A DNA stretch of 32,000 nucleotides, taken from contig NC_017080.1 in NCBI RefSeq assembly GCF_000284115.1, positions 1,260,001 to 1,292,000 on the forward strand, in the 5' to 3' direction. Below, piece after piece: positions 1 to 32,000 of the stretch. Under the pieces are notes generated by a model, which saw only the letters and a list, made by a program, of their open reading frames with translations, was not told where the DNA came from and did not search any database. Position numbers and translations under genes: made by a program. How positions within the stretch are numbered: the stretch's first letter is position 1; each line of letters starts with the position of its first letter. The DNA comes from Phycisphaera mikurensis NBRC 102666 (GTDB taxonomy: Bacteria; Planctomycetota; Phycisphaerae; Phycisphaerales; Phycisphaeraceae).

Positions 1-863
1 CCGATCTCGCTGCGTAGGCGGTGCCGGTGGACCACGCGGTCGACGAAGCCCTTCTCGAGCAGGAACTCGCTGCGTTGGAAGCCGGCGGGGAGCTCCTGCC
101 GCACCGTGTTGGCGATGACGCGGGCGCCGGTGAAGCCGATGAGGGCCTTGGGCTCCGCGAGCGTCACGTCGCCCAGCATGGCGAAGCTGGCGGCGGTGCC
201 GCCGGTGGTGGGGTCGCTGAGCACCGCGATGTACAGGCCGCCGGCGTCGTCGAAGCGGGCCAGGGCGGCGCTGGTCTTGATCATCTGCGAGACGGCCAGC
301 GTGCTCTCCTGCATGCGGGCGCCGCCGCCGGCGCAGACGAGAATCATCGGGCGGTCCTCGTCGGTCGCCAGCTCGATGGCGCGGGTGATCTTCTCGCCCA
401 CCACCGACCCCATGCTCGCCATCATGAACCCGGGGTTCATCACCGCGAGCACGACGCCGCGCCCTTTGATGTAGGCGCGGCCCGCGACCAGCGCGTCGCG
501 TTCGCCGGTCTTCTTCTGCTCCTTCTCGAACCGCTCCTGGTACGGGATGCGGTCGACGAAGGCGAGCGTGTCGAGCGGGACGAGATCCTCCCAAAGCGGC
601 TCGAAAGAGTCCGGGTCGACCATCTGCCGCACCCGCTCGCGGGCATCGACGCGGTGGTGGTGGTCGCAGGCCGGGCACACCCAGAGGTTCTGCTCCAGCG
701 TCTTGCGGTAGAGCATCGCCTCGCACACCTGGCAGCGCGTCCAGAGGCCTTCCGGAACGCCCGAGCGGGTGTCGGCGGGGCGGACGTCGCGCCAGCTCCG
801 GTTGGCGCGGCGATCGGGCAGCGGGGCCGCGGGCGGCTTGGCGTCGGTGGGGGCTTCGGCCAT
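1..863 (-). CDS. accD: Acetyl-CoA carboxylase carboxyltransferase beta subunit, partial (C-terminus runs off the left window edge)
   Basis: My own minus-strand translation from ATG at 863-861 gives MAEAPTDAKPP...GLWTRCQVCEAMLYRKTLEQNLWVCPACDHHHRV, a CxxC...CxxC zinc ribbon. This is followed by carboxyltransferase core motifs (VCAGGGARMQES, VLSDPTTGGTAASFAMLGD). It is absent from the ORF track because the frame is open at the window edge. Confidence 0.9.
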   Translation of the reverse strand, partial: MAEAPTDAKPPAAPLPDRRANRSWRDVRPADTRSGVPEGLWTRCQVCEAMLYRKTLEQNLWVCPACDHHHRVDARERVRQMVDPDSFEPLWEDLVPLDTLAFVDRIPYQERFEKEQKKTGERDALVAGRAYIKGRGVVLAVMNPGFMMASMGSVVGEKITRAIELATDEDRPMILVCAGGGARMQESTLAVSQMIKTSAALARFDDAGGLYIAVLSDPTTGGTAASFAMLGDVTLAEPKALIGFTGARVIANTVRQELPAGFQRSEFLLEKGFVDRVVHRHRLRSEI

Positions 864-906
864 GGAGGTGAGGGGAGACGCCGCGGCGCCGGCCGCTCCC
901 GGCGGT

Positions 907-1386
907 TCAGGACAGATCGGAGGGGTCGTAAACGTCGCCCTGCGAGGACGAGGTGTAGTCGATCAGCTCGGCGTCGTCGAACCACAGAGACAGCTCACGC
1001 TCGGCCGACTCCGGCGAGTCGCTGCCGTGGATGAGGTTGTGGCCGCCGGAGAGTCCCAGGTCGCCGCGGATCGTCCCCGGGGCGGCGAGCCGGCCGTTGG
1101 TGGCACCGATGAGCGTGCGGCAGACGGCAATCGACCCGACGCCACGCACCGCCATCACCACCACCGGGGCGGAGGTGAAGAACGCGATGAGCCCGTCGAA
1201 GAAGCCCTTGCCGGCGTGCTCGGCGTAGTGCTGCTCGGCGAGCTTCCGCGGCACGTGCACGAGCTTCATGCCGGCGAGCTGCAGGCCTTTGCGCTCGAGC
1301 CGGCCGACGATCTCGCCGACGAGGCCTCGTTGGACGGCGTCGGGCTTGGCGATGAGAAGCGTGGTTTCGAAGGCGGCGGGGGGCAT
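907..1386 (-). CDS. ndk: Nucleoside diphosphate kinase
   Basis: The C-terminal 159 aa of track ORF 907..1887 read MPPAAFETTLLIAKPDAVQRGLVGEIVGRLERKGLQL...NLIHGSDSPESAERE, with the NDK active-site His motif. I trimmed to the ATG at 1386, which is preceded by AGGAGAA. The longer N-terminal extension is Pro/Arg-rich junk. Confidence 0.95.
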   Translation of the reverse strand: MPPAAFETTLLIAKPDAVQRGLVGEIVGRLERKGLQLAGMKLVHVPRKLAEQHYAEHAGKGFFDGLIAFFTSAPVVVMAVRGVGSIAVCRTLIGATNGRLAAPGTIRGDLGLSGGHNLIHGSDSPESAERELSLWFDDAELIDYTSSSQGDVYDPSDLS

Positions 1387-1737
1387 GTCGTTCTCCTGAG
1401 GAGCGGGGAGCGGGCGGGGGAGGACGATACCGGCTCGGTGCTCCGGGGGCGGTGAAGCGGGCCACGCTGCCGGGGCTGCGGGGGAGGCGAAGCACCGCTC
1501 CGCGGCGGGGGCCACCTGCCCAGGGGCCCGCTCCGCGATGCCACGCTCTCGCCGGGGGGCCGCCGATGGCCCCGACGCGGGACGCCGCCGGCGCTCAAGA
1601 CGTACGGGCCTCTGCGACCCCGAGGGGCCTCGCCGGCCGATCGCGCCGCGGCGGCCCCCGGTGCCCGGAGCCCCGAGCCGCTGCGGTAGGGTGGCGCCCG
1701 GACCACTCGCCGGGGGAGCCCAAGGAAGAACAGCATC

Positions 1738-2346
1738 ATGCGGCCAGTTGAGACCGCCACCGACATCGCAGGACGGGAGCTCGCCAAGGGCGACACCGTC
1801 TCGACCACCACCGGCTTCGCCTCGGGGCGCATCTGGGACATCGCCGACGACGACGGCGTGAGCTTCGTTCAGATCCGGCCGGTCCACCAGCCGTACGGGC
1901 AGGCGGTCTGGTACGCGAGCGAGCAGGTGATCTGGGTGGCCACGCCGAAGATCCGCGACCGGGCGAAGGAGGAGGCGGAGAAGAAGATCGCCGTGGAGAA
2001 GGCGGCCAAGGCCCGCGCGGCGGCCGAGGGCGTCGGCGGCGGGTCGGTGGCGGAGCGGGCCGCCCCCCGGAAGAAGGCCGCGAGCAAGAAGGCCGCCTCG
2101 AAGAAAGCGGCCGCCGCCAAGGGCGTCATCACCACGAAGAAGACGGGCGCGAAGAAAAGTTCGAAGAAGAAGGCGGCCGCGGAGTCGGAGCCCCCGGCAC
2201 CGAAGCAGGTGGCGAAGAAAGCCGCGGCGAAGAAGCCCTCGGCGAAGAAGACCCCCGCGAAGAAGGCGGCCGCGAAGAAGGGCCCCGCGAAAAAGGCGGC
2301 GGCCAAGAAGCCATCGCAGAAGAAAGCTCCGAGAAAGAAGGATTGA
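1738..2346 (+). CDS. Hypothetical protein with a ~90-aa globular N-terminal domain and a histone-H1-like Lys/Ala-rich C-terminal tail
   Basis: 202-aa ORF with high GC3. The C-terminal ~110 aa consist of AKKAAAKKP/SKKAA-type repeats (KKAASKKAASKKAAAAK...AKKAAAKKPSAKKTPAKKAAAKKGPAKKAAAKKPSQKK), as in bacterial H1-like nucleoid proteins (Hc1/AlgP-type tails). Confidence 0.7.
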   Translation: MRPVETATDIAGRELAKGDTVSTTTGFASGRIWDIADDDGVSFVQIRPVHQPYGQAVWYASEQVIWVATPKIRDRAKEEAEKKIAVEKAAKARAAAEGVGGGSVAERAAPRKKAASKKAASKKAAAAKGVITTKKTGAKKSSKKKAAAESEPPAPKQVAKKAAAKKPSAKKTPAKKAAAKKGPAKKAAAKKPSQKKAPRKKD

Positions 2347-2546
2347 CGGCCGCGGGGCAGCGCGAGCGGGGCAGCGGGCACCGGGCCGCCGCCGCGAGCG
2401 GGACGCCCGGGGCGCTGCACCGCATCATTATCGGCCGCCCGTCCGGCGGCATCGCGGCGGCCGGCGTCGCCCGGGGTCGATGACGCGCGGCCGGCCGGGT
2501 CGTCTGGACCCGGTGCGGCGGACCGTTCCCCCCCCGGAAGCTCTCG

Positions 2547-3020
2547 ATGCCCCGCCCCGCCCCCGTCCGCCTCCCCGTCGACGCCACCGGCAGCGCCCGC
2601 CGCGACGACCTCCCCCGCCGCGGCTTCTCGGCGGAGGCGGCGACCGCGACGCTGGTCTACCTCGGGCCCGTGGTGCGGGACGTCCGCCGCGGCTTCCGGC
2701 GGGTCGCCCGGCTCCGACGCTTGCTCGACAGCGCCTCCCTCGCCGAGGGCTCGGCTCGCCGGAAGCGGCTCGCCGCGGCGCACCAGCAGCGGATGACGCG
2801 GCTGGCGGGGCTCGTCGACGAGGTGCAGGCCGTCGGCGCCCAGCTCCGCGACTTCGAGGCGGGCGCAATCGCCTTCCCGAGCGACGACGAGGGCGTGCCC
2901 GCGGGCGGGTACCTCTCGTGGCTGCCCGGCGAGGCCGCGGTCTGCCACGCCCACGGACCCGACGAGCCGACCGAAGCCCGCCGCCCGCTGCGACGCAAAG
3001 CCCGTCGCCGGGCGGCGTGA
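2547..3020 (+). CDS. Hypothetical protein, DUF2203-like
   Basis: 157-aa ORF. The C-terminal pattern GAQLRDFEAGAIAFPSDDEG...YLSWLPGEAAVCHAHG resembles the DUF2203 core as I remember it (G-x-KD-x-GLVDFP...LCW-x-GE...WH). Assignment is by recollection only. Confidence 0.45.
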   Translation: MPRPAPVRLPVDATGSARRDDLPRRGFSAEAATATLVYLGPVVRDVRRGFRRVARLRRLLDSASLAEGSARRKRLAAAHQQRMTRLAGLVDEVQAVGAQLRDFEAGAIAFPSDDEGVPAGGYLSWLPGEAAVCHAHGPDEPTEARRPLRRKARRRAA

Positions 3021-3062
3021 GCCCGAGCGGGCCGGGCGGCCGGCTCGGGCGTAGCGTCGGCC

Positions 3063-3293
3063 ATGCTGGTCGCATTCTCCAACCGGCTCGGATGCGGCGG
3101 CTCGCTGCTGGTCAGCCTCGTGGGCTCCATCGTGCTGATCGTCGCGATGCTCGGCCTCAACGCCTGCTTCACCCGCGGCGCCCCGCTGGTGGTCCCCGGT
3201 CCCGACGCCCCGGCATCGGTGGGCGAGGCGGTCGGCGGGACCGAGGCTTCGGCCACGCCGCGGACCGCCGCGGAAAGGGAGGCGTCGGGCTGA
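3063..3293 (+). CDS. Possible small lipoprotein or membrane peptide (76 aa)
   Basis: High GC3. The N-terminus has a hydrophobic segment ending in a lipobox-like LNAC (LVSLVGSIVLIVAMLGLNAC). Its last ~12 codons and its stop codon lie inside palindromic element copy A, so the 3' end, or the whole ORF, may be fortuitous. Confidence 0.3.
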   Translation: MLVAFSNRLGCGGSLLVSLVGSIVLIVAMLGLNACFTRGAPLVVPGPDAPASVGEAVGGTEASATPRTAAEREASG

Positions 3294-3303
3294 CGGTCCG
3301 CGG
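3258..3303. repeat. Palindromic element copy A (CCGCGGACCG-N26-CGGTCCGCGG), between convergent gene ends
   Basis: Perfect 10-nt inverted arms at 3258-3267 and 3294-3303. The right arm plus flank TGACGGTCCGCGGATCCG (3291-3308) is identical to 10701-10718. Confidence 0.85.
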
Positions 3304-3314
3304 ATCCGGACGAT

Positions 3315-4049
3315 TCAGAAGCCGAACAAGTCGGCGGCGGTGGCGGCGTCGAGCGCATCGGCCGGGGTGTCCGCCTCGCCCGGGAGCGCTTCCGCGAGGT
3401 CCGGCATGAGGGCCGCCGGATCGAGCCCGTGCGCGCGGAGCAGCAGCAGCGGGTCGCGGTCGATCAGCACGGCCAGCCCGAGCATCGTGCATAGGAGGTG
3501 CTTGCACGCGGAGTCGCCGTCGAGGCAGTCGCAGCTGGTGGCGACGCCGCGCCTCTGCGGCAGCAGCGGGCAAGCGGGTTCGGACAGGGCCGCCTCCACC
3601 GCGGCGGGCAGTTGGCCGGCGGCGAGAGCGGACGCGTCGGCGGGGGTCAGCTGCGCCCGCAGCGACGCCACGGCGTTTCTCCACCACCGCTTCGGCGGCG
3701 GCTTCAGCCGGAACGCCGTCTCGTACGTCTCCAAGCCGTAGACGCGCCCGTCGGCCCCGCCGCCCTCGCGGGCGGTGGTCGCCCGCGCGTCGCCGTCCTT
3801 CACCTGCAGGTCGACCAGGCAGTGGTGGCGGAGGTAGCCCTTTGCCTTGGTCGCCCGCGACGCGCTGCCGGCGTAGCGGAGCGACGCCTCGAAGAAGGCG
3901 GTGCCCAGGAGCGTGCGCGTCTGCTGGCGGCCCTCCGCCGCGACGGGCCGGATCGCGCCCCACCGCTTCGGCGGCTTGGCGATGAGCTCCAGCGCCTCCT
4001 CCTTCAGCTCGCCCAGCGGCTTGCTCGGGCCGGAGTCGTACCAGCTCAT
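3315..4049 (-). CDS. SWIM zinc-finger domain protein (partner of the SNF2 helicase)
   Basis: 244 aa. It carries a CxC-x7-CxH SWIM signature (SCDCLDGDSACKHLLC). Its ATG overlaps the SNF2 stop as ATGA (4046-4049). Confidence 0.8.
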   Translation of the reverse strand: MSWYDSGPSKPLGELKEEALELIAKPPKRWGAIRPVAAEGRQQTRTLLGTAFFEASLRYAGSASRATKAKGYLRHHCLVDLQVKDGDARATTAREGGGADGRVYGLETYETAFRLKPPPKRWWRNAVASLRAQLTPADASALAAGQLPAAVEAALSEPACPLLPQRRGVATSCDCLDGDSACKHLLCTMLGLAVLIDRDPLLLLRAHGLDPAALMPDLAEALPGEADTPADALDAATAADLFGF

Positions 4050-6412
4050 CCGAAGGCGTCCAGATCGAGGCGGACCAGGTTCAGCAGCGCGTCGTCATCG
4101 AGTTCGGTGAGCTTCAGCTCGCCGGTGTCTCCTTCGCCCGGGAGCACCGCCCCGGCGAGCGCCCGCTTGTCTTCGATCATGGCGTCGATCTTCTCCTCGA
4201 TGGTGCCGCGGGTGATCATCGTGTGCACGAAGACGTTGCGCTTCTGGCCGATGCGGAAGGCCCGGTCGGTCGCCTGGTCCTCGACGGCGGGGTTCCACCA
4301 GCGGTCGAAGTGAACGACCTGCGCGGCGGCCGTGAGGTTCAAGCCCACGCCGGCGGCCTTGAGCGAGAGCACGAGGCTCGGTGGGCCGTCCTCCGCCTGG
4401 AAGCGGGCGACGATCTTCTTCCGCTTGGCCACCGGGACGCCGCCGTGGATCGCGTCGCCGCGGCGGCCGAAGACATCCGCGAGCAGGTTCCGCAGCGGGT
4501 CGATCACCTCGCGGAACTGCGTAAACACCAGCACCCGCTCGTCGGCCTCGGCGAGCCGCTCGGCGAGCTCGACCAGGCGCCTCATCTTCCCGGACTGCCG
4601 CGGCTCGTAGCCGCCCTCGCCGGTGAGCTGGTCGGGGTGGTTGCAGCACTGCTTCAGCCGCGTGAGCGTCTGCACGACCAGGCCCTTCCGGCGGATGTCG
4701 TCGGCCCCGTCGAGCTGCTCGGCGAGCCGGTCGACAGTGGCCTCGTAGAGCTTCACCTGCTTCGGCGTCAGCTCGCACCAGGTTCTGGTGACGGTCTTGT
4801 CGGGTAGATCCGAGATCACCGACTTGTCGGTCTTGCTCCGCCGGAGCAGGTAAGGCTGCACCAACCCGCGGATCCGGCCGTACCTCGCGGAGCCCCGGTC
4901 GGGTTCCTCCGACCCATCGGCTTCGGATCCGCGGACCGTCGCCTCTTTGAGGCCATCTCCGCCACGGTCCGCGGATTCGCGGTCGAGCCGCGCGAGCAGC
5001 TTCTTGAAGCCCACCCGCGAGCCGAGCAGCCCGGGGTTCAGGAAGTCGAACAGCGACCACAGGTCCGACAGGCGGTTCTCCACCGGCGTGCCGGTCATCG
5101 CGATCCGCGCCGGCGCCGGGATCTTCTTGACCGCGCGTGCCTGCTTCGTTGCGGGGTTCTTGATCGCCTGCGCCTCGTCGAGGATGACGCGGCTCCACGG
5201 GCACAGCGCGAGCCAGTCCAGCCGGCCCGCCATGGCGTAGGTGGTGACGACGAGGTCGCGCCCGCGGAAGGCCTTCGCCGGCGTTCTCCCGCGGGCCGCC
5301 GCCTCGGCCCGCTCCAGGCGGTCGCCCCCGGAGGTGCCCGGGTGGAGCAGCTCGACCGCGAGGTCGGGCGTGAACCTTTTGGCTTCCTCCTCCCAGTTGT
5401 GCAGGAGGCTCGCCGGCACGACCAGCAGGCTCGGCGGCCGCGGGCCTTCTTCCTTGTCGGCGCGCAACGCCGCGAGCACCTGCAGCGTCTTGCCCAGGCC
5501 CATGTCGTCGGCGAGGCAGGCGCCCAGCCCGAGCCCGCCGAGGAAGCGGAGCCAGGCGACGCCCTCTTGCTGATACGGCCGCAGCGTCGCGCGCAGGCCC
5601 GGGATGCTCGCGGGTTGCAGCCGCGCCGGGTCGCGCAGCCGGGCCGCGGTCTCGCGGAAGGCGCCGCCGGCGGTGGCGTGCAGCCAGGGCTCGCCGTCCC
5701 CGTCCAACGCCTCTTCTGTAGCGCCCGCCGAGCCGCCGAGCATCCGCATCGCCGCGAGCAGCGTCACGCCGTCGAGATTCTGCCGGCTCAGCGCGTGCAG
5801 CCGGGCGATCGCCTGCCGGAGCTGCTCCGCGTCCACCGCCGCCCAGCGACCCTTGAGCAGCACGAGCGTCTCGCCGGTCGCGTCGTCGTCCATCAGCCCG
5901 TCGGCTTCCTCGGCCGAGAGCGTCGCATCACCCAGGGCGAGGGCGGCGTGGAAGTCCAGCAGCGCCTCCGCCCCGACACGCGAAGCCGTGCCGCCGATCT
6001 TCACGTCCACCTTCGGCTTCGCCCGCTTCTTCCACCAGTCCGGCAGCCTCGCCTCCAGGCCGGCGTCCCGCATCTCCGGGACGCCCCGCAGGAACGCCGT
6101 CGCCATCGCGACGTCGAACCGCAGCGGGTGGTAGACGTGCCTGCTCGCGACGAGCTCCCGCAGCCAGGGCAGCCGCTCGCCCGCCGCGTGCAGGGGCGCC
6201 AGCAGCCCGGCCAGGCCCGCCGCGTCGCCCGCCTCCGCCCGCTCCCGCGCGGCCGCGAGCAGGCGCTGGCGCCCGGTCCGGCCGCTTCCTTCCCTCGTCT
6301 CCACGCTCGCGAGGAACGCGAACGGCCGCTCCGCGTCGTCGGGATTCTCGACCAGGCGGAGGACGACCCGCACCGCTTGAGCTTCCCCGCGTTGTCGACG
6401 CTGACCCGTCAC
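4046..6412 (-). CDS. SNF2/RapA-family DEAD-like helicase (HelZ-like)
   Basis: Motif I LADDMGLGKTLQ, motif II ILDEAQAIKN, motif III MTGTPVENRL, and C-terminal lobe motifs VLVFTQF, SLKAAGVGLNLT and QATDRAFRIGQKR. I trimmed track ORF 4046..6796 to the in-frame GTG at 6412, which overlaps the stop of the upstream membrane-protein gene as GTGA. Sequence upstream of 6412 is better explained by the other frame. Confidence 0.9.
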   Translation of the reverse strand: MTGQRRQRGEAQAVRVVLRLVENPDDAERPFAFLASVETREGSGRTGRQRLLAAARERAEAGDAAGLAGLLAPLHAAGERLPWLRELVASRHVYHPLRFDVAMATAFLRGVPEMRDAGLEARLPDWWKKRAKPKVDVKIGGTASRVGAEALLDFHAALALGDATLSAEEADGLMDDDATGETLVLLKGRWAAVDAEQLRQAIARLHALSRQNLDGVTLLAAMRMLGGSAGATEEALDGDGEPWLHATAGGAFRETAARLRDPARLQPASIPGLRATLRPYQQEGVAWLRFLGGLGLGACLADDMGLGKTLQVLAALRADKEEGPRPPSLLVVPASLLHNWEEEAKRFTPDLAVELLHPGTSGGDRLERAEAAARGRTPAKAFRGRDLVVTTYAMAGRLDWLALCPWSRVILDEAQAIKNPATKQARAVKKIPAPARIAMTGTPVENRLSDLWSLFDFLNPGLLGSRVGFKKLLARLDRESADRGGDGLKEATVRGSEADGSEEPDRGSARYGRIRGLVQPYLLRRSKTDKSVISDLPDKTVTRTWCELTPKQVKLYEATVDRLAEQLDGADDIRRKGLVVQTLTRLKQCCNHPDQLTGEGGYEPRQSGKMRRLVELAERLAEADERVLVFTQFREVIDPLRNLLADVFGRRGDAIHGGVPVAKRKKIVARFQAEDGPPSLVLSLKAAGVGLNLTAAAQVVHFDRWWNPAVEDQATDRAFRIGQKRNVFVHTMITRGTIEEKIDAMIEDKRALAGAVLPGEGDTGELKLTELDDDALLNLVRLDLDAFG
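4929..4974. repeat. Palindromic element copy B, inside the SNF2 CDS
   Basis: Perfect arms at 4929-4938 and 4965-4974. The extended left arm CGGATCCGCGGACCGTC (4924-4940) is the reverse complement of the copy A and copy C right arms. Confidence 0.85.
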
Positions 6413-6741
6413 GTCCGATCGAGCAGCAGGGGCACGTAGCCGATGACCGGGAGGAACGACGAGGCCAGCAGCCCGCCCACCAGCCAGCTGCCCGGCACCG
6501 CGGGGATCAGCAGCCAGCCGACGACGCCGCTGGCGACCAGGGCGACGCCCGCCGGCAGGAGCCAACGCCCGCAGGCCGCGTTGAGGCGGTACCAGGCCGC
6601 GTCGTCGCGGAGCGTCGTGCGTGTCCGGAGCCCGAAAAGCAGGTTCGGCTTCACCTTCCCGCGGATCAGCGGCACGGCGGACCCGACGCACATCAGGCCG
6701 AGAAGCAGGTTGAGGAGGCAGAGGAGGAAGGCCGGGTTCAT
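6409..6741 (-). CDS. SdpI/YhfL-like small integral membrane protein
   Basis: 110 aa with 3-4 hydrophobic helices. The motif KVKPNLLFGLRTRTTLRDDAAWYRLN resembles the SdpI-family N-x-GxRT-x-TL...W signature. GC3 is high. It overlaps both neighbours: ATGA with Uma2 and GTGA with SNF2. Confidence 0.6.
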   Translation of the reverse strand: MNPAFLLCLLNLLLGLMCVGSAVPLIRGKVKPNLLFGLRTRTTLRDDAAWYRLNAACGRWLLPAGVALVASGVVGWLLIPAVPGSWLVGGLLASSFLPVIGYVPLLLDRT

Positions 6742-7259
6742 CGCCGCTTCGGCCAGTCTCGGGGCAGCTGGATCGTGCAGCCGTCGTGCAGGTCAATCGT
6801 GTGCACCTCCGGCTGCTTCTGTGTCCGCGTGTCGTGCAGCGTCAGCGTCGGGGGATCCGCCAGCAAGTAGTGCTTCACGCCACGTTCGGCGTAGATCTCG
6901 CGCTTCTCGTTGCGGTCGCGGAGGTGCGTCGCCGGAGAGAGCACCTCGACGATCAGCGCTGGAGCTTCCCGGATGAAGGTGTCGTCCTCGTGCCCGCAGA
7001 GCACGCTGATGTCCGGACGCACGATCAGGTCCTCGGCCAGGATCCAGTCGACCTCGTTGACGAGTTCGCAGTCGCCGCAGGCATCCCGGGCGTCGAGCTG
7101 TGCGTGGAGCGCCGCGAGGATGCGAGCGGAGAAACGGCCGTGCGGCCGCCCCGGTGACGGCGACATCGCGATCGCGTGCCCGAACCAGAGCTCCCACTCC
7201 CCCTCCCACCGCTTGTAGTCGTCGACGGTGTAGTGGGGGATGTGGTGAAGCGCGGGCAC
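6738..7259 (-). CDS. Uma2-family (DUF820) PD-(D/E)XK putative endonuclease
   Basis: 173 aa. Family pattern YKRWEGEWELWFGHAIAMSPSPGRPHG...RPDISVLCG...PALIVEVLSPATHLRDRNEKREIYAERGVKHYLLADP, which includes the PD...EVxS...K core. A GTG start at 7259 lies 4 nt after the helicase stop. Confidence 0.8.
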   Translation of the reverse strand: MPALHHIPHYTVDDYKRWEGEWELWFGHAIAMSPSPGRPHGRFSARILAALHAQLDARDACGDCELVNEVDWILAEDLIVRPDISVLCGHEDDTFIREAPALIVEVLSPATHLRDRNEKREIYAERGVKHYLLADPPTLTLHDTRTQKQPEVHTIDLHDGCTIQLPRDWPKRR

Positions 7260-7263
7260 GCGA

Positions 7264-9849
7264 TCACTTTACCCGCGGCCGGTGCCGATCCGCCGCCGCC
7301 TCCAGCTCCGCCGCCATCCGCGTGATCCGCTCCTCCCAGGTTTGGCTGCTCTGGTGCTGCTCGCGCAGCCGCTCGGCGAAGAGCGGGAAGCCCAGCGGGG
7401 TGAGCCGGTCGGGGCAGACGCAGACGATCTCGTCGGCGGCGAGGCTTTCCAAAGACGCGCGCAGGCGGGCGACCTCCAGCTGCCGCTCGAGCACCTCGCG
7501 CTTCGCCTGGGTGAGCAGCAGGTTGTCGGGGTCGAAGTCGGTGAAGACGTCGAAGAACAGTTCGCTGCTCGCCTGCAGGTGCTTGGTCGCCCGGTTCTCG
7601 CCGGGGTAGCCGGTCTGGATCAGGCCGGCGATCCGCGCGATGTCGCGGAACTGGCGGCGGGCCAGCTGGCCGGTGTCGACGCAGGCGAGGAGGTCCTCGA
7701 GCAGGTTCTCCGGCGAGAGCACCTCCGCCCAGAAGCCGACCTCGTGCGGCAGCGGGTCGTCGGTGAGCACCTCCACGCCGTAGTCGTTTACCGTCACCAC
7801 CACCGTCAGCGGCATCGCCCGCGTGAGCCGCAGCGCGAGCAGCGCCCCGAGCCCCTCATGCACGAGCCGGCCCAGCAGCGGGAAGAGGAAGTGGTGGTGG
7901 CCGTCGCGCGTGCGGACCTTCTCGATGAGCAGCTCGCCGGACCGCGGGATGCGCGACCAGTCCTCCTGCAGGCGGAGCAGCGGCTCGATCGCCCGCATCT
8001 CGGCGTTGTCGTAGACGCCGGCCACCGCGGCGTCGAGCCGGCGCCGCACCGCCGCGGCGAGCTGCGTGGACAGCGGGCTGCGGCCGCCGGCCCAGCGCGG
8101 CACGTTCCCGCGCGAGCCGCTCGCTCGTTTCACCTTCGCGACCATCTGCCGCACGCTCACCAGCTGCACGAGGTGGCCGGCGAAGACGAAGCGGTCGCCG
8201 GGCTTGAGGAAGCCGACGAAGTTCTCCTCGACCGTGCCCAGCCGCTTGGATCCCATCAGCACCGAGATCATCGCGTTGCTGGTGATCGTGCCGATGCCCA
8301 TGCGGTGGTCGCGGGCGACCTTCTGGCCCCCGACGCCGTAGAAGCCGGGCCGGTCCGGGTCCTCCACCACCCGCTCGAAACGCGGGTACGCCCGCAGGCT
8401 CTCGCCGCCGCGGACGACGAAGTCCAGGCACCAGCCGAACTCCTCGTCGGTGAGGTGGCGGTAGGACCAGGCGGTCCGCAGCTCCTCTTTCATCGCTTCG
8501 GCGTCGAAGCCGCCGCCGGCGGCCACCGTCACCAGGTGCTGCACCGCGACGTCCAGCGGGCGATCCAGCGGCACGCGGCTCTCGATCTCGCGGGCGTTTC
8601 CCGCGTCCCGCGCGGCCGCGAAGTCCAGCACCTCCAGCGCGTTGGTCGGCACGCCGATGATGCGCGACTTGACGCCCGGCTGGTGCCCGCTGCGGCCGGC
8701 CCGCTGCAGCATCCGCGCCACGCCCTTGGGGCTCGCGACCTGGATCACCTGCTCCACCGGCGAGAAATCGACGCCGAGGTCCAGCGAGCTGGTGCAGACG
8801 CAGACCTTCAGCTCGCCCGAGCGGAGCATCTCCTCCACCGCGTTCCGCGTCTCGCGGTCGATGGAGCCGTGGTGCAGCGCAACCTTCCCGAGCCACTGCG
8901 GCCTCGCCTCGCAGATCCGCGCGTACCAGATCTCGCTCTGGCTGCGGGTGTTGGTGAACAGCAGCGTCGAGGCCGCGGGCTCCAGCGCGTCCAGCACCGC
9001 GTCGAGCAGCACGATGCCCAGGTGGCCCGACCAGGGGAAGCGGTTCGCGACGCCGTCGCCGACTTCCCCTTTGCTCCCGCCGGGCAGAAGCGTCGTCAGC
9101 TCGAAGCCCGCGTCCTCGGGCCCCGCCAAGCGGCAGCCCTCGCGGGCTCGGCGGGTCGGCGGGTCGACGCCGAGCAGGCAGTCCTTCGCCTCTCCGAGAT
9201 TGCCCAGCGTTGCCGACAGCCCCCAGGTCTGCACGGCGGGGTTGAAGGTGCGGAGCCGCGCGAGGCCCAGCTCGGTCTGCGTGCCCCGCTTGGTCGAGAG
9301 CAGCTCGTGCCACTCGTCGACGACGATCGTCTCGAGCCCGCGGAAGGCTTCCTCCGCGTTGGCGTACGACAGCAGCACCGACAGCGACTCGGGCGTGGTG
9401 ACCAGGCACGTGGGCAGCTTCTTCCGCTGCTTCTGCCGCAGGGCCTGCGGCGTGTCGCTCGTTCGTTCCTGCACCGTCCAGGGCAGGCCGAGCGCCTCGA
9501 CCGGCCGCCTGAGGTTCTCGCGCGTGTCCACCGCGAGCGCACGCAGCGGCGTGATCCACAGCACGCGCGGGCCGACGGGGTCCATCGACGCCCAGGCGTC
9601 GCGGTCGGGGTGCTGCTGGATCCAGCGCAGCAGCGGACCGCCCCACACCGACAACGTCTTGCCCGTGCCCGTGGGCGCGTGGATCAGCCCCGACGCGCCG
9701 GCAAGCTGCCGCTCCCAAGCCTCCTTCTGGAAGGCCGCCGGCTCGCCCAGCGCCCCGCGGAACCAATCGAGGAAGGGCGATCCGGGCGGCGGCACGGGGA
9801 AGGTTAGGAGCAGGCCGGGTGAACCGGGACCACGCACCCGCAGACGCAC
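7264..9849 (-). CDS. Ligase-associated DEXH-box helicase (Lhr-core-like)
   Basis: Motif I IHAPTGTGKT, motif II VVDEWHEL, GLSATLGN, motif VI MLQRAGRSGH, plus a long Lhr-type C-terminal region. It sits directly downstream of the ATP-dependent ligase. The start is uncertain: GTG at 9849, or a later in-frame GTG near 9795 just before PFLDWF. Confidence 0.9.
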   Translation of the reverse strand: MRLRVRGPGSPGLLLTFPVPPPGSPFLDWFRGALGEPAAFQKEAWERQLAGASGLIHAPTGTGKTLSVWGGPLLRWIQQHPDRDAWASMDPVGPRVLWITPLRALAVDTRENLRRPVEALGLPWTVQERTSDTPQALRQKQRKKLPTCLVTTPESLSVLLSYANAEEAFRGLETIVVDEWHELLSTKRGTQTELGLARLRTFNPAVQTWGLSATLGNLGEAKDCLLGVDPPTRRAREGCRLAGPEDAGFELTTLLPGGSKGEVGDGVANRFPWSGHLGIVLLDAVLDALEPAASTLLFTNTRSQSEIWYARICEARPQWLGKVALHHGSIDRETRNAVEEMLRSGELKVCVCTSSLDLGVDFSPVEQVIQVASPKGVARMLQRAGRSGHQPGVKSRIIGVPTNALEVLDFAAARDAGNAREIESRVPLDRPLDVAVQHLVTVAAGGGFDAEAMKEELRTAWSYRHLTDEEFGWCLDFVVRGGESLRAYPRFERVVEDPDRPGFYGVGGQKVARDHRMGIGTITSNAMISVLMGSKRLGTVEENFVGFLKPGDRFVFAGHLVQLVSVRQMVAKVKRASGSRGNVPRWAGGRSPLSTQLAAAVRRRLDAAVAGVYDNAEMRAIEPLLRLQEDWSRIPRSGELLIEKVRTRDGHHHFLFPLLGRLVHEGLGALLALRLTRAMPLTVVVTVNDYGVEVLTDDPLPHEVGFWAEVLSPENLLEDLLACVDTGQLARRQFRDIARIAGLIQTGYPGENRATKHLQASSELFFDVFTDFDPDNLLLTQAKREVLERQLEVARLRASLESLAADEIVCVCPDRLTPLGFPLFAERLREQHQSSQTWEERITRMAAELEAAADRHRPRVK

Positions 9850-9889
9850 GCTTGGAGCTGGCCCGCCGCGCCGCCGGCCCGGCGCGCTT

Positions 9890-11635
9890 CTAGATCAAGC
9901 CGCGGAGAAAACCGACGGTGTCGGCTTCGTCGGCGCGCTTGTCGTCGCGGATGCGGGCCATCCGCGGGAAGCGGAGCGCGAGGCCGCTTCGGTGCCGCTT
10001 GCTCTCCTGCACGCCGTCGAAGGCGATTTCGAAGACGCGGCTGGGCTCGACCTCGCAGAAGGCGCCGCGGCCGCCGCGCCGGTGGCCCTTGATGAAGGCA
10101 TCGACCCGCGCGAACTCCGCGTCGGTGAGCCCCGAGTAGGCCTTCGTGACCGGAACCAGCTCGCCCCGGCCGGGTTGCTCGCCCGTCCAGAGCGCGAAGG
10201 TGTAGTCGGTGTAGAGCGTCGAGCGCCGGCCCGTGCCACGCTGGGCGTAGATCATGACGGCGTCGATCGCGTAAGGGTCGACCTTCCACTTCCACCACAG
10301 CCCGCGCTCGTCGCCGCTCTCCCGGGTCATGGCACGGCCGATCCCGTAAGGGGCGTCGCGACGCTTGAGCATGAAGCCCTCGACGTTGCGGGCCCGGCTC
10401 GACGCGCGGAGCGCACCCAGCGAATCCCAGGATCCGCCCTCGACGGCCGGGGAGAGGAGCAGCTTGCCGCCGGAAGCGTGGAACGCGTCGGCGGCGAGGG
10501 CCTCCAGCGCGGCGCGCCGCTGGTGGGTCGGCTCCGTGCGCAGGTCCGCGCCGCCGAGCTCGAGCACGTCGTAGGCCATGAAGACGACGGGGCGGTCCTC
10601 GAAGAGCGCGGGGTGGCGGGCTCTGCGGTTCAGCCGGCGCTGGAGGACCGCGAAGGGCTCCGGCAACCCGCGGACCGTCGGCGTTTGGAGCTCGAAAGCG
10701 TGACGGTCCGCGGATCCGTCCGCGTTCCGCCACGCGAGGATCTCGCCGTCGAGCACGGTGCCTTCGGGGAGCGTGGACGCCGCCGCGGCGACCTCGGGGA
10801 AGGTGCCGGTGATGAGCTCCTCGCCGCGGGACCACAGCCGGGCGCTGCCGCCGCGGCGGAGGAGCTGGCAGCGGATCCCGTCCCACTTCCACTCGACGCT
10901 CCAGTCGCTGCGGTCGCCGAGCTTCTCCCGGGGCGTCGCCTGGAGCTGCTGAGCGAGGCAGAAGGGGTAGGGGCGCGCCGCGTCGTCGGCCGCGGCGTCG
11001 GCGTCGGCGCCGCCGCCGCTGCCGCCGCTGCCGGCCGCTTGGCCGCCCGGCCGATCCGGTGCGGTCACCCGCTCCCACGCCGAGCGTGTGGGCGAGAAGC
11101 CGCCGGTCATGCGGTGCTGCATCACCGCCGCCGGCACGCCGGTGGCTTCGGCGAGGGCGTTGATGACGACCTTCTTCGCGGCCCCGAAGCGGAAGTTCCC
11201 GGAGATCAGCTTGTGGAACACGAGCCGCTGGGTCGCGTCGAGCCGGTTCCACGTCGCGAGGATCGCGGTCCGCTGCTGCCCCTCGCTCATGCGTTCGAGC
11301 GGGAGCACGCGCGTCTCGATGATCGAGGTCAGCGACTCGTCCTCGCCGGCCGCGGTCGGCGGCGGCAGCAGCAGCGACAGCGTCTCGGACAGGTCGCCGA
11401 CCACCGAGTGCGACTCGGCGATCAACCACGCCGGGAGCCCCGTGGCCTCGCCGCAGAAGGCCCGCAGCCGGTTGTACGGGACGCGCCGGATCAGCGACGT
11501 CCCGGTCAGCACCGCGAGCGCCCAGGCCGCGTCGTCGGCGTCCGCTTCGCGGAAGTAGGCCGCGATCGCCGCCGTCTTCTCGCTCGTCCGCGTGGTGCGG
11601 TCGACGGCGGTGAAGAGGGCGGTGAACGACTTCAA
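9890..11635 (-). CDS. ATP-dependent DNA ligase (ligase-associated damage-response type)
   Basis: Adenylation motif I VEWKWDGIR, plus LDGEILAW, VFMAYDVLE, EGFMLKRRDAPY and WWKWKVDP. N-terminal DNA-binding-domain-like start (M)KSFTALFTAVDRTTRTSEKTAAIAAYF, with TTG as the start codon at 11635. Confidence 0.9.
   Translation of the reverse strand: MKSFTALFTAVDRTTRTSEKTAAIAAYFREADADDAAWALAVLTGTSLIRRVPYNRLRAFCGEATGLPAWLIAESHSVVGDLSETLSLLLPPPTAAGEDESLTSIIETRVLPLERMSEGQQRTAILATWNRLDATQRLVFHKLISGNFRFGAAKKVVINALAEATGVPAAVMQHRMTGGFSPTRSAWERVTAPDRPGGQAAGSGGSGGGADADAAADDAARPYPFCLAQQLQATPREKLGDRSDWSVEWKWDGIRCQLLRRGGSARLWSRGEELITGTFPEVAAAASTLPEGTVLDGEILAWRNADGSADRHAFELQTPTVRGLPEPFAVLQRRLNRRARHPALFEDRPVVFMAYDVLELGGADLRTEPTHQRRAALEALAADAFHASGGKLLLSPAVEGGSWDSLGALRASSRARNVEGFMLKRRDAPYGIGRAMTRESGDERGLWWKWKVDPYAIDAVMIYAQRGTGRRSTLYTDYTFALWTGEQPGRGELVPVTKAYSGLTDAEFARVDAFIKGHRRGGRGAFCEVEPSRVFEIAFDGVQESKRHRSGLALRFPRMARIRDDKRADEADTVGFLRGLI
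10668..10713. repeat. Palindromic element copy C, inside the ligase CDS
   Basis: Perfect 12-nt arms, CCGCGGACCGTC (10668-10679) and GACGGTCCGCGG (10702-10713). The 20-mer CCCGCGGACCGTCGGCGTTT (10667-10686) is identical to 27813-27832 in an intergenic region. Confidence 0.9.
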
Positions 11636-11713
11636 AGCGGAAGGACGCTACGCCCCGTGGCGACTCCGAATGGCCTCGCGGCCGGATGCACCGCCGCCCC
11701 CGGGCGGGCCGCG

Positions 11714-12007
11714 TCAGCGCATCATCCACCTGGCGTCGCTCACGAGGCCCACGCCGCCGTACTTCTTCAGCACCGGCGCGAGAAGCTCGCCGAGCTTCTC
11801 CGCCTTCGCCTCGTCGCAGGCGCAGAGGATCAGGCAGTTCTCGAACGCGCCGGTGATCCCGTCGGGGTGGCGGTCGCCGCGGTCGCCCCAGCCCGAAGCG
11901 TTGCGGAGGACCGTGTAGCCGTTGACGCCGGCGGCGAGCAGGACCCCCACGACGCGGTCGACGTGGTGGCTGTCGACGACGAGCTCGATGCGTTTGACGT
12001 TCTTCAT
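11714..12007 (-). CDS. P-II-like small regulatory protein (SbtB-like)
   Basis: 97 aa reading MKNVKRIELVVDSHHVDRVVGVLLAAGVNGYTVLRNASGWG..., a PII-like beta-alpha-beta layout. It lies 10 nt downstream of an SbtA-family permease, which is the usual pairing. Confidence 0.65.
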   Translation of the reverse strand: MKNVKRIELVVDSHHVDRVVGVLLAAGVNGYTVLRNASGWGDRGDRHPDGITGAFENCLILCACDEAKAEKLGELLAPVLKKYGGVGLVSDARWMMR

Positions 12008-12017
12008 GGCGGGCCGC

Positions 12018-13073
12018 TCAGGTCCAGATCGCGTCGATCGCCGCCATGTACAGCGGGATCCCGACGGTGATGTTGAAGGGGAAGGTGACCGCCAGCGACA
12101 TCGTCACGTAGATGCCCGGGTTGGCCTCGGGCACGGCCAGCCGCATCGCGGCGGGCACCGCAATGTAGCTCGCGCTACCCGCCAGCGTCGCCAGCAGGAG
12201 GGCATCGCCCTGGCCGGCGCCGAGCAGCCAAGCCGCGGCGATCCCCAGCGAGGCGTGGGCCGGGGCGCTCAGGACGGCGAAGGCGATCAGCGAGCCCCCG
12301 GCCCTCCTCAGGTCGCCCAACCGGCGGGCGGCGACGAGGCCCATGTCCAGCAGGAACAGGCACAGCACGCCCTTGAAGGGCGCGTACGCGAAGGGCTTGA
12401 TCGACTCCCATCCCCGGTCGCCGATGGCCAGGCCGATGAGCAGCGAGCCGACGAGCACGACGACGGCGCCGTTGAGGAACGCCTCGCGGAAGAGCTCGCC
12501 CCAGTCGACGTCCCGGAACCCGCCGGCGTCGCCGGCTCCGTGCCCGGCGAGTCCGGGCCGCTGCTCGTCTCCCGCCGCCGGGGTCCCCTCGGAGGAGGGG
12601 GCGTACCAGCGCGCGAGCAGCACGCCGACCACGATGGCGGGGCTCTCCATCAGCGCCATCGCGGCGACCATGTAGCCCCCGGGCGTGTAAGCCGGGTCGG
12701 AGGAGGCGAGCGTGGTCAGGAAGTTGTTGGCGGTGATGAAGGTGACCGCGGAGATCGATCCGTAGGTGGCCGCCATGGCCGCGGCGTTGGCGGCGTCGAG
12801 CTTCAGGCGGAGCACGAAGAAGGACCACACCGGGACGATCGCCGCGAGCACGACGGCGGCGAGCAGGAGGCCGATGACCCGCGCCCCGAGGTCGCTGTGC
12901 ATCAGCTCGACGCCGCCGTGAAGGCCGATGGCCATCAACAGGTAGATCGACAGCAGCTTGGGGATCGGCTGCGGGAGGGAGAGGTCGCTCCTGCAGACCG
13001 CGGCCAGCACGCCGAGCGCGAAGAAGAGGATCGCGGGCGTGCGGAGGTTGTCGACGAGCAGGCTGAGGTCCAT
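12018..13073 (-). CDS. sbtA: SbtA-family (DUF897) sodium-dependent bicarbonate-transporter-like permease
   Basis: Polytopic membrane protein with two hydrophobic halves separated by a Gly/Asp/Ala-rich cytoplasmic loop. Start MDLSLLVDNLRTPAILFFALG and end SASYIAVPAAMRLAVPEANPGIYVTMSLAVTFPFN match my memory of SbtA. I trimmed the track ORF (to 13232) to the ATG at 13073. Confidence 0.75.
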   Translation of the reverse strand: MDLSLLVDNLRTPAILFFALGVLAAVCRSDLSLPQPIPKLLSIYLLMAIGLHGGVELMHSDLGARVIGLLLAAVVLAAIVPVWSFFVLRLKLDAANAAAMAATYGSISAVTFITANNFLTTLASSDPAYTPGGYMVAAMALMESPAIVVGVLLARWYAPSSEGTPAAGDEQRPGLAGHGAGDAGGFRDVDWGELFREAFLNGAVVVLVGSLLIGLAIGDRGWESIKPFAYAPFKGVLCLFLLDMGLVAARRLGDLRRAGGSLIAFAVLSAPAHASLGIAAAWLLGAGQGDALLLATLAGSASYIAVPAAMRLAVPEANPGIYVTMSLAVTFPFNITVGIPLYMAAIDAIWT

Positions 13074-13335
13074 GCGGGGCGGACGGTAACCGGCGGCGGA
13101 AGCTCGCGATGCCGCGATCGACCACACGCCCCGCGCCGCAATCGACCCGCCGAAGCGGAGCGGGGGGGCCGTGGCTCGCAGGCGGCCCGGAGGATTTTCC
13201 GGCCATCGCACGCCTCCGGATCCCGGTGCCACGCACGCGCAGGCGCGATCTTCGGCACGTCTTCCGGAGCGGCCGATGCCCGGGTGCCACGCGGCTCGCG
13301 GGTGAGGTGTCCGCGGGACGCGCGGCCGGCTCCGC

Positions 13336-14454
13336 TCAGTTGAAGAGCCCGCCCTGCGGATCTTCCCCGGGCTCTTCCGCGGCTTGGTCGGGGTGCGTCT
13401 TCATCGCGATGTCGTTCCCGGTGACGGTCCCGTCCTCGTCGCCGGTCCAGCGGGTGGGCACCACGTCGGCGTCGAGGCTGCGCACCTCGCGGAGGTAGCG
13501 GACAACCGCCTCGCTGCTGCCGTGCGTGACGCCGATGGAGCCGGCGCCGGTCGCTTCGATCGCCCGCATCAGCCCCGGCCAGTCCGCGTGATCGGAGACG
13601 ACGAAGCCGCGGTCGACGCCGCGGCGGCGGCGGTTGCCGCGCACCATCATCCAGCCGCTGGCGAAGCTGGTGGAGAAGGGCGCCCAACGCTTCAGCCAGG
13701 CGGTGCCTAGCACCGACGGCGGCGCCACGAGCAGGGCTTTGCCTCTGTGCTGTTTCGCCAGATCCGGCGTCGCCCGCCGCACGGGCGGGAGCCTGACGCC
13801 GGCGGCCCGGTAGACCTCCACGAAGCTCTCGACGCTGCCGTGGACGAAGATCGTCGCTTCCTCATCGGCCGCCTCGGCCTCCAACAGCATCGAGAGCACG
13901 CGCTGCGCCTTGCCCAGCGCGTACGCGAAGACGACGGAGGTGCGGGAGAGCGCGCGGTTCTCCGACCACCACGCCGCGAGGTCGGCGGCGACGCCGTCGC
14001 TCTCGGGCCAGCGGTAGATGGGCAGGCCGAAGGTCGACTCGGTGACGAAGCGGTGGCAGGGCACCGGCTCGAAGGCGTCGCAGGTGGGGTCGGCGGCGAC
14101 CTTGTAGTCCCCGGAGATCACCTCGACGCGGCCGCGGTGCTCCACGCGCACCTGGCCGGAGCCCAGCAGGTGCCCGGCGGGGTGCAGCGAGACGGTGACG
14201 CCGTTGAGGCTCGTCGTCCGGCCCCAGGGCAGCCCCTCGATGGGGGCGTCCGGCTGCACGCGCCGGGCGAGCACGGGCTCGCCGGCGGCGCTGGTGAGGT
14301 AGCGGGAGCAGCCGGCGGTGGCGTGGTCGCTGTGGGCGTGGGTGACGACCGCGCGGTCGACCGGCTTCCACGGGTCGATGTGGAAGCCGCCGGCGTGGCA
14401 GTACAGCCCCGACGGTCCGGCGACGACGAGCGGGATCTCGGGCGGACGCGGCAC
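13336..14454 (-). CDS. Ligase-associated metallo-beta-lactamase-fold exonuclease
   Basis: GLYCHAGGFHIDPW...AVVTHAHSDH (HxHxDH motif), then LHPAGHLLGS and VISGDYK. I trimmed the track ORF (to 14706) to the in-frame GTG at 14454, 8 nt after the upstream gene stop. The longer version would overlap the DUF1772-like gene. Confidence 0.8.
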   Translation of the reverse strand: MPRPPEIPLVVAGPSGLYCHAGGFHIDPWKPVDRAVVTHAHSDHATAGCSRYLTSAAGEPVLARRVQPDAPIEGLPWGRTTSLNGVTVSLHPAGHLLGSGQVRVEHRGRVEVISGDYKVAADPTCDAFEPVPCHRFVTESTFGLPIYRWPESDGVAADLAAWWSENRALSRTSVVFAYALGKAQRVLSMLLEAEAADEEATIFVHGSVESFVEVYRAAGVRLPPVRRATPDLAKQHRGKALLVAPPSVLGTAWLKRWAPFSTSFASGWMMVRGNRRRRGVDRGFVVSDHADWPGLMRAIEATGAGSIGVTHGSSEAVVRYLREVRSLDADVVPTRWTGDEDGTVTGNDIAMKTHPDQAAEEPGEDPQGGLFN

Positions 14455-14462
14455 GGGGGGTT

Positions 14463-14912
14463 CTACGCGGTGAGGGCGGTCACGATCGCGGCGGCCGCGA
14501 GCACGCCATGCGCGGTCCAGGCGGCCGTGCGGATCCAGTTCGTCGTCACCAGCGAGCGGGCGGCACCGGCGTCGAAGCCCCGGGCGAGCACGCGGTGCCT
14601 GGGGATCTGCAGGAGGGCGGTGCTGGCCCAGTTGATCGCGACGGTGGCGAGGCCGAGCCACGGAATCCAGGGCGGCACGCCCGGCGGCGGGCTCAGGCAC
14701 AGCCACACCGTGGCCCCCAGCTCGACCGCCATCAGCGGGCCGACGACCGGCCCGGTCCGGGCGATGTGCTGCGCCTGGTAGCCGAGGTACGCGTCGGCCG
14801 GCACCCGCGCGTGCGCCGGGTAGTGCACGCGCTGCACGAACCAGATGAGGCCGACCATGCCCCAGACCGAGCCGGCGTACGCGGCGAGGACCAGCGCGTC
14901 CGCGGCGCTCAC
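14463..14912 (-). CDS. DUF1772-like four-helix membrane protein
   Basis: C-terminal 149 aa of track ORF 14463..15377. It has hydrophobic helices plus LLQIPRHRVL...TTNWIRTAAWTAHG, resembling the DUF1772 NxPxN...W-x-R pattern. The GTG at 14912 overlaps the SRPBCC gene stop as GTGA. Confidence 0.55.
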   Translation of the reverse strand: MSAADALVLAAYAGSVWGMVGLIWFVQRVHYPAHARVPADAYLGYQAQHIARTGPVVGPLMAVELGATVWLCLSPPPGVPPWIPWLGLATVAINWASTALLQIPRHRVLARGFDAGAARSLVTTNWIRTAAWTAHGVLAAAAIVTALTA

Positions 14913-15427
14913 GCTCGGCCCGGCCCTTCCGCCAGGCGCGGCGCCGGATCGCCGCCGCTGGCGTAGAGCCCGGCCAGCACGCGGTGCCGGTTCTCGAAGA
15001 GCTTGGTGAGGTCGCGCCGCACGACCGCGTTCGCGAGCCCCGCGAGCGGCCCGCCCGGCGGCCGGTAGATCACGCGGTCCCGCGTCAGCGTCCCGCCGCT
15101 GCGGGGCAGGTACGTGTGCTCGTGCCGGAAGCGGGCGTAGGGCCCGCGCTCCTGCTCGTCGGCGAAGAAGCGGGGGGCGTCGACCTCCTCGATCCGCGTC
15201 GTCCACGAAAGCGGGAGGCCGTGCAGCCTGAGCCTGTAGCGGTAGCGCACGCCGGTCGCCAGCGGCTCGATCCGCGGGTCGACCACGTGGAACCGGATCC
15301 ACGCGGGCAGCACGAAGTTCATGTGCCGGCAATCGGTGACGAACGGCCAGAGCTTCTCGGGCGACGCGGGCAGCCACTGCTCGGCGAGCAGGAGGAAGTC
15401 GTTCTGGCGGCGGCCGGTGGCGATCAT
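14909..15427 (-). CDS. SRPBCC (START/cyclase-dehydrase-like) family protein
   Basis: 172 aa. LPASPEKLWPFVTDCRHMNFVLPAW...RYRYRLRLHGLPLSWTTRIEEVDAPRFFADEQERGPYARFRHEHTY is typical of the SRPBCC ligand-binding fold. Confidence 0.7.
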   Translation of the reverse strand: MIATGRRQNDFLLLAEQWLPASPEKLWPFVTDCRHMNFVLPAWIRFHVVDPRIEPLATGVRYRYRLRLHGLPLSWTTRIEEVDAPRFFADEQERGPYARFRHEHTYLPRSGGTLTRDRVIYRPPGGPLAGLANAVVRRDLTKLFENRHRVLAGLYASGGDPAPRLAEGPGRA

Positions 15428-15530
15428 GACAAGTGGGTGGCGGCTGCGCCGACCGCTCCGTGCTGGCGGGCTGATTCCGAGCTCCCGGCCTCGCTCCCTC
15501 TCTCGCCCGGACCGCCCCCCGGCGGCCCGC

Positions 15531-15962
15531 TCAGGTCGGCACGCTGGTCCGCACCGGCCCGCCGCCCCATCCGCCGGACCGCCCGCGCTCCCGGTGCGCG
15601 TTCCAGCTCGCCCAGAGGATGAGCCCGAAAGGGACCCACCAGATGAGGTCGTTCGTCGGGATCGTCCAGCCGAAGGCGGGGTCGAGGGTGCCCCGGACGA
15701 AGGCTCCGTCCGCGTAGCCGATCGGGCCGGCGATCTTGCCCAGCAGGCCGACCAGCGTGATCGGCCAGTGCTTCAGCGGGGCCGTCGCGGCGCAGGCGTA
15801 GCCGATGCCGTAGACGCCGACGATCATGCCGACGCACTGCCAGATGGCCGGCTGCGTGGGCCGGTCCATCCCGACGAGGTCGAAGAAGTGGTTCGGGAAC
15901 AGGACCACCCAGGCGCCCCAGGCGAGGTTGTAGGCCGCCGCGAGCAGCAGCACGATGGACAT
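15531..15962 (-). CDS. Hypothetical integral membrane protein (about 4 TM)
   Basis: Trimmed to the internal ATG at 15962 (MSIVLLLAAAYNLAWGAWVVLFP...). Hydrophobic helices and high GC3. No family recognised. Confidence 0.5.
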   Translation of the reverse strand: MSIVLLLAAAYNLAWGAWVVLFPNHFFDLVGMDRPTQPAIWQCVGMIVGVYGIGYACAATAPLKHWPITLVGLLGKIAGPIGYADGAFVRGTLDPAFGWTIPTNDLIWWVPFGLILWASWNAHRERGRSGGWGGGPVRTSVPT

Positions 15963-16085
15963 CCAAGGCTTTGCTGCGCGAGAGGATTGACGCAAGGTGG
16001 AAGGCTTCGGCGGGCGGAGCCCGCCGGCGCGGGTCCGCATTGTGTCTGGGTGAACCGCGGCGCCGGGCAGCGGCGTCCGGAGACG

Positions 16086-16131
16086 CCGCGGACCGTAGGC
16101 CGCTTGCGCCTCCCGGGGCGGCGATCCGCGG
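16086..16131. repeat. Palindromic element copy F (19/20 arm match), 5' of tatD
   Basis: Left arm CCGCGGACCG at 16086-16095 and right arm CGATCCGCGG at 16122-16131, with the same 36-nt offset. A separate perfect 7-bp hairpin, CGGCGTC-cgga-GACGCCG, lies at 16071-16088. Confidence 0.65.
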
Positions 16132-16174
16132 GTTCCCGGGCGGCCCGGGCCCGCCGCGGGGCTACAACCTCGCC

Positions 16175-16960
16175 ATGATCGACACCCACTGCCACCTCAC
16201 CTATCCCGGCATCGCCGAGCGTGTCGGCGACGTGGTGGCGGACGCTCGAGCGGCGGGCGTGGACCGGATGGTCTCGATCGGCACGGGGCCGGCGGACTCG
16301 GTCGCGGCCATCCAGGTCGCCCGCCGCTTCCCCGGCGTCGTGTTCGCCACGGCGGGCATCCACCCGCTGCACGCCGGCGAGGTCGGGGACGTCGCCGCCG
16401 CGACCGCGGAGCTGCGGCTGCTCTCGGTCGCCGAGGAGGTGGTGGCGCTCGGGGAGATGGGGCTCGACGCGCACCACGACCGGCCGCCGATGGCGGTGCA
16501 GCGGGCCGCCTTCGCGGCGCAGCTGACTCTCGCGGAAGAGACCGCCTTGCCGGTGGTGATCCACAGCCGCGAGGCGATCCCCGAGACGATCGAGATGATC
16601 CGGGCGACGGGCCTCCCCGCGGACCGCTTCCTCTTCCACTGCTTCAGCGGGACGGTCCGCGACCTCGACGCGATCCTCGCTTTTGGCGCGGGGATTGGTT
16701 TCACGGGCATCGTCACCTTCCCCGGCGCGGCGGCGGTCGCCGAAGCGAGCGACCGCGTGCCCCTCGACCGGCTCTTCCTCGAGACCGACAGCCCGTACCT
16801 CACGCCCGCCCCGCACCGCAAGGTGCGCATCAACGAGCCGAAGTACGTGCCGCGGGTCGCCGCGCTGCTCGCCGGGCGGCGGGGATTGGCGGTGGAGGCG
16901 CTGGCGGCGGCGTGCGACCGCAACGCAAGCCGCTTCTACGGCCTGCCCGAGCCGGCTTGA
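16175..16960 (+). CDS. tatD: TatD-family metal-dependent hydrolase/DNase
   Basis: MIDTHCHLTYP, GEMGLDAHH, VVIHSREA, FHCFSGT and LETDSPYLTP motifs. I trimmed track ORF 15971..16960 to the ATG at 16175. Confidence 0.9.
   Translation: MIDTHCHLTYPGIAERVGDVVADARAAGVDRMVSIGTGPADSVAAIQVARRFPGVVFATAGIHPLHAGEVGDVAAATAELRLLSVAEEVVALGEMGLDAHHDRPPMAVQRAAFAAQLTLAEETALPVVIHSREAIPETIEMIRATGLPADRFLFHCFSGTVRDLDAILAFGAGIGFTGIVTFPGAAAVAEASDRVPLDRLFLETDSPYLTPAPHRKVRINEPKYVPRVAALLAGRRGLAVEALAAACDRNASRFYGLPEPA
16617..16662. repeat. Element-like site T (19/20 arm match) inside tatD; status ambiguous
   Basis: CCGCGGACCG at 16617-16626 and CGGTCCGCGA at 16653-16662, with the same 36-nt offset. The spacer encodes the native conserved TatD FLFHCFSG segment. 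Confidence 0.4.
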
Positions 16961-16979
16961 TCCGCGCAGCGTGCCGCGG

Positions 16980-19900
16980 TCACTGCATGCGGAGGATCTC
17001 CGCCTGCCGGTCCCGCCAGGCGCTCTTGCTGGGCTCGAGGTCGATCGCCACCTCGATTGTCCGCAGCGCCTCCTGCACGTTCCCGTTGGCGACCTGCGCC
17101 AGCGCGAGCGTGTCGCGGAAGTCGGCGTTCTCGGGCTCGGCGGCGACGGCTTCCCGGGCGAGCTGCAGGCCGGCGGCGGCGTCGATCGCCGGCCCGTCGT
17201 CGCCGATGAGCACCATGGCCAGGTTGTTCCGCACGGCCTGCGCGTCGGGGTTGAGGTCCAGGGCCCGGCGGTAGGCGGCAACGGCGGTCTGCGGCTCCCC
17301 GAGCGACTCGGCCATCATGCCGGCGGCCGCGTGGACGGGCATCGTCGCGTCGGGCCGCTCGGCCAGCGCGGTCACCAGCCGCAGCGCGACGCGGCCGGCG
17401 TCGGGGGCGTCGCGAGCGGTGACCCCGCCGGCGAGGTGCAGAGCCCACCAGGCGTTGGCGACCCGGAACCGCTCGGAGGGTTCGCTCTCGGGCACGGCGG
17501 CGGTGAGCGTCTCCAGCCAGGCGGAGCGCGCGTCGGCGTCCCGCAGCGAGGGCGTGATGGCCAGTGCGGCGGCACGCCACTGGGGCAGGTCCAGGTGCCC
17601 GCCGAGGAAGTCCGTCGCCTCGCGCGCCCGGCCCGACTCGGCCAGGGCGCGGCCGTAGACCGCGGCGAAATCGGCCATCTGCCCGGGCAGCTCCTCCGCG
17701 AACCTGAGGTAGGGGGCCAACGCGGCCTCGGCCTCGGCGGGCTGCCCCTTGGCGAGGCGGCTGCGGGCGATGAGCAGGTCGGCCGCGAGCGGGTCGCGGG
17801 CGGAGCGACGCCGCCAGTCCATCGCGGAGGCGAGCGCGTCGTCCCACCGCTCCAACGCGAAGAAGGCCAGCGCCCGCGCCTGCGCCGGCGGCACGGCGTT
17901 GGGGTGGGCGATCGCCGCGGCCTCGGCCAGCGCCAGGGCCTCCTCGTTGCGGCCGGCCCGCAGGTGCAGCTGCGCCGCGAGGGTCTGCAGCTCGACGATC
18001 CCGTCGGCGTCGCGGGCCATCTGCCGCAGGCGGGAGAGCTTCTCCACCGGCGGCGCCGCGGTGTCCGCCGCGAGCGTCAACGCCGCGGAGATGGAGGCGC
18101 GGAGGCCGGGGTCGCTCTCGCGGAGCAGGCGCTGCAGGATCGGGCGGAAGGCCGGGTCGCCCGCAAGCGCCCCGACGGCGTCGGCCCGCGCCACCAGGTC
18201 CGCGAGGCCGGGCTCTTCGCCCGCCGCGCCGCCGGCGAGGCCGGCCCGGGCGGCGTCGAGCGCGGCCTCGCCGCGTCCCTGGCCAAGGTTGAAGCCGGCG
18301 AGCCGCGAGGCGGCGCCGGGGTCGCCGGCGGCGACGGCGGCCTCGAACTCCGCGAGCGCTTCGCGCAGCGAGCCGTACCGGGCGGCGTGGTCGGCGAGGA
18401 TCGCGCGGCGGCGGCCGGGCTCGACCCCCGCGCCCTCGAGCCGGTCCAGCACGGCCTGCGCCCGCTCCGGGTCGCCGCTCTCGGCGTAGAAGCCCGCGGC
18501 CCACTGCAGCGACGCGGCGTCGGGCTCGGCGGCGAGCAGCGCCTCCATCGTGCGGGACGCGGCGTCTTCTTGGCCGACCTGGGCGTACAGCTGGCCGAGC
18601 AGCAGCTGCTCGCGCGCCCCCATGGCTCCCTCCGGCCGGTTCTGCAGCCGCTCCAGCAGGCCGATCGCGCGGGCGTAGTCGCCCTGGGCGGCGAGCAGCA
18701 GCGCGGCCGAGCGGGTCTGTGCCGCGTCGAGCCGGTCGGCGGGGCCGTCGGCCACGGCGACGAGATTCGCCAAAGCGGCGGGGAAGTTGCCCACCGCCTG
18801 CTGCAGCCGGGCCACCTCCAGGCGGAGCGAGGGGCTGTCGGACGCCTGCTGCAGCGCGGCTTCGGCGTCGCGCGCAGCTTCCAGCGTGCGGCCCTGCCGC
18901 TCGTGGGCCCGGGCCCGCAGGAGCAGGGCCTCCGCGTCGTCGCGGGCGCGGCTGAGCACCTCGTCGAGGAGCTTCTCGGCCTCCGCCGCGGCCGCGTCAT
19001 CGGCCGGGCTTCCGCCCGCCCCGGCCCCCGCCTCGGCCCCGGGCCCGTCGAGCAGCCACCGCGCGCGGGCCATCCGCCACTGCAGGTTCTCGCTGCCCGC
19101 GAGCGAGCGGACCCGCTCGATGACGCGGTCGCTCAGCTCCCGGTCGGCGAGCACCAGCGGCGACGCGAGCACCCGACGCTGCACCTCCAGCACCGAGGGG
19201 AAAGCCTCCGAGGTGGCGGCCCAGGCCTCGCGTGCGCCGGGGTCGTCGATGAGCTGGAGGTAGGTGGCCTCGAGCAGGCGCCAGGAGGGGTCGTCGGCGA
19301 CGACCCGCGGGCGGATGAGCGCCAAGCCGGCGTCGGGCTGCCCCTCGGCGGCGAGCCGCGCGGCGCGGGCGTAGATCAGCTCGGGCCGATCGCCGTAGGC
19401 CTCGTTGAGCCGATCCAGCACGAGCGTGTCGGTGTCGAGGCCGGCGGCTTGGCCGACGCGGGCCAGCTCCAGCAGGCTCGCCGGCGGCAGCGGCGGGTCG
19501 CGGCGGACCGCCCGCTCGATCGCGGCCCGGGCGGCTTGGTCGTCCCCGCGTTGGGCGAGCGTGGCGGCCTCGAGCACCACCAGCCGCGGCTCGTCGGGCA
19601 CCTGCTCGAGCAGCTTCGCGGTGAGGTCCAGCGTCTGCTGCTCCCGGCCCGGCAGCCGGGCCATCGCCTCGGCCTTGAGCACCAGCGGCTCGAGCAGGTC
19701 GGTGCGGCGGAGGTACGCCCCGGTCGCCTCGGCCTCGGCCTCGGCCGGGCGATCGAGCTCGAGCAGGGCTCGCGCGGCGAGCACGCGCGGGGCGGCCCAG
19801 GCGTTGCGGGCTTCGGCGGCGGCGCGGTGCTGGGTCAGCGCCGCGGCGAAGTCGTCGACCTCGGCGTGGCAGCGGCCCATGATGGCGAGCAGGTAGGGGT

Positions 19901-21083
19901 GCGCGAGCCCGTTGTCGACCGACTCGGCGGCGGCCTCGAGGACGCGCGGGGCCAGGCGGGGCTGGGCGTAGAACAGCCGCAGCGGACGCTCCCAGCGGAC
20001 GCCGATGGGGTCGGCGTGGTCCGCGAGCAGGTCGAGCGTCGCCTCCGCCTGGTCCCGGCGGCCCAGCTCCGCGAGGCTCATCGCGCGGATCGCGAGCAGC
20101 TCGGTGGGCGCGTTGCCGTCGAGGCCCCCGAGGCGCGCGGCGACGTCCTCCAGCCGGCCCGCCTCGAACAGGCGTCGGGTCAGCTCCACCCCCGGCCCGT
20201 CCACCGGCGGGAAGCTCGCGGCGTGGGCGGCGACGTAGGCGTTCGCGGCGGCGAAGTTGTTGGTCGCGTCGAGCAGGCGCGTGAGCCGGACGGCGAAGCG
20301 GCCGTCGGCGGGCGGCTCGCCGGCGGCCTCTTCGAGCAGCTCGCGGGCGCGGTCGGTGCGGCCCGCCCGCAGCTCGGCAAAGGCGGCGGCCAGCCGCAGG
20401 CCCGGCCGCTGGGCGCGGCTCGCGTCGCCGGCGGCTTCCGCGGCCGCGAGGGCGGCGTCGGCGTCGGCGGCGACCAGCTCGGCGTCCTCGCCCAGCGCGA
20501 GGCGGGCCTGCACGCGCAGCAGCGAGGCCTCCGCGTCGCCGGGCTCCAGCTCCAGCTGCTTCTCCGCGTCCGCGAGCGCGTCGGCGGGGTTGTTCAGCGC
20601 GAGGCGGCGGCTGGCACGCAGCAGCCGGGCCCGCCCGTTCTGCGGGTCGCCATCCAGGACGTCCGTGGCGACCCGCTCGCCCTGCTCCGGGCCGAGGTGC
20701 GTCTCGGCGATCTCCAGGAGCAGGTCGTTGCCGGCTTGGTTCTTCGGGTCGATGGCGCGGAGCCGGACGAGCCACTGCTGCGCCCGCCGCACGTGGGCGG
20801 CTCCCGGCAGCGGGGCCCGGTACGAAGCCTCCGCCGCGGCGAGCAGCGTCTCGGCGTCCGCGTCGGGCCGCGCGTCCACGTAGTCCCCGAGCTTCGCCGC
20901 CGCCACCGGCATGTCGCCCGCCGCGTAAGCGGCCAGGCCCTCCTGCCGCAGCAGCAGCTGGCGGCTCTCGTTGCGGTGCTGCTGGAAGAGGTACAGGCCC
21001 GCAACGCCCGCGGCGAGCACGACGAAGGCCGCGGCGAGCAGGGTGAGGCGTTGGAGGCGGCGTCGGCGGCGGTCGATGGCCAT
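16980..21083 (-). CDS. Giant membrane-anchored TPR-repeat protein (PEP-CTERM-system PrsT-like by context)
   Basis: The ATG at 21083 gives MAIDRRRRRLQRLTLLAAAFVVLAAGVAGLYLF (Arg-rich segment plus TM anchor). This is followed by ~1300 aa of Ala/Leu/Arg-rich helical repeats with TPR-like units (e.g. AVAAYRRALDLNPDAQAVRNNLAMVL). The track ORF starts at TTG 21188. It is downstream of the exosortase and EpsI genes. Confidence 0.75.
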   Translation of the reverse strand: MAIDRRRRRLQRLTLLAAAFVVLAAGVAGLYLFQQHRNESRQLLLRQEGLAAYAAGDMPVAAAKLGDYVDARPDADAETLLAAAEASYRAPLPGAAHVRRAQQWLVRLRAIDPKNQAGNDLLLEIAETHLGPEQGERVATDVLDGDPQNGRARLLRASRRLALNNPADALADAEKQLELEPGDAEASLLRVQARLALGEDAELVAADADAALAAAEAAGDASRAQRPGLRLAAAFAELRAGRTDRARELLEEAAGEPPADGRFAVRLTRLLDATNNFAAANAYVAAHAASFPPVDGPGVELTRRLFEAGRLEDVAARLGGLDGNAPTELLAIRAMSLAELGRRDQAEATLDLLADHADPIGVRWERPLRLFYAQPRLAPRVLEAAAESVDNGLAHPYLLAIMGRCHAEVDDFAAALTQHRAAAEARNAWAAPRVLAARALLELDRPAEAEAEATGAYLRRTDLLEPLVLKAEAMARLPGREQQTLDLTAKLLEQVPDEPRLVVLEAATLAQRGDDQAARAAIERAVRRDPPLPPASLLELARVGQAAGLDTDTLVLDRLNEAYGDRPELIYARAARLAAEGQPDAGLALIRPRVVADDPSWRLLEATYLQLIDDPGAREAWAATSEAFPSVLEVQRRVLASPLVLADRELSDRVIERVRSLAGSENLQWRMARARWLLDGPGAEAGAGAGGSPADDAAAAEAEKLLDEVLSRARDDAEALLLRARAHERQGRTLEAARDAEAALQQASDSPSLRLEVARLQQAVGNFPAALANLVAVADGPADRLDAAQTRSAALLLAAQGDYARAIGLLERLQNRPEGAMGAREQLLLGQLYAQVGQEDAASRTMEALLAAEPDAASLQWAAGFYAESGDPERAQAVLDRLEGAGVEPGRRRAILADHAARYGSLREALAEFEAAVAAGDPGAASRLAGFNLGQGRGEAALDAARAGLAGGAAGEEPGLADLVARADAVGALAGDPAFRPILQRLLRESDPGLRASISAALTLAADTAAPPVEKLSRLRQMARDADGIVELQTLAAQLHLRAGRNEEALALAEAAAIAHPNAVPPAQARALAFFALERWDDALASAMDWRRRSARDPLAADLLIARSRLAKGQPAEAEAALAPYLRFAEELPGQMADFAAVYGRALAESGRAREATDFLGGHLDLPQWRAAALAITPSLRDADARSAWLETLTAAVPESEPSERFRVANAWWALHLAGGVTARDAPDAGRVALRLVTALAERPDATMPVHAAAGMMAESLGEPQTAVAAYRRALDLNPDAQAVRNNLAMVLIGDDGPAIDAAAGLQLAREAVAAEPENADFRDTLALAQVANGNVQEALRTIEVAIDLEPSKSAWRDRQAEILRMQ

Positions 21084-21180
21084 GGCGGTTCGGCGGGGCG
21101 GGGGGTCCCGGCGAGCGGGAGGGGGCGGTCGGGGGAGCGGGCGGAGAACGCGGCACGGCGTGGCGTCGCCCAACGCCGGG

Positions 21181-21957
21181 TCAATCAAGGTCGGCGGGGC
21201 CGGCGGGCTCGGCGGGGACGCCGGAGGCCATCGTCTCGATCAGCGGGGCGTGGGCCGCGAGGAAGTCCAGCTCGAGCCCGCGGCGGAGCTCTTCGGACAT
21301 GCCCTCGGGGGTCAGCACCTGGACCTGGGCGGCGCCGTAGGAGCGGAGGCGGTAGTCGCCGCCGGCGTCGGTCACCTGCGCCATGTCGCGGACCACGCGG
21401 CCGTCGGGCAGCACGAGGAAGTTCGCCACGACGATCCGGTCGCGGCGGCCGTCGGGCCCCTCCTTGGCGAAGCGGTAGCGGCGGCCGGGCAGTTCGCGGC
21501 CGGCCACGGTCCAGCGGGTGTCCTCGGCGGAGACCGGGCTGTAGCCGTTGGCTTCATAGCACACCGGCGGCCAGTGCCCCAGGATGTCGCGGGCGTCGCG
21601 GCACTGCACGACGAGCAGCTGCACCCAGGGGCTCGGCAGCGTCGAGGCGTCCGAGCCTTCCGCCGGGGTGAACGAGCGGGAGAGGATCACGTTGGGCCGC
21701 AGCAGCTCGACCGCCGCGGCGGCGACCTCGGCGTCGCGGCCGGCGTAGCCGGCGACGTCGATGGGCGCCGCGGCGACGGCCGCGGCCACCTCGCGGTGGA
21801 AGGGGTCGGCATCGCCGGCACGGGGCAGCGTGAGGCCCCAGCCCGTCGCCGCCACGAGCATGAGCCCCGAGAGCAGCGGCGGCAGCAGCCGCCCGCGGCT
21901 GCGGGCGGGAGCCGGGGCCGGCTCGGCGGCGTGGGGATCGGCGGGGTCGGGCTTCAT
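21181..21957 (-). CDS. epsI: Exosortase-associated EpsI-family protein
   Basis: 258 aa with an N-terminal TM segment (LLPPLLSGLMLVAATGW). The motif ILGHWPPVCYEANGY matches the EpsI H-x-P-x-x-C...G-W/Y signature. Its ATG lies 1 nt after the exosortase stop. Confidence 0.7.
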   Translation of the reverse strand: MKPDPADPHAAEPAPAPARSRGRLLPPLLSGLMLVAATGWGLTLPRAGDADPFHREVAAAVAAAPIDVAGYAGRDAEVAAAAVELLRPNVILSRSFTPAEGSDASTLPSPWVQLLVVQCRDARDILGHWPPVCYEANGYSPVSAEDTRWTVAGRELPGRRYRFAKEGPDGRRDRIVVANFLVLPDGRVVRDMAQVTDAGGDYRLRSYGAAQVQVLTPEGMSEELRRGLELDFLAAHAPLIETMASGVPAEPAGPADLD

Positions 21958-21958
21958 C

Positions 21959-22858
21959 TCAGGCGGTGGCGAGGTTGGTGCGGGGTGCCATGACCGGCAC
22001 GTCCGCCCACTTCAGCGTGCGGACCAGCATCAGCAGCAGGCAGAAGGCGACGGCGAGCATCGCCCAGCCGGCGAGGTCGTGGAAGAGCCCCGCGGCGACG
22101 TCGGGGTAGTGGCCGTAGAGGATGACGGTGGGCACCACGCGGATGATGTTGGTCAGCACCGCGGCCACCGGGGAGAGCACCAGCAGCATCACCCGGACCG
22201 ACGGCAGCAGCGGCGTGCCGAAAGCGAAGGCGTAGGCGACGAGGACCAAGGCGAACATCATGCGCATGCCGTTGCACGCCTCGGCGACCATCACCGGGTG
22301 CCCGTTGTAGACGAGCATGTTCCCGCTGCGCTCGACGCCGAGGCCCAGCAGCGTGAAGACGAACTCCGCCGCCGCGGCCGTGTACTCCTGCAGCGGCATC
22401 GCCAGCTGCTGCCGGAAGATCCCCGGCACGGGCACGAGAAAGGCGAGCACGAGCACCGCCGGCCAGATCCGCCACAGCAGCGGCCGGCCGGCCACCGTCG
22501 TGATCGCGCCGAGCAGGCAGAGCACCGCGCCCCCGTGCCACGCGACCTGCAGGTTGGTCGCGCCGCCCCAGAGATGCACCGCCAGCCCCGCGGCGATCAC
22601 CGCCGGCCCGGCGAAGTCGTAGGCCGGTCGGGTCCGCTGGATGGCCGTCCAGCGGACGTGGCACAGCCAGCCGATGACGAACGGGACCAGCAGCACCTGG
22701 CTGGCTTCCTCGTCGCGCACGGCGATGTAGAGGATGTCGGCGAAGGCCCGGTAACACGCGGTCACCGCGAGCCCAACCAGCGTCAAGCCCACCGCGCAGC
22801 GTCGGAGGGTCCAGGCACCGCGATCGGCGGGGGCGTTCTGGAGGCGGGGGAGCGGCAC
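21959..22858 (-). CDS. Exosortase-family transpeptidase
   Basis: Polytopic membrane protein with a catalytic-triad-like layout: Cys in VAEACNGMRMM, Arg in LTNIIRVVP and His in LFHDLAGW. GTG start. Confidence 0.8.
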   Translation of the reverse strand: MPLPRLQNAPADRGAWTLRRCAVGLTLVGLAVTACYRAFADILYIAVRDEEASQVLLVPFVIGWLCHVRWTAIQRTRPAYDFAGPAVIAAGLAVHLWGGATNLQVAWHGGAVLCLLGAITTVAGRPLLWRIWPAVLVLAFLVPVPGIFRQQLAMPLQEYTAAAAEFVFTLLGLGVERSGNMLVYNGHPVMVAEACNGMRMMFALVLVAYAFAFGTPLLPSVRVMLLVLSPVAAVLTNIIRVVPTVILYGHYPDVAAGLFHDLAGWAMLAVAFCLLLMLVRTLKWADVPVMAPRTNLATA

Positions 22859-22909
22859 GGGCCTCTCCTATCGGTCAGCGGGGCCCGCGGTTCGAACGAA
22901 GAGCCAAAT

Positions 22910-22955
22910 CCGCGGACCGCCGCGCTGCGGGCCGCTGCGGCGCGACGGTCCGCGG
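22910..22955. repeat. Palindromic element copy D, in the divergent exosortase/ileS intergenic region
   Basis: Perfect arms at 22910-22919 and 22946-22955. Two extra CCGCGG sites lie nearby, at about 22885 and 22968. Confidence 0.85.
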
Positions 22956-23026
22956 CGCGATCGGGGGCCGCGGGCGTGCCGCTTGGGCCGGTGCGGCGGG
23001 GGGGCGGCAGCCTCTACGCTGCGCCG

Positions 23027-25915
23027 ATGGCCGCGCCCCAAGAGAAAGCATCCGCGAAGAAAGCCGGGAAGAACGCGTACAAGGACACGCTGAACCTGCC
23101 CAGGACCGCCTTCGCGATGAAGGCGAATCTCGTCCAGAGCGAGCCGCAGAGCGTGAAGCGGTGGGCGAAGCTCGGCGTGTACCGGCAGCTGCGGGCGCGG
23201 GCGGCGGAGGCGAAGGCCGCCGGCGATCCGCTGCCCGCCTACGTCGCGCACGACGGCCCGCCCTACGCCAACGGCGACATCCACCTGGGCCACCTGCTCA
23301 ACAAGGTGCTCAAGGACCTGGTGGTCCGCAGCCGCTCGATGGAGGGCTTCGACTGCCCCTACACGCCCGGCTGGGACTGCCACGGCCTGCCCATCGAGCA
23401 CCGCGTCATGCAGGAGCTCGGCCCCGGGGGGCGCGAGCTCGAGCCGCTGAAGATCCGCAGGAAGTGCGCCGCCTACGCCGGCAAGCACGTCAAGACGCAG
23501 CGTCAGCAGATGGAGCGGCTGCTGACGCTGGCCGACTACGAGAACCCGTACCTCACGATGGACTCGCGCTACGAGGCGGGCGTGCTGGAGGTCTTCGCCG
23601 GGATGCTCGAAGCGGGGCTGGTGTACCGCGACCTCAAGCCGGTTCACTGGTCGGTGGACAACCAGACGGCCCTGGCCGAGGCGGAGCTGGAGTACCACGA
23701 CCGGGAGGACACCTCCGTGTACGTGCGCTTCGCGATGAACAACAGCGGGTCCGAGGGCCTGCTGATCTGGACGACGACGCCCTGGACGCTGCCGGCGAAC
23801 CTGGCCGTCGCGGTGCACCCGCGGATGGAGTACGGGCTCTACGAGATCGCGGGCAACGACCCGACGTGGATCGCGGTGGCGCTCGCGCCAGCGGTCGCGG
23901 CGAAGCGGGAGGTCGGGCTGCCCGGGCCGCTGAAGGTCGTGAAGGGCGAGGCCCTCGTCGGCCGCACCTACGCCCACCCTTTCGTCGGCCGCGAGGGCCG
24001 CGTCGTGCCCGCCGAGTACGTCACCGACGAGGACGGCACCGGGCTGGTGCACACCGCGCCGGGCCACGGCGCCGAGGACTATCAGACCGGGCTGAGGGAA
24101 GGACTGGACGTCTACTGCCCGGTGCTGCCCGACGGCACCTACGACGACACCGTGCCGGACTGGCTGCGGGGCAAGAGCATCTGGGAGGCGAACCAGGAGA
24201 TCGTTGAGCGCCTCGAGCGCGACGGCGTCCTCTTCTTCGACGAGCGCTTCACCCACAGCTACCCGCACGACTGGCGTGGCAAGCAGCCGGTGATCTTCCG
24301 CGCCACCGAGCAGTGGTTCTGCGCCGTCGACAAGCCGGCGACCGGACCGCTCGCGGGCAAGACGCTGCGGCAGGCCGGCCTGGACGCCGTCGGGAAGGAC
24401 ACGAGCTTCCAGCCGGCGTGGGGGCAGAACCGCCTGCGCGGGATGATCGAGAGCCGGCCGGACTGGTGCCTCTCGCGGCAACGCAGCTGGGGCCTGCCGA
24501 TCCCGGCCTTCTTCGACGCCCAGGGCCGGCCGCTGCTCACGGCCGCGAGCGTCCGCGCCGTCGCGGAGGTGATCGGCGACAGGGGCAGCGACGCCTGGTT
24601 CTTCCTTCCCGCCGCGGACCTGCTCGCCCGGTACGACCCCGCCGCCGACCCGGACGCACCGGCCTGGGCCGGCGACGACGCGCTCGCCTCGCTTGTCAAG
24701 GGCGGCGACACCTTCGACGTCTGGTTCGAGTCCGGCTCCAGCTGGCACGCGGTGCTGCGGGAGGGCTGGCGGGAGGCCCAGGCCGAGCCCGCCTCCGGCG
24801 AAGCGTTCCCGGCCGACCTCTACCTGGAAGGCAGCGACCAGCACCGCGGCTGGTTCCAGCACTCGCTGCTCCCGGCGCTCGCCGTCACCGGCCGGCCGCC
24901 CTTCGAGGGCGTGCTCACGCACGGCTTCATGGTCGACCGCGACGGCCGCAAGATGAGCAAGTCGCTGGGCAACGCGCTGGAGGTCGCCACGCTGATGCAG
25001 CAGCACGGCGCCGACGTCTGCCGCTGGTGGGTCGCCTCGCTGAACACCGACAACGACGTCAAGGTCGACGAGGCCTTCTTCAAGACCGCCGGTGAGGCCT
25101 ACCGCAAGGTCCGCAACACGCTGCGTTTCCTGCTGTCCAACCTCGACGGCTTCCGCATGCGGGGCGGCCGCGTGAAATTCGAAGCGGCCGACGCGACCAG
25201 CCTCGACGCGTGGCTCACCGGCGAGCTGGTGACGCTCTCGGTGTCCGTGCGGCGGGCGTACCGCGAGAACCGCTACCGCCGGGCGCAGGAGCTGCTCTTC
25301 GGCTTCTGCAACGAGACGCTCTCGGGCGTGTACCTCTCGGCCGTGAAGGACCGGCTGTACTGCGACGAGGCGGACGGGCGTCGGCGCCGCCGGACGCAGA
25401 CGACGCTCTACCGCGTGACCACGGTTCTGGTCCGTCTGCTCGGACCGATCCTGCCGCACACGGCCGACGAGGCCTGGGCGGCGCTCCACCCCGACGACGA
25501 CGAGGCCTGCGTGCACCTGTGCCGCTTCGCGGACGTCGCGAAGATCGCCGAGACGCCGGTGAGCGAGGCCTGGCCGGCGGTGATGGAGGCTCGGAAGCGC
25601 TGGATGCTCGCCCTCGAGCAGCACCGCGAGCGGGCGAAGGCCTGCGGCGGCGCGGACGCGCCGCTGGACCTGGGCCTCGTGCTGCCCGCCGCCGAGCTGC
25701 CCGAGGGCTTCGACCCCGTGGAGCTCGCTGACCTCTGCGGCGTGAGCCGCGTGGAGGTCGGCGAGGCGGAGGAGGTCGCCGTCGTGGACCTCTCGCGGCA
25801 GCCGCGCTGCGAGCGCAGCTGGAAGCGGGACGGGACCGTGAAGCCCCGGCCGGACAACGGCCTGCTGTCCGACCGGGACTGGCGGGTGGTGTCGTCGCTG
25901 CACGCGAGCGGGTGA
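23027..25915 (+). CDS. ileS: Isoleucine--tRNA ligase
   Basis: HIGH motif PPYANGDIHLGH, KMSKS motif KMSKSLGN, CP1 editing-domain-like TTPWTLPAN, and WCLSRQRSWG. I trimmed track ORF 21761..25915 to the ATG at 23027 (MAAPQEKASAKKAGKNAYKDTLNLPRTAF). Confidence 0.95.
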   Translation: MAAPQEKASAKKAGKNAYKDTLNLPRTAFAMKANLVQSEPQSVKRWAKLGVYRQLRARAAEAKAAGDPLPAYVAHDGPPYANGDIHLGHLLNKVLKDLVVRSRSMEGFDCPYTPGWDCHGLPIEHRVMQELGPGGRELEPLKIRRKCAAYAGKHVKTQRQQMERLLTLADYENPYLTMDSRYEAGVLEVFAGMLEAGLVYRDLKPVHWSVDNQTALAEAELEYHDREDTSVYVRFAMNNSGSEGLLIWTTTPWTLPANLAVAVHPRMEYGLYEIAGNDPTWIAVALAPAVAAKREVGLPGPLKVVKGEALVGRTYAHPFVGREGRVVPAEYVTDEDGTGLVHTAPGHGAEDYQTGLREGLDVYCPVLPDGTYDDTVPDWLRGKSIWEANQEIVERLERDGVLFFDERFTHSYPHDWRGKQPVIFRATEQWFCAVDKPATGPLAGKTLRQAGLDAVGKDTSFQPAWGQNRLRGMIESRPDWCLSRQRSWGLPIPAFFDAQGRPLLTAASVRAVAEVIGDRGSDAWFFLPAADLLARYDPAADPDAPAWAGDDALASLVKGGDTFDVWFESGSSWHAVLREGWREAQAEPASGEAFPADLYLEGSDQHRGWFQHSLLPALAVTGRPPFEGVLTHGFMVDRDGRKMSKSLGNALEVATLMQQHGADVCRWWVASLNTDNDVKVDEAFFKTAGEAYRKVRNTLRFLLSNLDGFRMRGGRVKFEAADATSLDAWLTGELVTLSVSVRRAYRENRYRRAQELLFGFCNETLSGVYLSAVKDRLYCDEADGRRRRRTQTTLYRVTTVLVRLLGPILPHTADEAWAALHPDDDEACVHLCRFADVAKIAETPVSEAWPAVMEARKRWMLALEQHRERAKACGGADAPLDLGLVLPAAELPEGFDPVELADLCGVSRVEVGEAEEVAVVDLSRQPRCERSWKRDGTVKPRPDNGLLSDRDWRVVSSLHASG

Positions 25916-25960
25916 AGCCCGACCGCGGGCGGACGCTCAATCGGGCGTCCGGGTCAGCCG

Positions 25961-26392
25961 ATGGACCGGCGGAGGCAACCCCTGGACCTGCGCGGCATCG
26001 ACGAGCTCAGAACCGAGGCGATGGCGGACGCCGTCGCTGCGCTGGGGGACCCCGGCGGCGAGGGCGCCGTCTGGCACCACGGCTTCAGCCACGGCGTGGC
26101 GGGAGGCGGCGCGGCGACGCTGGTCGCCGAAGGTCCGGCGGGGATCCGGGTGCGGATCCGCCTCGCGCCCGGGGACGCGGGAGCGCCCCCGGCGGGGTCG
26201 GCGGACGCCGCGGGCGGCAGCGGCGGGCCGACCACGCCCACCCGGCTGATCTCCGCGACGGTGCTGAAGCTGCGGCGGCAAGGCCACGGCGTCATCCGCC
26301 TCGAGCCCGACGCCGGAGCCGACGCCGCGCCGGGCTGGGACGGGCGGGGGTGGCTCCAGCGGCTCGGCGACAGCCCGGCGGATGCCGCCTGA
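25961..26392 (+). CDS. Hypothetical protein (143 aa, Gly/Ala/Asp-rich)
   Basis: ATG start and strong GC3 bias in this frame. No recognisable motif. It sits between ileS and the HD-GYP gene. Confidence 0.4.
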   Translation: MDRRRQPLDLRGIDELRTEAMADAVAALGDPGGEGAVWHHGFSHGVAGGGAATLVAEGPAGIRVRIRLAPGDAGAPPAGSADAAGGSGGPTTPTRLISATVLKLRRQGHGVIRLEPDAGADAAPGWDGRGWLQRLGDSPADAA

Positions 26393-26482
26393 AGCGCCCG
26401 GGGCGGCGGGTTCAAGTCGGGGCGTCGCGGACCCGATCCCTCCGGGCCGGACCCGAGCCGCGACCAGGAGTAGACAAACCGC

Positions 26483-27748
26483 ATGGAGATGAAGGGGAAG
26501 AAGATCCTTGTGAGCGGGCTCCGCGTGGGGGAGACGCTCAGCGCCGACATCGTCGGGCCCGATGGCGTCCTGCTGCTGCGGCACGGCGTCCGGGTCGAGG
26601 CCGCGCTGCTGGAGCGGCTCCGGTCCCGCGGCATCGAGGAGGTTCACCTCAACGGCGACGTCGCCGCCGACGCGGCCGCGCCCGTGGGCGGCCCCGGGGA
26701 GGCGGCCTACGAGGAGCCGCCGGACCCCGAGCCGACCGTGCCGCTGAGCGAGCCGCTCGCCCCGGAGTCGTACGAACCCCGCGACGAGATCTGCACGCCG
26801 CTGCCGCGCCTGCGCGAGCGGGAGTTCGGCGAGGCGGCACGGGTCGCCGAGGACTCGATGGGGACGGCGATCCAGCGGTACGGGTCGCTGGCCGGCGCCT
26901 TCCGGGGCGGCCGGCTGTCCGAGGGCAGCGCCGCCGTGCAGATGCTGCTGGGCCTGCGGCGGGTGGGCGAGCGCGACATCGACCTCGTCACGCTCATGCT
27001 CGTGCTGGACCGGCCCGGCATCGGCCCGCTGTTGCAGCACGCGGTGCGGCAGTCGGTGGTCGCGATGCGGCTGGGGCGGCGGCTGGGGCTGGGCAACGAC
27101 GCCGTGCTCGACGCCGGGCTGGTCGCGCTCTTCAGCGACATCGGGATGTCCGGCGTCGCCGAGGAGCTGATCGCCCGCCCGGGCCGCCTGAGCCCCACCG
27201 AGTGGGAGCGTGTCCACCGGCACTGCGGCGCGTCCTCGGACCTGGTCGCGAAGATGACGGGCATCCGCCCGATCATCGCCCACGCGGTCTACCAGCACCA
27301 CGAACGCCCCAACGGCGGCGGGTACCCCCGCGGCCGGCGCGGCGTTTTCCTGCACCCGCTCGCGCGGATCGCCTCGGTGGCCGACGTCTTCACCGCGGTG
27401 ATGGAGCACCGGCCGCACCGGCCGGCCCGCTCGCCGCACCACGCCGTCTGCGCGGCGCTGGAGGGCGTGAAAGCCGGCCGCCTCGACGCCCGCGTCGTGC
27501 GGGCGCTGCTGGCGGAGGTTTCGCTGTTCCCGGTGGGCACCCCCCTGCACCTCTCCGACGGCCGGATCGGCACCGTGTACCGGACCGACGCGGAGGTGGC
27601 CGATCGCCCCGTCCTCACCTTCGACGACGGCCAGAAGCCCGGGAAGCTGGAGCTGCGGCTGCGGCCGGAGCTCAAGATCGTCGGGGTGGGCGACGCGAAG
27701 CCCGAGGCGATCCCGGAGCCCGGGGAGCCGCTGGCCCCGGCGGCGTGA
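26483..27748 (+). CDS. DUF3391-like N-terminal domain plus HD-GYP-type domain protein (degenerate HD dyad)
   Basis: An AGGAG lies 13 nt upstream of the ATG. The N-terminus KKILVSGLRVGETLSADIV...LLERLRSRGIEEVHL resembles the DUF3391 domain found on HD-GYP proteins. The C-terminal region has QHAVRQS...LFSDIGM...HRHCG...YQHHERPNGGGYPRG...VADVFTA. Confidence 0.85.
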   Translation: MEMKGKKILVSGLRVGETLSADIVGPDGVLLLRHGVRVEAALLERLRSRGIEEVHLNGDVAADAAAPVGGPGEAAYEEPPDPEPTVPLSEPLAPESYEPRDEICTPLPRLREREFGEAARVAEDSMGTAIQRYGSLAGAFRGGRLSEGSAAVQMLLGLRRVGERDIDLVTLMLVLDRPGIGPLLQHAVRQSVVAMRLGRRLGLGNDAVLDAGLVALFSDIGMSGVAEELIARPGRLSPTEWERVHRHCGASSDLVAKMTGIRPIIAHAVYQHHERPNGGGYPRGRRGVFLHPLARIASVADVFTAVMEHRPHRPARSPHHAVCAALEGVKAGRLDARVVRALLAEVSLFPVGTPLHLSDGRIGTVYRTDAEVADRPVLTFDDGQKPGKLELRLRPELKIVGVGDAKPEAIPEPGEPLAPAA

Positions 27749-27813
27749 CGCCGCCGGGGCGGGGCCTGCGCCGCGTACGCGGCAGCCGCTCCGGGTTCCG
27801 CGCCGCCCCCGTC

Positions 27814-27859
27814 CCGCGGACCGTCGGCGTTTCCGGCTCCGATCGGCCGCGGTCCGCGG
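27814..27859. repeat. Palindromic element copy E, between convergent gene ends
   Basis: Perfect arms at 27814-27823 and 27850-27859. It shares a 20-mer with copy C. A 9-bp tandem array follows immediately. Confidence 0.85.
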
Positions 27860-27864
27860 GAGCC

Positions 27865-27927
27865 GGACCTGCCGGACCTGCCTGACCTGCCTGACCTGCC
27901 TGACCTGCCTGACCTGCCTGACCTGCC
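27865..27927. repeat. Tandem repeat, 9-bp unit x7 (2x GGACCTGCC then 5x TGACCTGCC)
   Basis: Read directly from the sequence. The array ends 2 nt before the complement of the PPIase stop codon (27930-27932). It is intergenic between convergent genes. Confidence 0.95.
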
Positions 27928-27929
27928 GG

Positions 27930-28361
27930 TCAGTCTTCGATGGTGACCTTGTTCATCTTGTCCCCGCCGGCGATGCTGTCGACCACGTCCTGGCCGGAGG
28001 TGACCTTGCCGAACACGCCGTGCTTGCCGTCGAGCCACGGGGTGGCGACGTGGGTGATGAAGAACTGGCTGCCGTTGGTGTTCGGGCCGGCGTTGGCCAT
28101 GGAGAGCACGCCGGGGCCGTCGTGCTTCTTCTGCAGGGCGGACTTCTCGTCGTCAAACTTGTAGCCCGCATCGCCGGTGCCGGTGCCCTTGGGGCAGCCG
28201 GCTTGGACCATGAAGTCGGGGATGACGCGGTGGAAGGTCAGGCCGTCGTAGAAGCCGTCCTTGGCGAGCTTGATCCAGTTGCCCGCCGTCGCGGGGCAGT
28301 CGTCGTCGTACAGGTCCAGGACGATGTCGCCCTTGTCGGTCTTAATGGTGGCGGTGGCCAT
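27930..28361 (-). CDS. Cyclophilin-type peptidyl-prolyl cis-trans isomerase
   Basis: 143 aa with the cyclophilin motifs [15 protein letters not shown] and [18 protein letters not shown]. Confidence 0.95.
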
Positions 28362-28549
28362 GATCGGGTCTCGGGGGGGTTGGAAAAGGGGCGGAGGGTA
28401 GGGCGGTTGGGCGGTCTTGCTTGACAGAAAGCAGGCGAAGAAGCGGCGCGGCGGGCGATCTCCGACGCTCGACGGGGGTGGCCCGCGGAAGTTCTCTTCC
28501 GGAGAATGGGCGCCACCGGGCGAGAGAGAAAGAGGGAGAGTCAGCAGCG

Positions 28550-28582
28550 AGCAACTCTGGTCGCCGAAGGCGACGCGTTGCT
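28550..28582 (-). terminator. Candidate intrinsic terminator downstream of uxaC
   Basis: Hairpin AGCAAC-tctg-GTCGCC-gaa-GGCGAC-gc-GTTGCT, written on the + strand. On the minus strand it is followed by the pyrimidine tract CTCTCCCTCTTTCTCTCTC. It lies 24 nt past the uxaC stop. Confidence 0.35.
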
Positions 28583-28583
28583 G

Positions 28584-28628
28584 ACTTCCTCACTTCCTCG
28601 CTTCCTCACTTCCCCGCTTGACTTCCCC
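28584..28628. repeat. Tandem 8-bp repeat (RCTTCCYC x4 plus one spaced copy) spanning the uxaC stop codon
   Basis: acttcctc acttcctc gcttcctc acttcccc (28584-28615), then gcttg, then acttcccc (28621-28628). The minus strand reads GAGGAAGT-type purine repeats. Confidence 0.8.
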
Positions 28629-30057
28629 GCTCGCTCTGCACCCCCAGAAACGCCATCGCGTTGCCGAAGCAGATGCCCCGCACGATCCCGTCGAGCAGGT
28701 CCGCGTCGTCGGGGATGAGGCCGGCGTCGACCCGCCTCCCGATCTCGTCGCAGAGGATTCGGCGGAAGTACTCGTGGCGGGGGAAGGACAGGAAGCTGCG
28801 GCTGTCGGTGAGCATGCCGATGAAGGTGGACAGCACGCCGACCTCCATCAGGGTCTGGATCTGGTCGCGCATGCCGCGGTCCTGGTCGAGGAACCACCAG
28901 CCCGAGCCGAACTGGACGTGCCCGGGAGCGGTCGATCCGCCGCCGGCCGGCCTGCCCTGGAAGCTGCCGGCGACCGTGGCGAAGAGGTGGTTGTCGACGG
29001 GGTTGAGGTTGTAGAGCACGGTGCGGGGCAGCCTGCCGGCGGCGGCGAGCGCCGAGAGGTGGCGGACGAGGCCGGGGCCCTGCCGGGCGTCGCCGATGGC
29101 GTCGAAGCCGGTGTCGGGCCCGAGGGCATCGAAGCCGGCGGCGTTGAGGTTCCGCGCCGCGCCGAGGTGCAGCTGGTGCACGCGGCCATCGTCGTGGTCG
29201 AGCTTCCCGAAGAGGTGCATCAGGTAGGCCGAGAAGCTCGCCTGCCCGTCGGGCCCGGCCGCGGCCTCGTCGTGGCCGCGGAGGCGGTCGAAGACCCGGG
29301 CCGCGGCACTCTCGCTGGGCGCGGCGTCGGGCAGGGCGAGCAAGCCGTGGTCCGAGGCGCGGCAGCCGAGCTCGCCGAAGAAGGCGTGCCGCCGCTTCAG
29401 AGCGTCCACCAGCGTGGCCAGCGAGTCGATCTCGACGCCGGCGGCGGCGCCCAACGCGTCCATCGCGCGGTTCCAGGCCGCCGTGTCGCCGAGCTGGTGG
29501 CAGGCATCGGGCCGGAAGGTCGGCACGACGCGCAGGCCCTCGATCGGGTCGCTCGCCAGCGCCGCGTGGTGATCGAGCGGATCGGCGGCGAAGTCGGTGG
29601 TGCCGACCAGGCGGACGTCGAAGCGGCGGAGCAGCGCGGGCGCCGGCGTCGCCGCGAGGATCCGGTTGGCCTCGTCCCAGACCTCCTGGGCGCTGCCCCC
29701 GTCGAGCATCGTGTCGATGCCGAAGCAGCGGCGGAGCTCCAGGTGCGTCCAGTGGTGCAGCGGGTTGCCGATCAGACGCGGGACGCTTTCTGCGAAGGCC
29801 TGGAACTTCGCCCGCGGGTCGGCGTCGCCGGTGATGAGGCGTTCCTCGACGCCGAGGGCGCGCATCGCCCGCCACTTGTAGTGGTCGCCGCCGAGCCAAG
29901 CCGCGTGCAGGTCCTCGAAGGTCCGCCGGCTCGCGAGGTCCGCCGGCGGGAGGTGGCAGTGGTAGTCGCAGATGGGCTCGCCGGAGGCGGCCTCGTGGTA
30001 CAGCCGGCGGGCGGCGGCGCAGGAGAGCAAGAAGTCGTCGTGGAGGTACGCGGGCAT
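28606..30057 (-). CDS. uxaC: Glucuronate isomerase
   Basis: MPAYLHDDFLLSCAAARRLYHEAASGEPICDYHCHLPP...GGDHYKWRAMRALGV...NPLHHWTHLELRR is typical UxaC. The track ORF begins at TTG 30069; I prefer the ATG at 30057. Confidence 0.9.
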   Translation of the reverse strand: MPAYLHDDFLLSCAAARRLYHEAASGEPICDYHCHLPPADLASRRTFEDLHAAWLGGDHYKWRAMRALGVEERLITGDADPRAKFQAFAESVPRLIGNPLHHWTHLELRRCFGIDTMLDGGSAQEVWDEANRILAATPAPALLRRFDVRLVGTTDFAADPLDHHAALASDPIEGLRVVPTFRPDACHQLGDTAAWNRAMDALGAAAGVEIDSLATLVDALKRRHAFFGELGCRASDHGLLALPDAAPSESAAARVFDRLRGHDEAAAGPDGQASFSAYLMHLFGKLDHDDGRVHQLHLGAARNLNAAGFDALGPDTGFDAIGDARQGPGLVRHLSALAAAGRLPRTVLYNLNPVDNHLFATVAGSFQGRPAGGGSTAPGHVQFGSGWWFLDQDRGMRDQIQTLMEVGVLSTFIGMLTDSRSFLSFPRHEYFRRILCDEIGRRVDAGLIPDDADLLDGIVRGICFGNAMAFLGVQSERGSQAGK

Positions 30058-30120
30058 GGCTTCGGGCAAGGCGGTGGGTGCGGCGGGCGCAGAAGGGTTG
30101 GCGAAGCGACCGTCGCGGCC

Positions 30121-31539
30121 TCAGCGGCCGCGGCCGCGGGCGAGCCGGCGGCCGAGCGTCCGCAACGCCTCGAGCAGTTCGGCGGTCGTGGCGATCACGG
30201 GCTCCCCGGGAGCGGGCCGCAGCACGCCGCGCCGCAGGCGGGAGAGCTCCGAGGCTTCGCGCTTGCTGCTCCGCAGCAGGCCGCTGAACTCGGCGTGGCG
30301 GGCGGCCTGCGTCAGGTTCTGCGCGACGCTGTACAGATCGACGGCCGGACCCGGCGGGTCGTACGCGTTCTCGAACACCGGCGAGGTCACACGGTCCTTC
30401 CGCTGCATCCGGCGCAGGTCCTGCCGGATGCGGGAGGAGGACAGCATCTCCTGCAGCAGCTTGTCGAGCATGCCGCGGCTGTCGAAGGTCTCGCCGACGC
30501 GGATGCCCGAGCCGAAGTCGACGAGGCAGACGCCGCTGTCGGTGATGACGAAGTTGTCGAGGCGGAGGTCCAGGTGGACGATCCGCGCCACCCGGTGCAG
30601 CTTCTCCACCAGCTCGACGGCGCCGGTGGCGAAGGCGACGGCGCCGATCGGCGGGCCGCCGAGCCGCAGCCACGACATCTCGATCCGCTTGACGAAGCCC
30701 CGCTCGTCCTTCTCGAGGTCGAGCACCCGGGGGAAGCGGCCCGCGTCCACCAGCTCGGGGAGGCGCTCCTGCAGGATCTTCAGGAAGGCCGCTTCGCGGG
30801 TGAGAAACACCGGGAAGATCTTGTTGCCGAGCTTCCGGGCCGCCTGCTCCAGGTCGGCGTGCTTGGCCCCGCCGCCGCGTTCGGCGTGCCGGGCCAGCCG
30901 CCGCTGGATCGCGGTCATCGTCGGCACGCGCTTGATGACGCGGAAGCCGCTGGGCTGGCCGGCATCACGGCCGAGGCGGACGTCGAAGGAGTGGTGGTAG
31001 AGGCTCGGCCGGTCCTCGGGCTCGTGCCGCACCTTCCGCCAGGCGCGGGCGGCGGCGCGGCGGCCGGGCCATCCCAGCACCGGGCCCAGCAGGCCCGAGG
31101 GCGCCAGCGGCCAGGGCGGGAGCGGGCAGGGATCGCCCTCGGCCAGCCACTCGCCGCCCGCGAACCCGGCCTCGCGGGCGGCGAGCGCCCGCCGGTTGGC
31201 CGCCGTCAACAGCAGAACGCCGCCCCAGCGCAGCCGCGCGAGCAGGGCGTCGGCGGGCACCGCGGCGGGGGCGGCGGCGACGTAGAGGTTCACCGCCGGC
31301 TCCGGGGCCTCGGGGTCGGTGGGGGCCGGCGGCGCGGCGGCGGCCGCGGCGGGAAGCCGGTGCAGGCGGGCGACCCGCTCGGGCCCGGCCTGTCCGGGGC
31401 CTCTGGTGGGCTTCCCGTTCAGGCGCGTGGCGACGGCGGCCGCCACGGCGTCGCGGGCGCGGGGGGTGCCGGTTCCGGCGACGCCGCCGGGATCGCCGCG
31501 GCGCTGCCCGTCGGCGGGCGTCTCAGGGCGTCCGCTCAT
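30121..31539 (-). CDS. Atypical protein-kinase-like protein with an Ala/Pro/Gly-rich N-terminal region
   Basis: Catalytic-loop-like VHLDLRLDNFVI (HxDxxxxN), DFG in CLVDFGSGIRVGE, and a candidate beta3 Lys in FRVIKRV. No glycine-rich loop. Its ATG at 31539 overlaps the upstream ORF by 17 nt. Confidence 0.6.
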   Translation of the reverse strand: MSGRPETPADGQRRGDPGGVAGTGTPRARDAVAAAVATRLNGKPTRGPGQAGPERVARLHRLPAAAAAAPPAPTDPEAPEPAVNLYVAAAPAAVPADALLARLRWGGVLLLTAANRRALAAREAGFAGGEWLAEGDPCPLPPWPLAPSGLLGPVLGWPGRRAAARAWRKVRHEPEDRPSLYHHSFDVRLGRDAGQPSGFRVIKRVPTMTAIQRRLARHAERGGGAKHADLEQAARKLGNKIFPVFLTREAAFLKILQERLPELVDAGRFPRVLDLEKDERGFVKRIEMSWLRLGGPPIGAVAFATGAVELVEKLHRVARIVHLDLRLDNFVITDSGVCLVDFGSGIRVGETFDSRGMLDKLLQEMLSSSRIRQDLRRMQRKDRVTSPVFENAYDPPGPAVDLYSVAQNLTQAARHAEFSGLLRSSKREASELSRLRRGVLRPAPGEPVIATTAELLEALRTLGRRLARGRGR

Positions 31540-32000
31540 CCGCTCCGTCCGCGGGCTCCTGCCGTCGCTCCACGCGGGAGGCGGGCATCGACGAGGCGAT
31601 GTGCCGGTCGACGAGGCGGTCCAGCGCCGCCTCGTCGCTCGCGGCGGCGCGGGGCGGGGCGGCGTCGGCGGTGCCCGCCCCCTCGGACGAAGGGACGCCC
31701 GAGGCGATGCGCTCGGCGAGCTCCGCGGCGATCCGCTCGGGATCCCGCACTTCGGCTCCCGGTGCCTCCTGGGCGTCGTCGCGTCCCGCCGCGGCGGGAC
31801 CCGACCCGCTGCCCTCGCCGCTCGGGCCGTCTGCGTCCTCCTCGTCGCCGAAGCGGACGGCCGCGAGGACGTCGTCGAGCGCGACGTCCTCTTCCGAGCC
31901 CTCCTGATCGTCCCCGAAGCCCGGCGTCTCCGCGGCGGCCGCGGACGCCGCCTCGGCCTCGGCCTCGGCCGCGTCGGAACTCCCGATCCTCCGGGCCGCG
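31523..32000 (-). CDS. Acidic low-complexity hypothetical protein, partial (5' end beyond the right window edge)
   Basis: My translation shows that the frame of track ORF 31523..31750 stays open to the window end (...AAEAEAEAASAAAAETPGFGDDQEGSEEDVALDDVLAAVRFGDEEDADGPSGEG...). GC3 is high. It overlaps the start of the kinase-like gene. Confidence 0.4.
   Translation of the reverse strand, partial: AARRIGSSDAAEAEAEAASAAAAETPGFGDDQEGSEEDVALDDVLAAVRFGDEEDADGPSGEGSGSGPAAAGRDDAQEAPGAEVRDPERIAAELAERIASGVPSSEGAGTADAAPPRAAASDEAALDRLVDRHIASSMPASRVERRQEPADGADERTP

Follow-up and report, generated by a model that had tools for sequence, protein, structure and literature searches.

A dispersed family of inverted 10-nucleotide arm pairs at fixed spacing in Phycisphaera mikurensis, probably of the REP/REPIN/RPE kind

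Seven arm pairs in the window

The window, by which we mean the whole 32,000-nucleotide stretch of chromosomal DNA from the planctomycete Phycisphaera mikurensis analysed here, carries genes for an SNF2 helicase, an ATP-dependent DNA ligase, TatD, an exosortase, isoleucyl-tRNA synthetase, an HD-domain protein and a cyclophilin, and dispersed within and between these lie seven copies of a short element (Table 1). The unit of the family is CCGCGGACCG-N26-CGGTCCGCGG, that is, two inverted 10-nt arms placed 36 nt apart from start to start. A sequence-only reading of this DNA had reported seven such sites, five with 20/20 and two with 19/20 arm matches, and had assigned them to convergent gene ends, divergent 5' regions and gene interiors; every site was recovered at its position and with its score, and the three location classes hold, with two, two and three copies, respectively. 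The longer identities reported to link distant copies, an 18-mer at 3291 and 10701 and a 20-mer at 10667 and 27813, are both present.

Table 1. Copies of the element in the window, with their surroundings (positions counted from the first letter of the window).
Copy	Position	Arms	Location	Host or neighbouring genes	Spacer and reading
1	3258..3303	exact (20/20)	between convergent genes (3' ends)	12 nt past the stop of the minus-strand gene 3315-4049; downstream of the DUF2203 gene (2547-3020, plus strand)	non-consensus spacer
2	4929..4974	exact (20/20)	inside gene	SNF2 helicase gene (minus strand)	reads S-ADR-GGDGLKEA-TVRG; palindrome weakly extended to 4917-4986
3	10668..10713	exact (20/20)	inside gene	ATP-dependent DNA ligase gene (minus strand)	reads S-ADR-HAFELQTP-TVRG
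4	16086..16131	19/20 (right arm CGATCCGCGG)	divergent 5' region	end 43 nt upstream of the TatD start codon (16175)	
5	16617..16662	19/20 (right arm ...GCGA)	inside gene	TatD gene (plus strand)	reads P-ADR-FLFHCFSG-TVRD
6	22910..22955	exact (20/20)	divergent 5' region	exosortase gene (minus strand, start at or before 22867) and isoleucyl-tRNA synthetase gene (plus strand)	spacer a strong hairpin by itself, giving a 19-bp stem
7	27814..27859	exact (20/20), 12-nt arms, TCCCGCGGACCG	between convergent genes (3' ends)	66 nt after the stop of the HD-domain gene, 71 nt before the stop of the cyclophilin gene	consensus-like spacer, begins TCGGCGTTT

The rarity by chance that the same reading had estimated roughly is confirmed by dinucleotide-preserving shuffles, which at up to three mismatches give a mean of 0.15 and a maximum of 1 against the 7 seen. 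All 12 exact occurrences of the 10-mer in the window fall within arm pairs, none being solitary, and its one-mismatch variants occur at about chance (35 observed versus 27.6 expected). The fixed offset persisted when more copies were examined: 160 kb of family-bearing DNA holds 50 exact pairs at spacer 26 and almost none at other spacings, the exceptions being one 27-nt spacer variant and spacer-19 matches that are internal echoes of spacer-26 elements. At loci chosen independently of the motif, the 36-nt offset is kept in 22 of 23 copies. Pairs of CCGCGG placed 40 nt apart number 23 over a background of about 2-3, and every one of the 23 belongs to a family member. The CCGCGG core of the arms is never mutated, mismatches being confined to arm positions 1 and 7-10.

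Taken singly, the arms (10-14 nt) contain CCGCGG and CGGWCCG as their sole internal symmetry, which is incapable of forming a hairpin, and the flanks of the element display a weak RAT/ATY preference only. A chance or compositional artefact is ruled out by the shuffles, by the single spacing peak and by a yield of only 26 singleton matches in 596 Gb of other genomes. A restriction-modification signature was likewise rejected, as neither CCGCGG (the SacII site) nor CGGWCCG (the RsrII site) is avoided; CGGWCCG lies at expectation after removal of the arms, and CCGCGG is over-represented in general.

Distribution and comparison with described repeats

The TatD protein encoded in the window is 100% identical to that of P. 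mikurensis. In a second P. mikurensis region (L089) and in at least four uncultured relatives (L027, L083, L085/L087 and L091) the family reaches a density of about one copy per 5 kb, and one marine metagenome contains about 30 contigs that carry it. A supposed absence from the L028 lineage was withdrawn because L091, a contig of the same sample, has three copies. Across a genome collection of 185,579 species representatives the 26 singletons were the only matches and the family was found in no other species representative, while viral contigs gave zero family matches, so that a phage origin was dismissed. By our estimate a 3.9-Mb genome has 500-800 sites, of which half are intragenic or placed at 3' ends.

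No description of the motif was found in the literature and no known RNA family of Rfam 15 matched the window at the gathering score, in agreement with the earlier statement that no described family could be recognised. The REP/BIME- or RPE-like character suggested at that stage gains support from the dispersed, lineage-specific occurrence at high copy number, the in-frame insertions and the REPIN-like architecture, and agrees with the data better than the paired protein-binding site offered there as the alternative.

Bertels and Rainey (2011, PMC3116915) describe REPINs as units whose ends are inverted, invariant and held at one offset, with compensatory changes and a spacer of lower conservation. 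The present family resembles them in its inverted, invariant ends at a fixed start-to-start offset (36 bp, compared to 71 or 110 bp in REPINs), in a less conserved spacer whose length matters, in a predicted hairpin with probably compensatory changes, and in being lineage-specific and vertically persistent with hundreds of copies, for the family by estimate. It differs in that its arms of 10-14 nt are not imperfect REP palindromes (REPIN ends are about 20-25 nt), in the lack of the GTAG tag, in a unit of about half the REPIN size, in that about half of the copies are intragenic or overlap gene ends, and in two copies without insertion. Tagged REPs are different as well: their stems measure 5-13 bp and their loops 2-20 nt, compared to 10 bp and 26 nt here, and they carry GTAG or CGTC unpaired at one end. 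In the family this terminal tag is absent, and CGTC occurs in some copies only internally, at arm positions 9-12.

Intragenic REPs are often located in replication and repair genes, and CGTC families are without a dedicated transposase (Di Nocera et al. 2013, PMC3733652). Similarly to these and to RPEs, the family comprises palindromic repeats that are inserted in frame and add a short peptide in a loop, and the host genes often serve replication or DNA repair; in the window and related loci, copies reside in the genes for SNF2, ligase, TatD, RdgB, AAG and RecG. The RPE-like trait of an in-frame insert encoding a peptide absent from element-free orthologs is present in ligase and SNF2 and absent in TatD and AAG, and RPEs are larger, at about 100-150 bp, and belong to Rickettsia. 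Enterobacterial REP/BIME elements, which are thought to stabilise mRNA 3' ends, share with the family the form of short G+C-rich palindromes just past stop codons and between convergent genes, whereas enterobacterial REPs are essentially extragenic, form mosaic clusters and go together with TnpA-REP (RAYT). Neither a transposase nor a Y1_Tnp or other Y1/HUH gene was seen when the Pfam-annotated genes in the window and in related loci totalling about 150 kb were inspected. Between close copy pairs, L066 has a small membrane protein and no RAYT, and the two copies downstream of an actin-like ATPase gene in L051 are again without a RAYT.

Inserted copies, copies built in place and arm pairing

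The ligase copy is located in an in-frame loop of 16-19 residues that is exclusive to the Phycisphaera clade, and the SNF2 copy in a loop that exceeds its counterpart in solved SNF2 proteins by about 23-26 residues. Read from these sequence comparisons, both copies are in-frame insertions into coding sequence. In L087 the ligase copy is a 46-nt palindrome with 2 mismatches, and the orthologous ligase copies of two relatives have identical arms. Over three lineages the ligase arms differ at 0/20 positions, the spacer at 4-8/26 and the whole gene at about 20%, and the rare codon CGT is retained by all three; on these alignments the spacer drifts after insertion while the arms stay exact. The same is seen at orthologous intergenic and junction copies, where the arms are kept and the spacers are unalignable. 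The intergenic DNA of the three lineages is itself unalignable (saturated), also for comparison of empty sites and target duplications.

Terminal inverted arms around a variable interior, in copies that are dispersed and in part inserted, would also be expected of a minimal MITE, in which a conventional cut-and-paste (DDE) insertion sequence elsewhere in the genome would share its terminal inverted repeats, here seen as the arms, with 46-54 bp derivatives mobilised by its transposase. We consider this quite improbable. In DDE transposition, synapsis of two duplex-bound ends needs more than a 26-bp interior, which is too short to bend for this purpose. The arms are moreover conserved at orthologous positions across lineages about 20% apart in nucleotides, unlike those of a decaying MITE, neither a parent element nor a transposase gene was seen at any locus examined, and copies that arose in place would be unexplained.

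Such copies are found in TatD and in AAG glycosylase. The TatD copy shows no indel against 56 homologs, and its arms thus came about through substitutions in situ, which rewrote some 9-10 of 20 arm positions and left the HCFSG motif, a conserved motif encoded by the spacer, unchanged. Carriers differ from each other at 0-1 of 20 arm positions, compared to 9-10 of 20 in the same columns of non-carriers; the TatD tree gives no support for the branching within the clade that would separate a single from a repeated gain of the site. The AAG copy, in which the element overlaps the start codon, is also without indel, and here paired synonymous changes to the rare codons GGA (11% usage) and CGT (8% usage) convert a G-C into the consensus A-T pair. 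As neither copy is associated with an indel, insertion is not the sole source of copies.

The spacers had been described as largely different from one another, which is true only in part. They grade from near-consensus to unrecognisable, and they are not unrelated but share a weak palindromic consensus, YSGSCGnTTnCGGCCnnAAnGGGCSR, with a weak symmetric TT...AA signal 10 nt apart about the centre. An extended spacer stem maintained by covariation is unsupported, since pairing in the spacer equals the expectation from column composition and no covariation rises above it. The arms are paired in every predicted fold, and where they change they tend to change together. The copy of a relative at the place of copy 4 (L085:1067) has a mirrored arm change at position 2; the ligase arms in L086 are CCGCGGGCGG/CCGCCCGCGG, with two mirrored double changes that keep the 10/10 stem; and the AAG arms have a mirrored change at position 9, the pair being A-T in one lineage and G-C in another via synonymous changes. 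Of 18 variant sites at spacing 26, 2 independent ones are fully compensated, compared to none of the 128 at other spacings, the statistics of mirrored changes being based on three or four independent events with p roughly 0.01. Changes at mirrored, complementary positions thus make it probable that the two arms form a hairpin. The single-arm mismatches in coding copies, few in number, are all C-A on the sense strand and never G-U, and so lend no support to selection on the sense RNA. The exact length of a 26-nt loop of free sequence is not predicted by a hairpin, which counts against this model.

A strict spacing of 26 nt with free spacer sequence is what would be anticipated if the arms were instead the half-sites of a bipartite duplex operator, bound 36 bp apart by a dimeric or tetrameric protein, for instance a nucleoid-associated one or a very broad regulator. 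Such sites would be created and kept by host selection, the spacer needing the right length and bendability only, in line with the weak TT...AA signal 10 nt apart, the CCGCGG core that is never mutated, the sites in divergent promoter regions, 23-43 nt upstream of start codons, and the in-place substitutions in TatD and AAG, including rare codons that shift the arms toward the consensus. We nevertheless regard an operator as unlikely, because mirrored complementary double changes such as those of the L086 ligase are not expected of independent half-sites of one protein, because 500-800 estimated sites per 3.9-Mb genome, half of them 3' or intragenic, are unlike a regulon, and because the ligase and SNF2 copies are insertions of the full palindrome.

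Motifs that arise in coding sequence by point mutation are also known from DUS (Neisseria), USS (Haemophilus) and HIP1, and a molecular drive of this type, in which biased uptake or repair turns near-matches into matches genome-wide, would agree with the in-place coding copies at variable residues and with the single reading frame, ADR-x8-TVRG, that coding copies prefer, as seen in at least 4 of the 5 internal ones. Pairs of DUS in inverted orientation serve as terminators, and the Neisseria uptake sequences (Davidsen et al. 2004), like REPs, are reportedly biased toward genome-maintenance genes, as are the host genes here. We give this explanation very little credence. DUS, USS and HIP1 work singly and with no fixed partner distance, whereas the exact 10-mers of the family are all in inverted pairs 26 nt apart and never single, so that the solitary over-represented motif typical of uptake sequences is not found. 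One-mismatch 10-mers stand at chance and form no cloud of near-matches, neither CCGCGG nor CGGWCCG is avoided, the latter being at chance outside the arms, and the mirrored changes indicate pairing. To our knowledge, no uptake or repair specificity uses a 20-nt bipartite target at exact spacing.

Proposed explanation and its meaning

Based on the architecture, the distribution and the behaviour of the arms, we propose, with moderate confidence, that P. mikurensis and its close uncultured relatives share a lineage-specific repeat family of the REP/REPIN/RPE kind, made up of short palindromes that spread by insertion and whose arms pair. The ancestral unit would be a near-perfect palindrome of about 46-54 nt, (GRAT)CCGCGGACCG-TCGGCGTTTT...AAAACGCCGA-CGGTCCGCGG(ATYC), which presumably inserted into intergenic DNA and also, with the frame preserved, into protein loops that tolerate it. 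From then on, the inner 26 nt would drift, whereas the two 10-nt arms and the distance between them would be maintained. Most likely the arms pair with each other, in the transcript or in single-stranded DNA, as a G+C-rich stem of 10 bp. A protein may read this stem sequence-specifically; candidates are a structure-specific mobilising enzyme, RAYT-like or otherwise, and a host factor, singly or together. As a palindrome, the stem can form on either strand, which suits the positions of the element. Between convergent genes and 3-12 nt past stop codons, it could stabilise the mRNA 3' end or bring about termination, as has been suggested for REPs; elsewhere it is placed 23-43 nt ahead of start codons or spans them. 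We note that this explanation leaves the TatD and AAG copies unaccounted for by insertion.

In relation to these two copies, we put forward only tentatively, and as a possibility that we rather doubt, that insertion is not the only origin of new copies, some being formed in place within conserved coding sequence through substitutions directed toward the consensus. If so, a host factor may read the arm pair and selection may recruit sites, preferentially in genome-maintenance genes, and the family would then represent a functional network of cis-elements and not selfish DNA. Alternatively, one arm may be copied by some mechanism to the site 26 nt from it.

Most of what is known about REP-like repeats comes from Proteobacteria, and their origin, spread and persistence are debated. 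Their de novo formation has been named as an open question (Di Nocera et al., PMC3733652). The family described here, from a poorly studied phylum, is small, discrete and easily scored by 20 defining bases and one spacing, and orthologous copies exist in several lineages at about 80% protein identity, so that insertion, maintenance and birth in place can be read directly from sequence: insertion in ligase and SNF2, long-term maintenance with co-evolution of the arms in ligase and at gene junctions, and apparent birth in place in TatD and AAG. As the element alters loops of DNA-repair enzymes and overlaps the AAG start codon, it may affect the expression of genome-maintenance genes. If a protein that reads the arms exists, the motif provides a handle for finding it in a cultured organism.

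The repeat family and its place in the window

Searching the window with CCGCGGACCG-N26-CGGTCCGCGG, allowing up to three mismatches, recovered exactly the seven arm pairs listed by the sequence-only reading and no more (20/20 arm matches in five, 19/20 in two), together with the longer strings it had quoted as common to distant copies. Dinucleotide-preserving shuffles of the window yield a mean of 0.15 pairs and a maximum of 1, base composition predicts about 3e-4 sites per 32 kb, and no other recurring inverted-repeat family was found in the window. Chance is not a credible origin of the copies, and the family is real as observed. Since all 12 occurrences of the exact 10-mer in the window lie inside the seven pairs, while its one-mismatch variants show no excess (35 vs 27.6 by chance), the unit is the pair and not the 10-mer. 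Separately, CCGCGG exceeds expectation window-wide beyond the family (123 vs 84 +/- 8), the arms holding only 13.

By gene content the window, with a G+C of 72-78%, is an ordinary chromosomal stretch. Genes called by third-position G+C and Pfam are those for accD, a histone-H1-like protein, DUF2203, SNF2 helicase, Uma2 nuclease, Lhr helicase, ATP-dependent DNA ligase, a bicarbonate transporter, TatD, a large TPR protein, exosortase, isoleucyl-tRNA synthetase (IleRS), an HD-domain protein, cyclophilin and UxaC. TatD as encoded here matches the Phycisphaera mikurensis protein at 100% identity. The three location classes proposed earlier hold, with 2/7 copies between convergent 3' ends, 2/7 in divergent 5' regions and 3/7 inside genes. 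No link between Uma2-family nuclease genes and the repeats was found in the window, L086 or L028 (the latter two being related loci).

Copies of the repeat and neighbouring features in the window and in related regions (L-numbers)
Position	Feature	Context
window:3258	copy 1	between convergent 3' ends, its end 12 nt from a stop codon
window:4929, 10668, 16617	copies 2, 3 and 5	inside SNF2 helicase, ligase and TatD genes, in one common frame, ADR-x8-TVR(G/D)
window:16086	copy 4	divergent 5' region, its end 43 nt before the TatD start
window:22910	copy 6	divergent 5' region, flanked by exosortase and IleRS genes
window:27814	copy 7	between convergent 3' ends, with stops 66 and 71 nt away
window:27862-27927	9-nt tandem repeat (GCCTGACCT), 7.3 copies, 98% matches	begins 3 nt past copy 7 right arm; fills remaining convergent gap to cyclophilin gene stop
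window:28584-28619	short CT-rich tandem repeat (ACTTCCTC), 3.8 copies	between cyclophilin gene and UxaC
window:1738-2346	gene for lysine/alanine-rich protein; weak histone-H1-like (HC2) match, below Pfam cut-off	15-nt tandem repeat at 2211-2310, 6.7 copies; in a second assembly, conserved beside ndk and accD
window:6738-7268; L086:2276-2758; L028:10428-10997	Uma2-family (PD-(D/E)XK-like) nuclease genes	in several lineages, repeatedly beside genes for helicase, ligase and exosortase
L083:16201-16247	arm pair with 27-nt spacer (ACGCGGACCG...CGGTCCGCGG), sole off-spacing near-match found	inside Lhr helicase gene; no indel vs P. mikurensis Lhr ortholog
L085:1067	copy	corresponds in position to window copy 4
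L085:1980-2030	imperfect tandem copies of GCGGGCAGTGGTA	between TatD stop codon and copy L085:2032
L085:2032	copy with near-consensus spacer (TCGGGGTTTTCGGTGAAAAAGCCCGA)	
L089:9973-10018; L091:9973-10018; L027:17882-17927	copy across DUF1611 stop/AAG start overlap (ATGA)	three lineages; arm stem would enclose AAG start codon
L091:6025-6086	nested or partly duplicated copy, with left-arm-like and right-arm-like sequences twice each at an offset of 16 nt	228-residue gene of unknown function

Distribution and anatomy

Relatives' contigs, chosen because they encode close relatives of window proteins, carry the family as well: six sites in 20.8 kb of L027, whose TatD is 85% identical, and sites in each of L083, L085/L087 and L091, alongside four in 20.6 kb of the second P. 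mikurensis region, L089. Density is about 1 site per 5 kb over some 140 kb not selected by motif, which extrapolates to about 500-800 copies per 3.9-Mb genome. Uptake-like drive is a very improbable explanation of the family. The fixed offset claimed by the sequence-only reading persists in the larger sample, in which, over 160 kb, 50 exact pairs have a 26-nt spacer and essentially none have another; similarly, CCGCGG pairs lie 40 nt apart 23 times against a background of 2-3, and 23/23 are family members. Beyond the clade, scanning one genome for each of 185,579 species (596 Gb) for the exact pattern returned only 26 stretches with one match each, in unrelated high-G+C organisms and mostly simple long hairpins, and no match from P. 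mikurensis itself despite its many exact chromosomal copies, the source genome seemingly being absent or masked there. Metagenomes gave 53 stretches, about 30 from one low-coverage marine assembly, and viral contigs gave zero.

In a position profile of 53 copies the arms are invariant (partly by construction, the copies having been gathered by their arms), A is absent from position 0 and T from position 47, and a weak outer preference, GRAT...ATYC, accompanies a weak palindromic spacer consensus, YSGSCGnTTnCGGCCnnAAnGGGCSR. Single spacers range from near-consensus, as in L085:2032 and the L087 ligase copy, to unrecognisable. Mirrored spacer positions pair no better than column composition predicts, which suggests that the inner part is palindromic by descent and not through maintained pairing. 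On folding, the arms form the stem in all copies, significantly better than shuffles in only some; Rfam gave no match.

Insertion, apparent formation in place and maintenance of the arms

Internal copies occur in genes for SNF2 helicase, DNA ligase, TatD, RdgB/Ham1, AAG glycosylase, RecG, one unknown protein and one aminotransferase, with the 27-nt-spacer variant in Lhr. Some are insertions. Among 40 aligned ligases, the extra 16-19 residues holding the element occur only in four Phycisphaera-clade sequences, and the L087 ortholog reads CCGCGGACCGTCGGGCTTTTGAG joined to CTCAAAACGCCGACGGTCCGCGG, a 46-nt palindrome with two mismatches, which is what one would expect shortly after insertion of a perfect palindrome. 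The SNF2 copy is also inserted: the segment that contains it exceeds its counterpart in solved SNF2 proteins by 23-26 residues. Copies in the RdgB and aminotransferase genes, with just 6-7 extra residues relative to distant solved homologs, are ambiguous.

The TatD and AAG copies, by contrast with insertions, seem to have been built in place. No indel marks the TatD copy among 56 homologs, and its spacer encodes FLFHCFSG, the conserved motif of that protein family; ADR...TVRD is confined to four close sequences, the others having GER...[ST]xxE. At the nucleotide level carriers differ from non-carriers at 9-10/20 arm positions and at only 1-3/26 spacer positions, while arms differ by 0-1/20 among carriers and the same columns by 9/20 between two non-carriers. 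Given the peptide, codon usage would produce the arms in about 1% of cases; the within-clade tree is compatible with a site gained once or more than once. The AAG copy likewise shows no indel against human AAG or 50 homologs, its right arm coinciding with the widespread peptide VRPRIG and its left arm (RGR) being clade-specific.

Comparison between lineages shows that arms are kept while spacers drift. Between P. mikurensis, L083 and L087 the ligase gene differs by about 20% of nucleotides and the spacer by 4-8/26, the arms by 0/20; all three retain a rare arginine codon, CGT (8% usage), that gives element position 11 its preferred T. Copies of different lineages also share positions upstream of both TatD and the exosortase gene and at the DUF1611-stop/AAG-start junction, the copy there having the AAG start codon within its spacer; at such intergenic and junction positions the arms are kept and spacers and flanks are unalignable.

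Where arms do change, they may change together. The L086 ligase copy (CCGCGGGCGG and CCGCCCGCGG) carries two mirrored complementary double changes that preserve a perfect 10-bp stem and alter four amino acids, L085:1067 has the same arm position 2 change on both sides, and the AAG copy has G at arm position 9 on both sides, one stem pair alternating between lineages as A-T (codons GGA, CGT) or G-C (GGG, CGC), synonymously. At spacing 26, 2 independent of 18 variant sites are fully compensated, vs 0/128 at the other spacings that served as the null (p ~0.01; few events). This co-variation is suggestive of a base-paired stem, or of correction of one arm against the other. We consider a hairpin element the probable explanation and a paired operator acting as duplex DNA an unlikely one.

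Relation to known repeats

Bertels and Rainey (PMC3116915) define REPINs by a pair of inverted, invariant ends set at a fixed offset, by a less conserved spacer in which length and the capacity to form a hairpin matter, and by compensatory changes. The Phycisphaera family matches this architecture at half the size; its arms, however, are not REP palindromes, and unlike tagged REPs it lacks a GTAG or CGTC tag. In-frame insertion resembles that of RPEs and intragenic REPs, so that the REP/BIME- or RPE-like reading proposed from sequence was essentially right. As with intragenic REPs, which are biased toward genome-maintenance genes according to Di Nocera et al. (PMC3733652), hosts here are skewed to genome maintenance, the loci retrieved through TatD, ligase and AAG being non-independent samples of this bias. 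The annotated genes of the window and the related loci examined include no transposase, of whatever type, and a conventional MITE is a decidedly unlikely explanation.

The literature searched contains no description of the motif or of repeats in Phycisphaera, in line with the initial impression that it was not a described family. We conclude that these copies form an undescribed palindromic repeat family of REP/REPIN/RPE-like character that is specific to the P. mikurensis clade. Known models leave two features unexplained, a 26-nt spacing that is strict while the sequence of the spacer is free and the TatD and AAG sites built in place, and for these reasons the family is worth following up.

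Follow-up and report, generated by a model that had tools for sequence, protein, structure and literature searches.

A lineage-specific variant of the bacterial SNF2–SWIM gene pair beside two fast-changing genes in Phycisphaera mikurensis

Four head-to-tail genes of Phycisphaera mikurensis (genome GC 73%), for a Uma2 nuclease, an SdpI-like membrane protein, a SNF2 ATPase and a SWIM zinc-finger protein, are a lineage-specific variant of an already-annotated SNF2–SWIM pair standing beside two fast-changing, lineage-specific genes. The initial annotation of the window (the whole 32-kb stretch of DNA that was analysed) had taken the four for one undescribed nuclease/membrane/translocase/zinc-finger system. 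That idea does not survive comparison with other genomes: the SdpI-like gene accompanies none of 160 distant SNF2 loci and Uma2 only 5, one close relative lacks Uma2, the overlaps between the genes are not conserved, a hairpin parts SdpI from SNF2 in another relative, and the histories of Uma2, SdpI and SNF2 are mutually incongruent. We consider it probable that three units with separate evolutionary histories make up the stretch and lie closely packed, head to tail, in P. mikurensis and its nearest relatives.

The gene layout itself (Table 1) is as first described: four minus-strand genes joined by start/stop overlaps that can be read directly in the sequence (ATGA at 6738-6741, GTGA at 6409-6412 and ATGA at 4046-4049), with 4 nt between the stop codon of the upstream Lhr gene (7264-7266) and the GTG start of Uma2 at 7259. 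The four identities were also right, with Pfam matches for Uma2 (PF05685, E = 7e-25), SdpI (PF13630, E = 2.6e-12, 47.1 bits against a cut-off of 28.2) and SNF2 (SNF2-rel_dom, E = 1.4e-56; DUF3670, E = 1.3e-26; Helicase_C, E = 3.7e-18), and with SWIM recognised through family homology; Lhr matches TIGR04121 at 980 bits (cut-off 850). Third-position GC is 0.87–0.92 in each of the four open reading frames, which fits real genes at 73% GC, and SdpI is the coding frame at its position (0.89, versus 0.52 in the overlapping SNF2 frame). Four-base gene overlaps are common and are no proof of a functional unit. The four genes and Lhr may well be co-transcribed in this strain; any such co-transcription would reflect compaction, with no shared mechanism.

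Table 1. Coordinates of the genes and sub-features discussed
Feature	Positions	Strand	Remarks
Uma2-family (COG4636) PD-(D/E)XK nuclease gene	6738..7259	-	173 aa; Pfam PF05685
Last 63 nt of Uma2	6738..6800	-	conserved side of a recombination breakpoint
SdpI/YfhL-family membrane protein gene	6409..6741	-	110 aa; about three hydrophobic segments; PF13630
SNF2 gene, SsoRad54-like SWI2/SNF2 ATPase with DUF3670	4046..6412	-	788 aa from GTG at 6412
Poorly conserved 36 nt between GTGA overlap and second in-frame GTG	6373..6408	-	judged by identity to L084
SWIM zinc-finger partner gene	3315..4049	-	244 aa; ATGA overlap with SNF2 stop codon
Lhr-type ligase-associated DNA-damage-response DEXH helicase gene	7264..9849	-	TIGR04121; context gene, outside the module

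The SNF2–SWIM pair across bacteria

Across a comparison set of 160 loci from many phyla, encoding SNF2 proteins 40–53% identical to that of the window, the SWIM partner lies directly downstream of SNF2 on the same strand in 148 of the 155 loci that could be evaluated, and the junction is overlapping or has a gap of at most 30 nt in 109 of these 148 pairs. SWIM is the only conserved neighbour: 118 Pfam families are represented among the 136 upstream neighbours, none of them more than four times, and the genes around the pair are highly heterogeneous and mostly metabolic. The partner family is present on 117 plasmids, where existing records already pair a SWIM protein with a helicase (with the same 4-nt overlap as in the window on a Bradyrhizobium plasmid), and in only one phage record; in bacteria, RefSeq places a 'SWIM zinc finger family protein' beside a 'DEAD/DEAH box helicase'. 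The suggestion that SNF2 and SWIM are a recurrent pair is thus borne out, and the two are a widespread, already annotated pair; a demonstrated function for any SNF2 member with a SWIM partner was not found in the literature. The wider proposal fails the refutation by missing synteny that the initial annotation itself had named: the four genes are not syntenic outside one narrow clade.

The ATPase belongs to the class exemplified by Sulfolobus SsoRad54 (PDB 1Z63), named in Iyer et al. 2017 (PMC5512222). It shares with the SsoRad54-like SNF2 proteins that are paired with SWIM both the ATPase core, for which 1Z63 is the closest solved structure (E = 4.7e-119), and the DUF3670 domain, and its translation holds the motifs GLGKT, DEAQ and QATDRAFRIGQ. 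Judged by its family, this core unit, a two-gene operon across many bacterial phyla and plasmids, would comprise an ATP-driven dsDNA translocase, which acts on protein–DNA complexes by remodelling or displacing them and does not unwind DNA, and a tightly co-expressed SWIM subunit that may serve in targeting or regulation; in some lineages the partner has an Xre-type helix-turn-helix domain in addition. Heterogeneous, mostly metabolic neighbours and near absence from phages make it more likely that the pair does housekeeping work, in genome maintenance or in transcription, than that it serves phage defence. The general bacterial class of SNF2 dsDNA translocases also takes in the RNA-polymerase-associated Swi2/Snf2 proteins RapA/HepA and Bacillus subtilis YwqA, but the RapA model gives the window SNF2 38 bits against a cut-off of 576. 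YwqA is presumably a member of the family that has DUF3670 and a SWIM partner. In the literature it figures as a poorly characterised protein that interacts with RNA polymerase (PMC7385302).

Divergence of the pair in the P. mikurensis clade

An HMM of the SNF2 N-terminal domain, about 145 residues long, matches 156 of the 160 homologous loci, and the remaining four are all cut by a contig end, so that every evaluable locus is positive (156/156). The same HMM finds no match in the window or in clade loci L082–L084. By this comparison the SNF2 protein of the P. mikurensis clade has lost a domain that is universal elsewhere, and the SdpI-like gene occupies the site where the coding sequence of that domain would stand. 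The present SNF2 gene has two candidate starts, and the choice between them is uncertain. The GTG of the GTGA overlap (at 6412) is in frame, but over the next 36 nt identity to the closest relative, L084, is only 55.6%, compared with about 91% in the sequence before and after; conservation starts at a second in-frame GTG at 6373, from which SNF2 would be 775 aa long, and another gene caller places the start in L001, a genome of the same species, at the equivalent position. Depending on the start, SdpI and SNF2 overlap by 4 nt or stand 35 nt apart, and the 36 nt are a new, unconstrained N-terminus or else a non-coding spacer.

The SWIM protein has itself no Pfam match at E <= 0.01; PF04434 is matched by 20 of the 26 members of its family, and an identical protein is named 'SWIM zinc finger family protein' by NCBI. 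The pattern C173-x-C175-x6-C182-K-H184 is invariant in the family at C173, C175, C182, K183 and H184 and is kept in the window protein, which is modelled by AlphaFold2 at a mean pLDDT of 86.3; a Foldseek search with this model gave no PDB match at E <= 0.001. The window pair resembles its family in that SWIM follows SNF2 directly and overlaps the SNF2 stop with its start, and in its CxCx6CxH zinc ligands, but differs from it in the missing SNF2 domain, in a strongly diverged N-terminal half of SWIM (about 25% identity to the rest of the family, with two near-invariant residues lost, W48 to L and W52 to F), and in being preceded by SdpI and Uma2 genes that the family otherwise lacks. The N-terminal half of SWIM has diverged along with the truncated ATPase.

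These losses, together with a SWIM dN/dS of 0.41–0.58 and the lack of a Pfam match, could be read as a pair decaying toward a pseudogene, and the stretch as a junkyard of accessory genes. We regard this as very unlikely, since the SNF2 ATPase motifs are intact, SNF2 dN/dS (0.25–0.31) is on par with that of neighbouring Lhr (0.24), the short-read assemblies L083, L170 and L173 show unbroken reading frames, and SWIM retains its zinc ligands and a confident predicted fold. Both genes of the pair are still under purifying selection in the clade.

The SdpI-like and Uma2 genes

Upstream of SNF2, the SdpI-like gene is found in every clade locus that reaches that far (L082, L083, L084, L170, L172, L173 and L174), and in none of the 160 distant SNF2 loci, even when sought with a clade-specific HMM. 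The wider family comprises 1219 cluster representatives, mostly stand-alone proteins of 105–125 aa, and outside the clade identity reaches only about 40–48% in the nearest relatives. Within the clade, SdpI dN/dS is 0.44–1.09, and SdpI proteins are 44–59% identical between genomes whose SNF2 proteins are 72–88% identical. By these measures the gene is clade-specific at the SNF2 position, fast-evolving and weakly constrained. SdpI of Bacillus, an immunity and signalling protein, belongs to the PF13630 family. The window protein shares with that family a Pfam match above cut-off and the small stand-alone form (about 110 aa) of most relatives, but it differs from Bacillus SdpI in that no SdpC-like toxin or SdpR-like regulator gene is seen beside it, its neighbours being Uma2 and SNF2.

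As the second of the three proposed units, this gene for a three-helix SdpI/YfhL membrane protein would fill the place of the lost 5′ part of SNF2, and it was probably gained in the same rearrangement that truncated SNF2. One might go further and suppose a clade-specific three-gene unit in which SdpI has functionally replaced the lost domain, perhaps by holding the truncated SNF2–SWIM machine at the membrane or controlling it there, with Uma2 as an unrelated passenger. The position of SdpI coincides exactly with the loss of the otherwise universal domain, directly upstream of the truncated gene wherever the clade loci extend, and in the window, L084, L083, L170 and L173 the two genes overlap or stand only a short gap apart. 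Nonetheless, we think such a replacement unlikely: SdpI is weakly constrained where SNF2 is conserved, a strong hairpin with a U-tract lies between the two genes in L082, their co-occurrence is not independent at a phylogenetic depth where the whole neighbourhood is syntenic, and there is no evident way for a three-helix membrane protein to stand in for a soluble domain. Still, SdpI goes with the truncated SNF2 throughout the clade genomes, and the two may have a clade-specific functional link.

The third unit would be a solitary Uma2 nuclease gene of 'solo' type, behaving as a selfish or defence-candidate element that is variably present, exchanged between strains by recombination and solitary elsewhere. 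The protein matches the PADLOC candidate family PDC-S03 (E = 6e-19) and keeps the RPD, EVLSP and RDRNEKR motifs in comparison with PDB entry 9Y1L and clade homologues. It is absent from relative L170, where no remnant is seen and SdpI, SNF2 and SWIM are kept, and homologues at 46–53% identity are solitary in unrelated contexts (beside ClpB, PEP-CTERM-type genes and the like). At the DNA level the window and L084 are 63.4% identical in the body of Uma2 (7109-6801), 93.7% over 6800-6738 and 91.6% across SdpI, and dS is 0.66 for Uma2, 0.15 for SdpI and 0.22 for SNF2. In pairwise comparison, Uma2 is 80% identical between L082 and L084 and 62% between the window and L084, incongruent with the 89% of SdpI in the latter comparison. 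The sharp breakpoint, from 63% to 92–94% DNA identity, shows a Uma2 allele swapped by recombination. For the Uma2/COG4636 proteins, Makarova et al. 2009 (PMC2701414) give the description 'likely solo toxin'; like them, the window protein has the Pfam match, size, and PD and E-x-L-S-P motifs, along with solitary relatives, variable presence and recombinational exchange, but its gene is wedged 4 nt after Lhr, overlaps the next gene and lies outside any cassette of paralogues, with no second Uma2 copy within the window.

Gene order in relatives and likeness to defence systems

It is also worth considering the four-gene order among close relatives. Five sampled relatives (L001, of the same species, L082, L083, L084 and L174) have retained the order Uma2-SdpI-SNF2-SWIM, and the clade also shares the flanking genes for DUF2203, an HC2-like protein, AccD and Lhr; gene-order conservation inside the clade is little informative because these surrounding housekeeping genes are conserved too. 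Among the 160 distant loci an Lhr query gave a single match; it is weak (23% identity, E = 1e-6) and lies on the strand opposite to SNF2, at a distance of about 7 kb. Lhr and Uma2 are 4 nt apart in the window and 238 nt apart in L083, and the SdpI–SNF2 junction, an overlap in the window, is a 10-nt gap in L083 and a 98-nt spacer in L082, which folds at -66.8 kcal/mol (z = -6.4) and is followed by UUUU, a terminator-like hairpin. The four-gene order recurs only in very close relatives and is unstable there. With tight packing in the strain and an order kept in five relatives, co-transcription and some functional cross-talk of the four genes may occur.

These observations bear on the original proposal that the four genes cooperate in anti-phage defence or DNA surveillance, with Uma2 as effector nuclease, SNF2–SWIM as DNA-tracking motor and sensor, and SdpI as membrane anchor or sensor. 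In its favour are the order shared with L082, L083, L084 and L174, the overlapping start and stop codons of the window, the PDC-S03 match, a Uma2 allele replacement of the kind seen in many defence genes, the Uma2 genes that directly adjoin SNF2–SWIM in 5 distant loci, and the known fusion of SNF2 to a nuclease in ZorD (PADLOC: 'SWI2/SNF2 helicase, Mrr-like nuclease'). Indeed, the window ATPase has the SNF2 core of Zorya ZorD, Dpd DpdE and DISARM DrmD and gives strong but partial HMM matches to them. These matches, however, reflect only the generic ATPase core and lie far below the NCBIfam cut-offs (281 bits versus 1500 for ZorD, 58–61 versus 610–950 for DrmD and 33 versus 500 for DpdE); the ATPase has no fused nuclease, partner genes of these systems are not seen among its annotated neighbours, and neither SWIM nor SdpI gives a PADLOC match. 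With SdpI missing from all the distant loci, Uma2 absent from L170, SdpI split from SNF2 by the L082 hairpin, a clade order that is uninformative and a pair that elsewhere adjoins mostly metabolic genes, we hold this explanation very unlikely, and we favour three separate units.

The distant Uma2 genes deserve separate mention. All 5 lie immediately beside the SNF2–SWIM pair, and the 1.1 Mb of more distal flank of the distant loci has none, so that the adjacency exceeds random placement (pooled p ~5e-4; within-locus p ~0.003). They stand in three different orientations, 4 of the 5 on the strand opposite to the pair (convergent or divergent). The link of Uma2 to the pair thus fails as part of a four-part system but stands as adjacency beyond chance, a weak hint of a loose association. 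That all five adjoin SNF2–SWIM argues against complete independence of Uma2.

The SNF2-SWIM pair and its distribution

The locus is probably a composite, in which a two-gene pair (SNF2 and SWIM) is accompanied by two lineage-specific accessory genes (SdpI and Uma2). The gene coordinates of the initial annotation, its ATGA, GTGA and ATGA overlaps and the 4 nt between the Lhr stop and Uma2 all match the sequence, in which the real reading frames are picked out by third-position GC (GC content of the window ~73%), and a terminator scan of the minus strand over 2900-10000 returned no terminator-like site. The identities proposed for Uma2, SdpI and SNF2 are likewise backed by Pfam, SNF2 with both DUF3670 and Helicase_C.

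Genes of the locus and its surroundings, in window coordinates
Feature	Position	Strand	Assignment or remark
Ligase-associated exonuclease	13336-14706	-	TIGR04122
SbtA	12018-13232	-	bicarbonate transporter
P-II	11714-12007	-	
ATP-dependent ligase	9890-11635	-	TIGR04120
Lhr-type helicase	7264-9849	-	TIGR04121
Uma2	6738-7259	-	Pfam
SdpI-like	6409-6741	-	Pfam
SNF2	4046-6412	-	Pfam
SWIM partner	3315-4049	-	family alignment and PF04434 matches in relatives
DUF2203 gene		+	downstream of SWIM, convergent
HC2-like gene	1738-2346	+	downstream of the module
AccD		-	downstream of the module

The SNF2 protein carries a well-defined ATPase core (SNF2-rel_dom, E = 1.4e-56; Helicase_C, E = 3.7e-18) with DUF3670 upstream of it (PF12419; residues 93-224, E = 1.3e-26), and its best match in the PDB is SsoRad54 (1Z63; E = 4.7e-119, the next best being 9.5e-70). 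The SWIM gene lies directly downstream on the same strand, its start overlapping the SNF2 stop (ATGA, 4046-4049). We surveyed 160 distant loci from many phyla, split evenly between species-representative genomes and metagenomes (80 each), taken from among the matches listed and encoding SNF2 proteins 40-53% identical over nearly their full length. A SWIM partner stands directly downstream on the same strand in 148 of the 155 that could be evaluated, so that the description of SNF2 and SWIM as a recurrent pair holds, and the junction overlaps or leaves a gap of at most 30 nt in 109 of these 148 pairs. All-against-all clustering of flanking ORFs at 80 loci yielded no conserved family besides SWIM, and when 136 upstream neighbours were assigned to Pfam they fell into 118 families, mostly metabolic or transport-related, none occurring more than four times; neither analysis gave a conserved third partner. 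Since the SWIM family alone is conserved as a neighbour, SNF2 and SWIM constitute a self-contained, conserved and tightly coupled two-gene module.

This pair is already annotated and very widespread. It is carried by 117 plasmid records, where RefSeq names its products "SWIM zinc finger family protein" and "DEAD/DEAH box helicase", and a Bradyrhizobium plasmid copy has the identical 4-nt overlap. Only one phage record contains the SWIM-partner family: in Wolbachia phage WO (MN180251.1, 60146-60709) the match falls within a gene whose annotation reads SNF2/RAD54 family helicase, a hint that SWIM and SNF2 are fused in this prophage. The literature searched contained no functional study of any SWIM-partnered bacterial SNF2. 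Closer relatives of the Phycisphaera SNF2 were also sought in JGI metagenomes, where the matches listed reach at most 50% identity and leave the gap between 53 and 72% unbridged.

The SWIM protein of the window itself misses Pfam significance; its identity is secured by the family alignment of 26 sequences, in which C173, C175, C182, K183 and H184 are invariant and conform to the CxCxnCxH signature, and of which 20 match PF04434. Its predicted structure is confident (mean pLDDT 86.3, pTM 0.84), and neither Foldseek against solved structures nor a sequence search of the PDB returned a relative. Six of the 26 partners (those of distant loci L004, L005, L006, L009, L014 and L021) end in an Xre-type helix-turn-helix (HTH_3 or HTH_31) that follows a basic linker rich in lysine, arginine, alanine and proline; this tail suggests a role for the SWIM partner in targeting DNA. 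The Phycisphaera protein has neither linker nor helix-turn-helix.

In comparisons with named families the SNF2 protein stays below the cut-off of each. Against the NCBIfam equivalog for the SCO1167/SCO6262 family helicase (NF058637) it scores 519.5 bits of a required 1200, aligned over model positions 311-931 only. Likewise, it falls well short of the models for Zorya ZorD (280.7 bits against a cut-off of 1500), DISARM DrmD (57.9-61.2 against 610-950), Dpd DpdE (33 against 500) and RapA/HepA (NF003426; 38.3 against 576). PADLOC, run on the four module proteins only, matched SNF2 to ZorD and DpdE through the shared ATPase core alone and gave no match for SdpI or SWIM. The SNF2 family with DUF3670 and a SWIM partner presumably includes YwqA of B. 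subtilis. YwqA has been described as an SNF2 translocase that binds RNA polymerase and is poorly characterised (PMC7385302). Judging from the SNF2 family at large, the ATPase would translocate on double-stranded DNA and remodel or remove bound proteins, and the SWIM protein would be the subunit that targets or regulates it. Housekeeping seems a likelier role than defence, because the neighbours of the pair are heterogeneous and mostly metabolic and the pair is nearly absent from phages.

Histories of the Uma2 and SdpI-like genes

Contigs of the close clade were located by look-ups of Uma2, SdpI and SWIM homologues. Relative to the window, their protein identity is 72-88% for SNF2, 82-92% for Lhr and 92-95% for AccD, and the order Uma2-SdpI-SNF2-SWIM is retained in L082, L083, L084 and L174. 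These four loci also retain Lhr, DUF2203, the HC2-like gene, NDK and AccD; with the surrounding genes kept as well, gene order within the clade says little about function. In L170, another clade locus, Lhr is followed by 355 nt without Uma2 and then by SdpI-SNF2-SWIM, so Uma2 is dispensable to the rest; neither tblastn nor HMM searches detected a remnant of it there. This gap contains a 70-aa ORF (L170, 7093-7305) with a hydrophobic segment, unrelated to Uma2 and without a Pfam match.

The junctions are not conserved across the clade. Specifically, Lhr and Uma2 are 4 nt apart in the window and 238 nt apart in L083, and the SdpI to SNF2 junction, an overlap in the window (GTGA) and in L084, is a 10-nt gap in L083 and a 98-nt spacer in L082. 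That spacer harbours a perfect-stem hairpin of ~100 nt (L082, 5631-5729) with ~28 bp, a folding energy of -66.8 kcal/mol (z = -6.4) and a UUUU tract behind it, a site that the terminator scan flagged; it may represent either an intrinsic terminator or a small mobile palindrome, and no such hairpin is present in the window.

Uma2 and SdpI each have a history of their own, and an unstable one. Between the window and L084, DNA identity is 63.4% over the body of Uma2 (7109-6801), rises to 93.7% over its last 63 nt (6800-6738), remains at 91.6% across SdpI (6741-6409), drops to 55.6% in the 36 nt after the GTGA (6408-6373), against ~91% on either side, and recovers to 90.6% in SNF2 from the GTG at 6373 (6372-5841). 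For the same two loci dS is 0.66 in Uma2, 0.15 in SdpI and 0.22 in SNF2. Furthermore, the Uma2 proteins of L082 and L084 are 80% identical, against ~60% for the window protein and every relative. The mosaic identity, the dS values and the incongruent pairwise identities together indicate that Uma2 has been exchanged by recombination, and the sharp breakpoint inside the gene offers a clean case of "solo" nuclease allele swapping between near-identical genomes.

It is very unlikely that the module is simply decaying. Values of dN/dS are 0.25-0.31 for SNF2 and 0.24 for Lhr, with 0.41-0.58 for SWIM and 0.38-0.53 for Uma2. Lhr, SWIM and SNF2 are split into several frames in L082 (2226-4698, 8104-8839) and L174 (895-3110). 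The two contigs belong to one assembly (ERZ25039505) and the broken genes are still 84-94% identical to the window; given both facts, the breaks are probably assembly indels rather than marks of pseudogenes.

The SdpI-like protein (PF13630, 47.1 bits where 28.2 are required) belongs to a broad family whose members are small, stand-alone membrane proteins, with 1219 cluster representatives of SdpI/YfhL relatives at E <= 1e-3, mostly of 105-125 aa. Unlike in an Sdp system, where an SdpC-like toxin and an SdpR-like regulator adjoin, its neighbours are Uma2, SNF2 and Lhr, and no ArsR/SdpR-type gene was seen among the window genes scanned. Neither tblastn nor a clade HMM found an SdpI-like gene in any of the 160 distant loci. 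Within the clade, the L082 protein is only 44-50% identical to all others, against 85-87% for its SNF2 N-terminal region compared with the window and L084, and dN/dS of SdpI is 0.44-1.09; by these values SdpI is weakly constrained. That SdpI, SNF2 and SWIM form a clade-specific unit, a reading to which the arrangement in L170 would conform and the weak constraint on SdpI would not, is rather unlikely.

Uma2 is a clear member of its family (PF05685, 87.9 bits against a cut-off of 27) and a predicted nuclease, whose RPD, EVLSP and RDRNEKR motifs align with PDB 9Y1L and are retained in all clade homologues; it also matches the PADLOC candidate family PDC-S03. COG4636 has been described as a likely solo toxin, seldom linked to an antitoxin (Makarova et al. 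2009, PMC2701414). Homologues at 46-53% identity are solitary and lie in planctomycete-like contexts, beside ClpB, PEP-CTERM-type genes or sigma factors. Among the distant loci, tblastn, the clade HMM and a broadened HMM at E <= 1 recovered Uma2 in 5 of 160 (L040, L058, L061, L145 and L164; Pfam E <= 1e-28 each). All five genes adjoin the SNF2–SWIM pair. Three are downstream of it, one in the same orientation and two convergent, the other two are upstream and divergent, and ~1.1 Mb of more distal flank of the survey loci contains none. As 22% of the flanking sequence lies in these adjacent zones, p is ~5e-4 pooled and 0.003 within the five loci. This enrichment is significant but modest, and the sample small; it counts against complete independence of Uma2, and the varied orientations argue against an operon with the pair. 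Where tblastn detects them, the distant proteins are only 27-31% identical to the window Uma2 and hence do not represent a dedicated subfamily.

One could read Uma2 as a recurrent facultative partner of the pair, recruited independently in at least six lineages to give a loose unit of nuclease, motor and zinc finger, similar to the SNF2–nuclease fusion of Zorya ZorD; we regard this as unlikely. The lineages would be the Phycisphaera clade, Desulfosporosinus, Desantisbacteria, Methylomirabilia and two metagenomic lineages. If true, it would open a first way into the function of two orphans, the Uma2 family and the SNF2–SWIM pair, and the Phycisphaera version would be the most compact one, its SNF2 N-terminus remodelled and a membrane protein added.

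These observations bear on the suggestion that the four genes form one undescribed defence or DNA-surveillance system. With SdpI missing from the distant loci and Uma2 in so few, a clade member without Uma2 and unstable junctions, that suggestion is not sustained; co-occurrence in other genomes fails among the 160 distant loci, the four-gene order being confined to a narrow clade. A true four-gene system, with which the order in the clade would agree, is thus highly improbable. We prefer the composite of an annotated pair and two accessory genes, and since the candidate resolves in this way it should not go forward as a new defence system.

The shortened N-terminus of the clade SNF2

The locus is a lineage-specific variant of a known, annotated pair, distinguished by its truncated SNF2 and by the adjacency of Uma2. 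The start of SNF2 is ambiguous, lying either at the GTGA (6412) or at a second in-frame GTG at 6373, where conservation sets in and where another gene call also begins. Homologous SNF2 proteins run ~145 residues longer at the N-terminus, with conserved sequence. An HMM of this N-terminal domain matches 156 of the 160 survey loci, all four misses being cut by a contig end, and finds nothing in the window at E <= 10 or in L082-L084 at E <= 1e-3; on these grounds the clade SNF2 has lost an otherwise universal domain, the coding place of which is occupied by the SdpI gene. The SNF2 frame is open up to 6796 in the window, with codon-position GC there that is non-coding.

Other accounts of this arrangement were considered. 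A reading of the SdpI ORF as the shadow of an extended SNF2 gene was rejected: the SdpI frame has a third-position GC of 0.89, compared with 0.52 for that of SNF2, together with a Pfam match and conserved homologues. The many SdpI/YfhL relatives of the SdpI gene argue against birth de novo by overprinting of the lost SNF2 5' region, and neither tblastn nor HMM searches found the N-terminal domain encoded elsewhere in the window. We infer that SNF2 may have been truncated by the very rearrangement that introduced SdpI, with or without Uma2.

The N-terminal half of the window SWIM protein is unusually diverged (W48 to L, W52 to F), and its C-terminal half and zinc ligands are retained. From this domain-less natural variant and its co-diverged partner we infer a probable contact, in typical members, between the lost domain and this half of the SWIM protein. 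The variant and the Uma2 adjacency could both be useful leads for students of the pair.

The ligase-associated cluster and other neighbours

In the window, three genes of the ligase-associated DNA damage response cluster (TIGR04120-04123), namely the exonuclease, ligase and helicase, score above the cut-offs of their models. The cluster does not accompany SNF2–SWIM elsewhere: over the 160 loci, the Lhr query gave one weak match, ~7 kb off on the opposite strand, and the ligase query one weak match, several kb off and also on the opposite strand. In the window the cluster (7264-14706) is split by SbtA and P-II (11714-13232), which lie between the exonuclease and the ligase and helicase. The usual fourth member is the PdeM phosphoesterase, which normally follows the helicase; none was seen among the window genes scanned, and Uma2 occupies its place.

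Directly upstream of Lhr in three clade loci there is a small ORF with a Fic-domain gene, resembling a toxin–antitoxin arrangement (L083, 3160-3821; L170, 3904-4490; L082, 1600-2210). This site corresponds to that of the ATP-dependent ligase in the window, and tblastn found no ligase in these three loci, so the region upstream of Lhr is variable as well. On the other side of the module, the HC2-like gene encodes a lysine-, alanine- and proline-rich protein with a histone H1-like HC2 match of 34.7 bits against a cut-off of 40, the first ~106 residues of which are 88-93% identical to the L082 and L083 homologues.

Follow-up and report, generated by a model that had tools for sequence, protein, structure and literature searches.

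The gene for an ATP-dependent DNA ligase of Phycisphaera mikurensis contains a palindrome that is read through in frame, and the question is whether it was delivered there as an inserted element or arose in sequence that was already present. The analyzed stretch of 32,000 nt is called here the window, and coordinates refer to it. The host gene (9890..11635, minus strand) is a 581-aa ORF of the ligase-associated DNA damage response type (TIGR04120 / PRK09247), with profile scores of 608 bits for NF006701 (cut-off 543) and 561 for TIGR04120 (cut-off 400). Its nucleotidyltransferase motifs, KxDG included, are intact, the motif residues are invariant in 120 homologues, and the AlphaFold2 model has a pLDDT of 90.4. 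The neighboring gene (7264..9849, minus strand; start codon uncertain) encodes the ligase-associated DEXH-box helicase TIGR04121 (score 980, cut-off 850), and by the presence of this neighbor the ligase-helicase operon is intact. Judged from its sequence, the ligase gene looks ordinary and intact, and its extra loop looks like a tolerated surface feature.

The two-armed palindrome spans 46 bp (10668..10713, no strand assigned). Its left arm CCGCGGACCGTC (10668..10679, plus strand) and right arm GACGGTCCGCGG (10702..10713, plus strand) enclose an unstranded spacer of 22 nt (10680..10701) that encodes H312-P319. The minus-strand ligase ORF reads across the palindrome as ...LDGEILAWRNADGSADRHAFELQTPTVRGLPEPFAVLQRR..., and the 48 nt from TCC to GGG that contain it (10667..10714, minus strand) correspond to S308-G323 (SADRHAFELQTPTVRG). 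The sequence-only reading of this locus had described an in-frame palindrome inside the ligase CDS, and this description holds: the arms are complementary at 12/12 positions, and the 48 nt make exactly 16 codons. The GAGCTC-centred partial palindrome that it saw in the spacer has to be given up, as it is at chance level; the complementarity of interiors across the motif family described below equals the shuffled expectation (4.81 vs 4.82 of 13 pairs).

The 16 codons lie within an expanded loop, R303-P327 (10655..10729, minus strand; 25 aa, low pLDDT), between the motif III strand (LDGEILAW) and PFAVLQRR. The loop between LDGEILAW and PFxxLQ has 7 aa in 85 of 120 homologues, whereas in the Phycisphaera clade it has 22-25 aa, which is 15-18 aa more than in other genera and in all family-level orthologues. 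The alignment with an archaeal ligase of solved structure (4eq5) has a 17-residue gap at the loop, and in the AlphaFold2 model the 16-aa segment forms a coil of low confidence, preceded by strand 293-303 and followed by helix 328-335. The earlier suggestion of a lineage-specific indel in a surface loop is borne out by the loop lengths, the gap and the model; distant orthologues do not carry the segment, which speaks against ancestral protein sequence. This absence makes the segment an indel and does not in itself demonstrate that the palindrome delivered it. In approximately 13 homologues outside the clade the same loop was expanded independently and without palindromes. The independent expansion in G011 (L003) contains no inverted repeat of at least 8 nt; weak arm-like matches in it, considered as a possible element relic, have the wrong spacing and were judged to be chance. 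In the relative P0003, the loop consists of a 6-aa loop (DE...LPEP) plus exactly the 16 element codons, the pattern expected of a clean 48-bp insertion; this composition counts against formation in place, the view preferred below.

The ligase palindrome belongs to a family, CCGCGGACCG-N26-CGGTCCGCGG, in which the first 10 nt of the left arm and the last 10 nt of the right arm form the core, the spacer is not conserved, and the arms are perfect over 12 nt in the ligase copy. The 3.88-Mb genome has about 750 copies, 480 of them exact, with a mean density of about one copy per 5 kb of chromosome. A chance origin is ruled out by two controls: an arm offset of 36 nt gives 480 exact 10+10 pairs, compared with 0-9 at neighboring offsets, and the reversed pattern yields 0 matches vs 503. 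Further copies in the window, all unstranded, are found at 3258..3303, overlapping the end of a small predicted ORF; at 4929..4974, in frame in the CDS 4046-6373 (minus strand) and read as SADRGGDGLKEATVRG; at 16086..16131, divergent intergenic and with one arm variant (ATCG); at 16617..16662, with one mismatch, in frame in the CDS 16175-16960 (plus strand) and read as PADRFLFHCFSGTVRD; at 22910..22955, divergent intergenic; and at 27814..27859, convergent intergenic. Among 40 genomes from other genera, none has a family copy, and Phycisphaera itself is represented by this genome alone.

The copies are spaced more evenly than expected by chance (CV 0.69 vs 1.0 for random placement, with a minimum of 0.90 in 1000 trials). 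Because copies favor intergenic DNA, this evenness possibly reflects operon lengths in part. With our own gene calls, convergent and tandem intergenic regions have 0.8 copies per kb, divergent ones 0.5 and coding DNA 0.08, that is, an approximately tenfold intergenic excess, and the intragenic fraction is 18% under strict and 38% under lax criteria. Among tandem-intergenic copies, 173 of 250 are closer to the upstream stop, a modest preference for gene 3'-ends. No copies lie in the 29-kb stretch of lowest GC content, and the plasmid carries 3 in 81 kb; only this island and the plasmid are depleted, and copy density shows no overall correlation with local GC (rho -0.01). Intragenic copies occur in poorly conserved stretches. 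Their reading frame is biased (96:24:8) mainly toward the single frame in which codons end in G/C and encode common residues (xADR...xVRG), and 128 of the 129 clearly embedded copies are open, the remaining one having a stop codon.

Across the family, the arms and their spacing are nearly invariant, while the 26-bp interior is arbitrary. The inverted arms, CCGCGGACCG(CGG), have their centres approximately 33-36 bp apart, and each comprises most of the 13-nt palindrome CCGCGG-W-CCGCGG, with the palindromes CCGCGG and CGGWCCG inside it. Solo arms are approximately twice as numerous as expected by chance, an estimate that rests partly on our own composition model. Of 165 single arm variants, 58 have a C-to-T change, more than any other kind, and the variants ATCG and ACGG are compensated in 10 of 38 cases, no more than by chance. 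The interiors are different in 501 cases among 503 copies, with about 0.1-0.7 bit of information at each position. They show no covariation, Watson-Crick frequency being at expectation for all 13 mirror pairs, and mutual information is confined to neighboring positions. Shuffling of the interior shifts the folding energy by only 1.4 of 31 kcal/mol. A hairpin with a structured interior was rejected on these grounds, together with the lack of any sub-family with palindromic interiors. A T-run is preferred about 10 nt inward of the centre of each half, approximately one helical turn from the core, and the two halves are uncoupled. Interior orientation relative to transcription is weak overall (57%, p 0.047) and absent inside genes.

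Comparison with relatives shows DNA-level conservation of the arms and their spacing, which extends to synonymous codon positions and holds between species; the interior, in contrast, drifts. Three metagenomic relatives (approximately 80% identity) share the 16-aa ligase segment. In two of the three, L017 and L019, both arms are identical despite almost saturated synonymous sites (approximately 80% nucleotide identity, with 4-fold sites 56-60% identical); here, only four identical runs in the ligase gene are longer than that of the right arm (19 nt). For spacer residues H312-P319, the protein is conserved across the three related lineages (x-A-F-x-L-x-T-P) and the synonymous sites are not. At 12 orthologous sites, the G000 arms are 97.9% identical, compared with 74.6% for the interiors and 80% for the flanks; the metagenomic copies in this comparison were picked for perfect arms, and only the G000 side is unbiased. 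In the third relative, L018, the arms of the ligase site are changed by three fully compensatory pairs. Such pairs count against independent protein half-sites and favor base pairing or hairpin-templated correction. A GTDB-wide scan for a variant-arm family matching L018 gave 110 single matches scattered over unrelated high-GC taxa, which is the chance level and therefore uninformative.

We favor, with moderate confidence, the explanation that the ligase palindrome is a copy of a lineage-specific DNA-level recognition motif, maintained by selection through a putative reader and tolerated in a permissive loop. The arms could be two independent half-sites for a putative symmetric sequence-specific DNA-binding factor, which might act as a dimer of dimers on one helix face and is possibly of the chromosome-organizing or DNA-uptake type. 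New copies would appear mostly from point changes in sequence already there and not by transposition. The ligase copy would occupy a surface hairpin loop that follows motif III, is hypervariable and is roomy enough to hold it, the loop expansion probably being older than the split of the four related lineages, and the enzyme would merely tolerate the 16 residues. A bolder form of this explanation is possible, and we regard it as doubtful: the arms would be actively written onto existing DNA, including the urease, nitrate reductase and anthranilate synthase genes, by a directed process, either sequence-biased uptake with recombination or motif-templated conversion. They would then be read by a dedicated protein on two 13-bp palindromic half-sites three helical turns apart, forming an evenly spaced chromosome-wide bipartite signal of a kind undescribed in bacteria.

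If the favored reading is true, 20 specified bases at a fixed spacing have been selected approximately 750 times in one genome, and this selection prevails over synonymous drift and alters residues of conserved enzymes. It would also imply a genome-wide reader, acting, for example, in chromosome organization, DNA uptake or self-recognition, or repair, in a phylum, Planctomycetota, whose chromosome biology is little known. For annotation, an intragenic palindrome with an extra loop is by itself no proof of a mobile-element insertion.

The best surviving alternative, which we nevertheless consider unlikely, is a small mobile palindromic element, similar to a Rickettsia palindromic element or a MITE, that inserted 48 bp in frame into the ligase of the clade ancestor and has been kept since. 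The added loop length relative to family-level orthologues and the archaeal structure agrees with it, as does the P0003 loop, which without the 16 codons becomes DE-LPEP and has a normal length. The rarity of stops in the frames used (1 of 129 embedded copies, and none in the ligase) also agrees. However, the ten other gene-embedded copies that were compared with orthologues or solved structures all lack a matching 16-aa insertion (10/10). In UreC, NasA, TrpE, RsmJ and a MoeB-like protein there is no indel, and the interior is homologous to that of relatives; GlpK has 3-4 additional aa; and in QueG, KdtA, an HtpX-like protein and RarA the copy lies in a stretch whose length is variable in all relatives and no greater here than in them. 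No target-site duplication was found, direct repeats of 1-8 nt in the flanks being at expectation (e.g., 99 vs 80 for 2 nt), and the flanks are CG or AT independently on each side. The ligase interior has no donor among the other copies, its best match (18/26) being below the family median; the few near-identical interiors all fall within larger duplicated genes or regions. The palindrome-free expansions of the same loop outside the clade and the more-than-random evenness of copy spacing also count against insertion. Of the insertion proposed by the sequence-only reading, the lineage-specific extra loop and the in-frame read-through stand, and the analogy with Rickettsia elements is not supported, in view of the unique interiors, the lack of target duplication and donor, and the other embedded copies. 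The ligase palindrome is probably not a jumping element.

Another scenario, and a special case of the DNA-level reader, is a motif resembling a DNA-uptake signal that is spread by molecular drive, through biased uptake and recombination, wherever it is tolerated. The motif behaves similarly to USS and DUS, which in coding regions are made in place, follow preferred codons in their choice of frame, fall on poorly conserved residues and are scarce in recently acquired DNA (PMC2817400). The T-run in each half, one helical turn or so from the core, also fits an uptake signal. ComEC, DprA and a ComEA-like HHH protein are encoded in the genome, but these competence genes are also present in 10-11 of 14 control genomes and so say little. 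To our knowledge, natural transformation has not been demonstrated so far in this group. The 20 specified bases in two parts also far exceed the known signals of 9-12 nt, and we consider this scenario quite improbable.

A REP/REPIN-type hairpin, spread and maintained by a RAYT (Y1 transposase) and acting as single-stranded DNA or an RNA hairpin, seems more improbable still. The palindromic, GC-rich arms, the tenfold intergenic enrichment and the 3'-end preference would suit it, the genome has two PF01797 (Y1_Tnp) homologues, and the three compensatory pairs in the L018 arms point in the same direction. On the other hand, the approximately 750 copies show neither stem covariation nor excess compensation, and a strictly fixed 26-nt "loop" is unexpected for a hairpin. 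Copies do not flank the Y1 genes, those closest to one gene being 6-8 kb away and the closest to the other lying at 0.7 kb, on one side only, and 18-38% of copies are intragenic, several of them on conserved residues. The least credible source is very-short-patch repair with a bias linked to cytosine-5 methylation of CCGCGG / CGGWCCG, which is among the explanations discussed for HIP1-type palindromes. Although both palindromes occur in each arm and C-to-T is the commonest arm variant, the 99.97%-complete genome has no match to PF00145 cytosine-5 methyltransferases, a repair bias cannot account for two arms at a fixed 36-nt offset, and solo arms are only about twice as numerous as by chance.

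Several known systems are partly similar to the selected recognition motif that we favor. As with Rickettsia palindromic elements and intragenic MITEs, a lineage-specific palindromic repeat lies in frame in unrelated housekeeping genes, without a stop, as a tolerated surface peptide (PMC10969869). In contrast, Rickettsia elements measure approximately 150 bp, their families are conserved over the whole sequence and in the encoded peptide, and comparison with orthologues shows them as insertions (PMC10969869), whereas conservation in Phycisphaera is limited to 2 x 10 nt and their spacing, with arbitrary interiors; target-site duplication is absent, and most tested copies are not insertions. REP/REPIN sequences with RAYT are likewise short GC-rich palindromes that number in the hundreds, lie mostly between genes and are lineage-specific, with conservation between closely related species. 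However, REPs are extragenic hairpins with compensated stems and a conserved 5' tetranucleotide, and RAYT genes are flanked by them; the Phycisphaera motif has no stem compensation, with the L018 ligase site as the sole exception, a fixed spacer length, many intragenic copies and unflanked Y1 genes.

The uptake sequences of Pasteurellaceae (USS) and Neisseriaceae (DUS) are also present in hundreds to thousands of in-place copies, with a codon-linked frame bias, and are shared by close relatives (PMC2817400, PMC1939737). Here, too, the motif is over-represented, formed in place in coding DNA, biased in frame and placed on poorly conserved residues. Whereas these are single motifs of 9-12 nt, it is a palindrome in two parts whose 20 specified bases have a fixed spacing. 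We know of no uptake bias or competence in P. mikurensis. HIP1 (GCGATCGC) of cyanobacteria is a single 8-mer that occurs about once per gene and has cognate methyltransferases (PMC5861425, PMC4390886), whereas the Phycisphaera motif is a 46-bp two-armed unit found approximately every 5 kb, and a search with PF00145 revealed no cytosine-5 methyltransferase. At the same time, HIP1 is a hyper-abundant palindrome with non-random spacing that selection maintains and that is conserved across species, inside ORFs as well as between them (PMC5861425, PMC4390886), and in Phycisphaera the orthologous sites are similarly conserved beyond the neutral rate, with arms at 97.9%, interiors at 74.6% and flanks at 80% identity.

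The palindrome CCGCGGACCGTC-N22-GACGGTCCGCGG at positions 10668-10713 of the window, with arms complementary at 12 of 12 positions, lies within a minus-strand open reading frame (9890-11635, 581 aa) whose product passes the curated thresholds of two equivalog models, both describing the ATP-dependent DNA ligase of the ligase-associated damage response. The neighboring gene (7264-9849) encodes a DEXH helicase of the matching type. Read on the coding strand, positions 10667-10714 (48 nt) make up 16 codons, TCC GCG GAC CGT ... ACG GTC CGC GGG, corresponding to S308-G323 and flanked by LDGEILAW (motif III) and PFAVLQRR. The sequence-only reading had reported this host gene, the perfect arms, the 16 in-frame codons and their place between the two motifs, and the sequence bears out all of these. 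In a metagenomic relative (L017:8606-18524, ERZ25070591), the ligase and an Lhr-type helicase, adjacent in Phycisphaera mikurensis, are separated by ~5.7 kb with a rhamnosidase, hydrolases, and a Fic-domain gene beside a weak FitA-like RHH match.

The proposal that the segment is a lineage-specific indel in a surface loop also holds. It is missing in nine of ten orthologs from family- and order-level relatives, and alignment with the archaeal ligase 4eq5 leaves a 17-residue gap at the loop. Among 120 homologs, the loop between W302 and F328 has 7 residues in 85 proteins, 9 in 14, and 22-25 in the P. mikurensis clade; the collections searched yielded no relatives with 62-79% ligase identity. 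The AlphaFold2 model (pLDDT 90.4, pTM 0.84) predicts a strand (293-303), a coil (pLDDT ~52 at 311-320, below 50 at 311-313), a short strand (324-325), and a helix (328-335), in agreement with a surface loop insofar as a prediction can show this. A second lineage-specific insert at residues ~193-225 (window 10961-11059, minus strand) is Gly/Ala/Asp-rich and of low complexity; it is longer in P. mikurensis than in three close relatives, absent from other genera, and modeled with low confidence.

The ligase palindrome belongs to a large family. Six further copies of the same geometry lie within the 32-kb window (chromosome C1, 1260001-1292000). In the whole genome (3.88 Mb, 73% G+C, plus an 81-kb plasmid), arms offset by exactly 36 nt form 480 pairs that match at all 20 arm bases; another 165 pairs deviate at one base and 81 at two. 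Neighboring offsets yield just 0-9 exact pairs each; the motif in reverse reading, used as a control, gave no matches. No copies were found in any of 40 genomes of other genera from the same family and order, P. mikurensis being the only genome of its genus in the collection. An 8-mer scan of the genome also retrieved other inverted-repeat families, GGGGTGGC-N25 (n=34), GCGTCGCC-N39 (n=51), and ATGAGCCA-N10 (n=21).

Conservation across the copies is confined to the arms and the distance between them. Interiors are unique in 501 of 503 copies, with 0.05-0.7 bit of information per position and mutual information between neighboring positions only. Watson-Crick pairs at each of the 13 mirror-image interior positions are as frequent as the column frequencies alone predict; complementary pairs per copy average 4.81, against 4.82 with the same distribution in shuffled half-combinations, and the folding energy, -30.9 kcal/mol for the actual copies, is -29.5 kcal/mol once interiors are shuffled. 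Because family interiors show no complementarity beyond the shuffled expectation, the GAGCTC-centered palindrome noted earlier in the ligase spacer does not exceed chance. Weak conservation extends the arms to CCGCGGACCG-CGG, which makes each of them most of a 13-nt palindrome CCGCGG-W-CCGCGG, with the two centers 33 bp apart, and 42 copies (e.g., C1:26704) have full 13-nt arms. A T-run ~10 nt inward of the central A is favored in each half, the halves being independent, and the flanking dinucleotides, CG or AT, are also chosen independently on each side. When one arm carries the variant ATCG or ACGG, the opposite arm compensates in 10 of 38 cases, no more than by chance. The behavior of the arms in P. 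mikurensis is that of independent half-sites, not that of a stem.

The segment is also present in three metagenomic ligases (P0002-P0004, 79-81% identity). P. mikurensis and the three relatives are approximately equidistant at ~80% nucleotide identity, and only 56-60% of four-fold sites are identical; therefore, synonymous sites are nearly saturated. Nevertheless, the ligase arms TCCGCGGACCGT ... ACGGTCCGCGG are identical in P. mikurensis and in two relatives, L017 and L019, which carry more canonical copies nearby. In these three, interior codons vary synonymously (GCT/GCA, TTC/TTT, CTC/CTG) with the peptide x-A-F-x-L-x-T-P retained, and nine degenerate codons are the same (P ~1.3e-3 when calculated with the rate for the whole gene). 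By length, the 19-nt stretch at the right arm ranks fifth among all identical runs of the gene, and the EGFML and WWKWKVDP catalytic motifs are among the sites of other long ones. More broadly, exact copies occur on 53 metagenomic contigs, many of them 75-90% identical to P. mikurensis regions. At 12 alignable orthologous sites, identity is 97.9% in the P. mikurensis arms, 74.6% in the interiors, and 80% in the flanks; perfect arms were the criterion for picking the metagenomic copies, and the P. mikurensis side was unselected. Judging from these alignments, either purifying selection or continual restoration preserves the arms and their spacing as DNA.

The third relative behaves differently. 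L018 (ENA ERZ27264536 k141_101951), which encodes P0002, has CCCGCGGGCGGC ... GCCGCCCGCGGG at 1390-1437, the site corresponding by orthology to window 10667-10714. These arms are again perfect at 12 of 12 positions, with three stem pairs swapped on both sides to a complementary pair and no one-sided changes. This points to pairing or hairpin-templated correction in that lineage, in conflict with the absence of compensation in P. mikurensis. Among 185,579 species genomes, matches to this variant pair were single and scattered.

Did the palindrome bring the ligase segment with it? The sequence-only reading likened it to Rickettsia palindromic elements inserted into genes, and the P0003 loop is suggestive: it consists of DE, the 16 element residues, and LPEP, that is, a six-residue loop plus exactly 48 nt. 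However, other embedded copies argue against insertion as a unit. The UreC C-terminus gives a gap-free 120-residue alignment with solved ureases, and the copy occupies homologous residues; the alignment of a nitrate-reductase-type enzyme is likewise gap-free. TrpE, RsmJ, and a MoeB/ThiF-like protein show no indel against five relatives lacking the family, and their interiors are recognizably homologous. GlpK differs by only 3-4 residues, and in QueG, KdtA, an HtpX-like protease, and RarA the copy falls in stretches that are length-variable in all relatives and not longer in P. mikurensis. Thus, a 16-residue insertion is seen in none of these ten copies, several of which have arms that demanded amino acid changes to existing residues. 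Moreover, none of the other copies has an interior related to that in the ligase, near-identical interiors being confined to larger duplications; no target-site duplication was found at copy flanks in P. mikurensis; and the loop after motif III is expanded by 3-22 residues in ~13 homologs outside the clade, and L003, the one lineage among these whose DNA was inspected, has no palindrome there. Hence the indel and the surface loop stand, while a mobile insertion is unsupported by the family and seems to us improbable. Alternatively, a permissive, already variable loop could have gained the arms, which would fit the general preference of the family for poorly conserved stretches. These independent expansions of the loop are seen in several planctomycete lineages and comprise P0012, P0021 (from L003, genome G011), P0023, and about ten other homologs. 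In the MoeB/ThiF-like host (C1:1315118), relatives have CPCC, CRCC, or VCS just upstream of the copy and P. mikurensis has VPEH; by this alignment, local change there may extend beyond the arms.

Copies are spread evenly over the chromosome (mean spacing 5.3 kb, median 4.6 kb). The coefficient of variation is 0.69, compared with 1.00 for random placement (minimum 0.90 over 1000 trials), and gaps below 2 kb and above 12 kb are both under-represented. The largest copy-free stretch (29 kb, C1:56112-85186) is the chromosome's lowest-GC part (0.685). The plasmid C2 (81 kb, GC 0.70) has 3 copies against ~15 expected; one of them sits in a paralog of a chromosomal gene bearing a near-identical copy. 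By gene calls from a home-made codon-usage caller (2973 genes, 85% coding), density per kb is ~0.8 in convergent and tandem intergenic regions, 0.5 in divergent ones, and 0.08 in coding sequence. A strict test, which asks for coding signal on either side in one and the same frame, places 128 of 726 copies in-frame within genes, only one with a stop. Their frame usage is 96:24:8: the favored frame, xADR...xVRG, encodes common residues with exclusively G/C-ending codons, and the rare one requires GGA and GGT. One in-frame copy with two mismatches (HADRVAAEPRTPAVRG; C1:279360, outside the window) lies in a 981-aa frame holding a ComEC competence domain (C1:277931-278761).

As for a reader, neither of the two Y1-transposase homologs in the genome is flanked by copies, and no cytosine-5 methyltransferase was found in it. 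ComEC, DprA, and a ComEA-like protein are encoded, as in most control genomes. Our best inference is a putative symmetric DNA-binding factor contacting two half-sites on one helical face.

The literature we searched contains no description of this two-armed family. In its combination of features it most resembles DNA uptake sequences, as described for coding regions (PMC2817400), and HIP1 (PMC5861425). Like these, the family appears to be made in place, has its frame set by codon preference, falls on poorly conserved residues, is evenly spaced and scarce on the plasmid, and is conserved among close relatives. It differs from both in its bipartite 46-bp architecture with strict spacing, and is best filed as a new variant among iterated, selection-maintained genomic motifs.
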